DNA of 64,000 nt from an uncultured Gammaproteobacteria bacterium (GTDB lineage Bacteria; Patescibacteriota; Patescibacteriia; Magasanikbacterales; UBA922). This document shows positions 1 to 64,000 of the stretch, one piece after another. The translations under genes were made by a program, and so were the position numbers. Each line of letters opens with the position of its first letter. Within the stretch, counting starts at the first letter, position 1. The notes beneath the pieces are model-generated. The model had not been told where the DNA came from and searched no databases. It saw nothing but the letters and a program-made list of their open reading frames with translations. Location of the stretch: assembly GCA_965231005.1 (NCBI GenBank), contig OZ246405.1, forward strand, positions 949,657 to 1,013,656. Reading direction: 5' to 3'.

Positions 1-327
1 TGTGGAAAAACATTAGAAGATGCACACGATGCCATGGTTGACATTCAAGCATCGATTGAAGTATTTGAAGGACAAATGAAGATGTACGATGACCTTCCAA
101 ATGATTTGGATCAATTACATGAATATTGTTTTCCAAATGATCCAGATGCATATGATGCAGAAGGAAAACTAAAATTTATCAATGGAAAAATTGCAATCAA
201 CTTTGGAAAACACAAAGGAAAACCAATTCAAGAACTTGCTGCAACTGATCCAGGATATTTAGAATGGATATTGAATGGAAGTTTTTCTGAAAAAGTAAAG
301 CAGGCAGTTAAAGATCACTTGAAATAA
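1..327 (+). CDS. DEDDh-type 3'-5' exonuclease family protein, C-terminal fragment (gene starts upstream of window)
   Basis: Frame continuous from nt 1; 'HDAM' (exo motif III H-x4-D-like) then basic C-terminal 'KHKGKPIQEL...DPGYLEWIL' tail. Confidence 0.45.
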   Translation, partial: CGKTLEDAHDAMVDIQASIEVFEGQMKMYDDLPNDLDQLHEYCFPNDPDAYDAEGKLKFINGKIAINFGKHKGKPIQELAATDPGYLEWILNGSFSEKVKQAVKDHLK

Positions 328-330
328 AAA

Positions 331-363
331 AATCGACCCGCCACAGCGCAATGCTGGGCGGGT
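331..363 (-). terminator. GC hairpin (GACCCGCC/GGCGGGTC) with T-run on minus strand; terminator for the lipoprotein gene, bidirectional
   Basis: 8-bp GC stem, 12-nt loop, followed on minus strand by ATTTTTTTATTTC. Confidence 0.6.
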
Positions 364-393
364 CTTCCTCTCTTACACGTCTGTTGATTCATC

Positions 394-1182
394 TCACCAG
401 CTGGCTCGACGATGGCAGCCGATCTTCTGCAACTCTTCCTTGGTCAGACCATGCTTCGGCATTTTCGGCTTTCTGAGCAGCTTGCACAATCGATTCGATC
501 TGATGACTCTGCTTCCGCCGCCGGCCTTGAGCAAGTAGTCGTACTCAAACCTAATCCCCAGGTTGTATGCCTTTGCCAGGTCAGCAACCTTTGGACCTTC
601 AAAGTCCGCTGGCATCTTGTGCAGCTTCTGCGGCACGGCCTTCTTGAAGAAGTCCACGTAGTCTGCAAGCAGTTCGGCGTAGAAGTACCGTTTTCCTCGA
701 AGCATGAGATCTGTCTTCGTGTACTTGACCAGCTCTGCAATGGCTGCGCTGTAGATGATGATCATCTGCTTCCGACCCTTCTTGATCTCGGCAAGGGTGG
801 GTTGACCTCTGCGCGGGTATGTCCTTTTGAACCAGGACCGCAGGCCTGGATGATCACGCTTTCTCCACAAGGCCTTTTCCAGCCTCTCTACACAATGGAC
901 GAGGCGGTCTGGATTCATTTTCAGGAGACTGTCGAGCACATGCTCTTGCGGAGAAAACTGCTCGAACGTACCCCAAGTCTCACCTTTGCCAACGCGCGTG
1001 TAGGCAAAGCGCTCCTGAAAGCACATGGTCACATCTCTCATCTGGGTTGCGTAGTCAGCCTTGTCACGACTGGTCAGGTACTTTTCGTCATACGGGTCGT
1101 ATTTGACGGGCTTCTGAGGCTGAGACCCACCACACCCACACATGAGTGAGATGATGAGGCAGAGTGAAATTCGAAAGAGCAT
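394..1182 (-). CDS. lipoprotein of unknown function inside a GC-rich island
   Basis: ORF 394..1251 trimmed to M at 1182 (MLFRISLCLIISLMCGCGG: signal peptide + lipobox LMCGC); GGGGG SD 6 nt upstream; ~55% GC vs ~33% surroundings. Confidence 0.55.
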   Translation of the reverse strand: MLFRISLCLIISLMCGCGGSQPQKPVKYDPYDEKYLTSRDKADYATQMRDVTMCFQERFAYTRVGKGETWGTFEQFSPQEHVLDSLLKMNPDRLVHCVERLEKALWRKRDHPGLRSWFKRTYPRRGQPTLAEIKKGRKQMIIIYSAAIAELVKYTKTDLMLRGKRYFYAELLADYVDFFKKAVPQKLHKMPADFEGPKVADLAKAYNLGIRFEYDYLLKAGGGSRVIRSNRLCKLLRKPKMPKHGLTKEELQKIGCHRRASW

Positions 1183-1360
1183 GATGTCCCCCTTTTGCTG
1201 TTGTCGTTGGGCCCATTCACAGGTTGTGAAATGGATATCTAACACTATCATAGTAAAAAGACAATGTCAAGATGTGTATTGTTTTGGCAAAAATATAGGA
1301 TTTTTTTTTATATTTTGGTATAATGTATACATACTCATAGTCCCCTATGAACATTTTTGT

Positions 1361-1894
1361 ATGAATCCAAACACACTGCCACAACGAGATACAGATACAA
1401 GACCTACTCAAGAAAGAAGAAGTACTTCTGAGGTTCAGCATCACGATTCAAAAGAACATCTTACAGAGCAGGAAGCAAAAAATATTATTGAACATGCAAA
1501 ACCAATTCCTGAGCAAAAAGAAGAAGTGGGATTTTTAGATGAAGCAATCGAAGGGCTTCGCTCACGCTTAAAAAAACCAAAAAAGAAAAAATCAGGGAGT
1601 ATTCCACAAGTTCGTGATGAAATGACTGTCAAGGTTGAAAAAATAATGGAAGAGGGGCTAAAAGATGCCTTTATTGAAATGACTCCAGTACAACAACAAG
1701 AATTTAAGTTAAAGGGAGAACAAACAGCATTTGAAATACGAAATCTCTTAAAGGCAGGCAAAGTAAAAGTCAAAAAAGTATTTAGTCTTCTTGTAGAATG
1801 GCTAAAAATGCTTCCTGGGGTAAATCGTTTTTTTGCAGAGCAAGAGGCAAAAATCAAAGCAGATAAAATTATTTCACTCAAGCACCATCAATAA
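1361..1894 (+). CDS. hypothetical charged soluble protein, first gene of VirB4-like operon
   Basis: ORF 1142..1894 trimmed to first ATG in AT-rich DNA (1361); extended -10 TGGTATAAT at 1316-1324; 21-nt gap to next gene. Confidence 0.45.
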   Translation: MNPNTLPQRDTDTRPTQERRSTSEVQHHDSKEHLTEQEAKNIIEHAKPIPEQKEEVGFLDEAIEGLRSRLKKPKKKKSGSIPQVRDEMTVKVEKIMEEGLKDAFIEMTPVQQQEFKLKGEQTAFEIRNLLKAGKVKVKKVFSLLVEWLKMLPGVNRFFAEQEAKIKADKIISLKHHQ

Positions 1895-1915
1895 CTCATA
1901 GCACATTCGGATTTC

Positions 1916-4495
1916 TTGTTTATGTTACTTTTCCAGTTTGCTGTAAATCCACAAACAAGCCAAACATTCTCGACCAATGGAGATCAAGCTCTTTTTTTGT
2001 TGCTTCTGGGTTGGTCACTTGTTGCCGTAGGTATTGGAGTTGCATTCATTGTCCGTGCAATTCTCCGTTCACAGTCACAGGCATCAAAAGCATTTCACAG
2101 AGTTGTCTTGCAAATTCTTGTGCCAAAAGAAAGAAAATCTGAAGGACAAGGCGGACAAGTAGGTCAAGAAGATAGACTTGAGATGATTAAAGAGGAAATT
2201 GGTATTACAGAGACCTTTTTCTCAAGTATTGCAGGACTTCGCGCACAACGAGGCTTTTCACGATGGCTTCATGGAAGAACAGACCATTTTTCTTTTGAAA
2301 TTGTCGTCCAAAACCAACAAATCTATTTTTATGTTGACATCCCAAAGAAGATGGCACAATTTTTTGAACAACAAATACATGCACAATTTCCTTATGCACA
2401 AATTGAGGAAATGACAGATTATAATATTTTTTCAGAACAAAGTGCAGTGATTGGTGCTTACATGACAAGTACAAAGCGAGATGAATTCCCATTCAAGACA
2501 TATAAAACAATGGAATCTGATCCACTGTCTCCTGTGCTCAATGCCCTAGCAAAAATAAATCAACCTGGAGATACAGCTGCAGTTCAATTTGTTCTTCGTT
2601 CTTCACATGCAAAATGGAGGAGAAAAGGTGTTAGCCTTGTGCGAGATGTGAAAAAAGGAAAGAAGTTTGAAAAAGTGGCTGATGACAATTTTTTCACAAA
2701 ATTCATGTCTGCTGCCAGTGATCTTCTTAAAGATGCAGCAGCATCAAAAAAGAATGATTTGTCAGATCCAAAAAAGCAATATCAACTATCACCAATGGAA
2801 GAAGAAATGCTTAAGGGTATTGAGCAAAAGCTTAGTAAGGGTGGCATTGATATTACAACAAGAATTTTGAGTGTTTCAAATAATGATGCAACAGCGCAAC
2901 TTAACCTAGATAACCTTGTAAACGCATTTAACCAATACAATTTTTATAGATATGGAAATAGTTTTAAGGCAGTTGTCCCTCGAAATCAAACACGCCTTAT
3001 TCAAAATTTTATATATAGAGCCTTTGATCATAAAAGAAACTTTGTCGTAAATACAGAGGAAATGTCCTCGCTGTGGCACCTGCCGCTCCATTCAACAGAA
3101 GCACCAAATATTAAATGGCTCTCTGGAAGAACTTCTCCCCCACCTGCAAATCTACCAAAAGAAGGTCTTCATCTTGGATATGTGAAGTATCGAGGAACAA
3201 AGACAGAAGTGTATTTAAAAGAGGCAGATCGTCGAAGACACTTATATATTATTGGAAAATCTGGAAGTGGAAAATCAGTATTTATTTCTAATCTTGCAAT
3301 TCAAGATATAAAAGCTGGCCATGGAATTGGTGTTGTTGATCCACATGGAGATTTGGTCGAAGATATCCTTGCGCACATTCCAAAAGAGCGTGCTGATGAT
3401 GTTATTGTGTTTAATCCATCTGATATGGATAGACCAATAGGATTAAACATGCTTGAGGCAAAAACAGAAGATCAAAAAGACTTTGCTGTTCAAGAAATGA
3501 TATCTATTTTCTATAAGCTCTTTCCACCTGAGATGATTGGTCCAATGTTTGAGCACAATATGCGAAATGTGATGCTAACACTTATGGCTGATTTGGATAA
3601 TCCAGGAACAATTATTGATATTCCACGAATGTTTACAGACGATGACTATGTAAAAGTTTATTTGAAAAAGCTAGAAGATCCTGTTGTACGCGCGTTCTGG
3701 GAAAAAGAAATGGCAAAAACAAGTGACTTTCATAAATCAGAAATGCTTGGTTACCTTGTCTCAAAAGTTGGACGTTTTGTTGGAAATGAAATGATGAGAA
3801 ATATTATGGGACAACAAAAATCAGGATTTGATTTCAGAGAAATCATGGACAATAAAAAGATCCTTCTTATTAATCTTGCAAAAGGAAAGACTGGTGAGGT
3901 GAACGCAAAACTCTTAGGACTTATTGTTGTTGCAAAATTACAAATGGCAGCAATGGGAAGAGCTGACATGGCTGAAAAGGATAGACATGATTTCTATCTT
4001 TATATTGATGAGTTCCAAAACTTTATAACAGACTCAATTTCCACAATTCTTTCTGAGGCAAGAAAATATAGACTTGACCTTATTATTGCTCACCAGTATA
4101 TGGGACAGCTTACTGATGACAAAGGAAAAAGTGATGTTCGTGATGCTGTGCTTGGAAATGTGGGAACCATGTGTGTCGGACGAATTGGTCCAGATGATGC
4201 TGAAGTACTTGCAAAAGAATTTGCACCAGTATTTGGCTCATATGATCTTCTTAATCCCCCACCATTCTCCTGGTATACAAAAATGCTTATAGATGGAAAA
4301 GCTGGAAAACCATTTAATGTTGCATCTTATCCCCTTGTTGAAGGTAATACTGAAATAGCAAACGCAATTAAAGAACTGTCTCGGCTGAAATATGGAAGAG
4401 ATAGAAGTATTGTTGAAACAGAGATACTCGACCGAACTAAACTTGGATCGGCAGAAGCACAGGGCGATACAGGAGCTGCAGAAGCATCATTATAA
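1916..4495 (+). CDS. VirB4/TraC/TrbE-like type IV secretion/conjugation ATPase (AAA-like, FtsK/HerA fold)
   Basis: N-terminal TM; Walker A 'YIIGKSGSGKS' at ~aa 445; Walker B 'LYIDEFQNF'; 'EARKYRLDLIIAHQYMGQL' motif; ~400-aa N-domain before Walker A fits VirB4 rather than VirD4. Confidence 0.6.
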   Translation: MFMLLFQFAVNPQTSQTFSTNGDQALFLLLLGWSLVAVGIGVAFIVRAILRSQSQASKAFHRVVLQILVPKERKSEGQGGQVGQEDRLEMIKEEIGITETFFSSIAGLRAQRGFSRWLHGRTDHFSFEIVVQNQQIYFYVDIPKKMAQFFEQQIHAQFPYAQIEEMTDYNIFSEQSAVIGAYMTSTKRDEFPFKTYKTMESDPLSPVLNALAKINQPGDTAAVQFVLRSSHAKWRRKGVSLVRDVKKGKKFEKVADDNFFTKFMSAASDLLKDAAASKKNDLSDPKKQYQLSPMEEEMLKGIEQKLSKGGIDITTRILSVSNNDATAQLNLDNLVNAFNQYNFYRYGNSFKAVVPRNQTRLIQNFIYRAFDHKRNFVVNTEEMSSLWHLPLHSTEAPNIKWLSGRTSPPPANLPKEGLHLGYVKYRGTKTEVYLKEADRRRHLYIIGKSGSGKSVFISNLAIQDIKAGHGIGVVDPHGDLVEDILAHIPKERADDVIVFNPSDMDRPIGLNMLEAKTEDQKDFAVQEMISIFYKLFPPEMIGPMFEHNMRNVMLTLMADLDNPGTIIDIPRMFTDDDYVKVYLKKLEDPVVRAFWEKEMAKTSDFHKSEMLGYLVSKVGRFVGNEMMRNIMGQQKSGFDFREIMDNKKILLINLAKGKTGEVNAKLLGLIVVAKLQMAAMGRADMAEKDRHDFYLYIDEFQNFITDSISTILSEARKYRLDLIIAHQYMGQLTDDKGKSDVRDAVLGNVGTMCVGRIGPDDAEVLAKEFAPVFGSYDLLNPPPFSWYTKMLIDGKAGKPFNVASYPLVEGNTEIANAIKELSRLKYGRDRSIVETEILDRTKLGSAEAQGDTGAAEASL

Positions 4496-4509
4496 TATAA
4501 GAAAGTACA

Positions 4510-5346
4510 ATGATCGCAGTACTCATGATTTCCATTGCAACACTCTTTGATGAGGTGTCTGCAAGTATTGGAAAGACAGAAATTACCCAAAAAAAGGAAA
4601 GCATCTACACGATGGGCTTTTTATCCTTGTTTTGGGTTTGGATTTTTATGATTATTTCAACTGTGTTTATTACAAAAGATTTTAGATTCGCGCTTGCTGC
4701 ACTACCAACCTTTATGTTGCGTGTCATTTTTGAAATATTTCAGGCAACGCTTACTGCACATGCAATTGAAAAGGCAGACAGATCCACGTTCAACTTCATC
4801 CGGCTGTTTACCATTCCTCTTCTGTTTGGTGTTGATATTATTCTTGGATACACTCTCTCTCTTGGACAACTTATTGGAATGGCAATTATAATTTTGACAT
4901 TGCTTGGTATGTCACTAGATAAAAAATTTGGCAAAAAAGGATCTCATTATGTAGCGCTTTCAGCAGTAAACGCAGTAATTACAATTTCTCTTTATAAATA
5001 TAACATTACGAATTTCAACTCTGTTGGAGGAGAACAAATTGTCATGATCTTTATTCTACTTATATACTTCTATTTGACCGCACTTATCATTACAAAAGAA
5101 CACCCAATTAGGATGATGAAGAAACCAATTTTCTTTGCACAATCATTTACTCATGGGCTGGGTGGTGCTATAACCAGCTTTGCATTTCTTTTTGGACCAG
5201 CATCAGTCATTACCGCGACAAAAAGATCGACAGCAATATTATGGTCAATTATTTCTGGAAAAAAGTATTTTCATGAACATCATATAATCACAAAAATGAT
5301 TTTCTTTGCATTCATACTCGCAGGATTGATATTTTTTGTGCTATAA
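4510..5346 (+). CDS. polytopic integral membrane protein (possible VirB6/TrbL-like partner)
   Basis: ~8 hydrophobic helices; 14-nt gap after ATPase gene; function inferred only from context. Confidence 0.45.
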   Translation: MIAVLMISIATLFDEVSASIGKTEITQKKESIYTMGFLSLFWVWIFMIISTVFITKDFRFALAALPTFMLRVIFEIFQATLTAHAIEKADRSTFNFIRLFTIPLLFGVDIILGYTLSLGQLIGMAIIILTLLGMSLDKKFGKKGSHYVALSAVNAVITISLYKYNITNFNSVGGEQIVMIFILLIYFYLTALIITKEHPIRMMKKPIFFAQSFTHGLGGAITSFAFLFGPASVITATKRSTAILWSIISGKKYFHEHHIITKMIFFAFILAGLIFFVL

Positions 5347-5379
5347 TAAAAAACAAATAAACAAATTCAACATAAACAT

Positions 5380-5922
5380 ATGAGCGAAGAAACAAAAACA
5401 AACGAGGAACAACAAATTGACATTGCAAGAATCCGCACACATCTTAATTCCATGAAAGATCAAATTGATGGTGTTTTGCGTCTATTAAATGGAACACACA
5501 CTCGCCTTATTTCAAAAGTCTCAGATGATATTGATGTGCTAGAAACTGGAGAGCAAGTGCTTGAAGGTATTTTCAATGGTATTTCCATGATAAGTAATAG
5601 CGGTGAAGAATATCCTATTCCACCAAATTATGCGAGTAAGTCAAAACTAGTTGAAGGAGATAGATTAAAACTCACAATTACAAATAAAGGATCTTTTGTA
5701 TTTAAGCAAATTGAACCGATTGAAAGAGAACAAATTGTTGGTGAACTTGCAAAAGATGCAGATACACAGCAATGGGTTGTTGTTGCCAATGGTAAGCCAT
5801 ACAAAATATTGACCGCATCAGTAACATTTTATAAAGGAAATCCTGGGGATGACGTTGCAATTCTTATCCCCAAGGGAATACCTGCAACATGGGGAGCAGT
5901 TGAAAATATTATCCATAAATAA
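5380..5922 (+). CDS. hypothetical protein, last gene of the operon
   Basis: 180-aa ORF, 33-nt gap, followed by strong terminator. Confidence 0.45.
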   Translation: MSEETKTNEEQQIDIARIRTHLNSMKDQIDGVLRLLNGTHTRLISKVSDDIDVLETGEQVLEGIFNGISMISNSGEEYPIPPNYASKSKLVEGDRLKLTITNKGSFVFKQIEPIEREQIVGELAKDADTQQWVVVANGKPYKILTASVTFYKGNPGDDVAILIPKGIPATWGAVENIIHK

Positions 5923-5936
5923 ATCCAATAAACATA

Positions 5937-5961
5937 AAATCCAGCCAAAAGGCTGGATTTT
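5937..5961. terminator. bidirectional intrinsic terminator (CCAGCC-aaaa-GGCTGG flanked by A/T runs)
   Basis: aaaatCCAGCCaaaaGGCTGGatttt between convergent genes. Confidence 0.65.
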
Positions 5962-5982
5962 ATAATTTGGTATAAAGTCTAC

Positions 5983-6246
5983 TTAGTCTGTGCTAGTCAT
6001 GTGTCCAGAAACGAGCTTTGTCATTTCAAACATGTTTACTTCATCTTTACCAAAGAGAGGACGAAGTTTGTCATCAGCGAAAATATTTCGCTTATTTGCG
6101 GGATTTTGAAGATCATGCTTCTTGATGTACTCCCACAATTTTTTAACCACTTGCCCACGTGGCATTGGTCCTTTTCCAACTACAGCTTCTAGCTCGTCAG
6201 AAAGGTTGAGAGGCTTAAGAAGCGCTGGGTTTGCTTTTCTTGGCAT
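5983..6246 (-). CDS. SWIB/MDM2-domain protein
   Basis: 'LSDELEAVVGKGPMPRGQVVKKLWEYIKKHDLQNPANKRNI..DDKLRPLFGKDEVNMFEMTKLVSGH' matches SWIB domain pattern. Confidence 0.7.
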   Translation of the reverse strand: MPRKANPALLKPLNLSDELEAVVGKGPMPRGQVVKKLWEYIKKHDLQNPANKRNIFADDKLRPLFGKDEVNMFEMTKLVSGHMTSTD

Positions 6247-6410
6247 AGCAAAATGTTAATGTGACTAAATATTAAATAACTCAATCACAGCATACCATAC
6301 CCTAGAGAAATAGGCAATAGAAGAGACTATATTGCCATTTTACTGTGGATACAATATAAGGTATAATGAGTGCATTATGTTTTAGTATATTGGCCCCTAT
6401 TGTTCATCCT

Positions 6411-7934
6411 ATGGCTCTATATCACACACACAGACCTCAAAACTTCTCCAATGTTATTGGTCAAGAACACATTGTAACAACACTCGAAAATCAAGTAAAA
6501 ACAAATAAGGTAGCACATGCATATCTTTTTTCTGGTTCTCGTGGAATAGGAAAAACAACCACAGCTAGAATCCTTGCTAAATCAATTAATTGCGAAAAAA
6601 GAAAAGAAAACAAGAGTACTCCATGCGATGACTGCCAATCTTGCACAGAAATTGCTGCCTCACGTTCAATTGATGTCATAGAGATTGATGCAGCAAGCAA
6701 TACTGGCGTTGATAATGTCAGGACAAATATCATTGAAAATGCCCAATTTAAACCTACAAAATCAAAGTATAAAATATTTATCATAGATGAGGTACACATG
6801 CTCTCTACAAGTGCATTTAATGCGCTCTTAAAAATCATGGAAGAGCCACCAGAGCATGTCATGTTTATCCTTGCAACGACTGAGCTTCATAAACTTCCAG
6901 AAACAATTATTTCACGCTGCCAACGATTTGATTTTAAGCGTATTTCTTTTGATATCCTTGTAAAACATCTTAAAAAAATAGCAAAAACTGAAAAAATTTC
7001 TATTGACACTGATGTACTAGAACGCATTGTAAACAAAAGTGAAGGCAGTGCGCGTGATGCAGTAAGTTTATTAGAACAAATAATTGCCAGTGGCGCAGAT
7101 CATATTACCTCAGAAACAGCAGCAATGTTCCTTCCACCAACACAGAGTGAGCAAGCTGTTTCCCTTGCCATAGCCCTGTTGCATAAAAAAATAGACGATG
7201 CATTTTTATCACTGTATAAAAATGCAGAGGAGCAATCAATAAATTATACTCATCTCATTGATCAGCTAGTATTACTTATCCGAGGAACAATGATCCTTCA
7301 TTCAAATGGTGCAGCACAAATAGCAGGAGTTGATATTAATCCTGAACTACAAAAACAACTGAAAGAATCTTCTATTCAACTTCAAGGAAAAGATATTGTA
7401 CAATTAATGACCTTGCTACTAAAGAGAAGAGCTGAAATGAATATAGCCCCTCTCCCCCAGCTTCCTTTAGAAATGCTTATTATTGAATGGTGTGAAGAAT
7501 CCAATACTGAATTGCCACCAAAGCCTGAAAATGTAGAAAAAAGTGCACCAGTAGAAGAAAAGCCTATACAAGAAAAGCCAGTTGTTCAAACGACGCAAGC
7601 TTCAAATACGCAAACAAAAGATACTGTTGAAGCAATCTGGCCAACCTTTATTGCAACATTAGAAGATTCTCATCCTTCTCTTGTATTTATTATAAAAATG
7701 GCATCAATTATATCTGTAGAAAGCAATGTGATAACTCTTGCAGTACAATATTCTTTCCATCAAGAAAAGCTCATGCAAAAAAAGAGCAAAGATACTATTC
7801 AAAATTGTCTTTCAGGATGCCTTGATTCAACTGTGGAAATAAACATTATTTTAGAAGATGGTGCAAAACAAGATGATAAACCAAATCAAGAACTTCAAGA
7901 ACTTGCATCATTAGTGGGCGGCCAAATAGTATGA
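6411..7934 (+). CDS. dnaX: DNA polymerase III subunit gamma/tau
   Basis: 'MALYHTHRPQNF', Walker A 'GSRGIGKTTTARI', Zn module 'CDDCQSC', 'IDEVHML', 'SRCQRFDF'; start chosen at M16 of ORF 6366..7934. Confidence 0.85.
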   Translation: MALYHTHRPQNFSNVIGQEHIVTTLENQVKTNKVAHAYLFSGSRGIGKTTTARILAKSINCEKRKENKSTPCDDCQSCTEIAASRSIDVIEIDAASNTGVDNVRTNIIENAQFKPTKSKYKIFIIDEVHMLSTSAFNALLKIMEEPPEHVMFILATTELHKLPETIISRCQRFDFKRISFDILVKHLKKIAKTEKISIDTDVLERIVNKSEGSARDAVSLLEQIIASGADHITSETAAMFLPPTQSEQAVSLAIALLHKKIDDAFLSLYKNAEEQSINYTHLIDQLVLLIRGTMILHSNGAAQIAGVDINPELQKQLKESSIQLQGKDIVQLMTLLLKRRAEMNIAPLPQLPLEMLIIEWCEESNTELPPKPENVEKSAPVEEKPIQEKPVVQTTQASNTQTKDTVEAIWPTFIATLEDSHPSLVFIIKMASIISVESNVITLAVQYSFHQEKLMQKKSKDTIQNCLSGCLDSTVEINIILEDGAKQDDKPNQELQELASLVGGQIV

Positions 7935-8929
7935 CAAGCACAAAAGAAAAAACTTACCTAATATTTTTTGTTGCAGCTGTATCAATGCTGTTTTTAATTT
8001 TCCCAGACAGTGCTTCTGCCAAAAAACTTTTTGTGCCATTTACACCACAAGCCCCGTTTGGTGATTGGCGACAACCTTGGCAAGATGCGTGTGAAGAATC
8101 AACAATTGTTATGGTTGATAACTTTTATGCCGGTACACAAATCACAAAGGAACAAGGAAGAGATCAAATCCGTCATATATTAAATCTAAAGAAAAATATG
8201 TACGGATTTAGTCTAGATGAAAATGCTGAAAAGATTGCTGGGATTATCAATAACTTTCTACCATGGGAAGCAGAAATTGTTGCAAATCCAACAATTGAAC
8301 AAATAAAAACAGAAATTGATGAAGGAAGACCTATTATTGGACTGACGCATGGAAGATATTTATACAATCCATATTTTTTTGATGGAGGTCCAGAATACCA
8401 TACGATTGTAATATCTGGATATGATGATGAAACAAAGGAATTTATTACACAAGAACCTGGCACACGCCGTGGACTTGATTATCGATATTCGTACGATAGA
8501 ATCATGAATGCAATTCATGACTTTGCTCCTGGAAAAAAGACAAAATTTTCTACACCTACAGTGATATTTACTAAAAAATATACAGACAAAAGTGGAAAAA
8601 CTGACGGAGACAATGATGGACTTATTAAGGACCAAGAATTAATGTATGGCTCCATCCTCTGGCTAGCAGACAGTGACGGAGATGGATATTCAGATGGAGA
8701 AGAAGTGGCAGCAGGCCATTCCCCTACATTTCCAAGACATAAAGCAAAAGATGGTGACTTATTAAAATCACCAACAAATCCAAAGGTATATATTATTCAG
8801 AATGGTAAGAAACATCATATCTATAATGAAGTAGTATTTTTGAAACATAATTGGAAATGGAGTAATATTAAACAGGTTAGTGATTCTGAGCTAGCCTCCA
8901 TAGAAACAGGAAAACCCATTACCACGTAA
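7931..8929 (+). CDS. secreted C39-like peptidase-domain protein with Asp-rich (DGDGYSDGEE) Ca-binding-like repeat
   Basis: Signal peptide MTSTKEKTYLIFFVAAVSMLFLIFPDSASA; papain/C39-like core 'GRPIIGLTHGRYLY...HTIVISGYDDE'; ATGA overlap with dnaX stop. Confidence 0.45.
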   Translation: MTSTKEKTYLIFFVAAVSMLFLIFPDSASAKKLFVPFTPQAPFGDWRQPWQDACEESTIVMVDNFYAGTQITKEQGRDQIRHILNLKKNMYGFSLDENAEKIAGIINNFLPWEAEIVANPTIEQIKTEIDEGRPIIGLTHGRYLYNPYFFDGGPEYHTIVISGYDDETKEFITQEPGTRRGLDYRYSYDRIMNAIHDFAPGKKTKFSTPTVIFTKKYTDKSGKTDGDNDGLIKDQELMYGSILWLADSDGDGYSDGEEVAAGHSPTFPRHKAKDGDLLKSPTNPKVYIIQNGKKHHIYNEVVFLKHNWKWSNIKQVSDSELASIETGKPITT

Positions 8930-8930
8930 T

Positions 8931-8992
8931 ACCATTCGGGGATCGCCACGTAAAACTCGCTCTGCTCGTCACGTGGCAAGTCTAATGGTAAG
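8931..8992 (+). repeat. partial duplicate of tRNA-Gln 5' end (two blocks) split by a CACGT-rich hairpin; pseudo-tRNA/att-like scar
   Basis: 'cattcggggatcg' (8933-8945) and 'tctaatggta' (8981-8990) repeat 9045-9066 of the intact tRNA; 35-nt insert CCACGT...ACGTGG hairpin between them. Confidence 0.4.
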
Positions 8993-9047
8993 AACATTAC
9001 TTTTCCATTGACTTGTGACGTGGTGTGCGAAGCACACTTTACGTCAT

Positions 9048-9118
9048 TCGGGGATCGTCTAATGGTAGGACACCAGGTTCTGGTCCTGGGTATCAGGGTT
9101 CGAATCCTTGTCCCCGAG
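9048..9118 (+). tRNA. tRNA-Gln (anticodon CUG), no encoded CCA
   Basis: Manual cloverleaf: acceptor TCGGGGA/TCCCCGA, D-stem GTCT/GGAC (one G.U), anticodon stem CCAGG/CCTGG with loop TTCTGGT, T-arm CAGGG-TTCGAAT-CCTTG, discriminator G. Confidence 0.8.
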
Positions 9119-9158
9119 CACCGCAAAATTCTATATTTCAAAAATTATAAACAAGACT

Positions 9159-10811
9159 ATGGCAAAAAAAAGTAGTACGAGCGCTCTTACACAGGAGCAA
9201 AAAGACGCACAAGACAAACGATATGCTGAACATCATTCTTATGATTATATTATTATTGGAACTGGAAATTCAGCACTAACTGTTGGATCACTCCTTGCAC
9301 ATGCAGGATATAAAATCTGCATGCTTGAATATCACGACATTCCTGGTGGATACATGCAAACATTTCGAACTGGGGAATACTTATTCTGCGCCCAAGTTCA
9401 TTACACATGGGGCTGCGGCCCTGGTGGAAAAATTTATGAATTCTTAAAACATATTGGTCTTGAAAAAGATATTACATTTGAACTGTATGATACAAATGGA
9501 TATGACCACATGGTTATGCCAGACGGAAAAACAGTAAACATTCCATATGGTTTTGACAAACTTGCAGAAAATATTGAAGCTGCATATCCTGGGCAAAAAG
9601 AAAAGGTTGAAAAATTTGGAAGGATTCTCACAAAAGTACGAGAAGAAATTGGTCAATTTCCTGACAGAAAATTATTTTGGTGGGAATACATCGTAAAGTG
9701 GCCAAAGTTTCTTACACTATTGAAGTACAAAAATAAAACACTACAAGATCTGTTTGATGAATGCAACCTATCAAAAGAATCTCAAGCAATTCTTTGTGCA
9801 AATGCTGGAGACTTTATGGAGCCACCTGAACGACTTTCAATCTTTGCATATGCAGGCCTTTTTGGTGGATATAACCTAGGAGCTTACTATCCAACAAAAC
9901 ATTATAAGTATTATGTTGACAGACTTGCAGATTTCATCACAGAGCACGAAGGATGTCATATATACTATGAAACACCAGTGACAGCAATAAACGTCACTGA
10001 CGGTCAAATTTCAGGCGTTGAGACAAGCGATGGAAAGACATTTAGCGCTAAAAAGTACATTTGTAACATGGATCCAAAGGCTGCAGCAGAAATGATTGGA
10101 CTTGAGAAATTTCCTGATGCATATAAAAAGAAAGTTGATTATGAATACTCCCCTTCTGGCATGGTTATTTATCTTGGACTCAAACCAGGTTTTGACTTGA
10201 AAAAATATGGATTTGGAAAATTCAACACATGGCATTTGCAAGAATGGGACATGAATAAAACATGGAAAGATCAACTTAGTGGAAATTTTGAAAAATGCTG
10301 GTATTTCATGTCTACACCAAACCTCCATTCTGATGCACCTGGCACTGCACCTGAAAACTGTCAAATTCTTGAAATTGCAACACTCACTGATTATGACTCA
10401 TTCAAAGAAGCGCAAGATGAAAAATATGCAAACTACATGAAGAAAAAAATGGCCTTAGCAGACCACCTATTAGATCTTGTTGAGCGAGACTACATTCCAG
10501 ATCTTCGAGAAAACATTGTTGTCAAAACAATTGGAACACCTACGACAAATGAAGACTTTGTTATGGCAACACGAGGAAATGCCTATGGATCAACCATGAT
10601 TCCGTCACAAATGGGCATTGGAAGATTAAAAGAAGATACACCATGGAACAACTTTTTCTGGTGTAATGCATCAAGTGGTTTTGCAGGAATGTACGGAACA
10701 GTCCACACAGGGATCTCACTCTATATGAAACTGACAGGAGACATGTTCTATGACCAAATGGCAAGCCCTACAGATGAAGAATTTCTTACTGCTCTGAGAA
10801 AGAACTCATAA
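9159..10811 (+). CDS. FAD-dependent oxidoreductase, phytoene desaturase (CrtI)/amine-oxidase family
   Basis: Rossmann 'DYIIIGTGNSALTVGSLLAHAGYKICMLEYHDIPGGY'; start moved to M after tRNA end (ORF 9108.. overlaps the tRNA). Confidence 0.6.
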   Translation: MAKKSSTSALTQEQKDAQDKRYAEHHSYDYIIIGTGNSALTVGSLLAHAGYKICMLEYHDIPGGYMQTFRTGEYLFCAQVHYTWGCGPGGKIYEFLKHIGLEKDITFELYDTNGYDHMVMPDGKTVNIPYGFDKLAENIEAAYPGQKEKVEKFGRILTKVREEIGQFPDRKLFWWEYIVKWPKFLTLLKYKNKTLQDLFDECNLSKESQAILCANAGDFMEPPERLSIFAYAGLFGGYNLGAYYPTKHYKYYVDRLADFITEHEGCHIYYETPVTAINVTDGQISGVETSDGKTFSAKKYICNMDPKAAAEMIGLEKFPDAYKKKVDYEYSPSGMVIYLGLKPGFDLKKYGFGKFNTWHLQEWDMNKTWKDQLSGNFEKCWYFMSTPNLHSDAPGTAPENCQILEIATLTDYDSFKEAQDEKYANYMKKKMALADHLLDLVERDYIPDLRENIVVKTIGTPTTNEDFVMATRGNAYGSTMIPSQMGIGRLKEDTPWNNFFWCNASSGFAGMYGTVHTGISLYMKLTGDMFYDQMASPTDEEFLTALRKNS

Positions 10812-12081
10812 CATCTTCAGCAACCCGTTGTCCGCAACGTAGTGCTCCCTCAGTCCATGGACTGTTTAAATAGTCTCCACAGAAAAAGACATTATTTCCT
10901 CCTTGAGACTCTTCTAAAAAAGTTTTTACAGCTGTTATTGACCCTGGGTAAAACTTTGGCATTGCTTCTGGCCACCGCTGCAGATCAAAATTCTCTAAGT
11001 CACTTTCGTGGGTAAACCAAGGACAGAATTTTAATAGTTCTGTTTTTGTTTCTGATAAAATTTCATCATCTGATTTGTTAATAATGGATTTTGCATAATC
11101 CTCATGAAGCCATGCACAAATCAGGGATGTATCATCATGTACAAACTCTCCCCCTTTCATCCGCTCATTTGTAAAACCTGAAATTGTCTTGCTTTGAACA
11201 CGAGGGACCCAGACAACAGATCTCCCTGGCAACTTATTTTTGTCTACCTTAAATGCAAGACTTATTGATGTTGCATACTTGATTTTTTGAAGTAAATTTT
11301 TCTGACCTTCTGTAGGATTATTATATATTTGTTTTGTTACTGTTGCAGGAGATGCAAGGACAATAACATCATACTCTTTTTCTTTTTCTGTTGTAAGTTT
11401 TGGATAATTACCTCCTGTTACAGATTCAACAGCAGTTTGTAGTTTAACATCAAGAGTATCTGCGAGCGCTTGTGGTAATCGAATCATACCACCAGGTGTT
11501 TGGTGAAGATTCCATCCTTCTCTGCGAAACTTAAGAAGTTCGAGAATCCCCTTTACAGCACCTAAGCTTATTTCTTTTGAACTATGAAATTGATATGTAG
11601 TACTAAATGGATCAACCAAGTAGTCAGCTCCAGCTTTTCCAAGTCGTCTTGTCATGTAGTCATATGCATTTTCATTATCATATACTGATGCAGATGTAAG
11701 ATTGAAAAAATTTATCCATTCACTCCTTTTTTCTGTTCGAAGAAATTCAATGGCAAGTCGGAGTCGCGAAAAAAAACCAACAGATCGATCAATATCCATA
11801 ATTTTACCATCTTTGTGAATGCCATATTTCAAAAAATCCATTGATTCAAACGGTACATCAAGCTCTTGGCAATATTCCTTCATATTGTCATATAAATTGC
11901 ACAAATGATTTGCTCCAATATCAAATGTCAATCCATCCTTTTTTCTTGATGACATTCTTCCACCAACAATGTCACTTGCTTCATAAACAGTCACACTGTG
12001 CCCTGCCTTTTGCAATTCATAGGCACATGCAAGTCCTGAAATTCCTGCACCAACAACAGCAATACTTTTTTGTTTATTCAT
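10786..12081 (-). CDS. FAD-dependent oxidoreductase, protoporphyrinogen/amine oxidase-like
   Basis: 'MNKQKSIAVVGAGISGLACAYELQKAGHSVTVYEASDIVGGR'; convergent with previous gene, 3' ends overlap 26 nt. Confidence 0.6.
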   Translation of the reverse strand: MNKQKSIAVVGAGISGLACAYELQKAGHSVTVYEASDIVGGRMSSRKKDGLTFDIGANHLCNLYDNMKEYCQELDVPFESMDFLKYGIHKDGKIMDIDRSVGFFSRLRLAIEFLRTEKRSEWINFFNLTSASVYDNENAYDYMTRRLGKAGADYLVDPFSTTYQFHSSKEISLGAVKGILELLKFRREGWNLHQTPGGMIRLPQALADTLDVKLQTAVESVTGGNYPKLTTEKEKEYDVIVLASPATVTKQIYNNPTEGQKNLLQKIKYATSISLAFKVDKNKLPGRSVVWVPRVQSKTISGFTNERMKGGEFVHDDTSLICAWLHEDYAKSIINKSDDEILSETKTELLKFCPWFTHESDLENFDLQRWPEAMPKFYPGSITAVKTFLEESQGGNNVFFCGDYLNSPWTEGALRCGQRVAEDVMSSFSEQ

Positions 12082-12230
12082 ATGTTTAAAAATAATCATG
12101 CATAACAGCATGATAATACGATATATCTAGTATATCTTATCATGTAGAATCACTGATGCCAAGAAAAATAGCTTCTTGACACCCTTCAGAGATTGTGATA
12201 GGCTGAAAAATCTGATAGTATATATTTTGT

Positions 12231-13067
12231 ATGTTAATTAAGGGAAAAAAGCTAGCTGAAGCAATACATGCCAGCACTGCTGAGCATATTGCAAAACTAA
12301 AAAAACAAGGGCTGAATCCAACCCTTGCTGTTGTTTTAGTTGGCGATGATAAACCATCAGAGCGTTACGTACAGAAAAAACAAGAAGCTGCTGAAAAAGT
12401 AGGCCTTACGTTTGAACTTCATAAACTTCCTGCAGATATTTCAAAAGACGATATCATACAAAAAATTGTTGACATTCAAAAAAATAAAGATCTTTCAGGA
12501 CTCATTGTCCAACTTCCTCTTCCTGAGCCACTTTATACAGATGAAGTACTCAATGCGATTGATCCTTCTGTTGATGTGGACTGTCTCACAAACAGTAATC
12601 TTGGAAAACTGGTCATGAAAACAAATATTATCACTCCCCCAACTCCAAATGCTGTTATGACAATTCTTGAAAGCCAGAAGATTGATCTAGCAGGAAAAAA
12701 TGTTACTATCATTGGTGTTGGTGCACTTGTTGGAAAGCCACTTGCAATTATGATGATGAATAAGCGAGCAAGTGTTACAACGTGTAACAGTGCAACTGCT
12801 GATGTGAAGGAAAAATGTTTAAACGCTGACATTATTGTAACAGGAGTTGGAAAACCACATGTTGTTACTGCAGACATGGTCAATCCAAATACAATTGTAA
12901 TAGACACTGGTGTTACTTTTGAAACAGGAAAACTATCTGGTGATGTAGATGTAGAAGATATTGATAAAAAAGGATGCGTTGTCACTCCCACCCCTGGTGG
13001 TGTTGGGCCGTTGACCGTAGCACATTTGCTTCAAAATACTGCAATTTTGGCAGAGCGAAAAGCCTAA
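12231..13067 (+). CDS. folD: bifunctional methylenetetrahydrofolate dehydrogenase/cyclohydrolase
   Basis: 'LAVVLVGDDKPSERYV', 'GKNVTIIGVGALVGKP', 'PTPGGVGPLTVAHLL' typical FolD blocks. Confidence 0.85.
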   Translation: MLIKGKKLAEAIHASTAEHIAKLKKQGLNPTLAVVLVGDDKPSERYVQKKQEAAEKVGLTFELHKLPADISKDDIIQKIVDIQKNKDLSGLIVQLPLPEPLYTDEVLNAIDPSVDVDCLTNSNLGKLVMKTNIITPPTPNAVMTILESQKIDLAGKNVTIIGVGALVGKPLAIMMMNKRASVTTCNSATADVKEKCLNADIIVTGVGKPHVVTADMVNPNTIVIDTGVTFETGKLSGDVDVEDIDKKGCVVTPTPGGVGPLTVAHLLQNTAILAERKA

Positions 13068-13170
13068 ACTTTTATTATTTCAATACAAACTTTGTTGAGG
13101 TAATAAAAGTGTAGACTTTCCTTTGAGAGTAAACACAACCTGGCAAACACCCGACATGTCGGAGGACATC

Positions 13171-13464
13171 ATGCAACAGCCGCACACTGACGCTTCTACC
13201 GAGACGACAACTCACCCTGATGAGGCAGCTTCCCTGACCTTCGCAGACCTGGACGACGGCGAGCACTTCCTGGTCATCAACGATCTCATGGAAGTCATGG
13301 ACACCCCAGACGATGCGATCACGATTTGGCGCAAGCTCGGCCACAACGGCAGGATGTGCCACAAGGCCAATGCTGCTGGCAACTGCGGCGAAGAAGGCCT
13401 GAAGAGCGGCAAGTGCACGTTCCAGACGTTCGACGACAACACTCCGGTGATTCGCACCAGATAG
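13171..13464 (+). CDS. hypothetical small acidic protein (GC-rich island)
   Basis: GGAGG SD 5 nt before ATG 13171; ~60% GC; ORF-track N-terminus trimmed. Confidence 0.35.
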   Translation: MQQPHTDASTETTTHPDEAASLTFADLDDGEHFLVINDLMEVMDTPDDAITIWRKLGHNGRMCHKANAAGNCGEEGLKSGKCTFQTFDDNTPVIRTR

Positions 13465-13480
13465 CCAAGTGGAGGTCGCG

Positions 13481-13714
13481 ATGAGTAGTCCGCTATCTTG
13501 CAGCTGTCTGTGCCATCAAGGTGGCGCCTGTGGCCTTGTCCCCTGTTGTGACCATGCTGGTTTGCGACCTGAACAGATTCGAACTCCTGCTGAGCAAGCG
13601 TTTCTTGCACATGCATTCGAAGTACTTGAGAACCTTCCTGCATCTCGCGAACTTGAGAAACAGGAAGCTGCTGACACAACACACGAGCTTCCTGATGACA
13701 TCATGGTGAACTAG
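13481..13714 (+). CDS. hypothetical small Cys-rich acidic protein (C-x-C-x-C...CC-x-H cluster)
   Basis: GGAGG SD 5 nt before ATG 13481; 'SCSCLCHQGGACGLVPCCDH'; 16 nt after upstream ORF. Confidence 0.35.
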   Translation: MSSPLSCSCLCHQGGACGLVPCCDHAGLRPEQIRTPAEQAFLAHAFEVLENLPASRELEKQEAADTTHELPDDIMVN

Positions 13715-13730
13715 AACAAAGGAGACATTC

Positions 13731-13763
13731 CCGACGACGGCCCTGCACGTACATCGTCGGGGC
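13731..13763. other. GC hairpin CCCGACGA/TCGTCGGG closing the island
   Basis: 8-bp perfect stem, 17-nt loop, no clear T-run. Confidence 0.35.
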
Positions 13764-13797
13764 CAAACAAAAGACACCAATTACTTGGTTTCATCAT

Positions 13798-14775
13798 TTA
13801 GCTGCTCATATGATCCAAAAATTCTTTTAGAAGAGATTCTAGCTCTTCTAGACTCGTCACTCTCACAAGCTTTCCTCGAAACTCTTTAATTCCAGGAATC
13901 TCCTGTCCAATTTTATTTGTTTTAAAATACCATGACAAATGTTTTCGAAACGTGACAATTCCCCGTTCCCCATACTGCTGTGTATGTAATCTTGCATGAC
14001 GCATGACAACATCAACACGCTCTTGCACTGAAACAATATATTCTGGTTCAAGGACTTGCTTAAAAAACCAAGGATTTCCAAGCGCACCACGTGCAATAAG
14101 CACTCCATCACACCCTGTCTGCTCTAATGCTTCTTCTACTTGATGTGGTTGATGAATATCACCATTTGCAATAAACGGAACTGTAGCTATTTCTTTTGCT
14201 TGTCTGATTCGTTCCCAATCACTAACACCACTATATCCCTGTTTTCTTGTTCTCCCATGCATTGTTATTAAATCTGCACCAGCTTCTTCTATAACAGGAA
14301 TAAATGTTTTAAAAGTATCAGGATTATCCCAGCCTAGACGAATCTTTACTGAGAGTGGCGTATCTCCTATTTCCTTTTTCATTGATCTAACAATTGCAGC
14401 TGCACGTTCTGGCTCTTTCATAAGCGCTGCACCATTAAAATTGCTTGTGATTTTATACACAGGGCAACCCATGTTTATATCAATTCCTTCTGGATTTGCA
14501 TGCTCCATGACAATTGCTGCAGCCTTTCCCATTGTTTCTGGATCAGCTCCAAAAATTTGTTGTACAATTGGACGTTCTGACTCAACAAAATCTGTCATGC
14601 CAATTGTCTTTTGATTTTCTCGAATAATAGCTTCTGAACTTACCATTTCACGAAATACAATATCAGCACCACCAATTTGGCGCACAATTTGACAAAATGA
14701 AGAATCTGTCATATCTGCCATTGGTGACAGTGCAAGCATCTTCTTATTTTTAGATAATATGTCGTTGATCCACAT
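13798..14775 (-). CDS. tRNA-dihydrouridine synthase
   Basis: 'LALSPMADMTDSSF', 'MGCP', 'GAALMKEPE', 'NGDI' Dus family blocks; start among M21/M33 of ORF. Confidence 0.7.
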   Translation of the reverse strand: MWINDILSKNKKMLALSPMADMTDSSFCQIVRQIGGADIVFREMVSSEAIIRENQKTIGMTDFVESERPIVQQIFGADPETMGKAAAIVMEHANPEGIDINMGCPVYKITSNFNGAALMKEPERAAAIVRSMKKEIGDTPLSVKIRLGWDNPDTFKTFIPVIEEAGADLITMHGRTRKQGYSGVSDWERIRQAKEIATVPFIANGDIHQPHQVEEALEQTGCDGVLIARGALGNPWFFKQVLEPEYIVSVQERVDVVMRHARLHTQQYGERGIVTFRKHLSWYFKTNKIGQEIPGIKEFRGKLVRVTSLEELESLLKEFLDHMSS

Positions 14776-14879
14776 AGTTGAAGCAATATACCATTGAAAA
14801 GCAGAAAAATCAATGCTTATACAAAAAAACCTCAAAGGAAAGAGCCTTTAAGGCATTTCTAGCTTTGTAAGTCCCTTTT

Positions 14880-16310
14880 CTACCCAAACCGCTGATCACC
14901 ATATTGAATTGCCTCTCCTGAGTCAGTTTGGTATGTTTTTTCATCGCTCGTACTACTTTCACCTGATTCTCCACCAGGTGGTACATTTCCAACAGGTATA
15001 TCTGGAAGAACCTCTGCAGGAAGTGAAGAAGGTGGCTCAACACGTTTTCCTTCAGCTTTTTGAAGAAGAGGTGTCTTAACATGTGACATTGGAAAGTGCC
15101 AAATTGTAGCAAGCTCTTCAATATTTAAAATAAATGGATTTGCCCCTATACCACTCTTTCGCTTCTTATATGCTTTCATCAATAATTCTTTGCGGTATTT
15201 TTCGCGATATTTTTTGAACAGATATGATGCCTTAGATTTATATGTTGGAATAATTGCATTTGCTGTTTGAATATTGTATTGGTTAATTGCACCAACGAGC
15301 GCATGGATTCCCCTACTTGGTCGAAACACTTCTTTGCGTGCTAAATACACTGCTCGAATTTTTGTTTTAAAGCCAATTTTGCTTATTTTTTCCTCCATGG
15401 CCTCAACAATCTTGACTTGCCCTGGAGTTAAAAACTTTAACTCATTTTTTTCACCGTCACTTTTCTCTTCAGAACCAGAAGATGGCTCTCTGCCAAATAT
15501 CTGATCTCCAAATGTTTCCAAAGAATTATAAAAAGCCTTTGAAACATGATCACTCACACCAACTTTCTTTTTTTCTTTTTCTCCAATAATTTGCTTTATC
15601 TTTTTAATTGCTTTTTCCTTCCATGAATTTGTTGTTGGCTCAATAATAATCTGAAACCACATTTGCTCACCAGCACCTATTCTACTAAAACTTTCCAAAA
15701 ATGTTCCCACAGGATCTTTTAGAACAGTATCTTTTGAAATGTTGTGCTCAAATTCCCTATATGAACGAATAGGATATGCATCATCCTGTGAAAGACCAAA
15801 ATCACTCGCCCAAATATCGTGCGTGTCATTTGGAAAGTTATCTGGAATATCTCTTACATAGTCTTCGACCTCTACAATTTCTGCATCAGAATACTGCGCA
15901 TATATTGCTGTTTCAATAAGCTCTCGAAATTTTTCTTCTGTACGTATTAAAAACTGAATATATCCTTCAATACTGATAATTTCAAAACTGAAGTGCCGTT
16001 GTTTTTCACCGCGGTAGTATTTATCAGCAATATTAATATCATTATATGCACCAGCAATATGTGCAAACATTTGCTCCACAGCTTTTGGTGTTTGCAGATT
16101 TGTCGGTGGAATATCAATTGCTAAAAGGACCCATTTCCAGTCAGCCTTGTACTTATCTTGTCGATAATCAACATAAAATTCTAAGGCAACAAATAAAAGG
16201 AGAAATGAGAAAATGGTCCATCCAAAAATTGCAAATAAATCAAAAACAACCTCCATCGGAGAGCGCGTGAAAAAATCTAGTAATATAGTAGTTATATTCT
16301 CAACACTCAT
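14880..16310 (-). CDS. hypothetical membrane-anchored protein (N-terminal TM, long acidic/Lys-rich region, Pro/Gly/Ser-rich tail)
   Basis: 476-aa ORF, two N-terminal hydrophobic segments, no recognisable catalytic motif. Confidence 0.5.
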   Translation of the reverse strand: MSVENITTILLDFFTRSPMEVVFDLFAIFGWTIFSFLLLFVALEFYVDYRQDKYKADWKWVLLAIDIPPTNLQTPKAVEQMFAHIAGAYNDINIADKYYRGEKQRHFSFEIISIEGYIQFLIRTEEKFRELIETAIYAQYSDAEIVEVEDYVRDIPDNFPNDTHDIWASDFGLSQDDAYPIRSYREFEHNISKDTVLKDPVGTFLESFSRIGAGEQMWFQIIIEPTTNSWKEKAIKKIKQIIGEKEKKKVGVSDHVSKAFYNSLETFGDQIFGREPSSGSEEKSDGEKNELKFLTPGQVKIVEAMEEKISKIGFKTKIRAVYLARKEVFRPSRGIHALVGAINQYNIQTANAIIPTYKSKASYLFKKYREKYRKELLMKAYKKRKSGIGANPFILNIEELATIWHFPMSHVKTPLLQKAEGKRVEPPSSLPAEVLPDIPVGNVPPGGESGESSTSDEKTYQTDSGEAIQYGDQRFG

Positions 16311-16560
16311 ATAAACCTTCTCTCCAAATTATAAATCAACAAGTTTAAAAATTGAAACATAAATAACAACTACTGAGATTGCTGTCCACCACCATCCATT
16401 TGTAGATGACATATAGCCTGCAATATAGGCTAGTAGAACAATAATTGTTCCAATAAATGCAATAAGATGTCTTGCTGTACTATCAGACATAGATTATAAA
16501 AATCAATACTATCTCATAAAAATATGAGGATGTTTATCAATAAGAAGTATATCACAATTA

Positions 16561-16587
16561 AAAAAACCCTCCAACAGGAGGGTTTTT
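16561..16587. terminator. bidirectional intrinsic terminator (CCCTCC-aacag-GAGGG + T-run)
   Basis: aaaaaaCCCTCCaacagGAGGGttttt downstream of secF. Confidence 0.65.
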
Positions 16588-16594
16588 AGCTTAA

Positions 16595-17596
16595 TTATTT
16601 ATTTTTGTATAGACGTTCTTCCCAGACAACGAGGAACGGACTTGCCAGAAAGAGTGAGGAATAGGTTCCTAGTAATATACCAACGATAAGTGCAAGAGAG
16701 AAGTATTTTATTGACTCTCCACCAAACATAAATAGTCCAAAAAGAACAAGCAATGTTGTAATGGATGTATTGAATGAACGAACCAATGTCTGATTGATAC
16801 CTAAATTTACAGTTTCTGGAAAATCATGTGATCCGCGTCTAATAAGATTTTCTCTCACACGATCAAATACAACAATAGTATCGTTCACAGAGTACCCAAG
16901 AATTGTCAAAAGTGCAACAACAAAAGGAATATTTACCTCAACACCTAAATACTTTCCAAGTAAGACAAATACACCCATTGTAATAGTAATATCATGAACC
17001 AATGCAATAATAGCTGTTAAACCGTATTTCCAAGACTGAATTGGTTTGGATACTCTTCTAAAAGCATATGCAATAAACAAAATGATTGCAATGATAACAA
17101 CAAGCGCTGCTTTCCATGCTTTAGAGCGCAAATATGAACTGATTGCAGGACCAATAGTCTCAATTCTGTTTTCAAGCAACCTATTTGTTGGCTCAGCTTC
17201 TAATGCTACTTCAACAGTTTTTGCTCCAGATCCAGCAGCATCTATAACAAGATCTTTATCTGCACTTGGAGCTGCATCCTTTTTTCCTTCAAACGCTGTA
17301 CGAAGACTTGTAAGCACTTGTTGGTGCTCCTCTTCTGAAATATATCTCATCTTCAAAATCAATCCTTTGTCTTCTACTGGCTGCACAAGAATCTCACCTA
17401 AATTAAGTGCGGCAAGATTTGATTTAATATCATCAATTGGTGGACGCTCTGTTTTAAACGTCAATTCCATAAGTGAACCACCAGTAAAGTCAATCCCAGG
17501 TTTAAGACCAATTGAAAAAATTAATACTAAACTTGTCAAAAATAAAATACTTGAAATGGCAAAGCTGATTTTTCTATTTTTTACGATTTGTATCAT
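16595..17596 (-). CDS. secF: protein translocase subunit SecF
   Basis: 6-TM SecF topology, 'GIDFTGGS', 'ESIKYFSLALIVGILLGTYSS'. Confidence 0.85.
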   Translation of the reverse strand: MIQIVKNRKISFAISSILFLTSLVLIFSIGLKPGIDFTGGSLMELTFKTERPPIDDIKSNLAALNLGEILVQPVEDKGLILKMRYISEEEHQQVLTSLRTAFEGKKDAAPSADKDLVIDAAGSGAKTVEVALEAEPTNRLLENRIETIGPAISSYLRSKAWKAALVVIIAIILFIAYAFRRVSKPIQSWKYGLTAIIALVHDITITMGVFVLLGKYLGVEVNIPFVVALLTILGYSVNDTIVVFDRVRENLIRRGSHDFPETVNLGINQTLVRSFNTSITTLLVLFGLFMFGGESIKYFSLALIVGILLGTYSSLFLASPFLVVWEERLYKNK

Positions 17597-17597
17597 A

Positions 17598-19640
17598 TTA
17601 CTTTACTTTTTTAGATGTAGCTCCCACAAAAAGTTTATTTCCATATTCTGAGAACCATGGCACAACAAATCTGAGCATGACGCGTGTGATGGTAATTGCA
17701 GAGAACATACTAAGCAAAATTCCAATAAACAATGTCACAGCAAATCCTTTTACAAAGCTAGAACCAAACCCAATAAGGATAATACATGTAATCAGTGTTG
17801 AAACATTTCCATCTCTAATTGATGACCATGCTCGTACAAATCCTTCTTCAACAGAAGCTTTCAAGCTCTTTCCATCGCGAAGTTCTTCTTTGAGTCGTTC
17901 AAAAATAAGCACATTTGCATCCACTGCCATACCAATAGAAAGGATAAATCCTGCAATTCCTGCGAGTGTAAGTGTCACACCAATAAGTTTGAAAATTGCA
18001 AGTGTAAGCGCAATATACACAGAAAGTGAAATAACAGAAAGCAACCCTGGCAAACGATAATAGAGCAACATGAAAATCATAACAAGTGCCACACCATAAA
18101 TTCCTGCTTTCAAGCTTTTTTCAAGAGATGCTTTTCCAAGAGTCGCACCAATTGCTTGTTGTGAAATAAGTTCAACAGGAACTGGCAATGCACCAGCATT
18201 CAAACGTTGTGAAAGAAGTCGTGCTTCTGCAAGATCAGAATCACCTGTGATAACGGCACGACCATCTCGAATGGCTGTTTGAACAGTTGGAATGCTAATA
18301 GGAGCTCCATCTAAGAAAATAGCAATTGGTTCTCCAATATGACGTTCAGTCAAATCAGCAAATAATTTTTTCCCTTCATCGTCAAATAGAAGCGATACTT
18401 GAATGGCACCACTATTTGGGTCAGTAACAACTTCTGCACGTTCGAGTTGTTTTCCAGAAAGACCAGTAGTCTTCCAAGGTTCAGCTGGTGGTAAAATATC
18501 TGTAGGGGTTTGTTTGTCAAATGTAATCGCAAATATTTCAAATTCACTTGTTTGATCTGGCTTTTTGTAGATAATATGATATCCAAACTGTGTTTCTACT
18601 GGACCGACAATTTCACCAAATTTTGCATCAAATACTGCTTTTTCAAACTGAGGAACCATTGCGCCTCTCCCAAATGATCCAAGATCACCTCCTGTTTGAT
18701 CAGCACCAGTTTCTGTAGAATGTTCTCTTGCCAATGCAGCAAAATTTGTAGCATTTGCTTTTGTAAATATTTCCTTTGCTTTTTCAAATGCTTCTTCTTT
18801 TGTATATTTTGGATTATCACAACTTTGTGCACCAAGATAACAAATAAGAATATGACTAGCAGAGACATAGCTATCAGTTTTTTCAGCAATCCCTCTCTTC
18901 AATATTGCGTAACTGTCTCCCACATCAAGTACTGCTTGTGATATTGCTCCTTCTTCATTAGTAGTTGCCCATTCATAAAACTCAGAATTTTTTATAGGTG
19001 AAACCCATCCAAGAAGACCAGCATTATTTCTAGTTACAGCATCCTCAGAAAATTCGGTTGCAACTGTTGCAAAAGAATCACCTTTTTTCAATTTTTGTAA
19101 GGCATTGTTTGCGCGTTTTTTTACATCGTCATTAAAATCTTTGATGCTTTTTTCTTCCTCTTTTGTTAATTCCCTTGGTGGTTCATTATTTTGTTCTTTA
19201 AATTCCAAAATTGGTGTTTCACCAATCATATTAATTGCTTCATTCACATCTGAAACACCAGGAAGTTCCACAATAATACGATAATCATCACCAACTTTTG
19301 TTGTTTGAACATTTGGCTCACCAATTCCTAATCCATTTACACGACGCTCAATAACATCACGTCCACCTTCTACTGCGGCACCTCGCTCGTTACTTGCAAT
19401 ATTAGTAACGTCTGCTTGGTAGACCAAATGAGCACCACCTTGTAGGTCTAATCCCAATGAGAACTCTTTTTCTGGGAGCAGTGGAATGCCTACGTGTGCA
19501 ACACTTTCAATTTTGCTGAGAACTTTATTTGCAACATGTGGTGCATTATATGAACTTGCTACAAGCAATAATGCAAAAATACCAAAAATACCCCAACGGA
19601 TCTTGGAGCGAATTTGAGCTTGTGTTTTCTTATGAGCCAT
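17598..19640 (-). CDS. secD: protein translocase subunit SecD carrying tandem parvulin-type PPIase-like domains in the periplasmic head
   Basis: 'LGLDLQGG', 'RIIVELPGV', C-terminal SecD TM core; aa ~165-360 contain two PpiC-like repeats ('SASHILI...GGDLGSFGRGAMVPQFEKAVF...GPVETQFGYHII'). Confidence 0.8.
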   Translation of the reverse strand: MAHKKTQAQIRSKIRWGIFGIFALLLVASSYNAPHVANKVLSKIESVAHVGIPLLPEKEFSLGLDLQGGAHLVYQADVTNIASNERGAAVEGGRDVIERRVNGLGIGEPNVQTTKVGDDYRIIVELPGVSDVNEAINMIGETPILEFKEQNNEPPRELTKEEEKSIKDFNDDVKKRANNALQKLKKGDSFATVATEFSEDAVTRNNAGLLGWVSPIKNSEFYEWATTNEEGAISQAVLDVGDSYAILKRGIAEKTDSYVSASHILICYLGAQSCDNPKYTKEEAFEKAKEIFTKANATNFAALAREHSTETGADQTGGDLGSFGRGAMVPQFEKAVFDAKFGEIVGPVETQFGYHIIYKKPDQTSEFEIFAITFDKQTPTDILPPAEPWKTTGLSGKQLERAEVVTDPNSGAIQVSLLFDDEGKKLFADLTERHIGEPIAIFLDGAPISIPTVQTAIRDGRAVITGDSDLAEARLLSQRLNAGALPVPVELISQQAIGATLGKASLEKSLKAGIYGVALVMIFMLLYYRLPGLLSVISLSVYIALTLAIFKLIGVTLTLAGIAGFILSIGMAVDANVLIFERLKEELRDGKSLKASVEEGFVRAWSSIRDGNVSTLITCIILIGFGSSFVKGFAVTLFIGILLSMFSAITITRVMLRFVVPWFSEYGNKLFVGATSKKVK

Positions 19641-19720
19641 AATGTTTTAGATCGAATTTCGAAAATATTGTATCGTACTTGCTATTTTGAGTCAAGGATG
19701 TTCATGCACATAAGTAATAC

Positions 19721-22513
19721 CTATTTCCCATGGCATTTCTTGTACTTTTTTCCACTTCCACAAGGACATGGATCATTTCTTCCAATCTTCTCCCCTGCCT
19801 CATTGCGCTCCTTCTTTTTGATGTGTGCACCTTGTTCACTCATAGTCTTCTTTGCCCCCTCAAGCGTCATCTTGTCAGAAGCCATAACTGTTGGTGCAAG
19901 TTGTAGGCCAATACCAACTTTAAAGAATGAATAGACAACTTCTTTTTGAATATTTGTAAGTAATTGATTGAACATATAAAAACTTTCCTTTTTGTATTCA
20001 ACCAATGGATCGCGTTGTCCATAACCACGAAGTCCAATTCCAGTTCGAAGATAATTCAATGATACAAGATGCTCAACCCACAATGCATCAATTGCTCTAA
20101 GCATGATTGATGTTTCAAATGCTGCAAGCAATCCATCAACATCTTGATCTGGCTCTGCATGTGATTTTACATGTGCTGCAATATTTTCATACTCATTTTT
20201 TGCCTTATCCATTAAGAACGAAACAATTGCTTCTCGAGCTTTTACATCATCAAGTTTTCTATCTCCATCTTTTCTCAAATGTAAGAAAGTTTCTCTTTCT
20301 TCATTTGTAAATGGAAATATTGTTTTCATGGTCTCGTAGATTTCTTTCATATTCCACTCTTTGTCTGTTGCTTGATCTACTTCTTCAATAACTTGTGGAT
20401 TTGTATGATAACTTACAACAAACTCAATTTCACTCTGAATCATCTCCATTATCATATCTGTTGCAGCTGATAAACTTTCCTTTGTCTTTTCATCATCTTT
20501 TGATCCTGCAATTTCCAAAATTGCACGACGTTTTTCATAAATAACTTCTCTGTGTCTATTTAACACATCATCGTAACTCAACAAATGTTTTCTTGTATCA
20601 AAATGCATTGATTCAACTTTTTTCTGCGCATTCTCAAGCATCTTTGTAATCATCTTTTGTTCAATTGGCATGTCATCTGGAACGTTCAGACGTGTCATAA
20701 CTGTTTTCAACCTATCTCCTGCAAAAATACGCATGAGTTCATCGTCTGTTGAAACAAAGAATTGTGTTTCACCTTTATCTCCTTGTCGAGCAGCTCGACC
20801 ACGAAGCTGATTATCAATACGACGTGATTCATGTCGTTCTGTTCCAAGAACAAATAATCCACCGGCGTCAAGCACTTGCTTTTCTACCTCTTTATCAATT
20901 GGACTTCCACCAAGTTTAATATCAACACCACGTCCTGCCATATTTGTTGCAAGAGTGATTGCGCCAGGGCGACCTGCCTGTGCAACAATTTCTCCTTCTC
21001 GTTCATGGTTCTTCGCATTCAATGCTTCATGGTGAATTCCTTGTGCAGTCAAATATTCACTAAGCATTTCATTTTTTTCAACAGAAATTGTACCAACCAA
21101 AATTGGCTGATTCTTTTCTTGACATTCTTTAATTTTCGCAACAACTGCTTTAAATTTTGCTTCTTCTGATTTATATATTCTATCTGGATTATCTATACGA
21201 GCGTCAGGTTTATTTGTTGGAATGACCAATACATCTAACCCATAGATTTTGAAAAACTCTTCTTTTTCTGTTTCAGCAGTACCTGTCATTCCAGACAATT
21301 TTGTATACATGCGGAAAAGATTTTGAAATGTAATCGTTGCAAGTGTTCTACTTTCTCGTTGAATATCAACACCTTCTTTTGCTTCAATTGCTTGGTGCAA
21401 TCCTTCTGAATATCGGCGACCTGGCATTTTTCTTCCTGTGAATTCATCAATAATAACCACTTCATTCTGATCAACAACATAATCCTTATCACGCTTAAAT
21501 AGAACTTCTGCGCGAAGTGCTTGTTCAATATGATGGACAAGACGAATTCCACCTTCAACATAAATATTCTCAACACCAAGCCATCCTTCAAATCGTGAAA
21601 TTCCTTCTTCTGTAAGCGTTGCAGATTTCATTTTCTCATCAACATTGTAATCATCATTTTCTTTTAACTGTTTAACCAACCGTGCAAATTGATAGTATTG
21701 ATCTGCTGCTTCTTCTGCTGGCGCAGAAATAATAAGTGGTGTTCGAGATTCATCAATCAAAATAGAATCAACTTCATCGATGATTGCATAATGCATTTCA
21801 CTTCCGTGCCGCATAACCATATCATCAACCGTCTGGACCATGTTGTCACGAAGATAGTCAAAACCAAACTCATTGTTTGTTCCGTATGTAATATCACACT
21901 GATACACCTCTTGTCGTGCTACTGGACGAAGGTATTCATCTTCAACTTTAAAACTTCCTGTACTATCTCGCTCTTCGTCTGTGTCACCACCTTCTTCCCC
22001 ACCCTTAAATGATGCATCATACACAAAACTAACACGCTGGTTTTGAACAATACCAACAGTCAATCCGAGAAAATCATAAATCTGACTCATCCAAACAGCA
22101 TCACGTTTTGCAAGATAGTCATTAACAGTAATAACATGAACACCTTTTCCTTCAAGTGCATTTAAATACACTGGAAGTGTTGCCACAAGTGTTTTACCCT
22201 CACCAGTTCTCATTTCTGCAATGATTCCTTTGTGAAGTGCAATTCCACCAATAAGTTGAACATCATAATGTCTCATGTTCATAAGACGACGACCTGTTTC
22301 TCGCACAACAGCAAAGGCCTCTGGAAGAATATCGTCCAGTGTTTTTCCATTTTTTAATTGTTCTTTAAATTCTGCCGTTTTTCCTTTTAGTTGATCATCT
22401 GTCAATCCTTTCATCTTTTCTTCCAATGCATTGATTGCATCAACAATTGGCTGAAAGGTTTTCATCTTTTTTTTGTTTTGATCACCAAGGAATTTTTCTA
22501 AGAATTTTGCCAT
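19721..22513 (-). CDS. secA: preprotein translocase ATPase SecA
   Basis: DEAD motor motifs, 'LAGRGVDI', C-terminal Zn finger 'CPCGSGKKYKKCHG'. Confidence 0.9.
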   Translation of the reverse strand: MAKFLEKFLGDQNKKKMKTFQPIVDAINALEEKMKGLTDDQLKGKTAEFKEQLKNGKTLDDILPEAFAVVRETGRRLMNMRHYDVQLIGGIALHKGIIAEMRTGEGKTLVATLPVYLNALEGKGVHVITVNDYLAKRDAVWMSQIYDFLGLTVGIVQNQRVSFVYDASFKGGEEGGDTDEERDSTGSFKVEDEYLRPVARQEVYQCDITYGTNNEFGFDYLRDNMVQTVDDMVMRHGSEMHYAIIDEVDSILIDESRTPLIISAPAEEAADQYYQFARLVKQLKENDDYNVDEKMKSATLTEEGISRFEGWLGVENIYVEGGIRLVHHIEQALRAEVLFKRDKDYVVDQNEVVIIDEFTGRKMPGRRYSEGLHQAIEAKEGVDIQRESRTLATITFQNLFRMYTKLSGMTGTAETEKEEFFKIYGLDVLVIPTNKPDARIDNPDRIYKSEEAKFKAVVAKIKECQEKNQPILVGTISVEKNEMLSEYLTAQGIHHEALNAKNHEREGEIVAQAGRPGAITLATNMAGRGVDIKLGGSPIDKEVEKQVLDAGGLFVLGTERHESRRIDNQLRGRAARQGDKGETQFFVSTDDELMRIFAGDRLKTVMTRLNVPDDMPIEQKMITKMLENAQKKVESMHFDTRKHLLSYDDVLNRHREVIYEKRRAILEIAGSKDDEKTKESLSAATDMIMEMIQSEIEFVVSYHTNPQVIEEVDQATDKEWNMKEIYETMKTIFPFTNEERETFLHLRKDGDRKLDDVKAREAIVSFLMDKAKNEYENIAAHVKSHAEPDQDVDGLLAAFETSIMLRAIDALWVEHLVSLNYLRTGIGLRGYGQRDPLVEYKKESFYMFNQLLTNIQKEVVYSFFKVGIGLQLAPTVMASDKMTLEGAKKTMSEQGAHIKKKERNEAGEKIGRNDPCPCGSGKKYKKCHGK

Positions 22514-22665
22514 AGAATAGGTAAATTATGCCTCGCGATTATATCATAAATATCTTTTGCTGTCTAGCATTGACTTTTTGCTTATTCTTGCTAAAATCCA
22601 AATAGATATCTGGTTTTTTGTAATCGGAAATCACCACATCTCGCTCACAGCCAAAGGAGACCTCA

Positions 22666-23145
22666 ATGTCCAAGACCATCCGAATTGCGATCGCATCTGA
22701 CCACGCTGGCGTGGGAGAGAAAGCTGCTGTGATCCGTGCCCTTGGAATCACTCCAAAAACCATCACGCGAGGACCTGACTACGATGTCAAAGACTTTGGT
22801 CCATCAGAACAAGAGGGGCGCGTAGACTACCCGGCATTCGCAGCCAAGGTCGCAAGAGCAGTTGCGGACGGCACGGTTGACCTGGGCATCCTGATCTGCG
22901 GCACTGGCATTGGCATGTCTATCGCAGCCAACAAGTTTCCTGGCATTCGGGCAGCATTGGCTCACAACGCTACGACTGCCAGACTGGCCCGTGAGCACAA
23001 CAACGCCAACGTACTGTGTCTCGGAGCACGCATGCTCGGCAGGGACCTCATCATCGAGTGCGTCCGTGCTTGGCTCGAGGCCGAGTTTGAGGAACGGCAC
23101 CAACACCGGCTGGACATCATCGCTTCGATCGAGGCTGAAATGTAG
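22666..23145 (+). CDS. rpiB: ribose-5-phosphate isomerase B (RpiB/LacAB family), GC-rich actinobacterial-like
   Basis: 'IAIASDHAG', 'GILICGTGIGMSIAANK', 'ALAREHNNANVLCLG', 'RHQHRLDI'; AAAGGAG SD; ~60% GC. Confidence 0.8.
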   Translation: MSKTIRIAIASDHAGVGEKAAVIRALGITPKTITRGPDYDVKDFGPSEQEGRVDYPAFAAKVARAVADGTVDLGILICGTGIGMSIAANKFPGIRAALAHNATTARLAREHNNANVLCLGARMLGRDLIIECVRAWLEAEFEERHQHRLDIIASIEAEM

Positions 23146-23170
23146 GCCCAGATCTGAACACAAGGAGACA

Positions 23171-23230
23171 AAAAAACCGTGACGAACTTCGGCTTTCACG
23201 CTGAACGTACTCACGGTTTTGTCTTTTTTA
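23171..23230 (+). terminator. GC hairpin terminator after rpiB (ACCGTGA...TCACGGT + T-run)
   Basis: aaaaaaACCGTGA...TCACGGttttgtcttttttaa. Confidence 0.5.
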
Positions 23231-23317
23231 ATTAACACCACCAGCCTCAGGAGCGGAAAATGTATCACTGTTTAGAAATTTTTCATTCATAACATCTTCA
23301 AAGATCCTTTGGATAAA

Positions 23318-23569
23318 CTAATCGCTTCCTGCCTCTATCTGAGAAAGAAATTCTTCAACAGTAAGTTGTTGACCATCCTGCGCTGCTTGTTTTTCCAAAC
23401 GCTCGAATGTTCCAAGAAGAATGGACTGAACATGCACTCGATCAATATTTGCACCTTTTTTCCCTATACCATCAATAATAGTATCTTCAACCTGTCGCAA
23501 CTTTGACTGAAGCTCTGTCACATCTTCTGGACCTGCAACCTTTGGTTGTAGCACTTCTGGATTTGGCAT
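23318..23569 (-). CDS. hypothetical acidic protein, 1 nt downstream of hpf
   Basis: 83-aa ORF co-directional with hpf. Confidence 0.4.
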   Translation of the reverse strand: MPNPEVLQPKVAGPEDVTELQSKLRQVEDTIIDGIGKKGANIDRVHVQSILLGTFERLEKQAAQDGQQLTVEEFLSQIEAGSD

Positions 23570-23570
23570 A

Positions 23571-23918
23571 TTATTCCTCTTGATATTCTTTTGAACTTCT
23601 AATTACTTCTCTATCCTTTGCTCGCATCTTTCCTTTCATTTTTTCAAGCTCAACTTTAAAATGGTCTTTAACTTTATCAATTGCTTTGTACAAATCCTCT
23701 GCTTCTTTTACAACACGCAAATTTTTCTTTGGAACATGCAAATTTGCTTCTGCATAAAATATTTTTCCTTTTTGATGATGGCTTGATTCCATTCCAATTT
23801 CAACATCTGCTTTGATAATATTGTCAAAGTACTTATCTAGCATCCCGATCTTTTCTTCTGCATGTGCTCGCAATGCAGGTGTGAGGTCTGTTCCTTTTGC
23901 ACGAATGTTTATTAACAT
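23571..23918 (-). CDS. hpf: ribosome hibernation promoting factor (RaiA/HPF short form)
   Basis: 'MLINIRAKGTDLTPALRAHAEEKIGMLDKYFD...ADVEI', S30EA family pattern. Confidence 0.75.
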   Translation of the reverse strand: MLINIRAKGTDLTPALRAHAEEKIGMLDKYFDNIIKADVEIGMESSHHQKGKIFYAEANLHVPKKNLRVVKEAEDLYKAIDKVKDHFKVELEKMKGKMRAKDREVIRSSKEYQEE

Positions 23919-23945
23919 AGATTATTAGTTATTAGATATTAGTTA

Positions 23946-24908
23946 CTAAATAATTTGTATTTCTTCTTGCAATGCAAGTTCAAATTTATCATACACGGTT
24001 TCCTTGATTTCCTCAATTAAACTGAGGACATCCTGTGCAGATGCATTTCCTGTGTTTATAATAAAATTTCCATGAACATCACTTACTTGCGCAGCACCTA
24101 CTTTCTTTCCTTTTAATCCTGCTTGCTCGACCAACCATCCTGCTGAAATAATATTTTTTTCCAAAAAATTTTTTACTTTTTCATCTAACACATCAAAATG
24201 TTTTTTAAGAAGCTCTTCTTTTTCTTTATCTAATTCTACATTTTTAAAAATACAACCTGTTGATGCATATCCTTTTGGCTGTGTTTCATTTCTGTATTGT
24301 AAAACATTCAATGCCTTTTTGGCACTCTCTTTGTTTTCAGCTTTTGCCAATGCAAGGATAACACGCAATACAAATCCACCTCCTTTTTTAAAAATACTAT
24401 GACGATATTCAAACTGACATTCTTCGTTTGAATATGTTATAACTTCTCCATCTTTGTATACTTCTACCGATGAAACATTGTCTTTCATTTCAAAGCCAGT
24501 TGCACCAGCATTTCCTCGGACAGCACCACCAATCGTCCCTGGCACACCAACACCCCATTCAAATCCGGTTAGTCCTGCTTTCATACTTTCTTGTGCAACA
24601 GTAACAGTAGATGCTCCAGCACTTGCAGTAAGCGTTGTACCATCAATGTGAATATCATTATCTTTTATTTGAATAACGACTCCGTCAAAACCAGCATCAG
24701 AAACAAGCATATTGCTTCCACCGCCAAGGATCATATAGTCAATCCCCTTTCCATCTAGATATTTGAAAAGTTCAACAAGATTATCTACTGTCTCAACAAT
24801 AATAAAATAGGTGGCTGGTCCACCAATCTTAAACGTAGTATGTTTTGACATTGGTTCATTGAGACGAACCTTTCCAAATTCTTTTATTGTCTTATAGATC
24901 TCATCCAT
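23946..24908 (-). CDS. murB: UDP-N-acetylenolpyruvoylglucosamine reductase
   Basis: 'KHTTFKIGGPATYF', FAD-binding 'ILGGGSNMLVSD', C-terminal MurB domain; start trimmed to MDEIYK. Confidence 0.8.
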   Translation of the reverse strand: MDEIYKTIKEFGKVRLNEPMSKHTTFKIGGPATYFIIVETVDNLVELFKYLDGKGIDYMILGGGSNMLVSDAGFDGVVIQIKDNDIHIDGTTLTASAGASTVTVAQESMKAGLTGFEWGVGVPGTIGGAVRGNAGATGFEMKDNVSSVEVYKDGEVITYSNEECQFEYRHSIFKKGGGFVLRVILALAKAENKESAKKALNVLQYRNETQPKGYASTGCIFKNVELDKEKEELLKKHFDVLDEKVKNFLEKNIISAGWLVEQAGLKGKKVGAAQVSDVHGNFIINTGNASAQDVLSLIEEIKETVYDKFELALQEEIQII

Positions 24909-24951
24909 ATCTCTTCTATCATAGCTCTTTTTTGAGTCATCTGCAAGTTTT

Positions 24952-26190
24952 CTATGACTTCTTGAGCCTCCGCAGGCTCCGCTGATATTTGATAGCAAAT
25001 CGATGCGCTTCATCACGGACACGAACAAAAATATCTTCATGTTTTTTAATAAATGCAAGAACACCTGATTTTGTTGTTCCAAAAATAAACTCATTCTTCT
25101 TTCTTGCAGGTCCTTTTGCAATTCCAATGACTGGAATGGACAATCCAAACGATGCAACAACCTTCTTGGCAGTATTTACCTGTGGTTTTCCTCCATCAAC
25201 AAGAATAATGTCTGGATAGATCCATTCTTGATGCTTTAATCGTCTTTCCAAGACTTCAGCAAGCGCACCAACATCACTCTGTCCTTTGAATGTTTTGATT
25301 TTAAACTTTCTGTATCTATCTTTTCTTGGAACATCATGTTCAAACGCAACCATGCTTCCCACAACTCCTGAAGATCCAAGATTTGAAATATCATATCCTT
25401 CAATCCGAACTGCCCGTTTATAATGCAGTTCTTTTTCAAAAAAAGATTTATTAATAAGTGCAATATCTTGGATGCGTTGCAATGCAGCAATTTGATTTCT
25501 CCGCTTTGCAGCATCTTCAAATTGTTCTTGTTTTGAAAATGCTTTCATTTCCTTTTCAAATGTTTTTACAACATCTTTTTTTCTTCCTTGCAAAAATAAT
25601 GTCAATGGACGAATAATTTTTTGTTTGTATCGGGTTGGAGATATTTCTTTTTTAAATACTCCTTCACACTGCTTCATTTGATAATACATGCATGATTTTT
25701 GTCCTGGCTTGCACGTACAGAAACCAAAAAGTTTGCGAAGAATTCTCAATGTTGCTTTTGCATTGAGACCAGGAAATGGACCAAATAGTTTTGCAAACGT
25801 TTGTTGTCTTTCTTTTGTTGATAATTGTCGAAGTTGATGAGAGCGGATTGTTTCTATACGCGGATATTCATCTTTTGTAATTGCAATATAATTCCAACTT
25901 TTATTATCTTTTCCAAGAACATTATATTTTGGCTCATATTTCTTAATATAAATTGATTCCAAAATAATTGCTTCAAGAACAGAATCTGTTTTCTTAATTT
26001 TTATATCATGAACTTCGTGAATCATTTCTTCAATTGGTCGAGAAGAAGTTTTTCCTGAAAAATACGAACGAACTCTATTTCGAAGCGATGTTGCTTTTCC
26101 TACATATACCAGTGACTTTTTTCTATCATAAAAAAGATAGATCCCTGGAGAATCTGGAAAAGCTTTTATTTTTGCTTTGAGTGATATCAT
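24952..26190 (-). CDS. uvrC: excinuclease ABC subunit C, short form lacking the C-terminal (HhH)2 domain
   Basis: GIY-YIG 'GIYLFYDRKKSLVYVGKATSLRNRVRSYF', UVR domain 'FEDAAKRRNQIAALQ', endonuclease domain ending 'RDEAHRFAIKYQRS'; stop 43 nt before murB. Confidence 0.8.
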   Translation of the reverse strand: MISLKAKIKAFPDSPGIYLFYDRKKSLVYVGKATSLRNRVRSYFSGKTSSRPIEEMIHEVHDIKIKKTDSVLEAIILESIYIKKYEPKYNVLGKDNKSWNYIAITKDEYPRIETIRSHQLRQLSTKERQQTFAKLFGPFPGLNAKATLRILRKLFGFCTCKPGQKSCMYYQMKQCEGVFKKEISPTRYKQKIIRPLTLFLQGRKKDVVKTFEKEMKAFSKQEQFEDAAKRRNQIAALQRIQDIALINKSFFEKELHYKRAVRIEGYDISNLGSSGVVGSMVAFEHDVPRKDRYRKFKIKTFKGQSDVGALAEVLERRLKHQEWIYPDIILVDGGKPQVNTAKKVVASFGLSIPVIGIAKGPARKKNEFIFGTTKSGVLAFIKKHEDIFVRVRDEAHRFAIKYQRSLRRLKKS

Positions 26191-26401
26191 ATACACTTCA
26201 TAGTACATTACTTTAGTACAATTATCCACATATGCTTTGCGAATATAAAAAACTGTGTTAGGATAATTATATGAAACATATTGCAAGAAAAAACATGTAT
26301 TACTACTATAGCTTCCCTGCTAGGTAGTTTTCTTGTGCATAGAGAAATGAAGGCTCCCTAGTAGGGCGCTATTTTTTTATGACATTACTAATTATTACTA
26401 T

Positions 26402-27229
26402 ATGAATTCAATTACAGAACCAAAAGAAATACTTCAAATCCTTGATCTAGATCATCCTGGTGCATCTGACAAGGCTTACAGAAAACGACGAGAACATATT
26501 GCTGAGCAAGCACGAACATTTCGCAATGATCCAGATAATATTCCTCTCATTACATACACAGATGAAGAACATGGTGTTTGGAGTACTGTAAACAAGGTGC
26601 TCAATAAACTCCATCCAGATCGGGCCTGTTCAATGTACATAACAGCAAGAACAAAACTTGATATTTCTGATAGTGTTATTCCTCAAATGAGAGATCTGAG
26701 TCAAAACATTGAACAATTTCATCAATTTCGTCTTGGACCAATAGAAGGACTTGTTGATAGTAGATCATTTCTTTCTCAGCTTGGGAAAAAAAGAATGTTG
26801 TGTACACAGTACATCCGACATAAATCACGACCAACATTTACACCTGAACCAGACATTATTCATGAGTTCATAGGTCATGCACCAATGTTTACGATTAAAG
26901 AAATTGTTGAATTTTCTGAGTTGATTGGGAATGCAGCAGCAACAGCAACCAATGAGCAACTCATTCAACTAGAACGGCTGTACTGGTTTACACTTGAATA
27001 TGGATTAATTGAAGAACAGGGAAAGCGAAAAGCCTTTGGAGCTGGACTTCTTGCAGGAATTGAAGACATGAATAATGCATTTAAAATAAACGCACATATT
27101 AAACCATTTCACGTTGCTGATGTTATTCAAACGGACTACAACTACTCATTTACACAGCCAGTATTCTTTATTCTTCCTTCATTTTCTTTTCTCAGAGATG
27201 AAACAAAAAAATTGATTGATTCATTTTAG
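26402..27229 (+). CDS. biopterin-dependent aromatic amino-acid (phenylalanine) 4-hydroxylase
   Basis: 'PDIIHEFIGHAPMF', 'LERLYWFTLEYGLIEEQGKRKAFGAGLLAGIED' (Fe-binding 2-His-1-Glu core). Confidence 0.75.
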   Translation: MNSITEPKEILQILDLDHPGASDKAYRKRREHIAEQARTFRNDPDNIPLITYTDEEHGVWSTVNKVLNKLHPDRACSMYITARTKLDISDSVIPQMRDLSQNIEQFHQFRLGPIEGLVDSRSFLSQLGKKRMLCTQYIRHKSRPTFTPEPDIIHEFIGHAPMFTIKEIVEFSELIGNAAATATNEQLIQLERLYWFTLEYGLIEEQGKRKAFGAGLLAGIEDMNNAFKINAHIKPFHVADVIQTDYNYSFTQPVFFILPSFSFLRDETKKLIDSF

Positions 27230-27408
27230 TTTTCCACACAAATTCTTGCGAATATAATACTATTGCTGTACAGTACTTATTGTATGAATCACATTGTACG
27301 CACAACAACTACAACTACAAAGACTTTCCAACCGGAGAGGTAGTTGTGTTGTAACAAACAATCAATCAACCACCTCTGCCGAGGTGGTTTTGCATTTGGG
27401 GGGACATA

Positions 27409-27606
27409 ATGGTATATCCGGGTACAGACATCAAAATCCAAAAGGGAGATGCAGTCCATCTCGAGGGTGTCGGAGAAGGGACGATTACCTACGTTGCAAG
27501 ACCAACAGACCACATCCTGGTCACAGTCGAGGTGGGAAGCTACCACAACCTCGATGAGGGGCGGATGAGTGGACTCCGGTTCGTGCGTCGCGGAGCCGCT
27601 GCATAG
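27409..27606 (+). CDS. hypothetical 65-aa protein in GC-rich cassette
   Basis: GGGGGG SD 5 nt before ATG; two leader hairpins upstream (27316-27365, 27371-27392); own terminator downstream. Confidence 0.35.
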   Translation: MVYPGTDIKIQKGDAVHLEGVGEGTITYVARPTDHILVTVEVGSYHNLDEGRMSGLRFVRRGAAA

Positions 27607-27637
27607 CACAAGTGAGGGAGAGAACAACAAGGGGGAA

Positions 27638-27679
27638 AGGGATCGAGCTTCTGGCTGGTCCCTCTTCTTTTTTATTTTA
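27638..27679 (+). terminator. intrinsic terminator of the 27.4-kb cassette (GGGATCG...TGGTCCC + TCTTCTTTTTTATTTT)
   Basis: GC stem with long T-run on plus strand. Confidence 0.5.
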
Positions 27680-30245
27680 AATATTTTTTCAAGTAATTTC
27701 CTGTATGACTATATCCTTTCAGGGCAACTTGCTCTGGTGTTCCAGCAACAAGGACTTCCCCACCTTTGTCACCACCTTCTGGACCAAGATCAATAATCCA
27801 GTCAGCACATTTAATCAAATCAAGATTGTGTTCAATAACAAGTACTGTATTTCCCTGTGACACAAGTTTTTGTAGAACCTCAACAAGTTTTCGTACATCA
27901 TCATAATGCAATCCTGTTGTGGGCTCATCAAGAAGATATAATGTTTTTGTTGTATTTCTTTTTGCAAGTTCACGACTAAGTTTAATACGTTGTGCCTCTC
28001 CACCAGAAAGTGTTGTTGCAGATTGACCAAGGGTTAAATAATCCAGTCCAACCTCATTTAACATTTTTAATTTATCATGAATCGCAGGAATATCTTTAAA
28101 AAATACTTCTGCTTCTTCTATAGTCATATCAAGCACGTCTGCAATTGATTTTCCATTGAAATGAACTTGCAAGGTTTCACGGTCAAAACGCTTTCCCTTA
28201 CAAACATCACAAAGAATTTCAACACTTGGCAAAAAGTGCATTTCAATTTGAAGATTTCCTCTTCCTTCACAATGTTCACACCTACCACCAGGTCGGTTAA
28301 AACTAAATCGTCCTTTTTTGTATCCACGAATACGTGCTTCTGGCGTTGACGCAAATAAATCTCGAATAACATCAAATGCTTTTGTATATGTTGCAGGATT
28401 ACTTCGTGGTGTGCGACCAATTGGTTTCTGATCAATACGAATGATTTTATCAATATATTCTGTCCCTAAAATCTCACGATGCTTACCAACAATTTTATCT
28501 GTACGATGCAATCTATTTGAAACAGTACGATACAAAATTTTATTCATGAGTGTTGATTTTCCAGATCCAGAAACACCTGTTAAACATACCAATCTTCTGA
28601 GTGGAATGTTCACATTAATTTTTTTCAAATTGTGCTGCTCAGCACCTTTTATTTTTATGAGTGGTGTTGTGCGATCAACTTTTCTTCTTTTTTCTGGAAG
28701 TGGAATTTTTGATTCATTACGAAGATATTTTCCTGTTAATGATTTTTTGGGATCACCATACTGTTTTGCTTTTGTTTTTTCTTTTGATAATGAAAGTAAT
28801 GTTGAACGAGGACCAGAAAAAACAATATCTCCCCCGTGCTTTCCTGCACGCGGTCCTAAGTCAACAACCCAATCACTCATAAGAATTGTTTCTTCATCAT
28901 GTTCTACAATAATGATGGTATTCCCAACATCACAAAGATTTCTTAGTGTTGAAACAAGTTGAGCATTGTCACGCTGGTGAAGTCCAATTGTTGGTTCATC
29001 TAACACATACAGTGCACCAACGAGTTTTGTCCCAACCTGTGATGCAAGACGAATGCGTTGTGCTTCTCCACCAGACAATGTTCCTGCCTTTCTATTGAGT
29101 GTTAAATAGTGCAATCCAACATCACTCATAAATTGCAATCTATTTTGCACTTCTTTTAACACTGTTCCTGCAATTTCTTTTTGTGAGGCATCAAGTGCAT
29201 CATCTATTTGCAAAAAGTAATCAATCGCATCATTGATTGTTAACGATGTAATTTCATAAATATTTTTGTCTCCAACCCTAACATGCAGTGCATCTTCATT
29301 TAATCGTTTTCCTTCACATTGACTACAAACTTCTTCACTAAATAATTCTTTTGTTCCCAAACCATAACAGTGTTGACACTGTCCATATGGGCTATTAAAA
29401 CTAAACAACCGCGGTTCAATTTCTGGAAAACTATATCCATCATTTGGACAAGAATATTCTGTGCTATATATTTGTTCTGTTTGATCTTGAAAATGAATAG
29501 CACATAATCCGTTTGATAATTCCACTGCAGATTCTACTGCTTCTGCAAGCCGACGTGTATCTTCACTTTTTTTTGTAAATGTTGCACCTGCAAGTGGAAT
29601 CCGATCAATAACAATTTCAATGGTGTGTTTTTTATGACGTGACAATTTCACTCGACTGCGTAGACTTTTTATTTTTCCATCAATCCGAACTTCTAAATAT
29701 CCTGCATTGTACATATCGTAGAGCATTTGATAATACTCCCCTTTTCTTCCACGAACAACTGGGGAAAAAATAATAAGTTCATTCTCTGCTTTTTTTGCAA
29801 CTGTTTTTTTCTTTGTTGAAGAAATAATTCGTGTTGTCATTTCTTCTACTGTCATCTTTCTAATTTCAACACCATCAATTGGACAATAGGGTTGTCCTAC
29901 ACGAGCAAATAACACACGCAAATAATCATAAATCTCTGTAATCGTTGCAACAGTCGAACGAGGGTTTGCACTGTGCGCTTTTTGATCAATAGAAATTGCA
30001 GGCGAAAGCCCTTCAATCTCATCAACATCTGGCTTTTGCATCCCACCTAAAAACTGTCGTGCATATGCAGAAAGACTTTCAACATATCGACGCTGTCCTT
30101 CGGCAAAAATTGTATCAAACGCAAGAGAGGACTTTCCTGATCCAGACAGTCCTGTAAATGTAATCATCTTGTTCCGAGGGAGTTCAAGATCAATATTTTT
30201 CAAATTGTGCTCTCGAGCACCTTTTATAATGATATTATCCTGCAT
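27672..30245 (-). CDS. uvrA: excinuclease ABC subunit A
   Basis: two ABC ATPase modules, Zn fingers 'CEHCEGRG', 'CQHCYGLG', 'LSGGEAQRI' x2. Confidence 0.9.
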   Translation of the reverse strand: MQDNIIIKGAREHNLKNIDLELPRNKMITFTGLSGSGKSSLAFDTIFAEGQRRYVESLSAYARQFLGGMQKPDVDEIEGLSPAISIDQKAHSANPRSTVATITEIYDYLRVLFARVGQPYCPIDGVEIRKMTVEEMTTRIISSTKKKTVAKKAENELIIFSPVVRGRKGEYYQMLYDMYNAGYLEVRIDGKIKSLRSRVKLSRHKKHTIEIVIDRIPLAGATFTKKSEDTRRLAEAVESAVELSNGLCAIHFQDQTEQIYSTEYSCPNDGYSFPEIEPRLFSFNSPYGQCQHCYGLGTKELFSEEVCSQCEGKRLNEDALHVRVGDKNIYEITSLTINDAIDYFLQIDDALDASQKEIAGTVLKEVQNRLQFMSDVGLHYLTLNRKAGTLSGGEAQRIRLASQVGTKLVGALYVLDEPTIGLHQRDNAQLVSTLRNLCDVGNTIIIVEHDEETILMSDWVVDLGPRAGKHGGDIVFSGPRSTLLSLSKEKTKAKQYGDPKKSLTGKYLRNESKIPLPEKRRKVDRTTPLIKIKGAEQHNLKKINVNIPLRRLVCLTGVSGSGKSTLMNKILYRTVSNRLHRTDKIVGKHREILGTEYIDKIIRIDQKPIGRTPRSNPATYTKAFDVIRDLFASTPEARIRGYKKGRFSFNRPGGRCEHCEGRGNLQIEMHFLPSVEILCDVCKGKRFDRETLQVHFNGKSIADVLDMTIEEAEVFFKDIPAIHDKLKMLNEVGLDYLTLGQSATTLSGGEAQRIKLSRELAKRNTTKTLYLLDEPTTGLHYDDVRKLVEVLQKLVSQGNTVLVIEHNLDLIKCADWIIDLGPEGGDKGGEVLVAGTPEQVALKGYSHTGNYLKKYLK

Positions 30246-30256
30246 AACGCAAAAAT

Positions 30257-30280
30257 CCCCGCCAAGGCGGGTCTTCTATT
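30257..30280 (-). promoter_or_regulatory. GC hairpin + T-run 6 nt upstream of the uvrA start codon (minus strand), attenuator-like
   Basis: CCCCGCC-aagg-GGCGGG then ATTTTTG directly before ATG CAG GAT. Confidence 0.35.
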
Positions 30281-30317
30281 TAGTATGAATAAAAGAGCCT
30301 TTCTATTATATACTCCA

Positions 30318-30346
30318 TTGACATTTTACGTCAATTCGTCTATAAT
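30318..30346 (+). promoter_or_regulatory. consensus sigma70-type promoter (TTGACA-17-TATAAT)
   Basis: TTGACA 30318-30323, 17-nt spacer, TATAAT 30341-30346, upstream of lipoprotein gene. Confidence 0.55.
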
Positions 30347-30378
30347 GGGTCTAGAATTTAAACGATCAAGGTTTTCCC

Positions 30379-31173
30379 TTGATTATAACTATATTACGTA
30401 CTATGAGAAAAGTACTATTGCCTATAGGAGGAATAGCACTTGCCCTGCTTCTCGTGGGAGCAGGATGTGCAAAGGTCGAGGCACCAAAGACATCTGATTC
30501 AAGCAAGGATAAGCCTGCTGTAACAGAAAAAGCAGACGTGCCACCAGTAGAAACAAACAGTAAAAAAATTACCCTTTCAGCAACACCAATTGAGCTTGCT
30601 GGACAAGTATATCTTCAATGGGCTGTACCTGAACAGTTCAAAAGTGATGAAGGATATCGTCTTGTAAGAAGTAAGAACGAAAATCCTACATTCCCTGGAA
30701 ACTTCTGGTTCCACCAAGAAGCAGACAGAGACCACATTACCTGGATCGACATTCCAGGAGGTACATGGCACTTCCGTATCTGTCAATTTGTAGATGGTGC
30801 ATGTGCAGCATACAGTGACGACGTGAGTGTTATAGTCCCAATGTCAAGCATTGAGGCAAAAACAAGCACTCCAGAAAATGTTGTAAAAGCATTTTACGAA
30901 GCACTTATTGAAAACAGAGAAGATGCATTGCAATATGTTCCACTTTCTATTCAGAATTCAGATCGATTCAAAAGAAAATGGGAACAAACAAAAGACTGGC
31001 AATACATGAATGTAAAAATTGGTGAGCCACGCGAAGATGTTGATGGCGGATATTTCGTAGATGTTCACATTGGTATCCGCATTGGTGACAGTGATAGAAC
31101 AGAACAAGGAAAAGATCAAGTATCAGTTGAAAAACGTGGAAAGAAATGGTGGGTAACAAGTTTTCCAACATAA
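30379..31173 (+). CDS. lipoprotein with beta-sandwich region and NTF2-like/SnoaL-like C-terminal domain
   Basis: signal peptide + lipobox 'LLVGAGC'; start could be M9 (30403). Confidence 0.5.
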   Translation: MIITILRTMRKVLLPIGGIALALLLVGAGCAKVEAPKTSDSSKDKPAVTEKADVPPVETNSKKITLSATPIELAGQVYLQWAVPEQFKSDEGYRLVRSKNENPTFPGNFWFHQEADRDHITWIDIPGGTWHFRICQFVDGACAAYSDDVSVIVPMSSIEAKTSTPENVVKAFYEALIENREDALQYVPLSIQNSDRFKRKWEQTKDWQYMNVKIGEPREDVDGGYFVDVHIGIRIGDSDRTEQGKDQVSVEKRGKKWWVTSFPT

Positions 31174-31186
31174 TTTCATTTCAATT

Positions 31187-31217
31187 AAAAAGCCGCTCGT
31201 TCTGAGCGGTTTTTTTA
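31187..31217. terminator. bidirectional intrinsic terminator (AGCCGCTC-gttctg-AGCGG flanked by A/T runs)
   Basis: aaaaAGCCGCTCgttctgAGCGGttttttt between convergent genes. Confidence 0.65.
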
Positions 31218-31233
31218 TTTTAGCTAAAAATAA

Positions 31234-32394
31234 TTAAAAATGCGGACCACCTCTAAAGTATGAAAACAGTTCATCCTGCTCGTCCTCAGTCAATTCATAT
31301 ATTGCAGGGAAACCTGTTGCTCTTCCTCTGAAAGAATCTCCAAATTGTTTTCCTGTCCAATCAATTGCAAGATTTCCAAAAAGAACATTTATTTCATGAT
31401 ACCTTCCTGTTTTCTTTGTATGCTCAGCAACCTCTTCAAACTCACGCTCACTCATGCCGCTAAGATCTGGTAAACCATAGTGACGAACTTTTGCATCCAA
31501 CCCAAACTTTTTATGACAAAACGTAGAAAATCTATTTGGCGTAACAAGACAGTCTCCGGTCATAGCTAGACCTGACGACGTCCTCCCTTTTTCATACATG
31601 TAATTTCCAAATTCTTTTATTGCTGACAATACTTTTTCAAACTTCTCTTTTGCATCTTCCCTATCTTTTCCTTTTCTTCCTTTAAAATATTCAAGCAATA
31701 CGGCTCTTACTTCAGAAAAGTCATAATCTTTATTTTCTAATACTTGCTCTAGCGCAATTCTAAGTGCCTGAGGATCAATTGCTGTATCTTCTACATCATC
31801 AAGAACTTGATCAATGTTGTGATCATCTAAGGAACGAGAAAAATTCCTTTCACTGTCAAAATGATTTGTTCTGTTTACACTCACACCCTCAAAAGAAAGA
31901 GATTCTGGACTGTACACATCAGGCGAACGCTCAAGAGCGCGCAAGGTATCCCCTTCAGAAGAAAATGTGAAACCAATTGCATGTCTATCTCTTTTGTAAT
32001 TATCCCCTCTTGTCTTACCACCTATAAGTAATCCCATTGAAACTTTCGCATCTTGTTCTCCTCTATATGGACGATTAGAACCTTGTCTTTTTACAATCCA
32101 ACTTCCTGCCCTTGGAGTGGCATATGTTCCTGACGCCATTGTGCCTTGCAATATTCTCCAAAAATTCTTTTTAGCATTGTCTGCAATTTGATGTTGATAC
32201 TTCTGAAATAATTTTGTCACTTGTTCCAATGATGCTGGTGTTCCTTCTTCAATTCCAAATTCACTAAATATCTCATCAATATCTAGTACATATTCTTTTT
32301 CTGGTTTTGGTTCTGTATCTTTTTTTTGCTCAACTTTGCTGTCCTTGTACTGATGACCTAAACCAAACTCTCCTTTAGGTAAATCTCTATTCAT
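31234..32394 (-). CDS. hypothetical protein, no recognisable domain
   Basis: 386-aa ORF, soluble, charged. Confidence 0.45.
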   Translation of the reverse strand: MNRDLPKGEFGLGHQYKDSKVEQKKDTEPKPEKEYVLDIDEIFSEFGIEEGTPASLEQVTKLFQKYQHQIADNAKKNFWRILQGTMASGTYATPRAGSWIVKRQGSNRPYRGEQDAKVSMGLLIGGKTRGDNYKRDRHAIGFTFSSEGDTLRALERSPDVYSPESLSFEGVSVNRTNHFDSERNFSRSLDDHNIDQVLDDVEDTAIDPQALRIALEQVLENKDYDFSEVRAVLLEYFKGRKGKDREDAKEKFEKVLSAIKEFGNYMYEKGRTSSGLAMTGDCLVTPNRFSTFCHKKFGLDAKVRHYGLPDLSGMSEREFEEVAEHTKKTGRYHEINVLFGNLAIDWTGKQFGDSFRGRATGFPAIYELTEDEQDELFSYFRGGPHF

Positions 32395-32449
32395 AAAAAA
32401 ATATCTTGCCTATATAATAGCAAAATATTCTAACAAACTAAACAACGCA

Positions 32450-33094
32450 TTATTCGACTACTGTCGCCTCTGGCTGTGTCACATTGACCTGCCACCATCC
32501 CTTGAGTCGAGCAAGCATTTCTCTTATGCGATTTTTATCAGTCTGTTTAAATCCTTGATAGTCAGCTGAAAAACCAATCGTATCTATCCCAAAATGTGAA
32601 CAAAAATAAATAATTCTTGGTAAATGAAAATCTTGAGAAACCGCAACCACTTTTTCTAGTTCATATACGTTTGCTTCACGATAACAACTTTCATATGTTC
32701 TATATCCATGTGGATCAACAGCAATATCATGAATCGGAATGCCTTGTTGAATTGCATACAGTTTCATTGCATCAACTTCATTAACACGATTTCCACCATC
32801 ATCGCCAGTCATGATAAGTTTTTTCACTTTTCCTTTTTTGTATAAATCAATTCCTGTTTTGACTCTGTCGAGCTGCATATCACTTTGGGAACCATCTGGT
32901 TCCATTCCCCCACCGAAGATAAGAGCAATTTCTCTTTGTGGAAGCTCTTCAAGATTGTGATAGATCAAATTCTTGTTTTCAACAATGACAAAATTTGTAT
33001 ATCCAAGAAACAACGAACAACAAATAAAGAACAAGCCAATGCCCATTCCTATTATTTTTGTCTTGTTAATTTTTTGTATGCTTGATTCTTCCAT
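32450..33094 (-). CDS. DUF218 (SanA/YdcF/ElyC-family) membrane-anchored protein
   Basis: N-terminal TM; 'LIFGGGMEPDGSQSDMQLDRV...KKLIMTGDDGG' DUF218 core. Confidence 0.65.
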   Translation of the reverse strand: MEESSIQKINKTKIIGMGIGLFFICCSLFLGYTNFVIVENKNLIYHNLEELPQREIALIFGGGMEPDGSQSDMQLDRVKTGIDLYKKGKVKKLIMTGDDGGNRVNEVDAMKLYAIQQGIPIHDIAVDPHGYRTYESCYREANVYELEKVVAVSQDFHLPRIIYFCSHFGIDTIGFSADYQGFKQTDKNRIREMLARLKGWWQVNVTQPEATVVE

Positions 33095-35137
33095 TTATTT
33101 TTTATCTTGTTTTTTAAGCTGTCGAATTTCATCGCGAAGAATCGCTGCAAGTTCAAATTCTAATTCTTTTGCAGCCTTCTTCATCTTCTTTTCTTTTTCT
33201 TTAATAATTTGTTCAATTGGTCGTGCATCTCCTAAAAGATCCAGATCTAAGACATTTGCTTTTCGCTTTGCATGTTTTTCTTTTTTCTTCTTTGTTGCTT
33301 CAGGATCAATACCAAACTCTTCTAAAATATTCTTAATATTCTTTTGAATAGTCTTTGGGGTGATCTTATGCTTTTTATTATATGCAAGCTGAAGCTTCCG
33401 ACGTCTGTCTGTTTCAGCAAGTGCTCGTTTGATAGAACCAGTTACATTATCTGCATACAAAATGACTCGACCATCTGCATTTCTTGCTGCACGTCCAATG
33501 GTCTGCACAAGACTTGTTTCACTTCGCAAAAATCCTTCTTTGTCTGCATCAAGAATTGCAACAAGAGAAACCTCAGGAATATCTAACCCTTCTCTGAGCA
33601 AATTCACCCCAACAATCACATCAACAACTCCCTTTCGCAAATCTGTAATAATTTCAATTCTTTGCAGCGTATGAATGTCGCTGTGCAAATATGAAACCTT
33701 AATTTTTTTCTCTTGCAAATAATCTGTTAAATCTTCTGCCATCTTCTTTGTAAGTGTTGTAACCAAAATTCTTCCACCACTCTGTATTGTGTTTTCAATT
33801 TCTTGAATAACATCATCAACTTGAGATTTATTCTTTTTTCCTTCTGTGACTGGTCGAATATCTACTTCTGGATCAACTAAACCAGTTGGACGAATAATTT
33901 GTTCATGCACGTGTGAACTCTCTTTTACTTCATATTCCGAAGGCGTTGCAGAAACATAGAGAACATTGTCCACCCGTTTATCGAACTCATCAAACTTCAG
34001 TGGTCGATTGTCCTTTGCACTTGGTAAACGGAATCCATGTGTTGCCAATGTTTCTTTTCTTGCTCTGTCCCCATTAAACATAGCGCGAATTTGTGGAACA
34101 GTAACATGAGATTCATCAATAACAGTTAGAAAATTAGCATCCCCATTTCCAGACGTATGTCTAAAATAATCCAATAGTGTGAATGGCGGCTCCCCTTCCT
34201 GCCTTCCTTCGAAATGACGAGAATAATTTTCAATTCCATTGCAATATCCAATATGCCGTATCATTTCAAGATCATAGCTTACTCTTCTTTTCAATCGTTC
34301 ATATTCAAGAACCTTTCCAGCCTTTTTGAAATATGCAAGACGTTCCTTTAATTCTTGCTCAATACTTTTTTCAGCACGCTGTCGAGAAATCTCATTAACA
34401 ACATAATGTTTTGCAGGAAAAAACCAAGCATCTTCGATTTCCTGAATAATTTTTCTTGTTACTGAATCAATGATTTCAATAACATCAATATGATTACTTA
34501 TTTCAAATCGATAAATCCGCTCTTCATTTATTGGCATGATCTCAAATACTTGTCCACGCATACGAAATGATCCACGTTTCAAATCTGCATTTGTTCGTTC
34601 AAACTGCATTTGGATTAATTGATCAAGCATGCCACGTCTGTCTAGCTTTTGTCCTTTTCTCAAATGAAGAACAATTTTTTCATACTCTGTTGGAGAACCC
34701 AAACCATAAATTGCAGAAACAGATGCAACAATAATTACATCCTTTCTTGAAAGTAATGCCTGTGTACATGCATGACGCAGTCGATCAATTTCCTCATTTA
34801 CTTGTGCTTCTTTTTCAATGAATGTATCAGACGATGGAAGATATGCCTCTGGCTGATAATAATCATAATAACTTACAAAATATTCAACCGCATTATCTGG
34901 AAAAAACTCTCTAAACTCATTGCACAGCTGAGCAGCCAATGTTTTATTATGTGCAATAACAAGTGTTGGGAGTTGTGTTTGTTCAATAACATTGGCAACA
35001 GTAAATGTTTTTCCTGATCCAGTCACACCAAGCAATGTCTGTCTTTTATCTCCCTTTTTTACACCTTGAACAAGCCCTTTGATTGCTTTGGGCTGATCTC
35101 CAGTAGGTTTGTAATTTGAGACAAGTTTGAACGCCAT
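33095..35137 (-). CDS. uvrB: excinuclease ABC subunit B
   Basis: '[10 protein letters not shown]', helicase motifs, beta-hairpin region, C-terminal UVR domain. Confidence 0.9.
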
Positions 35138-35232
35138 AATTTGGTAACTATATCAAATATTTAGTGAATATTCAATGTTCTTTATTTTTTTGAATAAGAG
35201 AAAGTTATCCACAAAATATTTCGCTAATTTAT

Positions 35233-35261
35233 TGACTTTCTTTAGATTTACTTGATATATT
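35233..35261 (+). promoter_or_regulatory. putative promoter TTGACT-17-ATATAT ahead of GC-rich non-coding region
   Basis: TTGACT 35233-35238, 17-nt spacer. Confidence 0.35.
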
Positions 35262-35267
35262 TTTTAT

Positions 35268-35892
35268 GTGGTGCTGTGTAACAAGCAGAACAATCACTGA
35301 TGTGAGCCCGGTGCTCTTCGGGGCCTGCACGCGCACGTTGGTGATGATGCTGTCGCTCTTTGGGTCTTCCAAGGTTGAAAACCCAGGAGGATTTCCAAGC
35401 AATTGGTCAAAAACCCTTAGCTCGACCCAGTCGAGAGAGCAGGCGGAGGGGCCCTGTAACTGCGCGAAAGTGTGGTTGTGATCAACAAAACATGGTTCTC
35501 CCATCATTACAATGTTTCCCTATTACGCACGAGGACACACACTTTCTAAGCCTCGCGGAACAGGAAACAACGTATAGGAGACGGTTAGACTGATTACCGG
35601 ACGGCTTGTCTGGACGGTTTTCTTGGTTAGTTTCAGCCATTGAGTTGTTGGTCGCCTAGGCAGGGTGAGTAAAGCTGCAGTCTTTGTGAGCCACGTCAAA
35701 GTTATCCTTGAACTCTTTTGCCGGCCCTAGGTTCAACCCAAGGAGCTGAGCAATCTGATCGAGTTGCACACATAGGAAGCTCAGACACGCTCTAGGGGGA
35801 TTGTTGCACAGCACCCCCTTTTCTCTCTCCAAAAGCCCATTTTGGGTAGAGATAATAAAAAAAGCCTTATTACAGGGCTTTTTTTGTATTGA
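35268..35892 (+). ncRNA. unidentified GC-rich structured RNA transcription unit 1 (~620 nt)
   Basis: ~55-60% GC in a ~33% GC genome, no credible ORF, dense local complementarity, ends in AAGCC...GGCTT + T7 terminator 35865-35892. Confidence 0.35.
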
Positions 35893-35908
35893 AGATATTA
35901 TAAAAAAC

Positions 35909-35937
35909 TTGACAAATTTACCCTCTTTCTGTATAAT
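35909..35937 (+). promoter_or_regulatory. perfect consensus promoter TTGACA-17-TATAAT
   Basis: TTGACA 35909-35914, TATAAT 35932-35937; typical of stable-RNA promoters. Confidence 0.6.
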
Positions 35938-35942
35938 ACGTC

Positions 35943-36508
35943 GTTGTTCCTACCAGAGCAAGTAGCTAGTGATAGCACCAGCTGTTATCTCAGCGACAAG
36001 TTTTTTTGCGTTGCGGGGTCGTGATGATCGACCTTAGACTCTCGGCTTGAGATGCAAAGACCTGGGGGTAGAAAACTAAGAGATTTTTGTGCAACACTCT
36101 TAGAAGAGACTACCACATCGCCCCTGGCGAGTAACTCTTTCTGACCGTCTGATGTTGGTCCTAGCAAAACTCTGTGGCGGAGCGACCTCTGTGCCGATGT
36201 GACTCGTGGTGCGGTTGAACAATCCGTCTTGTCTTCTTAAATGTTGTGGTCCTGTTGAAATCAGGTAATCCGAAAGGATGGGGGCGGCCTAGGCTGTCTG
36301 ATTGCACGACATAAGACCGGGCGAGGAATTCTTCCTTGCTGCCATGATGAGCATTGCTGCGCGGAGAGCCGCGGGCGAGCGTGCGTTTCATTTTTTCCAC
36401 CCCTTGGAGATGGAGCGTGCCTCGCCTGCGGCCTTGATTTTTTTCTTTATCTAAAAAGGTAGAGAGAAAAAAGTAAAACATCCTGATGTGCTCAGGATGT
36501 TTTGTTTT
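35943..36508 (+). ncRNA. unidentified GC-rich structured RNA transcription unit 2 (~570 nt); RNase P-like sequence fragments but not confirmable
   Basis: consensus promoter upstream, terminator 36477-36508 downstream, no ORF; 'AUCAGGUAAUCCGAAAGGAUGGGGGCGG' and 'CACGACAUAAGACCGGGC' resemble RNase P P10-P12/P4 strings but spacing is wrong. Confidence 0.35.
36477..36508. terminator. bidirectional intrinsic terminator (AACATCCTGA-tgtgc-TCAGGATGTT + TTTGTTTT)
   Basis: 10-bp stem; serves RNA unit 2 (+) and the MBL gene (-). Confidence 0.65.
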
Positions 36509-37859
36509 AGACTTCAATGGTTTCTCCAAGTTCGGGAACAAACGCATCAATTCCTAAATCATCTTTTATCCGATGTGCAAGTTCTGTTGCTGCATGTGCT
36601 TCCCCATGAACACAATAGACTTTTGCTGGTTTCTTTTCTGCGTTCGCAATCCAATCAACAAGTTTGTTTTGATCACCGTGAGCAGAGAGCGCACCAATGG
36701 CTTGTATTTTACATTTGACCTGCACATCTTGCCCAAAAATTTTTACTTTTTCAGCACCTTCATACAATCGCCTTCCCAATGTTCCTCTTGCCTGATATCC
36801 AACAATAATGAGTGTTGATTTTGGATCTGAAAGATAGCGAAACAAATGATGCACAATACGTCCCCCATTCATCATACCAGCACCGGCTATTACAATTTTT
36901 GGACCTTTTCTGTGATTAATTTCTTTTGATTCTTGTTTTGATCTTGTAATAATAAGTTGTGGAAATTCAAAAAAGTCATTTCCCTTTGTATATTTTTTAC
37001 ATGCATGTTCATCATAGTATTCTGGATGCTTTTTATAGACTGGCAGAGCATCAATTGCCATGGGACTGTCAAGAAAAATAGGTGCGTCTGGAAGTGTGTT
37101 ATCTGTTTCACTCATTTCATCTAATTCATATAACAATTCTTGTGTGCGTTCAAGTGAAAATGCAGGAATCATAACTGTTCCTCCGCGTTTTACTCCTTCA
37201 GTAATTAAATCAAGAATAATCTGTTTTCTCTCGGTTGTTGTTTCATGAATTCTGTCTCCGTATGTTGATTCACATAATAATACATCTACAGACCCAAGCT
37301 GTTCTGTTTCTTTTAAAATTGGGACATTTGCATTGCCAATATCTCCAGAAAACGCTATTACTTTTCCGCCAATGTGGATTTCAATAAATGATGCACCAAG
37401 AATATGACCTGCATCTTTGAATATTGCATAATCACCATCGCCAAGATCTACCTTTTGGTGGTAGTCAACACCACTGCATTGTGAGACTGCTCTATCAATC
37501 TCTTCCAAGGTAAATAAAATCGGAGACTGGAATTTTTTGTTATTATATGTCATTATCTTGTAGGCGTCTTGCCAAATAAGTTTGGCAAGCCCAGCAGTCC
37601 CCTTTGTCATATATATAGAACCTGTATAGCCATCTCGGATAAGCTTAGGAATCCTTCCACTATGATCATTATGTGCATGACTGACAAGTACTGCATTGAT
37701 TGATGCAGGATCAAAAGGAAAATCATCTGCGTTTCTTCCTTCATTAAAATCACCGCCCTGAAACATACCGCAGTCAAGAAGAATTTTTTTCTTTCCTGTG
37801 TCAATAAGGTGACAAGATCCTGTTACTTCGTGTGCTGCTCCGTGGAACGTTATATTCAT
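36507..37859 (-). CDS. beta-CASP/MBL-fold RNA-metabolising hydrolase (RNase J/CPSF-like)
   Basis: 'HAHNDHSG' motif II, 'MNITFHGAAHEVTGSCHL', beta-CASP insertion, C-terminal His motif. Confidence 0.75.
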   Translation of the reverse strand: MNITFHGAAHEVTGSCHLIDTGKKKILLDCGMFQGGDFNEGRNADDFPFDPASINAVLVSHAHNDHSGRIPKLIRDGYTGSIYMTKGTAGLAKLIWQDAYKIMTYNNKKFQSPILFTLEEIDRAVSQCSGVDYHQKVDLGDGDYAIFKDAGHILGASFIEIHIGGKVIAFSGDIGNANVPILKETEQLGSVDVLLCESTYGDRIHETTTERKQIILDLITEGVKRGGTVMIPAFSLERTQELLYELDEMSETDNTLPDAPIFLDSPMAIDALPVYKKHPEYYDEHACKKYTKGNDFFEFPQLIITRSKQESKEINHRKGPKIVIAGAGMMNGGRIVHHLFRYLSDPKSTLIIVGYQARGTLGRRLYEGAEKVKIFGQDVQVKCKIQAIGALSAHGDQNKLVDWIANAEKKPAKVYCVHGEAHAATELAHRIKDDLGIDAFVPELGETIEV

Positions 37860-37865
37860 ATCTCT

Positions 37866-37960
37866 ACTAGTTATTAGCTACTAGCTAATAGTTATTAGTT
37901 ATTAGACAAACAAAGAGAGTAGAACCAAGTCATCTAATAACTAATAACTAGTAACTAATG
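37866..37960. repeat. stop-codon-rich palindromic intergenic element (TTATTAG/CTAATAA family)
   Basis: arms ctagttattagctactagctaatagttattagttattagac / catctaataactaataactagtaactaatg flanking a 25-nt spacer. Confidence 0.5.
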
Positions 37961-38042
37961 TCTTTTATTAATATAAAAAGATCATACCACAATTGCCCTT
38001 TCGTGACTACACAAAAAGACCATAATTTGATATACTCTTCCC

Positions 38043-38723
38043 ATGAGAAAAAGAATTGAAAACATAGAAATACAAGAACCCCCACTACGTGAAATAAACA
38101 AGAAAAAATCCTGTGTACGCAGAAGCTGTACCACAGGTTGTGGGTGCATAGTCTTATTTCTCATAGGACTATTGATTGCATTAAAATTTTTCTTGGTTTC
38201 ATCACCAAAAAATTTGAAAGAAATTCCAAAAAGCTTTCCAAATGATATCCCTATTTATGATGAAGACCGCGTCTCACATATATCATTTGTTTCTGGAAAA
38301 CAAAAGGGACGTGTTATTGAAATGTCAGCATATATTCCAAAACTCTTGCTTTCTCCGTTCCGAGTTATTTTAAATAAAGATATTAATGGTGATGCAACCT
38401 CAGACATAACGCAAGGAAATCTTTCAAATGTTGGTATTGATGATGTTGTAAACTTTATTCATAATCCAACAATTGATCAGCGTGACATAGTTCAAATTGA
38501 GTGGGATGATCTTTTGGCTGAACCATTGTTTATTCAAAAATACTACGAAACACAATTAAAAAAGAAAGGATATAAGATAAAAAATGAAAAAAATTCCTCT
38601 TCTGCATACGAGCTAAGCTTTGAAGGAAGAGGTGTTGATGGATCTGTCTTTATAAAAGATGATGTATCAGAAGATGGCACTGACTACCTTTCTTTAACAG
38701 TCAGTACTCCCCCCGTGCAATAG
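38043..38723 (+). CDS. hypothetical membrane-anchored protein flanked by two palindromic elements
   Basis: single TM near N-terminus (CGCIVLFLIGLLIALKFFLV), 226 aa. Confidence 0.45.
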   Translation: MRKRIENIEIQEPPLREINKKKSCVRRSCTTGCGCIVLFLIGLLIALKFFLVSSPKNLKEIPKSFPNDIPIYDEDRVSHISFVSGKQKGRVIEMSAYIPKLLLSPFRVILNKDINGDATSDITQGNLSNVGIDDVVNFIHNPTIDQRDIVQIEWDDLLAEPLFIQKYYETQLKKKGYKIKNEKNSSSAYELSFEGRGVDGSVFIKDDVSEDGTDYLSLTVSTPPVQ

Positions 38724-38866
38724 TTATTAGATACTAGTTAATAGTTATTAGACCAGAACACGATGATTCTTGTGCACATGTTCTATCTCTGTAAATAATA
38801 ACATTGGCACAAGAGCTATGCCGGAAAAAATCTAGTAACTAATAACTATTAGCTAATAACTAGTAA
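38721..38866. repeat. stop-codon-rich palindromic intergenic element (same family)
   Basis: arms tagttattagatactagttaatagttattagac / tctagtaactaataactattagctaataactagtaa, ~77-nt spacer. Confidence 0.5.
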
Positions 38867-38869
38867 AGC

Positions 38870-39787
38870 ATGAATATTAGAGAAATCTCACAAAACGGTC
38901 TTACCTGGGTCAATATTGATGAAGTAAATGAAGAATCTCTTGCTTATTTGAGGGAGAATTATAATTTTCATCACTTAGACTTGGAAGATATTCAAAGTGA
39001 TAGCCAATCTCCAAAAATTGATATTTATAAAAAATATGTTTTTGTTATTTTGCAATTCCCAGATTGGAATGCAAAACGTGGGACCATCCTTCCTCATCAA
39101 ATTGATTTCTTTGCAGGCGATGGGTTTCTTATTACCATTCAACATCACTCATCCAAATCAATGAAAGATACGTTTCGAAGATGGTTAAAAAATAAACGTG
39201 TGAAAAAAGAATGGATGGATAAAAATTCTGGATATCTGTTATACAGTATTGTTGAATCACTATTTCATGGCTCACGTCCAATTTTAAATGATCTGGGAAG
39301 AAAAATTTACAATGTTGAGCAAGAAATTTTTGAAGGTGAACAAGACAATGACATTATTAAAGAACTTGCACTGCACAGAAGAAATGTTCTTGGCTTCCGA
39401 CGCATTATTGATCCACAACGATATTTAATGGCAAATCTTTCTCATATTCGTACGCCATTTTTAAACGAAGACACATCACTTTATTTTGATGATATCAATG
39501 ACTACTTGAGTAAATTGTGGGCAACGGTTGATACATATAAAGATACGATCCAAGGACTGCATGTCACTGTTGAATCTTTGATTAATCAGCGAACAAACAA
39601 AGTTATTTCTGCACTAACTGTTATTTCTGTTTCTCTTCTCCCGCTTACCCTCCTTTCTGGAATTTATGGAATGAATATTGATCTCCCATTTATGGATCAT
39701 CCAGGATTTGTGTGGGGAATTTTCCTTATTCTTTCTGCTGTTATTATTTTATTAATAACAATAATGAGGAAGAAACGATGGATATAG
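38870..39787 (+). CDS. corA: CorA-family Mg2+/Co2+ transporter
   Basis: C-terminal two TMs with 'YGMNIDLPFMD' GMN motif. Confidence 0.8.
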   Translation: MNIREISQNGLTWVNIDEVNEESLAYLRENYNFHHLDLEDIQSDSQSPKIDIYKKYVFVILQFPDWNAKRGTILPHQIDFFAGDGFLITIQHHSSKSMKDTFRRWLKNKRVKKEWMDKNSGYLLYSIVESLFHGSRPILNDLGRKIYNVEQEIFEGEQDNDIIKELALHRRNVLGFRRIIDPQRYLMANLSHIRTPFLNEDTSLYFDDINDYLSKLWATVDTYKDTIQGLHVTVESLINQRTNKVISALTVISVSLLPLTLLSGIYGMNIDLPFMDHPGFVWGIFLILSAVIILLITIMRKKRWI

Positions 39788-39790
39788 AAA

Positions 39791-39882
39791 GAAATTAGAA
39801 ACTGGAAATTAGAAATTAGGGAATCACAAAAGTCGTACATATCAGAATCCCCAATTTCCAATTTCGAATTTCCAATTTCCAG
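39791..39882. repeat. long imperfect palindrome (GAAATTAG variant) between corA and murJ
   Basis: gaaattagaaactggaaattagaaattagggaatc vs gaatccccaatttccaatttcgaatttccaatttccag; mismatches become G.U pairs only in the minus-strand transcript. Confidence 0.45.
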
Positions 39883-39888
39883 CTAAAG

Positions 39889-41502
39889 ATGATCAAAAAA
39901 TTTTTTTCTTCTCAGTCAAAGACAATTACTGGTGCTGCCATTATCCTTGGGGCAGCTTCTTTTGTTAGCCGGATTATTGGCGTGCTTCGGGACAGAATCT
40001 TTGCACATCAATTTGGTGCAGGGGAAATTCTTGATGCATATTATGCAGCATTTCGTATTCCAGACTTAGTGTACAACCTTCTTGTTGTTGGAGCACTTTC
40101 TGCAGGATTTATTCCTGTGTTTATGGAACTGCTTGTAAAGGACAAAAAAGAAGCATGGAATGTAACAAATAGCATTATAAATATTCTTGGTATTGCATTG
40201 ATTTTTTTCTGTGCTGTTCTCATTGTATTTACACCACAGCTCATGAAATACATTGTTCCTGGTTTTTCTCCTGAACAATTACAAACAACTGTGATGCTGA
40301 CAAGAATTATGTTTTTAAGTCCAATTCTTCTTGGTATTAGCAGTGTTGTCAGTGGTGTACTCCAATCGTTCAAGTCATTTCTTGTATATGCCCTAACACC
40401 AATCATGTACAACATTGGGATTATTATTGGAGCAATATTTTTTGTACCAAAGGTTGGTATTGTTGGACTTGCCTATGGTGTGATTCTTGGTGCACTTCTC
40501 CATTTAACAATTCAACTTCCAACATTTTTTCATCATGGATTTAGATATAAATTTATTTTCTCTTTCAAACACAGTGCTGTGAAAAAAATATGTAAACTTA
40601 TGGTTCCAAGAACACTCGGTCTTGCCACCATTCAGTTCAATCTTATTGCCATGACAATTATTGCATCGCTGATTAGTTCTGGAAGTATTAGTATTTTTAA
40701 CTTTGCAAGTAATTTGCAATATTTTCCAATTGGCATTGTAGGCATTTCATTTGCTGTTGCAGCATTTCCTGCGTTTGCACGTGCGATTGCAGAGGATAAG
40801 CGAGAAAAAATGATTTCTCATCTTTCCATGACAATAAGGCAAATCTTATTCTTTATTATTCCACTTACGATTTTATTTTTACTTCTTCGTGCACAAATTG
40901 TTCGTGTTGTTTTGGGAAGTGGTCAGTTTGATTGGACAGATACAATTCTTACTGCAGACACGCTTGCATACTTTTCTATATCTCTTTTTGCTCAATCGCT
41001 TATTCCCCTTTTTGCACGAGCATTTTATGCGCTTCAAGATACATGGACACCATTTCTCACAGGTCTTGTTGGAACAGTGGTCAATATTGTATTTGCATGG
41101 TATTTAAAAGATTCACTTGGTATTGCAGGACTTGCACTTGCATTTTCCTGCGGCGCTGTAGTGCAGCTTGCACTCTTGTGGGTTGTGCTTCGATTTAAGC
41201 TCAAAACAATTTATGAATTTAGCATTTTAAAATCATTATATAAAATTTCTATTGCTGCGATTTGTATGACTGCTGTTGTACAAGTTCTCAAAACTCCGCT
41301 TGCATCACTTGTTGACATGACAAAATTTTGGGGAATTCTTACACAAGGATTTGTTGCAGGAACTATTGGTCTTCTTCTTTATGCAGGAGTCTGCTACATT
41401 CTTCAGGTTCATGAAATGATTATTCTTCAAAAAAGTTTGAAAAAGAAATGGTTGAAATTAATGAATATTCAGGGTGAGGTTGGAAGTGCAGATGAAATAT
41501 AG
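39889..41502 (+). CDS. murJ: lipid II flippase MurJ (MOP superfamily)
   Basis: 14-TM profile, 'GAASFVSRIIGVLRDRIFAHQFGAG', 'RIPDLVYNLLV'. Confidence 0.8.
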   Translation: MIKKFFSSQSKTITGAAIILGAASFVSRIIGVLRDRIFAHQFGAGEILDAYYAAFRIPDLVYNLLVVGALSAGFIPVFMELLVKDKKEAWNVTNSIINILGIALIFFCAVLIVFTPQLMKYIVPGFSPEQLQTTVMLTRIMFLSPILLGISSVVSGVLQSFKSFLVYALTPIMYNIGIIIGAIFFVPKVGIVGLAYGVILGALLHLTIQLPTFFHHGFRYKFIFSFKHSAVKKICKLMVPRTLGLATIQFNLIAMTIIASLISSGSISIFNFASNLQYFPIGIVGISFAVAAFPAFARAIAEDKREKMISHLSMTIRQILFFIIPLTILFLLLRAQIVRVVLGSGQFDWTDTILTADTLAYFSISLFAQSLIPLFARAFYALQDTWTPFLTGLVGTVVNIVFAWYLKDSLGIAGLALAFSCGAVVQLALLWVVLRFKLKTIYEFSILKSLYKISIAAICMTAVVQVLKTPLASLVDMTKFWGILTQGFVAGTIGLLLYAGVCYILQVHEMIILQKSLKKKWLKLMNIQGEVGSADEI

Positions 41503-41550
41503 TAAAAGGCCTTAAAGGCTTTAAAAGCCATAAATGCCGTAAAGGCTAAA
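41501..41550 (+). repeat. short imperfect tandem repeat (~5 x 9-mer TTAAAGGCT) overlapping the murJ stop
   Basis: taaaaggcc ttaaaggct ttaaaagcc ataaatgcc gtaaaggct. Confidence 0.4.
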
Positions 41551-41551
41551 C

Positions 41552-41580
41552 AAAAAAAACACCTTTTTAGGTGTTCTTTT
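41552..41580. terminator. bidirectional intrinsic terminator (AACACCT-tttt-AGGTGTT with A8/T-run flanks)
   Basis: caaaaaaaacacctttttaggtgttctttt. Confidence 0.65.
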
Positions 41581-41686
41581 TGATATCCCCGAACCTTGCA
41601 GTGCGTATTCGTGCGAATACCAACCTTGCTTGGATTCGGGGTGTGGTCCCCTTGTTGAATGTGAATCCCAGGATCGAACCTTTTGA

Positions 41687-42268
41687 TCAGTCTGCGACCA
41701 CGGCCCAGGTGTTCCAGTACTCGAGCGTCTCCTTCGCGTTGGTGCGCACGTCGAACATGTCCCAGTCGTTCACCTCGTTGTTGCCACCGGCGAGGTTGTA
41801 GACCAGTCGGTACGGCGTCAACGCAGCCTTGGGACCGGCGAATGCGAGGACTGCGACGATGACGTGGGTGCAGTCGCTCGCCTTGATCCGCGCTTCTTCC
41901 TCGGGCTCGTCAGCGATGTCCGGATCGTTCAGGTACGCATCACGCGTGTACACCACGCAAGCCAGACCTTCGACTTCGGCAGCCTTGTCTCGACGCAGGA
42001 ACATGCCGGGCTGGCCCCGGTGCGTACGAACCACGTAGTCGTCCGGATCCTTGGACTTATGACCCACACCGGCCGACACCGACGACCACGCAGACTCGGG
42101 CAGATGCACGAAGTGCTGACCTTCTGCACGGTCACCCGACGAGTCATGGGAATCGACCGCGCTGGTCAGTGCAGCCATGAACGAATCGGTGTCGATGACC
42201 TTGGAACCGATCACACCAGTGCTCTTGAAGGCGGTCAGGTCGCCGTAGATCTCAAACTTGATGCTCAT
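41687..42268 (-). CDS. hypothetical protein (GC-rich island, gene 2 of 2)
   Basis: GGGAGG SD, start at second ATG (6-nt spacing); ~60% GC; no recognisable motif. Confidence 0.45.
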   Translation of the reverse strand: MSIKFEIYGDLTAFKSTGVIGSKVIDTDSFMAALTSAVDSHDSSGDRAEGQHFVHLPESAWSSVSAGVGHKSKDPDDYVVRTHRGQPGMFLRRDKAAEVEGLACVVYTRDAYLNDPDIADEPEEEARIKASDCTHVIVAVLAFAGPKAALTPYRLVYNLAGGNNEVNDWDMFDVRTNAKETLEYWNTWAVVAD

Positions 42269-42329
42269 CATGTGCCTCCCGGCGTTGTAATCCAATCGAC
42301 CAGCAAGGTCGAAGGATGTAGAAAATGTG

Positions 42330-42363
42330 GAGAAGAGAAATATTAATCTCTCTTCTCCACACC
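42330..42363. terminator. perfect 12-bp palindrome GTGGAGAAGAGA-n9-TCTCTTCTCCAC between the two island genes
   Basis: probable terminator/operator; short T-run (ATTTTCT) on minus strand. Confidence 0.45.
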
Positions 42364-42594
42364 TTCAAAGTGGGGTCACTTTAAAGAGCGATTGCTTTTC
42401 GTCCTTGTCATATTCTGTTTGGACTTCAGCCATAGGCTGAACAGTTTCCACTGTCATCAGTACTGAATTCATCAGTAGAAGCGATGCGGAATAGATAGCA
42501 TATTCCGCACCCTCCCTTGTTGAATTGTTGTTGTCGTTCTACCCAGTCATGGCTATCATCTGTTGCCAGATCATGACTGTTTGATGAACGATTA

Positions 42595-43317
42595 CTAGCG
42601 CCGTGCGCGGCGATCAGCCCGGTCGAACCGCATCTCGATGGCCTCAGCCTCGATCTCAGCCTGCTGCTGTCTCACTTCCCCGGTCAGATCCCCGTGCGTA
42701 GCGATGTGCAGAGCGAGCATCTGCTCGAGCAGATCGATTTCCTGCTGCGCGCGACTCCACTGGCTCTCTTCCGGAAAGTCATACAGATCCGTGGTCTTGC
42801 ACCTGATCTCGTCGAGAAGCGTCACCTGAAAGGTCCACGGATCGCAGAGCTCGGGGAACTTGCGCGTGTGGCAGACCTTTCGGATGAAATGCCAGATGTG
42901 ATTCAGACGCGAGGGCTTTTCCTCGACGAACGAACCCGCACCCTCGACCACCGAGCACTGCTTGACTTCACCGTCTGCGACCTCGAGGACGAAGTAGGGC
43001 TCACGAGCCTTGCGCCAGCCCGGGCTGTACAGGCCGATGGTCAGCGTGGTGTCAGTTGCACGAACCTGCATGCGACCGCTGGAAGTGGTGTAGCAGAGTG
43101 CGCCTTCACCATCGAGCGTCCACGTTGCCTTGGTCCAGCCGAACTCGCCTTGCGGGGGCTTCTTGTCCTTGCGGGTCTCGACCAGCTTGTGCAGCTCTCC
43201 GATGTTGATGTCCGCAGGACTAACCCCGGGGGGATGACAGGTGTGACGCAGCATCCGCATGATGTACATCACGAGAGCAACGATGTTTTCAAACCGATTC
43301 TTCTTGACATTGGCCAT
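42595..43317 (-). CDS. hypothetical protein (GC-rich island, gene 1 of 2)
   Basis: AAGGAGGT SD 5 nt upstream of ATG 43317 (ORF 42595..43476 trimmed); C-terminal Arg/Glu/Gln-rich helix. Confidence 0.45.
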   Translation of the reverse strand: MANVKKNRFENIVALVMYIMRMLRHTCHPPGVSPADINIGELHKLVETRKDKKPPQGEFGWTKATWTLDGEGALCYTTSSGRMQVRATDTTLTIGLYSPGWRKAREPYFVLEVADGEVKQCSVVEGAGSFVEEKPSRLNHIWHFIRKVCHTRKFPELCDPWTFQVTLLDEIRCKTTDLYDFPEESQWSRAQQEIDLLEQMLALHIATHGDLTGEVRQQQAEIEAEAIEMRFDRADRRARR

Positions 43318-43634
43318 TGTGCACCTCCTTGGTTGTGCGAATGAGCGGCCAAACTCATGCGCTAGTGCGACCATGTTCATTATTGTTAATGGAAATGGTT
43401 GCACTACCAAGGTGGTATAAAAAGAACGGCCTTTGTGTAGAATTTTTTGCCTACACAAGACAACGTAGTCTAGCACAAAAAAAGGCTTTTGTCAAGGGGT
43501 TTTTGGCCTTTTTGGGCTAAAATAAAGGAAAAAAACAATAATTTTAGAACTTTTATGTTTTCTTGATAATAGATTTATTAATATTATTCCTGTACGGTTG
43601 ATATATAGATCCAAAATGTGTTTAATTATATACA

Positions 43635-44216
43635 GTGCTTAACGCTAACTCTATGACAGATACCGAACATAATAAATCAGACATATTAATAGTTCTTGAT
43701 GTTGATGAAACACTAATTCATGCAACAGACGAAAAATTAAATCAGAAAGAAGATTTCAAGGTCTTTGATTATTTTGTATATAAAAGACCACATTTACAAT
43801 CCTTCTTAGAAGAACTATATAAACACTTTAGGCTTGGTATTTGGTCATCTGCGAGTGATGATTTTGTAGAAGAAGTTATCAAAGTCATTGCACCAGAACA
43901 TATAGACTTTGAAATGATATGGGGCAGAAGTCGTTGTTCATTTAGAAGGGATATTGAAATTGATAGGTACTATTATGAAAAAAGGTTAAAAAAATTAAAA
44001 AGAAAGGGACATGATTTAGATAAAATTCTTTTAATTGATGATACACCAGAAAAGGCAAGAAGAAATTATGGGAATGCTATTTATATTCAAGAATTTACAG
44101 GAGATAAAGAAGATAATGAATTGCAAATATTATTAAAGTATTTGATTTCTTTGAAAGATGTTGAGAATGTTAGAGCGATAGAAAAGAGGGGGTGGAAGAA
44201 TTCGATTGAGAAATAG
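43635..44216 (+). CDS. NIF/FCP1-like HAD-family protein phosphatase (CTD-phosphatase-like)
   Basis: 'ILIVLDVDETLIHA' DxDxT motif, 'VYKRPHLQSFLEELYKHFRLGIWSSAS', 'LLIDDTPEK'. Confidence 0.65.
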   Translation: MLNANSMTDTEHNKSDILIVLDVDETLIHATDEKLNQKEDFKVFDYFVYKRPHLQSFLEELYKHFRLGIWSSASDDFVEEVIKVIAPEHIDFEMIWGRSRCSFRRDIEIDRYYYEKRLKKLKRKGHDLDKILLIDDTPEKARRNYGNAIYIQEFTGDKEDNELQILLKYLISLKDVENVRAIEKRGWKNSIEK

Positions 44217-44399
44217 AGATTCGGATTCGTTTTTCCAAAGTTACATCCCATTTAAACAGGATTTATAAAGATCAGCGGCAGTATTTTTTCTTTAAGCAAG
44301 CAAAGAGCAGTGTAGTGCTCAAAAAAAATTTTAGATACTATATATTGTGGATAACTTTATCTCATGAATATGTTATAATTTATATATAAAAATTTAATG

Positions 44400-44960
44400 T
44401 CTTTGCGGGACTCAAAGACAATGGCCGAGGAAACCCAAACCACCATTCAGGCGGGAACTTCGTAGGCAATGTCTAGAAATAGATTGCGCCCTACGCAAAG
44501 TCCCAACTAGCTTAGGGCAATGTTGCAAAACAAAGTCCTATGAAGTCTCGGCCTGGCTGGTGGTGTTTTTGTAAAAGGAATCTCTGAGTGAGTCATAATA
44601 GCCTCGTAACCACTTGCGGGGCAATATGGTTCACTTTTAAGAGCCAGGAAAATACCTTTGCTTATGCCTTGCAAAAGAAATAGCAAATGTAAAACTTCCT
44701 CTAAGCGCAAGACTGTAAGAGTCGTTGCACATAAGCGCAGACCGCGTTGCTAATATGTGTAAACCACTTATTAGGCGTTTGCCAGAGGAATCCTATTTTC
44801 CATGTATCACAAAACCGCACAATTAAGTACGGCTTGTGAGACCACTGACTAGAGATCAGTGATGGAAAATATGTTGAAAACCGAGGGTGTTCACAGACGT
44901 GTGAGCATCCTGTGGTTTTTATTTTAGAACTTATAAAAAGTTCTATAGGGGCGCGAGATT
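44400..44960 (+). ncRNA. GC-rich non-coding region, probably one or two structured RNAs (candidate tmRNA body or other stable RNA); identity unresolved
   Basis: ~50% GC, no ORF, internal T-run terminator-like sites at ~44573 and ~44927. Confidence 0.3.
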
Positions 44961-44962
44961 AG

Positions 44963-45047
44963 GGGGGAGATGTGACAGGTGTCACGGACAGGATTTATAC
45001 CCTGTTTGCTTCGTCGGCGTGGGGTTCAATACCCCTCTCCTCCACCA
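44963..45047 (+). ncRNA. 85-nt tRNA-like element with G3:U70 acceptor pair, T-arm GGGGTTCAATACCCC and 3' CCACCA (tmRNA tRNA-like domain or atypical type-II tRNA)
   Basis: acceptor GGGGGAG/CTCCTCC (7 bp incl. G.U at position 3), D-arm GTGAC-agg-TGTCAC, second hairpin ACAGG-8nt-CCTGT, encoded ACCA end; followed by GGACTTTTTTT. Confidence 0.45.
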
Positions 45048-45454
45048 AATCTTTCTCGCGTCTCTATAGGACTTTTTTTATTTTTGACGACAAAAAAATG
45101 TACCAAAGTTATCCACATTTGTCAAGTTTGTAAATGCAAAAATTGTCTTTGAACATTTTTTCCTCACAGACTTGCTTTAAAAAAAACGCTAATTTAAGCA
45201 ATTATTTTAAGAAGGCTAACGATACATTTATTATATAGTATTTTTTTTAAACACACAACACGGGTGCAATCTTTGTAAAATTTTGTAGAATTATTTTAGA
45301 GAAAAATTTCTTGCATTTTCTGCATGATTTTATTTTTTCTTCATATTGATTTTACTAGTATTACCTATAAGAAAGTAGACCGACTCATTCAGACAATTTG
45401 ATTTTCTAAATACATTAATATAATTCCCAAAAATCTCTCAAACTTATAAATACT

Positions 45455-46144
45455 ATGACCAATCTAGAAAAACAAGTCAGCGACATAACTATAGGCATTA
45501 GATTTCAGAGATCCTTCAAGATTCAGGACATACTAGGCACAATAACTGATAAACTCCTTCATGATGAAAACTCACCGCTGAGTGTAGACTACTTCCCTAG
45601 GAGAGATCAGAACTTATCCGAAATGATTCTAACAAACGACAAAGAATCTTACTTGAAGGTTAATACGGATGATATTATTTTTAGGCATTCAATTGAAAAA
45701 GACCTACACAATGACATAGAGTTTATGAAAGAATACTTAAAATATATCAGGAAATTGCTTAGAAAATATAATATTCAAAATATTACAAGAATCGGGATTA
45801 TCTACAACCATAAATTTAAGGGAGACCAATCAAAATTTGATGATGCAATAAAATCAATAACAAACAACACCCTAGTTGAAACTGATAATTTTTCATTTTC
45901 GTTCTCAAAAAAAATTCCAGATCCCACTGCCTTGTATGATACGGACGTTGATGATTATCGAAATGTTATTTATATATTTAAAAAGATTTCAGACAAAATA
46001 TTTTCTGCGAGTGTAGATTATCAAAAATATTTTAAACCACCCCTTGAGTATATCGAAGATGAACTTTACGAGAATCTATTGAATGATAGTAGACATTTTT
46101 TAGAAAAAAAGTTTTATAATATTTTTTTAGACATAGATGAGTAA
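45455..46144 (+). CDS. hypothetical protein
   Basis: 229-aa AT-rich ORF downstream of the tRNA-like element. Confidence 0.4.
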   Translation: MTNLEKQVSDITIGIRFQRSFKIQDILGTITDKLLHDENSPLSVDYFPRRDQNLSEMILTNDKESYLKVNTDDIIFRHSIEKDLHNDIEFMKEYLKYIRKLLRKYNIQNITRIGIIYNHKFKGDQSKFDDAIKSITNNTLVETDNFSFSFSKKIPDPTALYDTDVDDYRNVIYIFKKISDKIFSASVDYQKYFKPPLEYIEDELYENLLNDSRHFLEKKFYNIFLDIDE

Positions 46145-46670
46145 AAAAAATAATCCAAGAAAAAGAACTCGACAAAAAGATAGAATTGATAGAAAAAACT
46201 ATGCAGGTTCCTTGGGATTGCATCCAGTAGATGGAACTGAGAAAGAAGCATCTACTTTATCTTCAGACTCATCAACATTCAAACAAAGGGAAAGACCTAA
46301 AAAAACCAAAAAAAGACCTAAAAAGAGAAAGTCAGCAAGTAAAAAGACCTCTGATCACATAAAGAAAAATTGGGTTAACTATTTGATATCTGGTTTGTGG
46401 GTGATTGCATGCTTCTTATTTTTAAATGACTACAATTTTAATGCAGATTTAAAAGTAGCTGAGAATAAAATACTAAACATAGAAAAACGCATTACTGAAT
46501 ACAAGGAGAGCGGGATAATCTCCAAAGAGGAGTACCAAAATTTTGAAAATGAAATTGAAAAAATAAAGAATACATATTCAAAACTAGACAAAGTCAACAA
46601 ATTAGAAAAAGACCTTGAGATACTTAAAATATCTACAGAAAAAGACCTAGAAAATCTAAAGAATAGCTGA
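46137..46670 (+). CDS. hypothetical Lys-rich membrane/coiled-coil protein
   Basis: start overlaps previous stop (ATGAGTAA); one TM (WVNYLISGLWVIACFLFL) then coiled-coil. Confidence 0.4.
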   Translation: MSKKNNPRKRTRQKDRIDRKNYAGSLGLHPVDGTEKEASTLSSDSSTFKQRERPKKTKKRPKKRKSASKKTSDHIKKNWVNYLISGLWVIACFLFLNDYNFNADLKVAENKILNIEKRITEYKESGIISKEEYQNFENEIEKIKNTYSKLDKVNKLEKDLEILKISTEKDLENLKNS

Positions 46671-46756
46671 CTTGCCCCACCCCTCATTTTAAGGTAAAAT
46701 ATAAGCAAAAGAATAGAGGCCTTTTTGGCCTATTTTTGTGAATCTCTCCCTTATTT

Positions 46757-48538
46757 ATGAATATACGCAACTTCTGCATCATTGCCCACATAGACCATGG
46801 AAAATCCACACTTGCGGACAGATTTTTAGAATTAACTGGAACAGTCCAAAAACGAAACATGAAAGATCAACTCCTTGATCAAATGGAACTAGAACAAGAA
46901 CGTGGCATTACCATTAAACTCCAACCAGTTCGCATGAACTACAAAGGCCATGTTTTGAATTTAATTGATACCCCAGGCCATGTAGACTTTACATACGAAG
47001 TCTCCCGCTCACTTGCAGCAGTCGAAGGCGCAATATTATTGGTAGATGCAAGTCAGGGGGTGCAAGCACAAACAATTGGAAATTTATATTTAGCACTTGA
47101 TCAAGATTTAGAAATTATTCCAGTGCTGAATAAAATTGATCTGCCAAATGCAAATGTAGAAAAAGCAAGTGAAGAAATTATTCATTTGCTTGGTTGTAAA
47201 CGTGAAGACATTTTAACGTGTTCTGGAAAGACTGGAGAAAATGTAGATACTATTTTAGATGCAGTTATTGATAGGGTCTCCCCTCCTGAACAAAAAAGTG
47301 ACCAAACACGCGCACTTATTTTTGATTCTTTTTACGATGATTACCGCGGTGTGATTGCTTCTATTCGCATGGTCGAAGGAAGTTTTTCACAAGGAAAAAA
47401 AGTAACGTTCATGGGAACACAGTGTGATGCAGAAGTACTTGAAGTTGGACATTATGCACCAAAACTTACTGCAGACAAAGAATTAGAACAAGGGCAGATA
47501 GGATATCTTGTTACAGGATTGAAAGAACTCGGGCAGGTTCGTGTTGGTGATACAGTAACAACTATTGAAGGAGCTGCTGCAGAACCACTTCCAGGATATA
47601 AAGAAGTAAAACCAATGGTGTTTGCTGGAATCTTTCCAAAAGAAGGAGATGATTATAATGCACTTCGCGATGCAATGGATAAATTAAAACTTAGTGATTC
47701 AGCACTGACGTATGAACCAGAACATTCACAAGCACTTGGATTTGGTTTTCGCTGTGGGTTTCTTGGCATGCTTCACTTAGAAATTTTCCAAGAACGACTT
47801 GTCCGTGAATTTGGTTTACATATTATTACAACCGTTCCAAGTGTTGCATATCATGTATTTACAACAAAGGGTGAAGAACTAACAGTAAAAAGTCCACAAG
47901 ATCTTCCAGATCCACAATCAATTGAACATATAGAAGAACCATGGATGATTGTCGATATTATTACACCTGAATCATACATTGGAAATGTGATGGGACTTGT
48001 GTCAGAAAGAAAAGGAAGATACATGAATACAGAATATTTGAGCGGTGGAACAAAACAGCGTGCAATTTTGCATTATGAACTTCCACTTGCATCGATCATT
48101 ACTGACTTTTATGATAAACTCAAAACAGTTACCAGTGGGTATGCATCGCTCAATTATGAATTGAGACGATATGAAAAATCAGATGTTGTAAAATTAGATA
48201 TTTTAATTGCAGAAGAACCAGTTGAATCACTTTCTACACTTGTGTGGCGCGACGAAGCATTTCGTGTTGGAAAGAAAATTGTTCGTTCACTCAAAGAGAC
48301 TCTTCCAAAAAAGCAATTCGTTATTAAAATTCAAGCTGCTATTGGTGGAAAAATTGTTGCAGCAGAACGGCTCAGTGCTATGCGAAAAGATGTTACTGCA
48401 AAGTTGTATGGTGGAGATGTAACGCGAAAACGAAAACTGTTGGAAAAACAAAAGAAAGGAAAAAAGAAAATGATGGCAATGGGAAAAGGAAAAATAGATA
48501 TTCCTACAGAAGCGTATTTGGCAGTTCTGAAAAGATAA
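46757..48538 (+). CDS. lepA: elongation factor 4
   Basis: 'IRNFCIIAHIDHGKSTLADR', 'DTPGHVDF', 'NKIDLP', LepA C-terminal domain. Confidence 0.9.
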   Translation: MNIRNFCIIAHIDHGKSTLADRFLELTGTVQKRNMKDQLLDQMELEQERGITIKLQPVRMNYKGHVLNLIDTPGHVDFTYEVSRSLAAVEGAILLVDASQGVQAQTIGNLYLALDQDLEIIPVLNKIDLPNANVEKASEEIIHLLGCKREDILTCSGKTGENVDTILDAVIDRVSPPEQKSDQTRALIFDSFYDDYRGVIASIRMVEGSFSQGKKVTFMGTQCDAEVLEVGHYAPKLTADKELEQGQIGYLVTGLKELGQVRVGDTVTTIEGAAAEPLPGYKEVKPMVFAGIFPKEGDDYNALRDAMDKLKLSDSALTYEPEHSQALGFGFRCGFLGMLHLEIFQERLVREFGLHIITTVPSVAYHVFTTKGEELTVKSPQDLPDPQSIEHIEEPWMIVDIITPESYIGNVMGLVSERKGRYMNTEYLSGGTKQRAILHYELPLASIITDFYDKLKTVTSGYASLNYELRRYEKSDVVKLDILIAEEPVESLSTLVWRDEAFRVGKKIVRSLKETLPKKQFVIKIQAAIGGKIVAAERLSAMRKDVTAKLYGGDVTRKRKLLEKQKKGKKKMMAMGKGKIDIPTEAYLAVLKR

Positions 48539-48618
48539 ATACTCCTCCAGTTTCACTTTTGTTTAAAAAACAGCATTTTTCTTCATATTAATTGACAAAT
48601 AAATATAAACCAATCACT

Positions 48619-48726
48619 ATGTCACAAGGAAAGAGTAAAAAACTTAAAACACTGAAATTCATTATTGCCATCATTGGTATTGTTGGCATGATTTTCTTTA
48701 CAGTATTGCCAGCATTCTACTTCTAA
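48619..48726 (+). CDS. possible 35-aa hydrophobic micropeptide
   Basis: MSQGKSKKLKTLKFIIAIIGIVGMIFFTVLPAFYF, 3 nt upstream of next gene; below ORF-track cutoff. Confidence 0.25.
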   Translation: MSQGKSKKLKTLKFIIAIIGIVGMIFFTVLPAFYF

Positions 48727-48729
48727 ACT

Positions 48730-49317
48730 ATGCCGAGAAAAGCAATCGACATCGTTATCCTTCCACCAAAACATGTTATGGACATTGCAATTCAAATTGC
48801 AACAAAAGCATACGAACGTGGTGAAGAACCATATGTATTGAATGCAAAAGATAGAATTCCACACATCACACTCCTTATGGGCGTAACAGAAGACGATCAA
48901 TTCCCCCCTGTTGTTGAAAAGTTGGCTGATGTATTGAAAGAGATAAAGCAATTTCCTGTTAATATGACAAAACAAGAAAGACACATGCTTGTGGCAGATG
49001 CTGATGAACACATCCAATCTTTGCATGAAGCCATTGTGAAAGAGATTGATCCTATGCTATCGCATGATGCAACAGAAGATTGTTTTCAAGAAGAGCCAGG
49101 ATTTAACTTCGATGAAAAATCAACGTTCTGGGTAAATAAATATCCTGAAAACTCAGCCTTTGAAAAATTTAATCCCCACATAACAATAAAAAACAAACGA
49201 GTTGAAGATAGTAAAGAATTTTTACCATTTACATTCACTGCAGATACCATCGCAATAACACATATGGGAGATGCAGGCACATCAAGAGAAATATTAGCAA
49301 CATTCAAACTTCAATAA
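48730..49317 (+). CDS. 2H phosphoesterase superfamily protein (LigT-like 2'-5' RNA ligase/cyclic phosphodiesterase)
   Basis: two H-x-T-x motifs 'HITLL' and 'HITIK'. Confidence 0.6.
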   Translation: MPRKAIDIVILPPKHVMDIAIQIATKAYERGEEPYVLNAKDRIPHITLLMGVTEDDQFPPVVEKLADVLKEIKQFPVNMTKQERHMLVADADEHIQSLHEAIVKEIDPMLSHDATEDCFQEEPGFNFDEKSTFWVNKYPENSAFEKFNPHITIKNKRVEDSKEFLPFTFTADTIAITHMGDAGTSREILATFKLQ

Positions 49318-49318
49318 T

Positions 49319-49738
49319 ATGAAACGAAGAAGAAAACAAACACAAACAATCGATCCATTACATAAATACCAACTTGTTATTGTTCTTATGTTTATTTGCG
49401 GTTTTATTCTCCTATTCCCCTACTACGTCTTTTTACTGCAATACAAACTTGAAATTGCACAATGGCAATGGTATTTCCTTATTCCTTGGTCACTTATTTT
49501 TATTGTCTATGGATTGTATGCAAGATCAAAAATTCCACGACGTGCATTTTCAAATATAAAAAAACATCATATACTTCACTGGATTGTTCTTGGTTTATTA
49601 CTTTTATTATTCCAAATAAGTCTGCCAACAAATATGGAACGCATGTACGGATTAAATATTGTATTTTATATTTTTACTATATTTTTAGCAGATTCATATT
49701 GGGACATTAAACCACTAACATCCATAAAAAGACGATAG
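49319..49738 (+). CDS. small integral membrane protein
   Basis: 4 hydrophobic helices. Confidence 0.4.
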   Translation: MKRRRKQTQTIDPLHKYQLVIVLMFICGFILLFPYYVFLLQYKLEIAQWQWYFLIPWSLIFIVYGLYARSKIPRRAFSNIKKHHILHWIVLGLLLLLFQISLPTNMERMYGLNIVFYIFTIFLADSYWDIKPLTSIKRR

Positions 49739-49739
49739 C

Positions 49740-51515
49740 ATGAGTATTGAAAAGAAATGGGTGGTGCTGCCTGAACCTCCAGAATCATTTTACAAACAAT
49801 ATCCAGAACTGCCACCAACCGTGGCTTATTTGTTGTATCACAGAAATGTGCGTACACAAGAACAAATTGATGAATTTCTCAGTCCAGATTATTCACAACA
49901 CATTCATGATCCATTTCTATTTAAAGATATGGAAAAAGCAGTACAAAGAATATTTACTGCGATTGAGAACAATGAAAAGATTACGATTCATGGAGATTAT
50001 GATGCAGATGGTGTTTCTGGTGCAGTGATTCTTACATCACTTTTGCACGCGTTTGAATATACAAATTTTGATGTGTTTCTCCCCCACCGTGAAACAGATG
50101 GATACGGACTAAACACAAACACCATGCAAATGCTACATGGACAAGGAACAAAACTTATTATTAGTTGTGACTGTGGGATTAGTAATAAAAAAGAAGTTGA
50201 ACTTGCAAATGAATTTGGCATGGATGTTATTATTACAGATCATCACACAGTGCCAGAAGAACTTCCACCGGCATTTGCGATTATCCATCCAAAAGTAGAC
50301 GGAGAAACATATCCAGATCTTAATCTGGCTGGTGGTGGTGTTGCATTTAAACTGCTTCAAGGAGTGCTCAGAAAACATAAAGAAACAAATGAACTGCTTC
50401 CAAATGGAGATAAACACGAGGCGTTTGAAAAATGGCAACTTGATATGGTTGTGATTGCAACAGTTGCAGACATGGTTCCACTTATTGGTGAATCAAGAAC
50501 ATTGGCAAAATTTGGACTTATTGTTTTAAATAAGACAAAACGGATTGGACTGCAAAAACTATTGCTTGAATCACGACTGATGAATGATGATGGCAGTATG
50601 AAGCAAAAACTTGATGCAAAAAGTATTGGATTTCGTATTGCACCACGAATTAATGCAGCAGGAAGAATGAATCATGCAAATGTTGCATACAATCTGTTGT
50701 CTACAAATCATCCAATAGAAGCAGTTGATCTTGCATTTCAACTTGATCAAAATAATAAAGAACGACAAAAACTTACAGAAAATCTTGTTTCTCAAGCTGA
50801 AAAGCAAATTACTGATGCACCATTTATCTTTGTCTTAGGAGAAGATTGGCCAACTGGTGTTATTGGTCTTATTGCAAGCAGAATAAAAGAAAAATATCAA
50901 AAACCAACTATTGTTATGTCACGCACAAACGGTGAAGTTGTTGGATCAGGAAGAAGTGTTTCTGCTTTTAATATGATCGAAACACTTCAAGGCATGCCAG
51001 AATTTTTTACAAAATATGGTGGCCACCCTATGGCATGTGGATTTACCCTTGCAAAAACATCTTCTGCAGATGTTGAAACATTTAAACAAACACTGACTGA
51101 CAAATTTGTAGAGGCTACAAAAGATGCTGACCTTTCTCCAATACTTTCTATTGATACAGAAATAACACTCGAAGATGTTACCTGGGAACTGTATGATACG
51201 CTGAGTAAATTTGAACCATTTGGCCAAAAAAATCCATCACCAAAATTTCTTGCAAAGGGAGTAACCGTTGTAGCAATTGAACCTGTTGGAAAAGATGGAA
51301 AACATGGTAGAATAATGGTAAAGCATAAAACACCGCGAATACGAAAAACCATTGGATGGCATCTTTGTAACACTAAAAATGGAAATACAAACTGGTGTAG
51401 TACACTCAAACCTGGAGATTTAATTGACTTAGTATTTGAAATTTCAATAAATGAATGGAATGGAAATAGAGAATTACAAATGACTATTTCTGACTTAAGA
51501 AAAACAGAAGCTTAA
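49740..51515 (+). CDS. recJ: single-stranded-DNA-specific exonuclease RecJ
   Basis: DHH motifs 'HGDYDADGVSG', 'ITDHH', DHHA1 'GGH'. Confidence 0.85.
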   Translation: MSIEKKWVVLPEPPESFYKQYPELPPTVAYLLYHRNVRTQEQIDEFLSPDYSQHIHDPFLFKDMEKAVQRIFTAIENNEKITIHGDYDADGVSGAVILTSLLHAFEYTNFDVFLPHRETDGYGLNTNTMQMLHGQGTKLIISCDCGISNKKEVELANEFGMDVIITDHHTVPEELPPAFAIIHPKVDGETYPDLNLAGGGVAFKLLQGVLRKHKETNELLPNGDKHEAFEKWQLDMVVIATVADMVPLIGESRTLAKFGLIVLNKTKRIGLQKLLLESRLMNDDGSMKQKLDAKSIGFRIAPRINAAGRMNHANVAYNLLSTNHPIEAVDLAFQLDQNNKERQKLTENLVSQAEKQITDAPFIFVLGEDWPTGVIGLIASRIKEKYQKPTIVMSRTNGEVVGSGRSVSAFNMIETLQGMPEFFTKYGGHPMACGFTLAKTSSADVETFKQTLTDKFVEATKDADLSPILSIDTEITLEDVTWELYDTLSKFEPFGQKNPSPKFLAKGVTVVAIEPVGKDGKHGRIMVKHKTPRIRKTIGWHLCNTKNGNTNWCSTLKPGDLIDLVFEISINEWNGNRELQMTISDLRKTEA

Positions 51516-51516
51516 T

Positions 51517-51915
51517 ATGAAACTTTTTATTTATACAGATGGTGGATCACGAGGAAATCCTGGTCCTGCAGCACTTGGTGTTGTTATTAAAGATGAAAGC
51601 GAAAAAATCGTTGCTGCGTACGGAGAATCACTTGGAACACAAACAAATAATTTTGCAGAATATTCTGCTGTTATTTCTGGATTAAAAAAAGCACATGAAC
51701 TTGGTGCAACTGAGATTGAATGTATTTCTGATAGTAAACTTGTTGTAGAGCAATTAAATACAAACTGGAAAGTAAAAGAAAAAACATTGCAAGGATTATT
51801 TGTAAAGGCATGGAATGAATTGCAAAAATTCAAATCGTACAAGATTGCACATGTGCTTCGTGAATATAATCAAGAAGCAGATGCAGAAGTAAATAAGGTG
51901 CTTGATGAGCTGTAA
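51517..51915 (+). CDS. ribonuclease HI-like protein
   Basis: 'YTDGGSRGNPGPAALGVVI', 'NNFAEYSAVISGL', 'SDSKLVV', 'HVLREYNQEAD' (DEDD catalytic pattern). Confidence 0.7.
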   Translation: MKLFIYTDGGSRGNPGPAALGVVIKDESEKIVAAYGESLGTQTNNFAEYSAVISGLKKAHELGATEIECISDSKLVVEQLNTNWKVKEKTLQGLFVKAWNELQKFKSYKIAHVLREYNQEADAEVNKVLDEL

Positions 51916-51924
51916 CATTTTCAA

Positions 51925-52614
51925 ATGAACAAAAATATTGACACAATTGTAAAAAAACTTAGAACAATTCCTTTTTGTGAAGGTATTATTTATTCAGGAA
52001 GTAGATTTGATGGAGATCATTTAAAAAGTAGTGATTACGACTTTGTTGTGCTCATTAAAAAAGGAACATCTTATTTTAGGATATTCCGGTATAAAAATTT
52101 TCTTATTGATATATCTTGTTCAACAGCTCAAGTACTTAGCAAAGAAGACATTGTTCGTGAAAAAATTGGCAATTCTGAGCTTCATATTTTAGCGCATGGA
52201 GAAATTTTGTTCGATACTGCAAACAAAATGAAAAAACTGCAACAAAAAGCAAAACGGATATGGAAGCTTGGACCCAAAAAATATACAAAAAATGATCTGA
52301 AAGAGGCCGGATATCTTTGTTTTAACAGTCTTCACAAACTTTCAAAGCAAAACGCTGAGTTGTCACATAGTTCTTGGAATCAAATCATGGCAAAAATAAC
52401 AAAACTTTTTTTTGAAATTCATAGTGAATGGATGCCCAAAGATTCTCTTCGTGAGAAAAAAATAAAAGAAATTGATAAGAAATTTTATTCGCTTTATGAA
52501 AAAGCATACACATCCAGCAGCAAAGAGAGAATAAAAAATACAAAGATGCTTATTAAGCACCTTGTAAAAAAATTTAAACTTCCTCAGACAGGAGAATCTT
52601 ATTCCCCTCGATAA
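51925..52614 (+). CDS. nucleotidyltransferase-domain protein (minimal NTase fold)
   Basis: 'IIYSGSRFDGDHLKSSDYDFVV' GS...D.D motif. Confidence 0.4.
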   Translation: MNKNIDTIVKKLRTIPFCEGIIYSGSRFDGDHLKSSDYDFVVLIKKGTSYFRIFRYKNFLIDISCSTAQVLSKEDIVREKIGNSELHILAHGEILFDTANKMKKLQQKAKRIWKLGPKKYTKNDLKEAGYLCFNSLHKLSKQNAELSHSSWNQIMAKITKLFFEIHSEWMPKDSLREKKIKEIDKKFYSLYEKAYTSSSKERIKNTKMLIKHLVKKFKLPQTGESYSPR

Positions 52615-53301
52615 CTATAAATCATGTTTTCTCATGACTACCTCTTTAGCACTTTCATATTTTTGAACCTTCCCTCGAATCCATGGTAACCACTTCCATG
52701 GTTTTTTATATGCAAAACTTGGAAGCCATGAACTCATCCCCTCATTGTGAGGAGTGACAGTAAAGAGATATTCATCCACCCAAACCCCTTTTTTGCCTTG
52801 TTTTAGCATTGTAAGCCATAAATCCCAGTCTTGGAACCTCTTTAGCGTCTCATCCCATAAAACCGCCTTAGAACGCCGAATTAGGCTTGTGGAGTGGATG
52901 TAATTGTTCTTTTTTAGTGCATCTGGGCTAAATTCCTGTGCTGGCATCTTATGAGTACCAAATGACATATTTGAGTATGCATAACTAGCCTCAGGATGCT
53001 GCTGCAGAGCAGAAAATAACTTTTGAAGAAAACTTGGTTTTGCAATTACATCTGCATCCCAAAAAATAACATACTCCCCTTTTGCTGCTTGTAATCCTTT
53101 ATTTCTCGCAGCAGGCGCCCCACTATTTTTTTGTGTAAGAAGATGATACTCATCACTGTGCTCAATGGGAACATCACTTCCATCATCAACAACAATAATT
53201 TCTCTGTTTTTATACGTTTGAGCAGTAATAGAATCCAGTGCATGTTTCAAAGCCTCTGCATGATTGTATACTGGAACAACAATACTAATGAGCGGCTGCA
53301 T
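52615..53301 (-). CDS. family 2 glycosyltransferase
   Basis: 'ISIVVPVYN', 'IIVVDDGSD', DxD. Confidence 0.75.
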   Translation of the reverse strand: MQPLISIVVPVYNHAEALKHALDSITAQTYKNREIIVVDDGSDVPIEHSDEYHLLTQKNSGAPAARNKGLQAAKGEYVIFWDADVIAKPSFLQKLFSALQQHPEASYAYSNMSFGTHKMPAQEFSPDALKKNNYIHSTSLIRRSKAVLWDETLKRFQDWDLWLTMLKQGKKGVWVDEYLFTVTPHNEGMSSWLPSFAYKKPWKWLPWIRGKVQKYESAKEVVMRKHDL

Positions 53302-54391
53302 ATACTTTTTTTAAATGAAGTACAACTGGGAATGAAATATGTAGCAAGCCAAGCAGGACAAATACATATTTTTCTAAATCATAAAATAGCAAGAGTGCAA
53401 CAAATACTAATAAAATAACTCTACCAATATTTAAATACACTTCTCTTGAAATCCACGTGATTGGTTTTTTTTCTTTTTTATCTTGAATAATATTTGACCG
53501 AATTGGTTCTACAAGAACAGTGAGTGCTTGAAGAATAACTGCAAGAACCATAAACCAGAAAAATGTATTTACAAAATAAAATAGTCCTGTCACTATTCCT
53601 GCTGCAATAGAAAGTGGCCAAATAAATATTGTGCGTTTTTTTCTTTTGTCAGAAAATTTTGCCATTTCAAATGCAAAAAATAATGCAACAAGACTAATCA
53701 AAGATAAGAACAAACCATAATCAGTTTCTGTCTGAATATATTTCAAAGAAAATACTGGAATAATAACAAACTTTACTTTGTGAAGTGCACCATCAATTAA
53801 ATTTACTGTGCGCAATCCTTTTAAGTATTGAAGACTTTGTTTAAGCGTGTATCGATATTCTTCGCTTTTAATAAATCTTGTAAGGTAGAGTGCAAATGCA
53901 ACAATTAAAAGTGAAACAATCAAAAATACGTTCAGACCAAACCCAGCAAAAATGTATGCACCAACTATTGGACCTACAACAGCTGTAACAATGGAAACAC
54001 CCCAATACCATGTCATTTCTTGTAAATGCTTATCTTTGTTTGCATCTTTGAAAAAGAGAATATTGTATGGTGTGTAAAAAATAATTGTTCCTAAGAAATC
54101 TACGACAAAATAAATGTACAAAATAATGTGTACATCTATGCTTGTAAAGAAAAGAAGCATGCTTGCTGCTAGCAGAAGAAACGACGTTACAATGCTTTTC
54201 CTGGAATGAAAATATCCTCGAAACAACAGATATATAATTACAACAAGGACAGACACTGCTTTTGCAAGAATAAGTTCGGCAAAACTGATACTTTCTTTTA
54301 CAAAATACAAATATAGAAGGACTGCAAATCCATGATGAAAAAATGTGTTCAAACCCTGAATCCACCAAATTCTAAAATGCTTTTTCAACAT
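53285..54391 (-). CDS. polytopic membrane protein (MFS-like, ~12 TM)
   Basis: hydrophobicity profile only. Confidence 0.45.
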   Translation of the reverse strand: MLKKHFRIWWIQGLNTFFHHGFAVLLYLYFVKESISFAELILAKAVSVLVVIIYLLFRGYFHSRKSIVTSFLLLAASMLLFFTSIDVHIILYIYFVVDFLGTIIFYTPYNILFFKDANKDKHLQEMTWYWGVSIVTAVVGPIVGAYIFAGFGLNVFLIVSLLIVAFALYLTRFIKSEEYRYTLKQSLQYLKGLRTVNLIDGALHKVKFVIIPVFSLKYIQTETDYGLFLSLISLVALFFAFEMAKFSDKRKKRTIFIWPLSIAAGIVTGLFYFVNTFFWFMVLAVILQALTVLVEPIRSNIIQDKKEKKPITWISREVYLNIGRVILLVFVALLLFYDLEKYVFVLLGLLHISFPVVLHLKKVYAAAH

Positions 54392-54530
54392 ACTAGTTAT
54401 TAGCTATTAGTTATTAGACTACATCAACGTCCATCTTAATCTCAAAATATTATTATATTAACATCTTTCTGTTTAAAAAAATTTCTATACTAAGCTAATA
54501 ACTATTATCTATTAACTAGTAACTATTAAT
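54392..54530. repeat. stop-codon-rich palindromic intergenic element (same family)
   Basis: arms tactagttattagctattagttattagact / taagctaataactattatctattaactagtaactattaat; abuts start codon of one gene and stop of the next. Confidence 0.5.
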
Positions 54531-55671
54531 TCTGTATCCATTTATCCAAGACTTTTATCTGATTCTCCCAAACAAACGTGGATTTAATGCGTTCTTGTCC
54601 TGCTTGACCAAGGCGCTGTGCAAAATCTTTATTGTTTAATATTTGGACTACTGCCTCCCCTGCTGCAGGAAGGTTTTGGTAAATATCAATCACAAGTCCT
54701 GTTTGTGCATGCAATACTGCTTCTACCACCCCACCGCTTCTTCCTGCTACAACTGGAAGACCACACGCTGCAGCCTCTAAAAATACCAAACCGAGTCCCT
54801 CTTCTTTTCCATCGTCTGGATGAGTAAACAAGGCAAACACATCTGCAAGATAATAATATTTTTTAATTTCTTCATGTGGAATCATCCCAACATACCGGAC
54901 AACATTTTGTAGATTATATTTGTGAATTTCTTCATACATTTCATCACGTTTTTCACCGTCACCAATAATAACCCACACCAAATGAGGAGATTTTTCTAAA
55001 ATTTTTGGCAAAATTCGAACCATGTGTGGAAATCCTTTTCCCTCTGCAATCCGCCCAATAGAAAGAATAACTTGCTTTCCTTCGAGTGCTAGTTCATCAC
55101 GAAGTTTTTGAATATCTGCTTCTGGCGCAGGAATAAAAAAGTCAGCGTCTGGACATGGATACATCACAGTACTTACTTCTTGAAACTGTGGAAGCACACG
55201 CAGCAATCGCTGTTTTAAATTATTACTATTAAAAATAACTTGTTCACTTTTTTTCACAACCATAGTTGCCATTTTTTTCTTCCACCCTGTTCTTGTAGCA
55301 GCAACAATGTCTGTTCCATGAGAAAAAATAAGATATGGTACACCTAAAAACTTTTTCATGAGCAATCCAATGTACCCAACAGGAAGCACATGATGAAGCA
55401 TAATAAGTTCAATACCATGCTGCTTTACAATCTTTCGAACAATGAAAAAGATTTTTAACCACCGAGGCCAAATAAATTTTGGATAAAATAAATTTTTTCG
55501 AATTATTGTATAGCCAACATTTGCAGCATCCCATTCTTTATCTTCTTTCATTGCTGGTGCAAGCATGACTGTTTTTGCAGGATCAAGGGCCTGAGCAAGT
55601 TGATGACAAAACGTTGCAATTCCACCAATCTGTGGTGGATATTCAAGCGTAATAATAAGTGTTTTTTTCAT
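54526..55671 (-). CDS. family 4 glycosyltransferase
   Basis: 'GGIATFCHQLAQAL', 'EGLGLVFLEAAACGLPVVAGRSGG' (E-x7-E). Confidence 0.75.
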   Translation of the reverse strand: MKKTLIITLEYPPQIGGIATFCHQLAQALDPAKTVMLAPAMKEDKEWDAANVGYTIIRKNLFYPKFIWPRWLKIFFIVRKIVKQHGIELIMLHHVLPVGYIGLLMKKFLGVPYLIFSHGTDIVAATRTGWKKKMATMVVKKSEQVIFNSNNLKQRLLRVLPQFQEVSTVMYPCPDADFFIPAPEADIQKLRDELALEGKQVILSIGRIAEGKGFPHMVRILPKILEKSPHLVWVIIGDGEKRDEMYEEIHKYNLQNVVRYVGMIPHEEIKKYYYLADVFALFTHPDDGKEEGLGLVFLEAAACGLPVVAGRSGGVVEAVLHAQTGLVIDIYQNLPAAGEAVVQILNNKDFAQRLGQAGQERIKSTFVWENQIKVLDKWIQN

Positions 55672-55714
55672 AAAGATGTTGTTGGATATATTTTATCATC
55701 AACACAGGAGTGCA

Positions 55715-57145
55715 TCAACGAGAAATAAGTGTTCTTGCCTCGAGAAGCTGTGCTTTTGTAATCGCTCTTGTTACAAAAAGCATTATTGGGTACACAAGCA
55801 CACCTACGGCAATAGCAAGAGTAAAATGCGTATAACTATTTACAAATGCAACAATAATACCCATGACTGCTGCTGCTATCCCTATTTGCATAATACTTTT
55901 TACCATAAATGTATGAGATACCGTTGTAATTTTTGACACAAAGAAATATCCAAGTACGGTCAAGAGTGCATTACCAATAAATGCGGCAACGGCTGAACCA
56001 ATAATGCCGTGCTGAGGAATAAGAAGAATATTTAATACAATATTTGCGACCATGACAACACCAACAATTACTGTTTGTGTTACTTGTTTATTGCATGCAT
56101 TTAAAAAAGCTCCAATTGGAAAACTGATGTATGAAAATATAAGACTAAATATCAATATTTGTAGTGGCAATATTGATGCTGTGTACTGAGTAGTATACAG
56201 CGTTATAATAATATCTTGTGCAAGTACAGCAATACCAACAGCAATGGGAAATGCAATAAGAAGAAGATACTTCATTCCCTGTTCAAACACATATGCAAGT
56301 TTCTTTTTATTATGTGCAAAAAACTCACTAAAGCGAGGATACAGTGCAGCAACAAGTGCCAGTGGAATAAATTGAAACGCGTATGTTATTTTGTATGGAA
56401 TACTATAAAAACCTACTGCAACTTCGCCTAACATTTTTTTCAAGAGAATAGTATCTATGTACGAATATACACGTGCAAAAATTGCAGCAATAGCAAATGG
56501 AATAGCAATTCTTCCTAAATGAATAAATGTGAGTTTATCAAATACTGGACGCAAAGAAAAATGATATTTCTTTGAAATAATTATTGATACATAACAGACA
56601 TTGAGAAAACTTGGAATAGTAAAGGCAAGAATAAGAAAAACAAGTGGAAGTTTTAAAAACAAAAAAACACTTCCAAGTACAAGTGTTAAAAATTGGCTTA
56701 CTGTAATACTAATTGCTTCATACTTTAAATCACCAATTGCACGAAGAATGCCATACATGGTGAGATGAAGAGAATCAAAGAGCATGGTTATTGCAGATAC
56801 ATATACCAGCTGTCTAATTTCTTTTGTCTCCCCCATCATGTGTATGACAATAATAACTGCAATATATGAAAGTGCACCAAGCAATATTTTTACAGAAAGA
56901 ACCGTAGAAAAAAACGTTTGCATTTTTTCTTTTGCCTTTGCTGCTTCTCGAACAAGGACATTGGTAAGACCTAAATCAACAAACACAACAAAGACAGTAG
57001 TAAATGACAGTGCAAAAAAGTACTTTCCAGTCCCTTCTACACCAACCATACGGGCGATCATTGTAAAATACACAAAAGAAATAATCTTCTGCCCAATAGA
57101 AGCTGCAGTCATAAATGCAGTATTTTTTGCGATTGATGTAGACAT
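55715..57145 (-). CDS. Wzx-like oligosaccharide flippase (MOP/polysaccharide biosynthesis protein)
   Basis: 14-TM, N-terminal 'IISFVYFTMIARMVGVEGTGKYFFA' PST-family pattern. Confidence 0.7.
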   Translation of the reverse strand: MSTSIAKNTAFMTAASIGQKIISFVYFTMIARMVGVEGTGKYFFALSFTTVFVVFVDLGLTNVLVREAAKAKEKMQTFFSTVLSVKILLGALSYIAVIIVIHMMGETKEIRQLVYVSAITMLFDSLHLTMYGILRAIGDLKYEAISITVSQFLTLVLGSVFLFLKLPLVFLILAFTIPSFLNVCYVSIIISKKYHFSLRPVFDKLTFIHLGRIAIPFAIAAIFARVYSYIDTILLKKMLGEVAVGFYSIPYKITYAFQFIPLALVAALYPRFSEFFAHNKKKLAYVFEQGMKYLLLIAFPIAVGIAVLAQDIIITLYTTQYTASILPLQILIFSLIFSYISFPIGAFLNACNKQVTQTVIVGVVMVANIVLNILLIPQHGIIGSAVAAFIGNALLTVLGYFFVSKITTVSHTFMVKSIMQIGIAAAVMGIIVAFVNSYTHFTLAIAVGVLVYPIMLFVTRAITKAQLLEARTLISR

Positions 57146-57188
57146 AATGTCTTTATTTTACGCTCATTTGAGTGAAAAAACAAGCTCT

Positions 57189-57272
57189 CTACTAGCTAAT
57201 AGTTATTAGTTAATATCTATTAGTAAAAATGTATTACCAACTAATCTAATAACTAGTAACTAATAACTAATC
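57189..57272. repeat. stop-codon-rich palindromic intergenic element (same family)
   Basis: ctactagctaatagttattagttaatatctattag / ctaatctaataactagtaactaataactaatc. Confidence 0.5.
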
Positions 57273-57339
57273 ATTCAAAAAGTGATAAGCAACATAATTA
57301 AAAAAATCCTACAAAGTAGGACTTTCTTATTAATATATT

Positions 57340-57750
57340 TTAACGTTTTCTCCATTGGTGTCCTCTACGCGCTTTGTACTTACCATATTTCTTTCTTTCT
57401 TTTGCACGTGGATCTCTTGTAAGAAATCCTTCTGCCTTCAATGCTGGTTTTAATTCTTCGTCCCAAGCAACCAGTGCGCGAGCAATACCATGACGAACAG
57501 CTTCTGCTTGTCCGTGCAAACCACCTCCAGCAACACGTACAGAAATATCAAGTGTTCCAGCTCTTCCTGTTGCTTCAAGTGGAGCGAGTATTTTTTGTTG
57601 ATAAATCTTTACTGGAAAATATTCAAGATAATCTTTTTCATTTACAACAATCTGACCCTTTCCTGGGGTAAGTCGTACACGAGCAGCTGCTGTTTTTCTT
57701 CTTCCAACCGTTCGTACAAATGAATCTTTTGTGGCTTTCTTGTCTGCCAT
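57340..57750 (-). CDS. rpsI: 30S ribosomal protein S9
   Basis: 'GGGLHGQAEAVRHGIARAL', C-terminal 'ARRGHQWRKR'. Confidence 0.9.
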   Translation of the reverse strand: MADKKATKDSFVRTVGRRKTAAARVRLTPGKGQIVVNEKDYLEYFPVKIYQQKILAPLEATGRAGTLDISVRVAGGGLHGQAEAVRHGIARALVAWDEELKPALKAEGFLTRDPRAKERKKYGKYKARRGHQWRKR

Positions 57751-57751
57751 A

Positions 57752-58102
57752 TTAGTTCTTTATAGTTAAACGCTTAATCATTTCATCTCGAAGTTTATTT
57801 TTTGGAAGCATACCATATACAGCACGCTTAATAACTTCACCTGGATTTTCATCAAATACTTTTTTCATAGGTGTTCGACGAAGTCCTCCAGGATACATTG
57901 TGTGATGATAATAATCTTTTTGCGCTAATTTTTTTCCTGTAAATTTCACTTTTGATGCATTTTCTACAGTCACAAAATCACCAGCATCAATATGAGGAGC
58001 AAAATCTGGCTTATTCTTTCCTCTCAAAAGAACAGCAACCTCTGTCGCAATACGACCTGGCGCTTTTCCTGTTGCATCAATCTTATGATTTTCTCTCTTC
58101 AT
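57752..58102 (-). CDS. rplM: 50S ribosomal protein L13
   Basis: L13 blocks 'GRIATEVAVLLRGK', 'GDFVTVENA'; start trimmed to avoid overlap with rplQ. Confidence 0.85.
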   Translation of the reverse strand: MKRENHKIDATGKAPGRIATEVAVLLRGKNKPDFAPHIDAGDFVTVENASKVKFTGKKLAQKDYYHHTMYPGGLRRTPMKKVFDENPGEVIKRAVYGMLPKNKLRDEMIKRLTIKN

Positions 58103-58112
58103 ATATATCTTA

Positions 58113-58463
58113 TTAAACAAATTCAATACGTACCATATCTGCACCATCGTTTACACGATGACCGATTTTTGTAATACGGGTGTACCCACCATCTCTATCT
58201 TTGTACTTTGGTCCAAGCTCATCCATAAGTTTCTTTACTGCTCGGTCAGTGTACAATACTTTAATAGCTTGTCTTCGTGCTGTCAATGTATTTTTCTTTG
58301 CTTTTGTCACGAGTGGTTCAACAACAGAGCGAAGTGCTTTTGCCTTTGCTTTTGTTGTACGAATTGATCCATGCAAAATCAAACTATCAGCAAGACTTCT
58401 CATAAGTGCTTTTCGTTGTGCTCGCTCTCTTCCGAGTGTTGCTTTCTTTTTTTGATGTCTCAT
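58113..58463 (-). CDS. rplQ: 50S ribosomal protein L17
   Basis: 'MRHQKKKATLGRERAQRKALMRSLADSLILHGSIRTTKAKAKALR'. Confidence 0.9.
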   Translation of the reverse strand: MRHQKKKATLGRERAQRKALMRSLADSLILHGSIRTTKAKAKALRSVVEPLVTKAKKNTLTARRQAIKVLYTDRAVKKLMDELGPKYKDRDGGYTRITKIGHRVNDGADMVRIEFV

Positions 58464-58477
58464 ACGTACAAAATTAA

Positions 58478-59188
58478 TTAGGATTCAGATCCGTCACCTG
58501 CTAAATTCTGAAGGAGTGCAAAATGATCCATAAGAACCTTTGTTGCTTGTCCAACAGCTTCTTTTGGTGTTACTGTCCCATTTGTTACAACTGTTAGTGT
58601 TAATTTTTCAAAGTCAGTCACATCACCCACACGTGTCATTTCAACTTTGTATCCTACGTCTCTAATAGGTGTGTAAAGTGAGTCAATTGCAATTGTACCC
58701 AAATCATACTGCTTTGTATCTTTTTCTGAAGCTGGTACATACCCACGACCCTTTCCAATAGTAATATCCATATCTAGTGTCATGCTCGCATCAGTGATGT
58801 TTGCAATAACAAAGTCTGGATTCATAATCTCAATATCTGCATTCTTTTCAAAATCTGCACCAGTTACGGGACCTTTTCCTTTTTTACTCAAGTTGAGTGT
58901 TACAGGAGCGTCTGCATGAGACTTCACAGCAAGCTGTTTTAGATTCAAAATAATTTCTACAACATCTTCTTGCACACCCTCGATAGCAGAGAATTCATGT
59001 TGTACACCTTCAATCTTAACTGTTTCTACCGCTGCACCTGGAAGTGAAGAAAGGAGAACACGACGAAGCGCATTTCCAATGGTTGTTCCATATCCCTTGT
59101 GAAAAGGAGTAACAACAACTTTGGCAGTATGTGTGCCTTCAGTGTCTTGGAACTCTGTTGTAGTTGGGAGCATGATTTGGTTTTCCAT
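58478..59188 (-). CDS. rpoA: DNA-directed RNA polymerase alpha subunit, N-terminal domain only (no alpha-CTD)
   Basis: alpha-NTD blocks 'GYGTTIGNALRRVLLSSLPGAAV', 'EGVQEDVVEIILNLKQL'; ORF ends at ~236 aa, 14 nt before rplQ. Confidence 0.8.
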   Translation of the reverse strand: MENQIMLPTTTEFQDTEGTHTAKVVVTPFHKGYGTTIGNALRRVLLSSLPGAAVETVKIEGVQHEFSAIEGVQEDVVEIILNLKQLAVKSHADAPVTLNLSKKGKGPVTGADFEKNADIEIMNPDFVIANITDASMTLDMDITIGKGRGYVPASEKDTKQYDLGTIAIDSLYTPIRDVGYKVEMTRVGDVTDFEKLTLTVVTNGTVTPKEAVGQATKVLMDHFALLQNLAGDGSES

Positions 59189-59250
59189 ATATTTTTTTTA
59201 TGGAGGACAGGCAAATTGTCCCTCGCTGCCCTGACAAATGCCAGGATAAA

Positions 59251-59874
59251 TTAACGAGATGCGTAAAACTCAATAATTAATTTAACATCAAATACTTTTT
59301 CTTTTTCATCATCACTTGGCTTGTTCAACACTTTTCCAGTCTGTTTCTTTGCGTCAACTGAAACCCATCCTGGGAGGTTGTGTTTTGCAAGTCGGTCTGT
59401 CAATCCTTCAAAAATCTTTTTTCCTTCTTTTCCTTTTTTAATAGCGACTTCATCACCAGGCTTTACCAAATGAGAAGGAATGTTCATTTTCTTTCCATTC
59501 AATGTGAACATGTTATGACCAACCATTTGACGAGCTTGTGCACGTGTTGTTGCAAATCCCATTCTGTAAATAACATTATCAAGTCGAGATTCTAAAATTT
59601 GTACAAGATTTTGACCAGAATCACCTTCTAAACGACTCGCTTCTGTAACATATCCGCGGAACTGTCGTTCACGAAGTCCATACATGTACTTTGCTTTTTG
59701 TTTTTCAATAAGTTGTTTTCCGTAAGAAGACTTTGATGGTCGGCGTTTTGAAACACCATGAACACCTGGCTTTTGGCCAAGTCTTCGTGCAACCTTGGTT
59801 GGATTTGTTTTCAATCCAAGATTGATACCGAATCGTCTTGCAATTTTATTTTTTGGTCCAATATATCTACCCAT
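59251..59874 (-). CDS. rpsD: 30S ribosomal protein S4
   Basis: 'MGRYIGPKNKIARRFG', S4 domain. Confidence 0.9.
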   Translation of the reverse strand: MGRYIGPKNKIARRFGINLGLKTNPTKVARRLGQKPGVHGVSKRRPSKSSYGKQLIEKQKAKYMYGLRERQFRGYVTEASRLEGDSGQNLVQILESRLDNVIYRMGFATTRAQARQMVGHNMFTLNGKKMNIPSHLVKPGDEVAIKKGKEGKKIFEGLTDRLAKHNLPGWVSVDAKKQTGKVLNKPSDDEKEKVFDVKLIIEFYASR

Positions 59875-59882
59875 ACATTATA

Positions 59883-60278
59883 TTATACTCGTCGACGTTT
59901 TGGTGGACGACAACCATTATGTGGAATTGGTGTTACGTCTTTAATTGATAAGACTTGAATACCGTTTGAATGGAATGCGCGAATTGCACCTTCTCTTCCA
60001 CCACCAATACCTTTTACAAAAATACTAATTTCTTTAACACCGTATTCTTTTACACGCTCTGCAACACTGCGAACAACTTGTTGTGCAGCATATGGTGTTG
60101 CTTTTTTTGGTCCTTTGAACCCAACAGCACCTGCACTTGACCAACCAAGTACATCACCATTCTGATCTGTAACAGTAACAATAGTATTGTTAAACGTAGC
60201 CTGAATATATGCTCGGCCATGTCCAACATTTTTATTGATAATTTTCTTTTTCTTTTTTGATTTTACTTTTTTTGCCAT
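59883..60278 (-). CDS. rpsK: 30S ribosomal protein S11
   Basis: '[15 protein letters not shown]', '[14 protein letters not shown]'. Confidence 0.9.
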
Positions 60279-60306
60279 ATAAATAGGTAAGAGCAACTGC
60301 TATACA

Positions 60307-60693
60307 TTACGTTTTTTGAGCAGCAGGTTTCTTTCCGCTGACTGCAATATTTCTTTTATTTCCACGCAATGTTCTTGAATTTGTTTTTGTTCGTTGTCCA
60401 CGTACTGGAAGTTTCTTTGCGTGTCGTGTTCCACGATATGATTTAATATCTCGAAGTCGTTTAATATTACTTGAGATAACACGTCGTAAATCACCTTCTG
60501 TGTTGTGTTGTTTTTCAATAATTTGACGAATAATATCTTCTTGCGCACGAGTTAAATCTTTTGTGCGAATACTTTCATCAATATTTGCAAGTTTCAAAAT
60601 CTTTTCTGCTGTAGTACTTCCAATACCAAATACATATGTTAATGCAATAACGATTCTTTTATTCTTTGGAATGTTTACACCTGATACACGCAT
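60307..60693 (-). CDS. rpsM: 30S ribosomal protein S13
   Basis: 'MRVSGVNIPKNKRIVIALTYVFGIG'. Confidence 0.9.
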   Translation of the reverse strand: MRVSGVNIPKNKRIVIALTYVFGIGSTTAEKILKLANIDESIRTKDLTRAQEDIIRQIIEKQHNTEGDLRRVISSNIKRLRDIKSYRGTRHAKKLPVRGQRTKTNSRTLRGNKRNIAVSGKKPAAQKT

Positions 60694-60709
60694 ATGTTAT
60701 ATAAATGAG

Positions 60710-60847
60710 TTATGCTGACTTTACCCGTTGTTTTTGTCCTTGTCGTTGTTTGTGTCTAGGATTTTCACAAATAACATACACAGAACCGCGTCGACGGACT
60801 GTCTTACATTTTTTACATCTTTTTTTTACTGATGACTGTACTTTCAT
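60710..60847 (-). CDS. rpmJ: 50S ribosomal protein L36 (with short C-terminal extension)
   Basis: Hand translation: [37 protein letters not shown]... (C-x2-C...C-x4-H zinc ribbon); below ORF-track cutoff. Confidence 0.75.
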
Positions 60848-60916
60848 AAAAAAAATCCACAAACGGCGCGCGATATCTTCGTCTAACAAGACTCCACCAC
60901 GCTTACTGTCTGGATA

Positions 60917-61132
60917 TTAATAGCGATATGTTATGCGTCCTTTTGTAAGATCATATGGAGTCATTTCTACCTTTACTTCATCGCCCACGCCTAGCCGAAT
61001 ACGATGCATACGCATTTTTCCAGCAAGATGTGCAATGACTTCATGATCATTTTCGAGAAGCACTCGAAATTTCGCTCCTGGTAGCAATTCTTCAATGCTT
61101 CCTTTGAGCTCTACTACGTCTTTTTTTGACAT
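60917..61132 (-). CDS. infA: translation initiation factor IF-1
   Basis: '[51 protein letters not shown]'. Confidence 0.9.
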
Positions 61133-61296
61133 GATCGCTATATGTTTAAACTGGCCATATTGTACAGGAATACAAATAGTATGTCAAGTTTCCCTGACTG
61201 ACCAGCTGTTAATAAGTGGTTTTGAGCTTAGTATAGCAGAAAATTTAGGATTTGTGAAGAAAATAGGTCAAAATTGGAAAGTTATACACAGGCCTC

Positions 61297-61328
61297 GATT
61301 ATTAGCTAATAGTTACTAGTTATTAGCC
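61297..61328. repeat. single-arm copy of the TTATTAG palindromic element
   Basis: gattattagctaatagttactagttattagcc. Confidence 0.35.
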
Positions 61329-61337
61329 AAGTATAGA

Positions 61338-61736
61338 TCACACCTTACTAAAATCATCTTTATATGGAAGAAGTTCTTCTAACTTCACTACTCGATCTTT
61401 TCCAAGAATAACCTCTGTATTTATATTATCTTTATTCATTTGTCGGATAAATTCTCTGCATCTTCCACAAGGATGCAGTACATGAACAGATCCGTCCTTA
61501 TCTTTCCAAACCGCAACAATTTTTTTAATACCATATTCTCCATTGGTCACCATGGTTCCAATTGCATTATGCTCTGCACAAAAACCCATACTTGACATAG
61601 TATCTATACAAACCCCTGTATAGATATTGTCATTCTCTGAAATAAGTGCACATCCAACATCACCAGATGTAAAATCTCCAATTTTTTCAGAGCGAACAAC
61701 ATCTGCTGCTGCTTGAATAAGTTCATCATTTCTCAT
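61338..61736 (-). CDS. cdd: cytidine deaminase
   Basis: 'CAEHNAI' and 'PCGRCREF' zinc-binding motifs. Confidence 0.8.
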   Translation of the reverse strand: MRNDELIQAAADVVRSEKIGDFTSGDVGCALISENDNIYTGVCIDTMSSMGFCAEHNAIGTMVTNGEYGIKKIVAVWKDKDGSVHVLHPCGRCREFIRQMNKDNINTEVILGKDRVVKLEELLPYKDDFSKV

Positions 61737-61775
61737 ACTAATAACTATTAAATAATAGATAATAAATATTAAATA

Positions 61776-62177
61776 TTACTTATATACCCAATATTTATAT
61801 AAAAAGAAATTCCACCCAACTGCAATACCAATTGCTGCAATACGTACAAGACGGTAGTCAAATTCAAGAAGTTCATTAAATATGTACATCATTGCCACAC
61901 CAAATATATAATTCCATGCTGCAAGAATTGCATATCGCACAAACTGTTTGTGTGGCATTGCATGATTCTTGAATGACCAATACTTATTTAACAAAAAATT
62001 ATACACCATAACGATACACAGGATAATTGCTACAGATATGGTTGCATTCATGTTGAGGACTGTTTTAGAAAAAATCAGCAGTCCCATGTCCAGAAAAAAA
62101 CCACTAAACCCAACAACAGCATACTTTGTAAACTCATGCCGTACAGACCATGCATACCCTAATGACTTTTTTATCAT
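61776..62177 (-). CDS. GtrA-family membrane protein
   Basis: 4-TM, 'KYAVVGFSGFFLDMGLLIF...LNKYWSFK'; start ambiguous (62177 or 62237). Confidence 0.5.
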   Translation of the reverse strand: MIKKSLGYAWSVRHEFTKYAVVGFSGFFLDMGLLIFSKTVLNMNATISVAIILCIVMVYNFLLNKYWSFKNHAMPHKQFVRYAILAAWNYIFGVAMMYIFNELLEFDYRLVRIAAIGIAVGWNFFLYKYWVYK

Positions 62178-62471
62178 AATAAAGAATAAGAAATAACAGA
62201 TCCACCTTTGCCCTACCTGCTTTGGCGGATGAAACAATTATATCAAAAAAGAACAAGAAGTACGATGTTCGTACTTCTTGCCTTGTGGGTTTACAGCTTT
62301 TGCAAAGGCAATTGCTGTGTCCGCCCTCCAACAGTTGCGTAGTGCCCCCTCCTGGAGCTACTGTCTGTGATCACTCTATACAGAACATTTGACGTTCTGT
62401 ATTAAATACGCTAGTGTACATGCAGAAAAAAGTCAATATAATAAGCAAAAAAACACACAAAATTAAACAAA

Positions 62472-63335
62472 TTGTTTAATAATTGGGTCATTATGCTATT
62501 AGGAGAGAACAATAACCTTGAAAATCATGTTATTCATATATTGGCACACTCAGGAAAAGCAAAAGTTGAAGATGTATTAGATGCATTTGGGCGTGATGAA
62601 AAAGGGGCCACAGTTCAAGGTGTTTACCGCGTACTCAGAAAACTACAAAAAGAAGGAGTCATTTCAAAGGAAAGGAGTTCTTATAGTTTGCGCATTCCAT
62701 GGCTACTTGAATTAGCAAGTTTAGTAGACACCATGGAGGACACGTATCTCAACAAAGAATATTTAAAACAATTACTTCCAGCACCTGGCGCTGCAAAAAA
62801 AGTTTGGACGTTTAGTAATTTACTAAAAATGAATGATGTGCGAATGCACATCTTGCTTGCTCTTACACGACACATTAAAAAAGGAATTGCTCTTCAGTAT
62901 GCACCTCATGATTGGTTTACTATTTTGAACATGAGACAAGCTGCCCAATTTAAAAAATCTTTTTTAGAACATATCAATAAAAGCTACGTCATTATTGGTG
63001 GCCAAAGTTATGTTGATAAATATATTAGAGCACTTTCAAAAACAGAAAAAGAAGAAACATATCTTGCACCAGAAGAAGATTGTGTTGAGCAAGAACGAAA
63101 TATGTATGTTGATGTTATTGATGATTATATTTTGACTATCAAATTAGACGATCACACAACAAAAAATATTGATACACTTTACAACAGCATAGCATCTGAA
63201 GATGATATGCATCTGCTCGATATTTTTGAAACATTCACTGGAAAAGTAAAAGTCAAAATGATTATAAAAGAAGACCCTCGGAAGGCCGGGGTCTATCGGA
63301 GAAAAGTTACAAATGCGTTTGGACCGTTACGATAA
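62472..63335 (+). CDS. hypothetical protein with winged-helix-like N-terminal segment
   Basis: 287-aa ORF; 'VQGVYRVLRKLQKEGVI'. Confidence 0.4.
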   Translation: MFNNWVIMLLGENNNLENHVIHILAHSGKAKVEDVLDAFGRDEKGATVQGVYRVLRKLQKEGVISKERSSYSLRIPWLLELASLVDTMEDTYLNKEYLKQLLPAPGAAKKVWTFSNLLKMNDVRMHILLALTRHIKKGIALQYAPHDWFTILNMRQAAQFKKSFLEHINKSYVIIGGQSYVDKYIRALSKTEKEETYLAPEEDCVEQERNMYVDVIDDYILTIKLDDHTTKNIDTLYNSIASEDDMHLLDIFETFTGKVKVKMIIKEDPRKAGVYRRKVTNAFGPLR

Positions 63336-63464
63336 TAGTTATTAGATATTAGTTAATAGCTACTAGATGATAAAGTGTTAGACTCTAGATACTAAAACAA
63401 GATTGGCAAGCCAATCTTGTTTTCTAATAACTATTAACTAATAGCTAGTAACCAGTAATTATTC
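63334..63464. repeat. stop-codon-rich palindromic element enclosing a perfect bidirectional terminator (63394-63423)
   Basis: outer arms taatagttattagatattagttaatagctactag / tctaataactattaactaatagctagtaaccag; inner AAAACAAGATTGG-caag-CCAATCTTGTTTT. Confidence 0.55.
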
Positions 63465-64000
63465 AAGAATAGCTCGAATTCTTCGCGTTCCAGCACTTAC
63501 TGATTTTTCTTTTTTAATAACAAAGCGACCAAGTGTTCCGGTCTGTTCTACATGTGGTCCACCACAAAATTCTCTACTAAATGTTTTTGCTTCTGCAGAC
63601 GCAGTTGGCATGTCATCTGGATCTCCAACAGAATACACTTTTACTTGATCTCCATATTTTCCATCAAATAATCCAATCGCACCTCGCTGCTTTGCATCTT
63701 CAACAGTCATCATTTGATATGACACAGGATAATCTGCACCAATGGCACTATTTACTAAGTCTTCAATGGCTTTTTTTTCTTCGTCAGTAAGTTTTTCAGG
63801 ATGAGAAAAATCAAAACGCAATCGTTCTGGAGTAATATTACTCCCCTTTTGCACTGCATGCGGTCCAAGAACTTTTAACACGGCTGCATGAAGCAAATGT
63901 GTTGCTGTGTGATACTTCACACTCATTTCACTGTGATCTGCAAGTCCACCTTTGAATTTCTTTTCTGATCCCTGACGAGAAAGATCTTGATGTTTTTCTT
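63459..64000 (-). CDS. alaS: alanyl-tRNA synthetase, C-terminal editing-domain part (gene continues beyond window end)
   Basis: 'HTATHLLHAAV' and 'CGGPHV' editing-site motifs; frame open to nt 64000; no C-Ala domain after editing core. Confidence 0.6.
   Translation of the reverse strand, partial: EKHQDLSRQGSEKKFKGGLADHSEMSVKYHTATHLLHAAVLKVLGPHAVQKGSNITPERLRFDFSHPEKLTDEEKKAIEDLVNSAIGADYPVSYQMMTVEDAKQRGAIGLFDGKYGDQVKVYSVGDPDDMPTASAEAKTFSREFCGGPHVEQTGTLGRFVIKKEKSVSAGTRRIRAILE

Follow-up and report, generated by a model that had tools for sequence, protein, structure and literature searches.

Convergent arrays of a stop-rich heptamer at gene borders in an uncultured Magasanikbacteria-like bacterium

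Blocks of tandem heptamers lying between genes of an uncultured, ultra-small Magasanikbacteria-like bacterium are most likely stop-rich hairpin "punctuation". One element consists of two convergent heptamer arrays around a variable middle, and among the relatives examined these foldback blocks are specific to this lineage. An earlier note had described, in the window (the whole 64,000-nt stretch of DNA analysed here), a palindromic intergenic family, stop-rich in all frames and placed directly on gene borders. The family proved genuine, and the described inverted heptamer repeats were found at all eight loci that had been named.

The heptamer arrays and their position on gene borders

Scanning the window for.TA.TAG returned 13 arrays of 4-6 tandem units of the degenerate heptamer N-T-A-N-T-A-G, while the same scan gave none in 50 shuffles. 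TTATTAG itself is enriched, with 27 copies versus 10.9 ± 3.05 in dinucleotide shuffles (0 of 100 reached 27). Two-unit matches elsewhere in the window were no more frequent than expected by chance. The distribution is patchy: 12 of the 13 arrays lie at 37.8-63.5 kb, and none was found in the 5.2 kb past the right end of the window (about 69 kb of the source genome were covered in total). Positions 1 and 4 of the unit are degenerate (T, C or A, almost never G) whereas the other five are nearly invariant (chi-square p = 3e-19). Units are arranged head-to-tail with a 14-nt super-period, and pure TTATTAG is the innermost unit in 9 of 12 arms. The complement of the unit is C-T-A-N-T-A-N, cyclically TAACTAN.

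Seven arrays carry the unit on the plus strand (starting at 23922, 37864, 38717, 54390, 57189, 61299 and 63332) and six on the minus strand (37934, 38832, 54495, 57246, 61738 and 63424). Twelve of them form six convergent pairs, leaving the 23922 array solo. A seventh pair, at 39790-39881, is built from another heptamer, AAATTAG, shared by both its arms. Junctions in the same stretch also hold other tandem repeats, namely AAATTAG and the 9-mer TAAAGGCNN. The features are as follows (unstranded where no strand is given).

23922-23949, plus: solo array, 4 units (TTATTAG TTATTAG ATATTAG TTACTAA); occupies the whole HPF-MurB junction, leaving 3 nt to the HPF start codon and running over the MurB stop codon
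37864-37905, plus: pair 1 left arm, 6 units; on the upstream side of the minus-strand gene for RNase J (beta-CASP), 4 nt short of its start codon
37906-37933: pair 1 middle, 28 nt of unique sequence
37934-37968, minus: pair 1 right arm of 5 units, of which the outer two are degenerate; the 226-aa gene starts 74 nt away
38717-38751, plus: pair 2 left arm, 5 units; includes the TAG stop (38721-38723) of the 226-aa membrane protein gene
38752-38831: pair 2 middle, 80 nt; contains an inner hairpin of its own, and 38804-38831 weakly resembles a promoter
38832-38866, minus: pair 2 right arm, 5 units; stops 3 nt short of the corA ATG (38870)
39790-39819, plus: second-family left arm, AAATTAG-type heptamers; begins 2 nt past the corA stop
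39851-39881, minus: second-family right arm, CCAATTT x4.4; 7 nt before the murJ ATG
54390-54417, plus: pair 3 left arm, 4 units; 2-nt overlap with the start codon of the MFS gene (minus strand)
54418-54494: AT-rich stretch of 77 nt between the arms of pair 3; the minus strand carries a weak promoter-like match
54495-54529, minus: pair 3 right arm, 5 units; includes the TAA stop of the GT4 gene
57189-57223, plus: pair 4 left arm, 5 units; on the upstream side of Wzx, 43 nt short of its start
57246-57273, minus: pair 4 right arm, 4 units; follows the rpsI stop at a distance of 66 nt, past the terminator of that gene (57299-57329)
61299-61326, plus: pair 5 left arm, 4 units; 11 nt past the cdd stop, upstream of the conserved infA promoter region
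61338-61736, minus: cdd, cytidine deaminase, 132 aa; cargo within pair 5
61738-61765, minus: pair 5 right arm, 4 units; 1 nt from the cdd ATG, 10 nt past the gtrA stop
63332-63366, plus: pair 6 left arm, 5 units; includes the TAA stop (63333-63335) of the 287-aa gene
63394-63423: perfect bidirectional terminator-type hairpin, AAAACAAGATTGGC AA GCCAATCTTGTTTT, inside pair 6, as the earlier note had it
63424-63458, minus: pair 6 right arm, 5 units; abuts the AlaRS stop codon (minus strand; gene continues off the window)

In the six NTANTAG pairs, ungapped arm matches span 24-35 nt with 83-92% complementarity, and each pair can form a 24-35 bp AU-rich imperfect hairpin. Folding gave long hairpins, as had been claimed, for all six short-spacer pairs (z = -3.0 to -6.4), a set made up of five TTATTAG pairs and the AAATTAG pair. 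In pair 5 the arms, 28 nt and 86% complementary, flank cdd and lie 411 nt apart. At the variable positions the arms showed no excess of co-variation (26 of 54 matches versus 22.4 ± 3.1 by chance), so the data give no positive sign of selection for the stem beyond the shared heptamer consensus, through which alone the arms of a pair are complementary. Arms within one element are no more alike than arms taken from different elements.

Stop codons occur in all three frames of both strands in 12 of the 13 arrays, against 0.6% of other intergenic 35-mers, and ATG, GTG and TTG are absent from both strands in 11 of 13, against 2% of background. The right arm of the second family contains no stop codon; the architecture therefore does not require stop-richness, which counts against a punctuation role. 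When the second-family pair is included, 11 of 15 arrays overlap an ORF boundary or lie within 7 nt of one (10 within 4 nt), in agreement with the abutment on start and stop codons reported earlier. The middles comprise 22-80 nt of unique sequence, in some cases with a terminator or a promoter-like stretch; in one element the middle is a whole small gene, cdd. The middles are mutually unrelated and no second copy of any was found.

Comparison with relatives and with other genomes

The earlier note had suggested comparing syntenic loci, and this revealed a clear difference between relatives. Gene order is common to four related contig sets, three of them with DNA (L123/L124/L125, L247/L248 and L249) and the fourth known from its gene table alone. 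No array was found in the three with DNA, and in all four the corresponding junctions overlap or measure 1-12 nt (9 nt in L123 for HPF-MurB, where the solo array sits here). Each block thus occupies a junction that is tight in relatives, and arrays are present here and absent there at no fewer than eight junctions. Alignment showed that pair 1 separates the RNase J ATG from conserved promoter-side sequence, and that the array-cdd-array block lies between the conserved infA promoter region and the gtrA stop; cdd is missing between gtrA and infA in L247/L248. Extra DNA accompanies arrays at two places, cdd, which is bracketed by a pair, and the MFS gene, which adjoins pair 3.

The N-termini of array-adjacent proteins, CorA included, are exactly conserved in orthologues. 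GT4, GtrA and the 287-aa protein lack 6-19 aa at the C-terminus relative to their orthologues (8 aa for GT4, 381 versus 390 aa overall), and an array, or a stop just before it, ends them. GT4 and Wzx are orthologous and in place in relatives devoid of arrays, and the cassette exchange of glycan genes that had been proposed is not supported. Among the relatives none has a CorA above 71% identity by which gains could be dated, and the dense pattern was seen in one lineage only. Alternatively, the blocks may have been lost in the relatives and not gained here.

Outside this genome, (NTANTAG)n occurs at more than 120 loci across many phyla, mostly as perfect microsatellites. All pairs are convergent in the window (6:0) and among genome loci (9:0), and convergent partners outnumber divergent ones 22:7 among metagenome loci (p = 0.008). 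Among loci selected for their arrays, 6 of 6 had the gene for a PF05635 IVS protein between inverted heptamer arrays, and when loci were selected by PF05635 instead, strong period-7 flanks were present in 6 of 14 versus 2.5% of 79 control ORFs. For PF05635 genes outside rRNA, the bracketing arrays include NTANTAG ones. Homologues of cdd elsewhere likewise lie between inverted repeats, which are 27-30 nt long and unrelated in sequence.

Known repeat systems and alternative explanations

The closest known systems are the TAACTGA repeats of Beggiatoaceae and the intervening sequences (IVS) excised from 23S rRNA by RNase III. TAACTGA direct repeats occur in marine Beggiatoaceae, some Cyanobacteria and Bacteroidetes (MacGregor 2015, PMC4679880). 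Like the window arrays, they lie between genes and have 2-6 tandem heptamers, frequently interrupted by related 7-mers; they provide stops in three frames in one orientation and end about 1 nt before SD-less starts, sometimes over an upstream stop codon (PMC4679880). The complement of TTATTAG, cyclically TAACTAA, is one base from TAACTGA. In contrast, the window units are degenerate at two positions, and their arrays are nearly always convergent, hairpin-forming pairs (BOGUAY has 1 inverted set in 170; PMC4679880), lie at stop codons as often as at starts and enclose unique sequence or a gene, in a host of a Patescibacteria (CPR) lineage.

In the 23S rRNA IVS of Coxiella burnetii, RNase III cuts a terminal stem of 28 bp, and tandem heptamers are located at the cut site (PMC4990558). 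[quoted passage not shown] The inverted arrays around PF05635 genes outside rRNA, NTANTAG among them, add to the likeness. Unlike IVS, the window elements lie outside rRNA, have no S23p ORF and consist of heptamers throughout their arms, and RNase III cleavage is putative here.

Cyanobacterial STRR are reportedly (Mazel, 1990) tandem heptanucleotides too. STRR and LSSR with 7-nt units (for LSSR, Mrazek 2007 as relayed in PMC4679880) share with the window arrays an intergenic location and a scattered phylogenetic distribution, and slippage is their presumed origin. The arrays could be such plain SSRs, produced in place at gene ends by replication slippage and tolerated only owing to untranslatability, with hairpin and border position as by-products. 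The head-to-tail 7-mers with their super-period, the numerous microsatellites in other phyla, the additional repeats at junctions (AAATTAG, TAAAGGCNN) and the pure innermost units, expected under one-ended growth, all fit, and among the long SSRs of prokaryotes heptamers form the commonest class (Mrazek 2007, again as cited in PMC4679880). We nevertheless consider this origin unlikely: slippage cannot make unique middles of 22-80 nt, or a 400-nt gene, at junctions of 0-12 nt in relatives, and leaves the strong excess of convergent over divergent partners unexplained. Moreover, variation limited to 2 of 7 positions is unlike neutral decay, and STRR and LSSR are near-perfect, usually solitary and often long, whereas the window arrays are short, degenerate at fixed positions, inverted in pairs and exactly on gene borders. 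A role as binding sites for an S1, cold-shock or CsrA-like protein, acting on RNA or single-stranded nucleic acid and driving or regulating SD-independent initiation, would suit a genome whose genes lack SD sequences: five sense-strand (TAACTAN)n arrays end 0-4 nt before the conserved starts of RNase J, corA, MFS and HPF, and the second-family arm before murJ ends 7 nt upstream. The unit is one base off TAACTGA, and BOGUAY repeats mostly end about 1 nt upstream of starts, without an RBS and with possible overlap of the upstream stop (PMC4679880). It appears quite improbable, however, given that equally many arrays follow stop codons or lie between terminator and promoter, that the array at cdd is oppositely oriented, that the same genes have identical N-termini and no arrays in relatives, and that Beggiatoaceae repeats are inverted in just 1 of 170 sets. 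Array orientation is set by the partner arm and not by the gene.

REP/BIME, REPIN and MITE families (Correia/nemis) have conserved unique sequence, copies alike throughout and ends that are well defined, as a rule with target duplications or with a cognate RAYT or transposase; REPINs are hairpin-forming doublets, and co-transcribed Correia elements give RNase III substrates. The window elements are, as these are, small intergenic palindromic repeats, and the earlier note had likened them to REP/BIME or MITEs. A true family of MITE or REPIN type, whose arrays would be terminal inverted repeats moved in trans by a transposase or RAYT encoded elsewhere, could account for the inverted arms with 24-35 nt ungapped matches, for presence versus absence at at least eight syntenic junctions and for varied cargo, one a gene; the TIRs of eukaryotic foldback transposons are also built of tandem sub-repeats. 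This membership was not upheld and is very improbable, since none of the conserved sequence, ends, duplications or cognate enzyme of those families was found here. The arms are tandem arrays without co-variation and are no more similar within an element than between elements, the middles are unrelated, the search for target-site duplications suggested in the earlier note found none at the elements, arm alignment gave no conserved terminal sequence beyond the heptamer consensus, and the window encodes no transposase or recombinase. In addition, a REP unit is itself palindromic whereas the arms are not. Invertible promoter switches (invertons), in which the middle would be turned round by a site-specific recombinase so that neighbouring glycan and membrane genes undergo phase variation, are brought to mind by the 77-80 nt middles with weak promoter-like matches between inverted repeats, beside GT4, Wzx, MFS and corA. 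They are scarcely tenable: promoter-like matches in the middles are no commoner than in shuffles, two middles measure merely 22 and 28 nt, another is a symmetric terminator and yet another a whole gene, no recombinase is present in the window, and orientation is identical in independent assemblies (two ENA contigs for pairs 1, 2 and the second-family pair, one for pairs 3-6).

Taken together, of the earlier interpretation, the family, its stops, its position on borders and the difference between relatives stand; REP/BIME/MITE membership and cassette exchange are not supported.

Proposed role as stop-rich foldback punctuation

The explanation that we tentatively favour, with somewhat less than even confidence, is that foldback insertions end translation, fold into dsRNA stems and uncouple neighbouring genes. 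The upstream ORF would terminate on entering an arm, the array itself providing the stop codon for several genes, so that nothing inside the element is translatable. As the arms are mutually complementary, any transcript crossing an element is expected to form an AU-rich stem of 24-35 bp, predicted to begin at or beside the stop codon and to finish 1-7 nt ahead of the next start codon. By analogy with the 23S rRNA IVS of shared architecture, RNase III would probably cleave this long double-stranded stem. Spread may have involved either a foldback cassette or an inverted duplication with later slippage.

Some observations count against a punctuation role: co-variation between arms is absent, no RNase III gene was found in the 69 kb examined, and pair 4, between terminator and promoter, may never be transcribed. 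That no target-site duplication, mobilising enzyme or second copy of a middle was found is counted against foldback insertion as well.

Stable structures just past stop codons govern re-initiation (PMC7518266). The RTS of Chemla 2020 are likewise stable mRNA structures right past the stop, proposed to insulate the translation of neighbouring genes; unlike the window elements, they represent a statistical folding bias of ordinary sequence, with no inserted repeat and nothing heptameric (PMC7518266). The "insulator" role that the earlier note gave to the elements is a reasonable inference. Under stop-rich foldback punctuation, neighbouring cistrons would be translationally uncoupled, as by a stable structure directly after the stop, and the elements would be largely selfish or neutral punctuation of gene borders.

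Heptamer arrays and their convergent pairs

The earlier note had described eight loci built from TTATTAG-type heptamers, and all eight do carry tandem 7-mers. A scan for tandem.TA.TAG units recovered 13 arrays of 4–6 units each from the window (0 in 50 shuffles), and two-unit copies elsewhere in the window were in no excess over chance. TTATTAG itself is present in 27 exact copies, against 10.9 ± 3.05 expected, and makes up 22 of the 61 units. Unit positions 2, 3, 5, 6 and 7 (T, A, T, A and G) are nearly invariant. Only positions 1 and 4 vary, being occupied by T, C or A and almost never by G (chi-square p = 3e-19). TRF reported a period of 7 at every locus, with periods of 14 and 21 superimposed. 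All arrays are located between ORFs or overlap just their terminal codons.

The arrays were also said to place stop codons in all frames of both strands. Six-frame stops were indeed found in 12 of the 13, compared to 0.6% of other intergenic 35-mers. Similarly, 11 of the 13 are devoid of ATG, GTG and TTG on either strand, as are 2% of other intergenic 35-mers.

Twelve arrays are organized as six convergent pairs in which the N-TA-N-TAG strand is always directed inward; the array at 23922 is solitary. The middles measure 28, 80, 77, 22 and 57 nt, and the sixth, of 411 nt, includes the whole cdd gene. In 9 of the 12 arms the innermost unit is pure TTATTAG, as opposed to 13 of the 49 other units (P = 0.005). 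Ungapped matches between arms extend over 24–35 nt with 81–92% complementarity, so that the arms are terminal inverted repeats in form. Six short-spacer pairs were folded, five of them from this family and one the AAATTAG pair described below. As the earlier note had anticipated, long hairpins were obtained (z = −3.0 to −6.4); they are interrupted and AU-rich, with stems of 24–35 bp. Hairpin mismatches fall at the variable unit positions.

No arm-to-arm co-variation beyond chance was seen at these positions: the arms agreed at 26 of 54 compared to 22.4 ± 3.1 for shuffled units (P = 0.16), and two arms of one pair matched no more closely than arrays taken from different pairs. Since the variable positions agree only at the level of shuffled units, the palindrome results from two opposed arrays with a common consensus rather than from arm-specific pairing, and the arms receive no support as copies of each other or as specifically maintained pairs.

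A second family, carried by a single extra pair built from an AAATTAG heptamer, has the same layout. It is given here with two terminators of the window.

39790–39881: second-family pair, AAATTAG left arm and CCAATTT right arm, convergent, filling the corA-murJ junction (hairpin z = −4.8)
57299–57329: classic intrinsic terminator, separate from the arms
63394–63423: perfect bidirectional terminator, inside pair 6 (next to the alanyl-tRNA synthetase gene); the earlier note had mentioned one element enclosing such a terminator

The right arm of the second family contains zero stop codons. Hairpin architecture, and not stop-richness, is therefore the feature common to both families. The arms themselves are AU-rich and have no U tract, and were rejected as intrinsic terminators, for which a U tract behind a G+C-rich stem is required. 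A sigma-70 promoter scan around the pairs gave counts not above those of shuffles, and promoter assignments in the middles are thus suggestions only.

Gene borders in the window and in its relatives

The window has the gene content of an ordinary chromosome of Patescibacteria (candidate phyla radiation, CPR), including SecA, SecDF, UvrABC, DnaX, ribosomal proteins, RpoA, MurB and MurJ, with a G+C content of about 36%. The closest named relatives of the host are Candidatus Magasanikbacteria. Together with L246, a locus that runs past the right end of the window, about 69 kb of the source genome were sampled. An alternative genetic code was ruled out, TGA serving as a stop in a standard code. 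An assembly artefact was likewise ruled out: overlapping contigs of two ENA assemblies match the window at 100% identity, and the array features are therefore real. Contigs k127_51336 and k127_114033 of ENA PRJEB17505 belong to the same strain. Among the other contents of the window, positions 1916–4495 encode a protein of 859 aa that has domains of the TrwB/TraG coupling-protein type and of HerA. Two ORFs lacking Pfam matches come next, and the protein may belong to a module for conjugation-like transfer or DNA uptake. At the right edge, an ORF of 155 aa (63459–64000; L246 3787–5715) corresponds to the C-terminus of an alanyl-tRNA synthetase (AlaRS) of 642 aa that continues past the window end.

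The arrays were claimed to touch start and stop codons directly. Both families together comprise 15 arrays, of which 11 either overlap an ORF boundary or come to within 7 nt of it, 10 of them to within 4 nt. The 226-aa gene, GT4 and the 287-aa gene have their stop codons inside arrays; the stop codon of MurB is overlapped and that of AlaRS is abutted. On the other side, RNase J, corA, MFS, HPF and cdd begin 0–4 nt past an array end. Shine-Dalgarno sequences are absent upstream of every gene of the window, ribosomal protein genes included. Boxes resembling a −10 element are often located within 10–30 nt of the ATG, and often just a few bases away, which suggests short-leader or leaderless mRNAs in this host. 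An array directly 5′ of a start codon would thus not be obviously harmful. A third kind of tandem repeat on a gene end is present at 41505–41546, where 4.7 copies of the 9-mer TAAAGGCNN directly follow the murJ stop and precede a classic terminator.

We compared these borders with those of syntenic loci. The nearest relatives are distant (71% identity for CorA, 78–80% for RpoA) but gene order is kept, with a first block RNase J, 220-aa protein, CorA, MurJ and LepA, and later blocks RecJ, RNase H, GT2, GT4, Wzx and S9, then InfA, GtrA, a 285-aa protein and AlaRS. This comparison, which the earlier note had called for, showed no arrays in the relatives and tight junctions, at each of which the window carries an array block.

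Junction spacings in relatives, one of which is represented by its gene table only
220-aa gene / CorA: overlapping or 10 nt
CorA / MurJ: 1–4 nt
GT2 / GT4: −4 to 12 nt
HPF / MurB: 9 nt
285-aa gene / AlaRS: 20-nt overlap

N-termini beside arrays are conserved residue for residue, and CorA, MurJ, AlaRS and MurB end at the same last residue as their orthologues. Shorter C-termini were observed for GT4 (by 8 aa), the 287-aa protein (6 aa) and GtrA (19 aa), which terminate at an array or shortly ahead of it. A region of about 130 nt preceding infA, with a TTGACA-17-TACAAT promoter, aligns between the window and two relatives (alignment A2), and the array-cdd-array block is located between this conserved region and the gtrA stop. 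Similarly, pair 1 sits between the RNase J start codon and conserved promoter-side sequence (alignment A3 of the RNase J upstream region). The most economical reading of these alignments is that whole blocks were gained in this lineage, the alternative being their loss in all relatives. CPR genomes are very compact, which makes blocks of 100–150 bp conspicuous at junctions that overlap or nearly do so in relatives.

The suggestion that the elements serve cassette exchange of glycan genes did not hold. GT4 and Wzx, bracketed by pairs 3 and 4, are orthologous to genes occupying the same place in the array-less relatives and are not an exchanged cassette. Other differences from the relatives were noted. 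An MFS transporter gene (53285–54391), which overlaps GT2 by 17 nt and abuts pair 3 at its other end, is missing between GT2 and GT4 in all relatives examined. The murJ-lepA interval (41503–46756) is about 5.2 kb long in this lineage only, compared to 42–87 nt in relatives, and has no flanking arrays. It holds a G+C-rich part (0.48, 42–44 kb), a gene for a NIF-type phosphatase (43635–44216), ORFs that match no Pfam family and a 1.2-kb ORF-poor stretch (44217–45454).

Known repeat classes and intervening-sequence genes

REP/BIME and REPIN elements have as their unit a conserved imperfect palindrome of about 20–40 nt, with a sequence common to copies, a high copy number and a cognate RAYT transposase. 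Membership in this class, proposed in the earlier note, is not borne out: each arm is a run of tandem 7-mers and not itself palindromic, unit order differs between arms, and an alignment of the 13 arms (A1) revealed the heptamer consensus and nothing further in common. The window contains no IS200/RAYT-like gene, nor a gene for another transposase, a recombinase or RNase III. The likeness to MITEs fares little better. True MITEs would account for the inverted arms, but we found no target-site duplication (the best flanking direct repeats, of 4–5 nt, share neither a length nor a sequence and appear only when shifts of up to 8 nt are freely allowed), the six middles are unrelated (all 15 pairwise comparisons at chance level), and the window lacks a transposase. 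Invertons, which would likewise present opposed repeats, are unlikely since the window has no recombinase and the independent assemblies overlapping it display the same orientation.

The nearest published parallel of the repeat itself is the TAACTGA heptamer. As in other heptanucleotide repeats of the SSR and STRR type, its 7-nt units are arranged head to tail between genes, which is also the case within each window array. Pure slippage products are one rival reading of the arrays. Slippage gives near-identical units; in the window, 22 of the 61 units are TTATTAG, the others varying at positions 1 and 4, and the pure form is innermost in 9 of 12 arms. TAACTGA repeats occur in Beggiatoaceae, Cyanobacteria and Bacteroidetes as intergenic runs of 2–6 units with three-frame stops; they finish about 1 nt before start codons lacking an RBS and sometimes overlap the upstream stop (PMC4679880). 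Read cyclically on the complementary strand, TTATTAG becomes TAACTAA, which differs from TAACTGA by one base; the window unit can be written TAACTAN. In the window, (TAACTAN)n likewise ends shortly before Shine-Dalgarno-less start codons at RNase J (4 nt), corA (3 nt), MFS (0 nt) and HPF (3 nt). Sites of translation initiation or regulator binding, as proposed for TAACTGA, are a further rival. However, TAACTGA repeats are almost never inverted, unlike the paired arrays of the window. Literature searches on the exact repeat strings returned nothing relevant.

Arrays of the (N-TA-N-TAG)n type are not restricted to this host. At least 120 loci in GTDB genomes were found among the matches listed, mostly perfect microsatellites, their hosts including Cyanobacteria, Bacteroidota, Patescibacteria, Ignavibacteria, Fibrobacter and others. 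Heterogeneous arrays like those of the window were found on at least 120 metagenome contigs; of 119 cases in a metagenome sample, 118 lay between genes, and the arrays often abutted ORF ends. An inverted partner lies downstream (convergent) rather than upstream in a ratio of 9:0 for genome loci and 22:7 for metagenome loci (p = 0.008). An apparent pair around rpsR on L179, a CPR-like contig, proved false, the partner being a different heptamer, TTCTAGN. This array (2589–2620, reverse strand) occupies the whole ssb-rpsR junction, right up to where rpsR starts. Junction heptamers rich in CTAG/TAG thus come in several sequence families.

Long middles can be genes. L222 carries a small winged-helix gene, and six loci carry a gene of PF05635 (S23p, the 23S rRNA intervening-sequence protein):

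L030 3678–4123: PF05635 gene between arrays
L084 5141–5555: PF05635 gene between arrays
L153 118–576: PF05635 gene between arrays
L172 3355–3807: PF05635 gene between arrays
L178 40–525: PF05635 gene between arrays
L195 11000–11500: PF05635 gene between arrays

All six of these array-selected loci, which lie outside rRNA, have inverted heptamer brackets, and the bracketing heptamers are of many different sequences. Among loci selected by the protein instead (L259–L273), strong period-7 flanks were observed for 6 of 14 ORFs compared to 2.5% of 79 control ORFs, and strong flanking inverted repeats for 5 of 14 compared to 5%. [quoted passage not shown] The interrupted stems and heptamer arms of the window match this combination of a terminal stem of about 28 bp and direct heptamer repeats. 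In contrast to the 23S rRNA IVS, inserted in helix 25 or 45, the window elements are located between protein-coding genes. Unlike the IVS loop with its S23p ORF, the window contains no PF05635 ORF as judged by jackhmmer and Pfam, and Rfam at gathering thresholds detected only tRNA-Gln and no rRNA over the whole window.

The cdd gene of the window (61338–61736) belongs to a clade whose members, at 62–82% identity, are found in very different phyla (Peregrinibacteria, Moranbacteria, Nanoarchaeota, Thermoplasmata and Anaerolineae). Two homologues are tightly bracketed as well:

L251 87–531: cdd between 27-nt inverted repeats, 100% complementary, of unrelated sequence
L253 588–1058: cdd between 30-nt inverted repeats, 83% complementary, of unrelated sequence

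Since these repeats are unrelated, the bracketing of small genes by hairpins recurs without sequence conservation. From its distribution and its flanks, cdd looks like a horizontally mobile gene cassette bracketed by hairpins.

Possible working and significance of the elements

The reading we tentatively favor, at somewhat less than even confidence, is that the elements are largely selfish or neutral punctuation of gene borders. A ribosome entering an arm would stop translation at once. The arm could then pair with its partner into a stable stem running from the stop codon to just before the next start. Stable structure after a stop has been reported to insulate translation (PMC7518266). As double-stranded RNA, the stem of 24–35 bp would also be a substrate of the type cut by RNase III in IVS. 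Neighbors that are translationally coupled in relatives would be uncoupled in this way, and the elements may spread as foldback blocks or through inverted duplication and slippage. Neither compensatory change between the arms nor a mobilizing activity was found, which limits our confidence in the punctuation reading.

An alternative that we regard as rather unlikely is that the pairs are ORF-less or cargo-swapped members of a widespread, so far undescribed class of foldback cassettes with inverted heptamer arms, whose full form carries a gene for the S23p/PF05635 four-helix bundle. The rRNA IVS would then be the rRNA-resident tip of a general mobile element of Patescibacteria, Bacteroidota, Cyanobacteria and others, and the heptamer arms might be a target of the pentameric, Avd-like S23p protein. 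More speculatively, repeats could have been added telomere-style to both 3′ ends of a break, with filler DNA captured in between. This fits the geometry and would account for the inward TAG strands and for the innermost unit being the purest.

Each of the three ingredients, namely heptanucleotide repeats, stems of the IVS type and palindromic repeats between genes, is already known. In the literature searched, we found no account of their combination, in which degenerate, stop-laden, convergent heptamer pairs lie exactly on the gene borders of a CPR genome while the same arms surround IVS-protein genes elsewhere. Should the arrays be inert slippage products, their value would be descriptive only. 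The finding ties together the scattered heptanucleotide repeats of Cyanobacteria, Bacteroidota and Beggiatoaceae, S23p/IVS elements and hairpin-bracketed cassettes such as cdd, and from this link a concrete, testable hypothesis can be drawn on how IVS-type elements arise and spread. Provided that the blocks do separate cistrons by means of a hairpin full of stops, with cutting by RNase III as a possible addition, small non-coding insertions would rewire operons in an organism without Shine-Dalgarno-guided initiation.

Follow-up and report, generated by a model that had tools for sequence, protein, structure and literature searches.

A GC-rich segment of foreign origin at the murJ–lepA junction of an AT-rich Patescibacteria-type genome

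A short GC-rich segment lies within the 64,000-nucleotide stretch of DNA analysed here (hereafter referred to as the window), between murJ and a gene for a NIF-type phosphatase. It contains two genes on the minus strand, A and B, and raises the questions of where it came from and whether its genes form a functional unit. A preliminary description had viewed it as a two-gene module resembling a mobile defence or toxin-immunity cassette. Horizontal gene transfer and genomic islands have been documented as frequent in Patescibacteria, where they can reach 13% of genome length (PMC12455944). Here we report a computational analysis of the locus, which we judge, with moderate confidence, to be a recent foreign patch at a hot spot for accessory genes, carrying two intact, unrelated genes and not a conserved pair.

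The genes and their signals are as follows:

42595..43317, minus strand: gene A, 240 residues, very rare unannotated family with the motifs RxLxHxCxP, TxSGRMxI, LYSPxW, PY and RLxH
43323..43330, minus strand: Shine–Dalgarno sequence of A, AAGGAGGT, read from the sequence, 5 nt before the ATG
43467..43495, minus strand: candidate sigma-70-like promoter of A (TTGACA, 17 nt, TG-TAGACT; 10 of 12 consensus matches)
41687..42268, minus strand: gene B, 193 residues, unannotated family with a DUF3228-like fold
42275..42280, minus strand: Shine–Dalgarno sequence of B, GGGAGG, read from the sequence, 6 nt before the ATG

Both open reading frames of the preliminary description are present, and the sites AAGGAGGT of A and GGGAGG of B can be read directly.

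Composition of the GC-rich segment

The segment (positions 41533–43425) has a GC content of 55.4%, against a window mean of 37.2% and 30–36% in the adjoining genes. Genes A and B, at 59.9% and 61.0% GC, lie 5.6 and 5.8 standard deviations above the other 600-bp windows (mean 0.367, s.d. 0.042), and the GC contrast of 23 points is unusually strong. Elsewhere in the genome, the RpiB gene at 22666–23145 is a further GC-rich islet. Third-position GC content (GC3) is 0.76 in A and 0.78 in B, and 0.22–0.24 in murJ, the NIF phosphatase gene, lepA and secA. The tetranucleotide correlation between the segment and the rest of the window is 0.51, as compared with 0.725 ± 0.088 for windows of the same size. 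The recalculated composition is thus non-uniform, and the idea of a GC-rich patch of foreign composition in an AT-rich genome is borne out; the proposed background of about 33% was slightly low. The GC-rich segment is a real feature of foreign origin.

The murJ–lepA junction

The segment forms part of a longer interval that separates murJ from lepA:

41503..46756, no strand: accessory interval of 5.25 kb between murJ, which ends at 41502, and lepA, which starts at 46757
41551..41582, no strand: host-type bidirectional intrinsic terminator after murJ, from terminator scan and fold (AACACCT...AGGTGTT between A and T runs)

The interval contains B, A, the NIF-type phosphatase gene, a stretch without ORFs that includes a tRNA-like element, and two hypothetical genes of AT-rich composition; the murJ terminator marks where the imported DNA starts on the left. 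Only 0–230 bp separate murJ from lepA in about 20 metagenomic relatives, whose MurJ proteins are 55–68% identical to that of the window and which share one gene order (an RNaseJ-like gene, g38043, corA, murJ and lepA). A and B are missing at the murJ 3′ junction of these relatives and are therefore not core genes at the locus, in keeping with the preliminary description. Other relatives hold unrelated inserts of 0.65–3.2 kb at the same junction, including a methyltransferase (L041 and L047), a sigma-54-type activator (L064) and others (L046, L048 and L062), indicating that murJ–lepA is an insertion hot spot. The junction can also serve as a marker for the turnover of accessory genes in the lineage. 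As even the nearest relative has a MurJ identity of only 68%, the gain can be timed only coarsely.

The proposed mobility of the segment found no counterpart in the sequence, as its bounds carry neither a mobility gene nor a terminal repeat. No direct or inverted repeats bracket it, and the reading as an insertion sequence was dropped on this ground. The list of open reading frames contains no integrase or transposase near the segment and no tyrosine recombinase between 39 and 47 kb. ARAGORN and Rfam detected no tRNA at the island edges; the sole tRNA-like element of the interval (44963–45047) lies 1.6 kb from the segment and points away. A T-arm-like string in the left-hand part, 'GGATCGAACC', had also been noted, but it belongs to no tRNA-like fold according to the same two programs, and its reading as a tRNA or attachment site was rejected. 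Phage hallmark genes (capsid, portal, terminase, tail and integrase) are absent from the neighbourhood, where A and B adjoin murJ, the NIF phosphatase gene, hypothetical genes and lepA. A prophage or phage remnant was likewise rejected, as neither A nor B has a significant match in PHROGs and core bacterial genes occupy the flanks.

Among the marks of a genomic island, atypical composition and absence from the syntenic site were observed, and mobility signatures were not. The locus resembles the islands described in Patescibacteria (PMC12455944) in being an accessory insert of atypical composition within a streamlined CPR genome, with genes whose function is unknown or niche-related, and in being missing from the syntenic site of relatives. 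It differs from them in its tiny size (1.9 kb, two genes) and in lacking an integrase, a tRNA edge and repeats, and also in that the B family repeats the pattern of a GC-rich islet in many unrelated AT-rich genomes. A horizontally acquired islet in a Patescibacteria genome is a known phenomenon, to which this locus adds one more case.

Gene B and its family

The B protein has the motifs VSAGVG, HRG, VVYTxxAYLxDPD, THVIVAVLAFAGPKA and NLAGGNNE and a C-terminal WxVVAD. It retains all 15 of the 15 invariant family residues and yields a structure model with a pLDDT of 96, and B is thus probably functional. The preliminary description could place no motif in either protein, and our searches of Pfam, NCBIfam, PHROGs, PADLOC and PDB sequences, with both proteins and with family profiles, agree in giving nothing usable.

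Structurally, B shares the fold of 2pd0 (Cryptosporidium parvum cgd2_2020, from structural genomics), the solved structure of DUF3228 (PF11539), with a structural-alignment identity of 11%. This only structural relative of B is equally uncharacterised. By sequence, B has no match to the Pfam DUF3228 HMM at E ≤ 1, the HMM gives weak matches in 2 of 35 B-family members (best E = 0.0024), and the B-family profile does not recover 2pd0; in its sampled members the B family, as distinct from DUF3228, is bacterial and phage-borne. Our literature search found no mention of DUF3228 and one paper that mentions cgd2_2020. For the DUF3228 structure, a published comparison of pockets pointed to a ligand of the purine type. 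This comparison, together with the conserved Arg, Asn, Asp, Tyr and Thr residues and the invariant C-terminal Asp, suggests that B may be an enzyme or a ligand-binding protein. B belongs to an undescribed family, whose members are soluble α/β proteins of a single domain with a DUF3228-type fold.

The B family comprises at least 86 clusters at 90% identity. Its members occur in 16 genome loci, from Patescibacteria/Parcubacteria/Uhrbacteria, Bdellovibrionota, 'Gammaproteobacteria', Acidimicrobiaceae and Methylococcus metagenome-assembled genomes (MAGs), in 22 IMG/VR contigs of 52–407 kb, which are 'viral' by the collection's own label and in which few neighbouring genes matched PHROG families, and in phage-like contigs of 433 kb and 200 kb. 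The PHROGs matches among its neighbours at the phage loci are limited to ParB-like, peptidase and nucleotidyltransferase families. Patescibacteria, Bdellovibrionota, 'Gammaproteobacteria' MAGs and large uncultivated phages make up most of the carriers; a single Acidimicrobiaceae MAG carries B, and the suggested link to Actinobacteria was not seen. Neither A nor B has a tblastn match in GenBank phage records or PLSDB plasmids, and in the BFVD viral structure library nothing matched B significantly (best E = 0.013, TM 0.28). B defines a sizeable family, which spans several phyla of cellular MAGs as well as over 20 large viral contigs.

In viral contigs, the GC content of B tracks that of the flanks (0.44–0.75 versus 0.41–0.68), whereas in AT-rich cellular contigs its GC3 is 0.71–0.98 and the flanks are at 0.35–0.45. 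As low-GC copies of B exist (L010, L015, L117, L119, L122 and L127), the high GC content is no inherent property of the family and is the mark of a recent import. In a neighbour-joining tree, cellular and viral copies are interleaved, and the window copy clusters with five other copies from GC-rich islets. The closest relatives of B are only 62–69% identical and likewise form islets within AT-rich genomes. The searches revealed no donor sequence, so that composition alone points to the direction of transfer and to its recency.

These properties recall the accessory genes ('moron'-type or auxiliary) of large and huge phages: the homologs of B are found among small, mostly unannotated variable genes, and their composition matches that of the phage in viral contigs of 52–433 kb. 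The window locus differs in that it is not a prophage and is flanked by core bacterial genes.

Gene A and its flanking signals

The A protein consists of an N-terminal α/β domain followed by three long C-terminal helices. Its family, with 13 representatives, is much rarer than the B family and occurs in some Patescibacteria. Members were seen at four loci (the window, L023, L026 and L137) with mutually unrelated neighbours, and the Dojkabacteria member (L023) is low in GC. A trimmed-alignment scan confirmed no relative of A in viral contigs.

The candidate promoter of A is located in the AT-rich flank and would be followed by a 5′ leader some 150 nt long and structured (fold z = −5.1). A hairpin resembling a Rho-independent terminator had been placed at about 43480–43520. 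It is present but weak, with an 8-bp A/T-rich stem and a 19-nt loop, and the terminator scan made no call there; it overlaps the best promoter-like site of A (TTGACA-17-TAGACT, 43495–43467, minus strand). A consensus scan of the minus strand revealed no promoter-like site for B.

Origin of the patch

We propose that a small patch of foreign DNA recently entered this AT-rich and very small genome (about 1.2 Mb, Patescibacteria type), at a junction that its lineage uses repeatedly for the uptake of accessory genes. Entry would have occurred by DNA uptake and illegitimate or short-homology recombination and not through a self-mobile element. The donor pool was presumably GC-rich and may have comprised GC-rich phages, GC-rich Patescibacteria or host bacteria. 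In this model, the B family is a normal component of the genomes of large and huge uncultivated phages, and it is encountered repeatedly as a GC-rich islet of one or a few genes in AT-rich, small-genome bacteria. Each gene would rely on local signals for its expression, predicted from the sequence to be the promoter-like site and strong Shine–Dalgarno sequence of A, a hairpin terminator after A and the strong Shine–Dalgarno sequence of B. A and B may have arrived on one fragment or by two events; their near-identical GC and GC3 values, shared orientation and adjacency fit one shared origin, and this likeness may leave room for a functional linkage in an unsampled donor.

The proposed functional pairing of A and B

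If A and B were a toxin-immunity, toxin–antitoxin or small anti-phage defence cassette that moved as a unit, their adjacency, co-orientation, matching GC and GC3 and strong Shine–Dalgarno sequences would be expected, and conflict-system Pfam families do occur near some B homologs (cREC_REC in L006, L022, L108 and L127; GT4-conflict in L136). We nevertheless regard such a cassette as unlikely, and it is not supported by the distribution of the two families. The A family is absent from all 47 B loci, in which every open reading frame was compared by BLAST, phmmer and HMM searches, and no B-family gene lies beside the A relatives in L023, L026 and L137. The families are never neighbours in these loci, contrary to the two-gene module of the preliminary description, although this non-co-occurrence has limited power because the A family is so rare. 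B usually stands alone or with differing GC-rich neighbours, and clustering of all open reading frames that lie within about 3.5–6 kb of B, first for 19 loci and then for 47, identified no conserved partner: it gave only shadow ORFs and a few loosely linked families, namely an ApaH/lambda-type phosphatase (six phage loci) and cREC_REC (four or five loci).

Defence annotation points the same way. PADLOC-DB v2 contains no match for A or B at E ≤ 1, and PADLOC found nothing for the NIF phosphatase or g45455, nor for the neighbours of B homologs in L003, L134 and L108; g46137 gave a marginal CorA-like match (E = 0.007). No defence-system model fits A, B or their neighbours, and the label of a defence or toxin-immunity cassette is not supported. 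A and B also differ from type II toxin–antitoxin and polymorphic toxin-immunity pairs (RelE/ParE, CdiA-CT/CdiI), in which genes are tightly spaced or overlap: a conserved pairing is absent, the genes are separated by 326 nt containing a terminator-like hairpin (a perfect 13-bp stem and then TTTTCT), the proteins exceed the typical size of such components, and the Pfam and PADLOC searches gave no toxin or antitoxin domain for either.

Integron cassettes and CALIN arrays are similar in that co-oriented genes of foreign composition are each followed by an imperfect palindrome. However, the hairpins here lack the attC R″/R′ core (RYYYAAC...GTTRRRY), as judged by inspection, the region contains no integron integrase, and each gene has its own strong Shine–Dalgarno sequence, with a promoter-like site for A. 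Given the absence of attC-like cores and of bracketing repeats, the integron reading was dropped.

The structured spacer

The structured elements around B are as follows:

42269..42594, minus strand: A–B spacer, 326 nt, GC 0.44, with consecutive hairpins throughout
42326..42361, minus strand: palindrome with a perfect 13-bp stem (TGTGGAGAAGAGA / TCTCTTCTCCACA) and a 10-nt loop
41587..41641, minus strand: imperfect 55-nt hairpin on the 3′ side of B, formed by CCCCGAA...TTCGGGG and enclosing a GTATTCG/CGAATAC stem

The preliminary description had noticed the palindrome but described it as 12 bp long at 42330–42363, slightly off its actual stem and position. In the RNA fold it forms 17 pairs, followed by TTTTCT on the minus strand, 58 nt upstream of the B start. 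By sequence it appears terminator-like, and the consensus terminator scan made no call. The window contains seven perfect stems of at least 11 bp, as compared with about 0.45 expected from shuffles. The left-hand hairpins that had been reported are real: CCCCGAA...TTCGGGG encloses GTATTCG..CGAATAC and adjoins the murJ terminator hairpin, and the minus-strand fold of 41540–41690 (151 nt) has an energy of −48.9 kcal/mol (z = −4.5). With a GC content of about 0.49, the hairpin at 41587..41641 belongs to the imported segment.

The minimum free energy of the spacer sense strand is −126.6 kcal/mol, as compared with −78.5 ± 5.6 kcal/mol for shuffles (z = −8.5), and the foreign-import explanation does not account for this degree of structure. 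It could mean that the spacer itself is the point of the locus, as a structured non-coding RNA or a cis-regulatory leader for B. The spacer ranks second among all 300-nt windows of the 64 kb, the sense fold exceeds that of the plus strand (−110.1 kcal/mol, z = −5.4), as expected if G–U pairs matter, and strong hairpins also precede several other B homologs. On the other side, the spacer has no Rfam match beyond noise and no similar sequence in any fetched locus, and the regions upstream of the five closest B homologs contain no alignable or covarying structure (0 predicted pairs). Its hairpins are simple perfect stems that lack multi-helix junctions and are of the type found in terminators or palindromic intergenic repeats. 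B homologs commonly have hairpins upstream, at positions that are not conserved. A conserved RNA upstream of B was rejected, as a pairwise alignment of the window spacer with that of L003 and a six-sequence RNAalifold revealed no homology or shared structure. Taken together, we consider a functional spacer improbable, much as we do a functional cassette.

Significance of the B family

The B family may represent an undescribed huge-phage auxiliary protein, built on a DUF3228-type fold and possibly directed at a ligand of the nucleotide or nucleoside type, that Patescibacteria, which are ultra-small episymbionts, and predatory bacteria repeatedly capture and keep from a GC-rich donor pool; alternatively, A, the structured 326-nt RNA and B may constitute a new three-part conflict system. 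We hold this broader proposal to be unlikely. If the phage-auxiliary reading is true, GC-rich B islets would mark ongoing gene flow from partners or the phages of partners. The recurrence of GC-rich copies in AT-rich small genomes, in a family that is compositionally at home in phages, has a value of its own: if donors can be identified, such islets might help to link uncultivated CPR bacteria to their hosts or phage pools. A Pfam-type family could be built from B, and one biochemical assignment would annotate both the B family and DUF3228.

Assembly support and residence in the lineage

The sharp steps in composition seen here would also be expected of an assembly chimera, or of contaminating DNA of a GC-rich organism that had become attached to an AT-rich contig, and one independent contig (L001) stops within B, at window position 41736. 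Both junctions are nevertheless reproduced by two independent assemblies, and the segment is not an assembly artefact. The left junction, from the murJ 3′ end to B, is contained in L002, a Logan contig assembled separately from another run (window 42394–40925, 100% identity), and the right junction, from A through the NIF phosphatase gene to lepA and beyond, in L001, an ENA contig (window 53374–41736, 99.98% identity). In addition, the proteins of the window map onto a 1.23-Mb NCBI contig, and a GC-rich B within AT-rich contigs recurs in at least ten unrelated assemblies, making a chimera very unlikely.

It is hardly conceivable that the lineage has long harboured A and B as native genes with a GC content raised for functional reasons: B is indeed rich in Ala, Gly, Val, Pro, Arg and Asp, which raises GC1 and GC2, and phage copies of B are slightly more GC-rich than their flanks, but the excess is mostly at third codon positions (0.76–0.78 versus 0.23), both families have low-GC members (B in L010, L015 and four phages; A in Dojkabacteria) and the syntenic site of the approximately 20 relatives lacks both genes.

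A foreign GC-rich segment in the window

In a 200-bp sliding profile, the largest GC-rich patch of the window spans 41533–43425 (55.4% GC, against a window mean of 37.2%) and contains both open reading frames (ORFs) named in the preliminary description, here A and B, with SD sites as described there.

41587–41641: left nested hairpin, adjoining the host-type murJ terminator
41687–42268, minus strand: gene B, ORF of 193 amino acids
42326–42361: palindrome with a perfect 13-bp stem
42595–43317, minus strand: gene A, ORF of 240 amino acids

Genes A and B have GC contents of 59.9% and 61.0%, which lie 5.6 and 5.8 s.d. above 600-bp windows elsewhere. The excess sits in third codon positions, with GC3 values of 0.76 (A) and 0.78 (B) compared with 0.22–0.24 in murJ, the NIF-type phosphatase gene, lepA and secA. 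The profile, the s.d. scores and GC3 thus bear out the proposed GC anomaly, and by its composition the segment is foreign DNA. An ENA contig of another assembly (L001) equals window 53374–41736 at 99.98% identity, and a Logan contig from a different run (L002) equals 42394–40925 at 100% identity; both GC-rich/AT-rich junctions were therefore assembled independently, which makes an assembly artefact very unlikely. An NCBI contig of 1,232,850 bp takes in the window's proteins; its length and gene content are in keeping with a genome of Patescibacteria type.

The window holds further GC-rich islets: a ribose-5-phosphate isomerase B gene at 22666–23145 on the plus strand (LacAB_rpiB, E = 1e-52; segment GC 0.53), and 394–1251 (minus strand), 13071–13808 and 27321–27762, among which are one 285-residue lipoprotein-like ORF (GC 0.51) and two small patches with short unannotated ORFs only. 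This genome seems to have received several imports from GC-richer sources. A stretch of about 1.3 kb at 35243–36518 (47.6% GC) lacks any ORF above about 90 residues and matches nothing in Rfam, even at E ≤ 0.1; possible explanations are a structured RNA that has escaped annotation and a gene in decay.

The insertion site

Searching with the MurJ of the window brought up 80 metagenomic loci. About 20 of these, with MurJ 55–68% identical, share the gene order RNaseJ-like gene, g38043, (corA), murJ, lepA, and in most of them murJ and lepA are 0–230 bp apart. The gap in the window measures 5.25 kb (41503–46756) and contains, in order, B, A, the NIF-type phosphatase gene (AT-rich; Pfam E = 1e-36), an ORF-less stretch with a tRNA-like element, and two AT-rich hypothetical genes. 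A and B are accordingly not core genes of the lineage at this locus. Other relatives carry unrelated inserts at the same junction, namely a methyltransferase (L041 and L047), a sigma-54-type activator (L064) or 1.2–3.2 kb of other genes (L046, L048, L059 and L062), which marks murJ|lepA as a hot spot for accessory genes.

Neither an ORF for an integrase or transposase, nor flanking repeats (direct or inverted), nor a tRNA turned up at the edges of the segment, so a self-mobile element is unsupported. The simplest route would be that the DNA was taken up and then joined to a permissive intergenic site by illegitimate or short-homology recombination. The equal GC and GC3 of A and B and their shared orientation are compatible with a single donor fragment, a statement about history and not about function. 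The locus is another case of a known feature type, the islets that CPR genomes acquire horizontally.

In the tRNA-like element (44963–45047, plus strand, 85 nt), an 8-bp acceptor stem goes with an 8-nt anticodon loop (ATTTATAC), a variable arm that is long, and a T arm (GGGGTTCAATACCCC); the CCA is encoded. Only under relaxed settings does ARAGORN report it, as 'tRNA-?(Stop|Ile)(ttat)', and the Rfam tmRNA model aligns to it by the two tRNA-like ends only, scoring 24.5 bits where the gathering score is 47. Upstream lies an ORF-less stretch (44400–44950, 43–48% GC), and a perfect 13-nt inverted repeat, TGTGGATAACTTT / AAAGTTATCCACA at 44346–44358 and 45105–45117, encloses the ORF-less region that carries the element; a consensus DnaA box (TTATCCACA) is present in both arms.

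Gene families of A and B

As previously proposed, neither protein is assignable; family searches were negative. A word-indexed search with A recovered only itself. Exhaustive phmmer against 1.84 billion representatives yielded 12 remote relatives (E = 1e-12 to 2e-4; 26–39% identity) with the common motifs RxLxHxCxP, TxSGRMxI, LYSPxW and RLxH. Three were placed in loci, with neighbours unrelated to each other and to B: one of native composition in a Dojkabacteria genome (GC 0.38, locus 0.35), one with GC 0.53 on a 47% GC contig, and the closest, with GC 0.59 on a 49% GC contig.

Gene B has no match in Pfam, NCBIfam, PHROG, PADLOC or PDB sequences. A collection of 5.8 billion proteins contains 86 homologous clusters, all of about 190 residues and free of Pfam domains. 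When aligned, they display motifs under strong conservation and a C-terminal Asp that never varies, and the window's B retains every invariant residue. The family is unannotated and reasonably widespread. Structurally, B matches 2pd0, the Cryptosporidium parvum cgd2_2020 structure of DUF3228 (PF11539). Weak DUF3228 HMM matches in 2 of 35 family members agree with this; the B family is therefore a distant branch of the DUF3228 fold, carried by bacteria and phages, although by Pfam's membership criterion it lies outside DUF3228. A literature search found no publication on DUF3228, and the function of 2pd0 is hinted at only by a comparison of pockets, which predicted a purine or nucleoside-type site (PMC3892921).

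Species-representative genomes contain 16 B loci, in Patescibacteria/Parcubacteria/Uhrbacteria, Bdellovibrionota, 'Gammaproteobacteria', Acidimicrobiaceae and Methylococcus MAGs. IMG/VR contains 22, on viral contigs of 52–407 kb except two shorter ones (6.6 and 34 kb), and two more contigs (433 and 200 kb) resemble huge phages in layout, being densely packed with small genes that lack annotation and run in one direction. GenBank phage records and PLSDB plasmids gave no homologs. On viral contigs the GC of B tracks the phage (0.44–0.75 versus 0.41–0.68 in flanks). Where the contig is cellular and AT-rich, B forms a GC-rich islet, single or beside other GC-rich unannotated genes, with GC3 of 0.71–0.98 versus 0.35–0.45 in far flanks. 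Since low-GC phages and two MAGs carry copies that are themselves low in GC, high GC is not inherent in the family. In a rough NJ tree, viral and cellular copies are interleaved, and the window's B clusters with five other GC-rich islet copies at 62–69% identity. On sequence grounds, this divergence and the unameliorated GC3 argue for independent imports from related GC-rich donors rather than vertical descent within AT-rich genomes. The search for a donor of B returned none. GC-rich Patescibacteria occur in the MurJ set (L059, 66% GC), and published work traces most transfers into Patescibacteria to other Patescibacteria (PMC12455944); candidate donors are therefore GC-rich CPR bacteria, host bacteria and the phages of either. 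The B family, with its reproducible pattern of fitting the composition of phages but being GC-rich in cells, is the sole part of the locus that merits more work.

The phage-like 200-kb contig with a B homolog (L110) also encodes, at 1–1941, an intein-containing ClpX, a ClpX-type AAA protein split by Hint and LAGLIDADG homing-endonuclease domains.

A and B as a pair

The suggestion of a two-gene defence or toxin-immunity cassette found no evidence. BLAST, phmmer and an HMM of A2 detected no A-family ORF in any of 47 B-homolog loci, B has no conserved neighbour, and PADLOC was negative on A, B, the window neighbours and several B-homolog neighbours. The two genes lie 326 nt apart, and the closest relatives of B adjoin different GC-rich genes.

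Beside the two closest homologs, these genes (L003:597–1700 and L134:1502–2596; 367 and 364 residues, without a Pfam domain) have no more in common than one C-terminal domain, about 60 residues long (41% identity, E = 2e-11), and one lies upstream of B, the other downstream. Pfam conflict-system families occur 0.1–4 kb from B homologs in loose linkage, cREC_REC at four loci and GT4-conflict at one (L006:2002–2313, L022:8383–8685, L108:5631–6410, L127:8467–8853 and L136:896–2044).

Hairpins and the intergenic spacer

The 64 kb contain only seven perfect stems of at least 11 bp, where about 0.45 would be expected. The palindrome between the genes, previously given as 12 bp at 42330–42363, is indeed perfect but has the 13-bp stem at 42326–42361. 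On the coding strand this hairpin, 58 nt ahead of the B start, is followed by TTTTCT and resembles a terminator for A, uncalled in a consensus terminator scan. The left-hand hairpins were confirmed as the nested hairpin, and neither the T-arm-like string there nor the Rho-independent-like terminator on the right held up.

The spacer (42269–42594, GC 0.44) is a chain of near-perfect hairpins with a minimum free energy of −126.6 kcal/mol versus −78.5 ± 5.6 in shuffles (z = −8.5). Its sense strand folds more strongly than the antisense, and it ranks second in structure among 300-nt windows of the 64 kb. This structure is the one feature that imported genes leave unexplained, and being far beyond shuffles it would favour a functional RNA; we give that reading a low probability, as the spacer, known from one sequence, has no Rfam match, no relative among all fetched loci and no structure in common with regions upstream of the closest B homologs. 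We regard it as intergenic DNA that came from the donor, with hairpins of terminator and stabiliser type.

Upstream of two B homologs (approximately L003:1725–1810 and L007:5795–5880), a common string, TTCGACATGGTT, precedes a long hairpin whose arms differ compensatorily (GGACGTGGGT.../...ACCCCACGTCC versus GGGACAGTGGGTTCA.../...TGAACCCAACGTCCC); the long hairpin upstream of the window's B is a different one but lies about as far from the start codon. Among 300-nt windows of the 64 kb, structure is strongest (z of about −20) at 63330–63460, between convergent genes, where long AT-rich inverted repeats surround a perfect 13-bp terminator hairpin (AAAACAAGATTGG/CCAATCTTGTTTT).

What the first reader, a model, noticed from the sequence alone, without database searches (positions are those of the whole stretch)
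44400..45060. GC-rich RNA region ending in an 85-nt tRNA-like element with G3:U70 and a tmRNA-like CCACCA end
The element 44963-45047 folds as acceptor GGGGGAG/CTCCTCC (G.U at position 3, the alanine identity pair used by tmRNA), a D-like hairpin, a second hairpin with an 8-nt loop, a short extra arm and a T-arm GGGG-TTCAATA-CCCC. The 3' end ACCA is genome-encoded and is followed by GGACTTTTTTT. The 3' half closely resembles tmRNA (ssrA) termini, yet a canonical tmRNA would need its GGGG 5' acceptor strand ~350 nt upstream. The only complementary 5' strand sits 85 nt upstream, giving a complete tRNA-sized molecule. The upstream 560 nt (44400-44960) are GC-rich, ORF-free and contain internal T-run stops. 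The options are a non-canonical tmRNA arrangement, an atypical type-II tRNA with an 8-nt anticodon loop, or a tRNA-like element attached to a longer RNA. The AT-rich genes just downstream (45455..46670) would then sit where ssrA-targeting islands usually integrate.
Basis: seen in the sequence. Interest (0 to 1): 0.6.

Follow-up and report, generated by a model that had tools for sequence, protein, structure and literature searches.

The report
Irregular alanine tRNA-like gene, island-borne
An 85-base gene folds into an unusual, probably alanine-accepting tRNA-shaped RNA; it sits next to a roughly 540-base structured RNA of unknown kind inside a 5-kb block of foreign DNA in a small CPR (Patescibacteria) genome, and it is not a tmRNA.

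Summary
Bases 44963-45047 fold into a clean five-arm cloverleaf with a G3·U70 pair, A73, a UUCAAUA T-loop and an encoded CCA. The 536 bases upstream are ORF-poor and strongly structured (z -9.2).

The tmRNA reading does not hold. The Rfam tmRNA model matches only the acceptor and T arms (24.5 bits, gathering score 47), with the 310-position body deleted. No permuted-tmRNA match appears, no tag frame exists, and the upstream RNA matches no Rfam family. The element has its own D and anticodon arms, which a tmRNA tRNA-like domain lacks.

Its shape resembles the "allo-tRNAs": an 8-bp acceptor stem, a 4-bp T stem, a 5-bp D stem with a tetraloop and a variable arm. It differs in having an 8-base anticodon loop (UUAU: UUA or UAU). 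A 24-bp leader/trailer helix followed by a U-run encloses it.

The host is Patescibacteria (LepA 77-84% identical to Magasanikbacteria). Its closest relatives have murJ directly next to lepA, so 41503-46690, which includes both RNAs, is an accessory insertion.

No homologue of either RNA was found, so function is inferred: most likely an island-borne, alanine-charged irregular tRNA.

The parts
41503..46690 (.). Accessory insertion between murJ (ends 41502) and the lepA promoter. It is a mosaic of two ~57-60% GC orphan genes, a NIF phosphatase gene, the two RNAs, and an AT-rich two-gene module.
   Evidence: Relatives with LepA 82-84% identical have corA-murJ-lepA-recJ with only 44-88 nt between murJ and lepA. 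The conserved lepA promoter block AAGGTAAAATA resumes at about 46690.
44346..44358 (.). Left copy of a perfect 13-nt inverted repeat, TGTGGATAACTTT. It contains a consensus DnaA box and lies just upstream of the + strand -10 element.
   Evidence: (repeat I14, 100% complementary).
44370..44378 (+). Extended -10 promoter-like element TGTTATAAT. The inferred transcription start is near 44385.
   Evidence: Read from the sequence. The conserved promoter in the same genome is sigma-70-like, TTGACA-17-TATAAT. The start site is an inference.
44385..44925 (+). Orphan structured RNA of about 540 nt. It has a 5' hairpin (44398-44420), a 127-nt multibranch domain closed by ACCACCA/UGGUGGU and followed by a U-run (44439-44570), further hairpins, and a terminal terminator.
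   Evidence: MFE -189.6 kcal/mol with z -9.2 on the + strand, against -173.2 and z -6.7 on the - strand. No Rfam family at E<=10. No match in phage or plasmid collections. No ORF above 67 aa.
44884..44925 (+). Intrinsic terminator: a 12-bp core within a roughly 21-bp hairpin, followed by UUUUUAUUUU.
44936..44959 (+). Leader strand of the 24-bp leader/trailer helix (AAAAAGUUCUAUAGGGGCGCGAGA).
   Evidence: z -8.3 for 44925-45085. All 3 non-Watson-Crick positions are G·U on the + strand and would be A·C on the - strand.
44963..45047 (+). 85-nt tRNA-like gene. Acceptor 44963-70/45036-43 (8 bp, G3·U70); D arm 44972-85 (5 bp plus AGGU); anticodon arm 44988-45005 (loop AUUUAUAC 44993-45000); variable arm 45007-19; T arm 45021-35 (4 bp plus UUCAAUA); A73-CCA 45044-47.
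   Evidence: The sequence is identical in three independent contigs.
45054..45085 (+). Trailer strand of the helix (45054-77), running into the U-runs (45073-79 and 45081-85). Together with the leader it has the shape of a bidirectional terminator.
45097..45125 (-). Promoter-like site TTGACA-17-TACATT with a TG extension. It points leftwards, so it would give an RNA antisense to the tRNA-like gene. Its spacer holds the right copy of the 13-nt repeat (45105-45117).
   Evidence: This is a consensus match only; activity is inferred.
45455..46670 (+). AT-rich overlapping gene pair (229 aa and 177 aa) of unknown function. It is accessory.
   Evidence: Only 10 homologues exist. In other contigs the pair lies directly beside methylase, GmrSD/HNH or ApaLI restriction genes. 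No Pfam, NCBIfam or PADLOC family matches. The predicted structure has no convincing PDB match.

Best explanation
44963-45047 is a gene for an irregular tRNA-class RNA, not a tmRNA. Three things are shown.
- It is a complete cloverleaf with an 8-bp acceptor stem, a 4-bp T stem, a 5-bp D stem with a tetraloop, a variable arm, a canonical T-loop and an encoded CCA.
- It carries the alanine identity set (G3·U70, A73).
- It lies in a strain-specific 5.2-kb insertion of a Patescibacteria genome.

The rest is inferred. The RNA is transcribed by read-through from the upstream RNA or from a weak local promoter. It folds inside a 24-bp leader/trailer hairpin. RNase P cuts before G1, and 3' trimming stops at CCA. 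AlaRS then charges it with alanine.

Its 8-base loop AUUUAUAC offers UUA (reads UAA), UAU (reads AUA) or the quadruplet UUAU. UAA ends 68% of the genes counted in this window, and AUA is a common codon. Efficient decoding would therefore be harmful. I think it most likely acts as a low-level or conditionally expressed accessory RNA of mobile DNA: a recoding or mistranslating tRNA, or a charged non-decoding tRNA mimic. A convergent antisense promoter possibly holds it in check.

The adjacent roughly 540-nt RNA is a separate, terminated transcript of unknown family carried in the same cassette.
For: - Clean cloverleaf. The 8/4 split needs no mismatch, whereas a 7/5 split would need a U·U pair.
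- Significant match of the acceptor and T arms to the tRNA/tmRNA clan: E 1e-7. The pattern is unique in the window.
- CCA is encoded here, whereas the host tRNA-Gln gene does not encode CCA.
- The leader/trailer helix has G·U pairs only on the + strand.
- Insertion status.
- The region is identical in three independent contigs from two runs.
- Precedent from Mukai et al. 2017 (PMC5389517) and the review PMC7609411. 8/4 and 9/3 allo-tRNAs have long D stems with tetraloops and variable arms. Some carry G3:U70 and insert Ala in E. coli. UAU is their commonest anticodon and UAA-reading forms exist. They sit near toxin-antitoxin and transposon genes, and some are toxic or inactive in decoding.
- An 8-nt anticodon loop is compatible with decoding in yeast mt-tRNA-Thr.
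- Stop-codon and AUA usage.
Against: - No homologue was found in 185,579 genomes, JGI metagenomes or viral contigs. There is therefore no covariation or conservation evidence.
- ARAGORN and Rfam do not call it at default thresholds.
- The relaxed ARAGORN call is not significant.
- No clear promoter of its own exists, and a strong terminator lies 40 nt upstream.
- The variable arm has only 3-4 bp.
- A73 and G3·U70 differ from the usual Ser identity of allo-tRNAs.
- Charging, processing and expression are all untested.
Confidence: 0.45

Rival explanations
1. It is a 3'-end module of the upstream RNA. In this reading the tRNA-like fold within a leader/trailer helix is an RNase P (or RNase III) processing signal and terminator that defines or stabilises the 3' end of the ~540-nt RNA, as mascRNA does for MALAT1. 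The released small RNA would be a by-product.
For: - Same strand, 40 nt downstream of the large RNA.
- The 24-bp leader/trailer helix has an A-rich leader and a U-rich trailer.
- In MALAT1 a leader-trailer interaction that extends the mascRNA acceptor stem is required for RNase P maturation (PMC8457004).
- No convincing separate promoter for the element was found.
Against: - The upstream RNA already ends in a strong intrinsic terminator at 44884-44925, which makes an RNase P-made end redundant.
- A mere processing signal would not need the full alanine identity set, the encoded CCA, or the anticodon and variable arms.
- No bacterial precedent is known to me.
Confidence: 0.2
2. It is a tag-less (tRNA-like-domain-only) tmRNA derivative that binds SmpB. 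It would either rescue ribosomes without tagging or titrate SmpB, as proposed for the mycobacteriophage DS6A element.
For: - The best Rfam match in the clan is tmRNA RF00023.
- CCA is encoded, as in tmRNA genes.
- CDS-less tmRNAs are known in mitochondria, plastids and phage DS6A. Three 'Standard NoCDS' cases are recorded in Patescibacteria (PMC11915505; PMC4131195).
- Clearly TLD-like minis occur in other CPR genomes (L007 scores 38.1 bits; L019).
Against: - A tmRNA TLD lacks an anticodon stem-loop, and SmpB occupies that space (PMC4131195). This element has paired D, anticodon and variable arms.
- The score is 24.5 bits against a gathering score of 47, and it comes only from features shared with tRNA-Ala.
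- Relaxed ARAGORN finds no tmRNA.
Confidence: 0.12
3. It is an inert relic: a tRNA or tmRNA-derived fragment carried in with foreign DNA, neither expressed nor selected. The upstream 'RNA' would be only structured spacer.
For: - It is a single instance with no homologues.
- It sits in a mosaic insertion.
- No strong promoter precedes the element.
Against: - Every stem is intact, with only Watson-Crick or G·U pairs.
- The T-loop, the GG in the D-loop, G3·U70, A73 and CCA are all present.
- The 24-bp flanking helix has strand-specific G·U pairs.
- The upstream region has z -9.2, a promoter-like element and terminators.
- In a 37% GC genome, decay would erode the 56% GC of the element.
Confidence: 0.15
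4. It is a non-canonical tmRNA in which 44400-44960 is the mRNA-like body and the 85-nt element is the tRNA-like part. This could be a new permutation or a two-piece form held together by base pairing.
For: - Adjacency of the two RNAs.
- The frame ENTFAYALQKK* at about 44647-44685 faintly recalls ENYALAA-type tags.
Against: - Neither the tmRNA nor the permuted-tmRNA model matches the upstream RNA.
- The putative tag does not end in Ala-Ala.
- Duplex energy between the element and the upstream RNA (-52.5 kcal/mol) is no better than for shuffles (mean -55).
- RNase P would sever the two parts.
- A terminator lies between them.
- The region is an insertion, and 5,252 standard tmRNAs are recorded for 6,765 Patescibacteria genomes.
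Confidence: 0.03

Closest known systems
Allo-tRNAs (8/4 and 9/3 tRNASec-like tRNAs; Mukai et al. 2017, PMC5389517)
   Same: - A 12-bp acceptor branch split 8/4.
- A long D stem with a tetraloop.
- An extra (variable) arm and a possibly extended anticodon stem.
- Some members have G3:U70 and insert Ala.
- UAU and UAA-reading anticodons occur.
- They lie in accessory, toxin-antitoxin or transposon contexts, and some are toxic or inactive in decoding.
   Different: - This element has an 8-nt rather than a 7-nt anticodon loop.
- It has A73 rather than G73 or U73.
- Its variable arm is short (3-4 bp).
- It encodes CCA.
- The host is Patescibacteria, not Acidobacteria, Clostridia or Proteobacteria.
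- Sequence homology to published allo-tRNAs could not be tested because no sequences were available.
tRNA-like-domain-only (CDS-less) tmRNAs: mycobacteriophage DS6A, jakobid mitochondria, Mallomonadaceae plastids, three Patescibacteria 'Standard NoCDS' entries
   Same: - GGGG...CUCCACCA acceptor with G3·U70.
- A T arm and an encoded CCA.
- No mRNA-like domain.
- Small size.
- In DS6A, a mobile-element host.
   Different: True TLDs have an unpaired D region and a single P2 helix in place of the anticodon arm. This element has three paired arms between the acceptor and T arms. It scores 24.5 bits, below the gathering score of 47.
MALAT1-mascRNA (and NEAT1-menRNA) in vertebrates
   Same: - A long structured non-coding RNA is followed on the same strand by a tRNA-like element.
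- The acceptor stem of that element is extended by a leader-trailer pairing between an A-rich leader and a U-rich trailer.
   Different: - That system is eukaryotic.
- mascRNA has no aminoacylation identity and is not CCA-encoded.
- Here an intrinsic terminator separates the two RNAs.
Bacterial tRNA-Ala
   Same: G1-G2-G3·U70-G4, A73 and the UUC-type T-loop. The 3' end CUCCACCA is identical in form.
   Different: This element has 8/4 rather than 7/5 geometry, a tetraloop D arm, a variable arm, an 8-nt loop without a GC-ending Ala anticodon, and a length of 85 nt.
tRNAs with 8-nt anticodon loops (+1 frameshift suppressors; yeast mt-tRNA-Thr UAG)
   Same: An enlarged 8-nt anticodon loop on an otherwise complete cloverleaf.
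   Different: Those are variants of ordinary 7/5 tRNAs with known codon targets. No target is shown here.

Membership tests
tmRNA, standard form (RF00023) | A tRNA-like domain whose 5' and 3' halves flank an mRNA-like domain with a tag reading frame and pseudoknots | tested here: not met
   Only 50 nt lie between the acceptor 5' strand and the T arm. The model aligns with 310 positions deleted, at 24.5 bits against a gathering score of 47. ARAGORN finds no tmRNA even at an 80% threshold.
tmRNA, standard form (RF00023) | A tag peptide frame ending in hydrophobic-Ala-Ala-stop | tested here: not met
   A three-frame translation of 44380-44965 shows none. The nearest candidate is ENTFAYALQKK*.
tmRNA, permuted two-piece form (RF04321 and older RF01849-51) | The acceptor piece ending in CCA lies upstream of a coding piece that begins with the 5' acceptor strand | tested here: not met
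   No permuted-model match at E<=10 in 44100-45300. Both acceptor strands lie in one 85-nt unit, and no GGGG strand follows CCA.
TLD-only (CDS-less) tmRNA | No anticodon stem-loop and no paired D arm; a single P2-type helix where SmpB docks | tested here: not met
   The MFE and ARAGORN folds show D (5 bp), anticodon (5-6 bp) and variable arms. The defining feature is taken from PMC4131195.
TLD-only (CDS-less) tmRNA | Binding to SmpB, and co-occurrence with smpB | not testable with these tools
   There is no smpB in the 64-kb window (tblastn). The rest of the genome is not available.
Allo-tRNA (8/4) | A 12-bp acceptor branch made of an 8-bp acceptor stem and a 4-bp T stem | tested here: met
   GGGGGAGA/UCUCCUCC plus GGGG/CCCC, all Watson-Crick or G·U. 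A 7/5 split would need a U·U pair.
Allo-tRNA (8/4) | A tRNASec-like D arm: long stem with a tetraloop | tested here: met
   GUGAC-AGGU-GUCAC. The feature is described in PMC5389517.
Allo-tRNA (8/4) | A long variable arm and Ser identity (G73 or U73) | tested here: inconclusive
   The variable region is 13-15 nt but has only 3-4 bp. The discriminator is A73 with G3·U70, which is Ala rather than Ser identity. Some published allo-tRNAs also carry G3:U70.
Allo-tRNA (8/4) | A 7-nt anticodon loop | tested here: not met
   The loop AUUUAUAC is 8 nt, and no alternative pairing gives 7.
Allo-tRNA (8/4) | Sequence homology to described allo-tRNAs | not testable with these tools
   No supplementary sequences are held for that paper.
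Canonical tRNA (RF00005 / ARAGORN) | Detected at curated thresholds, with 7/5 geometry and a 7-nt anticodon loop | tested here: not met
   Not called by ARAGORN at default or 90-95% thresholds, nor by Rfam at gathering.
AlaRS substrates | A G3·U70 wobble pair in the acceptor stem, with A73 | tested here: met
   Read from the sequence and folds. Charging itself was not tested.
Group I intron (including divergent Patescibacteria tRNA introns) | Flanking exons of an interrupted RNA gene, and a P3-P9 catalytic core | tested here: inconclusive
   RF00028 gives no match at E<=10. The tRNA-like gene and its T-loop are uninterrupted, and no 5' exon lies upstream. PMC13011429 reports that Patescibacteria introns can escape RF00028, so a free-standing divergent intron-like RNA cannot be excluded.

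The most novel reading that the evidence does not exclude
The 772-bp cassette bounded by the perfect 13-bp inverted repeats (44346-45117) may be a self-contained RNA-only mobile module. It would combine a ~540-nt structured RNA with an alanine-charged 8/4 tRNA carrying a four-base (UUAU) anticodon. That tRNA would misread UAA or AUA(A) and so be toxic. It would be kept in check by a cis-antisense RNA from the convergent promoter at 45125-45097. This amounts to an RNA-toxin/RNA-antitoxin or recoding device that stabilises accessory DNA in CPR bacteria. The TLD-like RNAs with cognate antisense sRNAs seen in other CPR genomes (L007, L019) would be relatives of this arrangement.
Probability: 0.1. 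Interest if true: 0.8.

Novelty: new variant of a known kind. Interest (0 to 1): 0.45.

Why it matters
If the RNA is made and charged, it adds Patescibacteria and an alanine-identity, 8-nt-loop form to the small set of natural tRNAs with an 8/4 acceptor branch. It would be another case of irregular tRNAs travelling with accessory DNA, which bears on how mobile elements manipulate decoding or exploit tRNA mimicry.

It also shows a practical point. A 'tmRNA-like' acceptor/T arm with CCA is not enough to call ssrA, and islands can carry such elements rather than target them.

The neighbouring ~540-nt RNA, and a second conserved ~560-nt RNA at 35.9-36.5 kb, show that this CPR lineage carries large structured RNAs absent from Rfam.

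Tried and rejected
1. Canonical or permuted tmRNA. Rejected on Rfam gathering and E<=10 scans, ARAGORN default and relaxed runs, and tag-frame translation.
2. Upstream RNA as a known family (RNase P, 6S, SRP, GOLLD, ROOL, group I/II introns and others). No Rfam hit at E<=10. No blastn match in phages or plasmids. No paralogue in the window.
3. Homologues of the element. One genome scan, one metagenome scan and two viral scans were run. They found only canonical or permuted tmRNAs, chance hits in coding sequence, and other mini tRNA-like elements. None had this architecture or the upstream RNA.
4. Synteny route through neighbouring genes.
   - NIF homologues and homologues of the 229-aa protein do not carry the RNAs.
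   - LepA homologues showed that the locus is an insertion.
5. My first guess that the host was Bacteroidota, based on the NIF gene, was wrong. LepA places the host in Patescibacteria.
6. Base pairing between the element and the upstream or downstream RNA, as seen in L007 and L019. No exact complement of 9 nt or more exists, and duplex energy is no better than for shuffles.
7. att-site duplication. Only a 12-nt repeat, ACAGGATTTATA (44256 and 44988), was found. It is near chance level, and no 3'-end duplicate exists.
8. Relaxed ARAGORN as evidence. Rejected after the shuffle control.
9. Function of the 229-aa neighbour. The AlphaFold model has pLDDT 76, but no PDB match exceeds TM 0.32. The afdb50 library was unavailable.
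10. smpB in the window: none.
11. Chromosomal origin, suggested by the DnaA boxes. Not supported, because the region is absent from relatives and there is no dnaA context.
Full report
**What is there.** Bases 44963-45047 read GGGGGAGAUGUGACAGGUGUCACGGACAGGAUUUAUACCCUGUUUGCUUCGUCGGCGUGGGGUUCAAUACCCCUCUCCUCCACCA. The minimum-energy fold is a five-arm cloverleaf at -38.3 kcal/mol (z -3.2; 0 of 200 shuffles as stable). Its parts are:
- an 8-bp acceptor stem with a G·U at position 3;
- a 5-bp D stem closed by AGGU;
- a 5-6-bp stem with the 8-nt loop AUUUAUAC;
- a short extra arm;
- a 4-bp T stem with loop UUCAAUA;
- an unpaired ACCA.

ARAGORN at default settings and Rfam at gathering thresholds find only a tRNA-Gln at 9048 in the whole window. 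A permissive Rfam scan of 44100-45300 gives one significant hit: tmRNA RF00023 on exactly 44963-45047. It scores 24.5 bits (gathering 47) with E 1.1e-7, and 310 of the 374 model positions are deleted. The match therefore rests on the acceptor stem, the T arm and CCACCA. The T-arm/CCACCA pattern is unique in the window, against 0.00 expected.

**The flanking helix.** AAAAAGUUCUAUAGGGGCGCGAGA (44936-59) pairs with UCUCGCGUCUCUAUAGGACUUUUU (45054-77), and U-runs follow (z -8.3). The three positions where the two arms are not exact DNA complements are all G·U on the + strand. They would be A·C on the - strand, which points to a + strand RNA.

**The upstream region.** Bases 44390-44925 are 43.5% GC, between spacers of 26-28% GC. 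No ORF exceeds 67 aa. The + strand folds at -189.6 kcal/mol (z -9.2), against -173.2 (z -6.7) for the - strand.
- An extended -10 element (TGTTATAAT, 44370-78) precedes the region.
- Terminator-like hairpins with U-runs end at about 44570 and about 44925. The second is a long hairpin with a 12-bp core.
- No Rfam family matches at E<=10: not tmRNA, permuted tmRNA, RNase P, group I/II introns, GOLLD or ROOL.
- Nothing similar occurs in the phage or plasmid collections or elsewhere in the window.
- No frame ends in Ala-Ala-stop.
- Its complementarity to the tRNA-like element is no better than that of shuffled sequence.

It is best described as a separate, terminated, orphan structured RNA of about 540 nt.

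**Host and genomic status.**
- The NIF phosphatase gene upstream has named homologues mainly in Bacteroidota.
- LepA, just downstream, is 77-84% identical to proteins of Candidatus Magasanikbacteria and other Patescibacteria. The contig is 1.23 Mb at 37% GC, so the host is a CPR bacterium.
- In the closest relatives (LepA 82-84%) the order is corA-murJ-lepA-...-recJ, with 44-88 nt between murJ and lepA. The conserved lepA promoter block resumes in the window at about 46690.
- Bases 41503-46690 are therefore an insertion. It holds two ~57-60% GC orphan genes, the NIF gene, both RNAs, and a 30% GC gene pair.
- That pair has only ten homologues, and these lie directly beside methylase, GmrSD/HNH or ApaLI restriction genes.
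- Three independently assembled contigs from two runs carry the RNA region, identical over 1235 bases, joined to NIF on one side; the 229-aa gene follows in all three and lepA is reached in one. The arrangement is not a chimera.
- The two ENA contigs both end inside the high-GC genes, so the murJ junction is not independently confirmed.
- The relatives' 22-kb loci contain no tRNA or tmRNA.

The tRNA-like gene arrived with accessory DNA. It is not a resident ssrA that islands target.

**Why it is not a tmRNA.**
- Standard tmRNA needs an mRNA-like body between the two halves of the tRNA-like domain. Here only 50 nt separate them.
- Permuted tmRNA needs the CCA-ending piece upstream of a piece that starts with the 5' acceptor strand. 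Here both strands lie in one unit, and RF04321 does not match.
- Tag-less, TLD-only tmRNAs do exist. Examples are phage DS6A, mitochondria, two plastids and three 'Standard NoCDS' entries in Patescibacteria (PMC11915505; PMC4131195).
- But a TLD lacks an anticodon stem-loop, and SmpB fills that space. This element has paired D, anticodon and variable arms.
- The features shared with tmRNA (GGGG..CUCCACCA, G3·U70, A73) are equally those of tRNA-Ala, which tmRNA mimics (established knowledge).
- The host tRNA-Gln gene lacks an encoded CCA. The encoded CCA here is notable, but it does not discriminate between the readings.
- The published census records 5,252 standard tmRNAs for 6,765 Patescibacteria genomes, so the host probably has an ordinary ssrA elsewhere. 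That could not be checked. There is no smpB in the window.

**What it resembles.** The 8/4 split of the acceptor branch, the long D stem with a tetraloop and the extra arm are the hallmarks of the 'allo-tRNAs' of Mukai et al. 2017 (PMC5389517; review PMC7609411). In that family:
- some members carry G3:U70 and insert alanine in E. coli;
- UAU is the commonest anticodon, and UAA-reading forms occur;
- many sit near toxin-antitoxin or transposon genes;
- several are toxic or inactive in decoding.

The present element differs in its 8-nt loop, A73, a short variable arm and its host phylum. Relaxed ARAGORN draws the same 8/4 cloverleaf with the four-base anticodon UUAU, labelled 'Stop|Ile'. That threshold, however, gives 27 calls in the window and 17-33 in shuffles. 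I use it only as a drawing, not as evidence.

**Likely mechanism.**
- Shown: the fold, the identity elements and the accessory location.
- Inferred: transcription by read-through or from a weak -10 at 44932; RNase P cleavage before G1; trimming to CCA; charging by AlaRS.
- Among 44 ORFs I counted in the window, 30 end in UAA, and AUA makes up 14.7 per 1000 codons. Efficient decoding through UUA, UAU or UUAU would therefore be harmful. This argues for low or conditional expression, or for a charged but non-decoding role.
- A good sigma-70-like promoter on the opposite strand (TTGACA-17-TACATT with a TG extension, 45125-45097) would produce an antisense RNA. Its spacer holds one copy of a perfect 13-nt inverted repeat (TGTGGATAACTTT, containing a DnaA box). 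The other copy lies next to the + strand -10. These repeats bound a 772-bp cassette that holds both RNAs. Their meaning is unknown.

**Rivals.**
- A mascRNA-like 3'-processing module (PMC8457004). It is weakened by the terminator that already ends the upstream RNA.
- A TLD-only SmpB decoy. It is weakened by the extra arms.
- An inert relic. It is weakened by the flawless stems and the strand-specific G·U pairs.
- A novel tmRNA arrangement. It is essentially excluded.

**Limits.** No homologue of either RNA was found. There is therefore no covariation evidence, and all functional statements are inference.

Noticed in passing
L007:5431-5620 and L007:5885-6080 (Saccharibacteria MAG); L019:7130-7330 (Patescibacteria MAG): Three ~70-nt tmRNA-TLD-like genes (G3·U70, encoded CCA; Rfam tmRNA 38.1 bits for one) are each followed within 3-8 nt by a TTGACA-17/18-TAnnnT promoter and a ~70-90-nt terminated sRNA. 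The sRNA's 5' 12-20 nt are antisense to the middle arm of its own TLD. Cognate duplexes are -40 to -42 kcal/mol, against -16 to -26 for non-cognate pairs. This may be an undescribed tRNA-like/antisense RNA pair.
   Followed up: partly
L009:7049-7120 (-), L020:1177-1246, L012:999-1072 (-) (= L038): Irregular Ala-type tRNA-like elements (GGGG..CUCCACCA, T-loop UUCAAUA) lie 37-130 nt upstream of IS1-family transposase genes (PF03400) in a Chitinophagaceae MAG, a Bacteroidota MAG and a Deltaproteobacteria MAG. The L012 loop AUUUACA resembles the window's AUUUAUAC.
   Followed up: partly
window 35909-36510 (+): A strong promoter (TTGACA-17-TATAAT) is followed by about 560 nt of 46% GC, ORF-poor sequence that ends in a terminator hairpin. 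The syntenic gap in relative L041 (4826-5315) has the same promoter and a conserved 5' start. No Rfam family matches at E<=5. This is a candidate lineage-specific core non-coding RNA.
   Followed up: partly
window 41660-43350 and about 13150-13760: Stretches of ~57-60% GC with orphan ORFs lie in a 37% GC genome. No Pfam, NCBIfam or PADLOC hits were found for the 41.7-43.3 kb pair. They look like recent transfers from a high-GC donor. Both ENA contigs covering the locus end inside the 41.7-43.3 kb stretch.
   Followed up: partly
window 44346-44358 and 45105-45117: A perfect 13-nt inverted repeat, TGTGGATAACTTT/AAAGTTATCCACA, contains the consensus DnaA box. It brackets both RNAs and sits in or next to the two convergent promoter-like sites. 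Four perfect TTATCCACA boxes occur in the window.
   Followed up: partly
window 45455-46670; L031-L036: An overlapping 229-aa plus ~180-aa gene pair has only ten homologues. In other contigs it lies directly downstream of restriction-modification or GmrSD genes. No known defence family matches, and the predicted structure (pLDDT 76) has no PDB match. It may be an undescribed defence-island module.
   Followed up: partly
window 44256-44267 and 44988-44999: A 12-nt direct repeat, ACAGGATTTATA, copies the 5' side of the element's anticodon arm and loop to a site 40 nt after the NIF stop codon. It is near chance level for this AT-rich region, and no other att-like duplication exists.
   Followed up: yes
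window 41585-41660: A GC-rich hairpin cluster (CCCCGAA...GTATTCGTGCGAATAC...TTCGGGG) lies at the left edge of the high-GC genes, just after the murJ terminator. Its nature is unknown.
   Followed up: no
L040:2100-2400: A circularly permuted tmRNA gene (acceptor piece ending CCACCA, immediately followed by GGGGATG... and a tag frame ending ALAA*) lies in a short AT-rich metagenome contig. It was picked up by the T-loop pattern.
   Followed up: no
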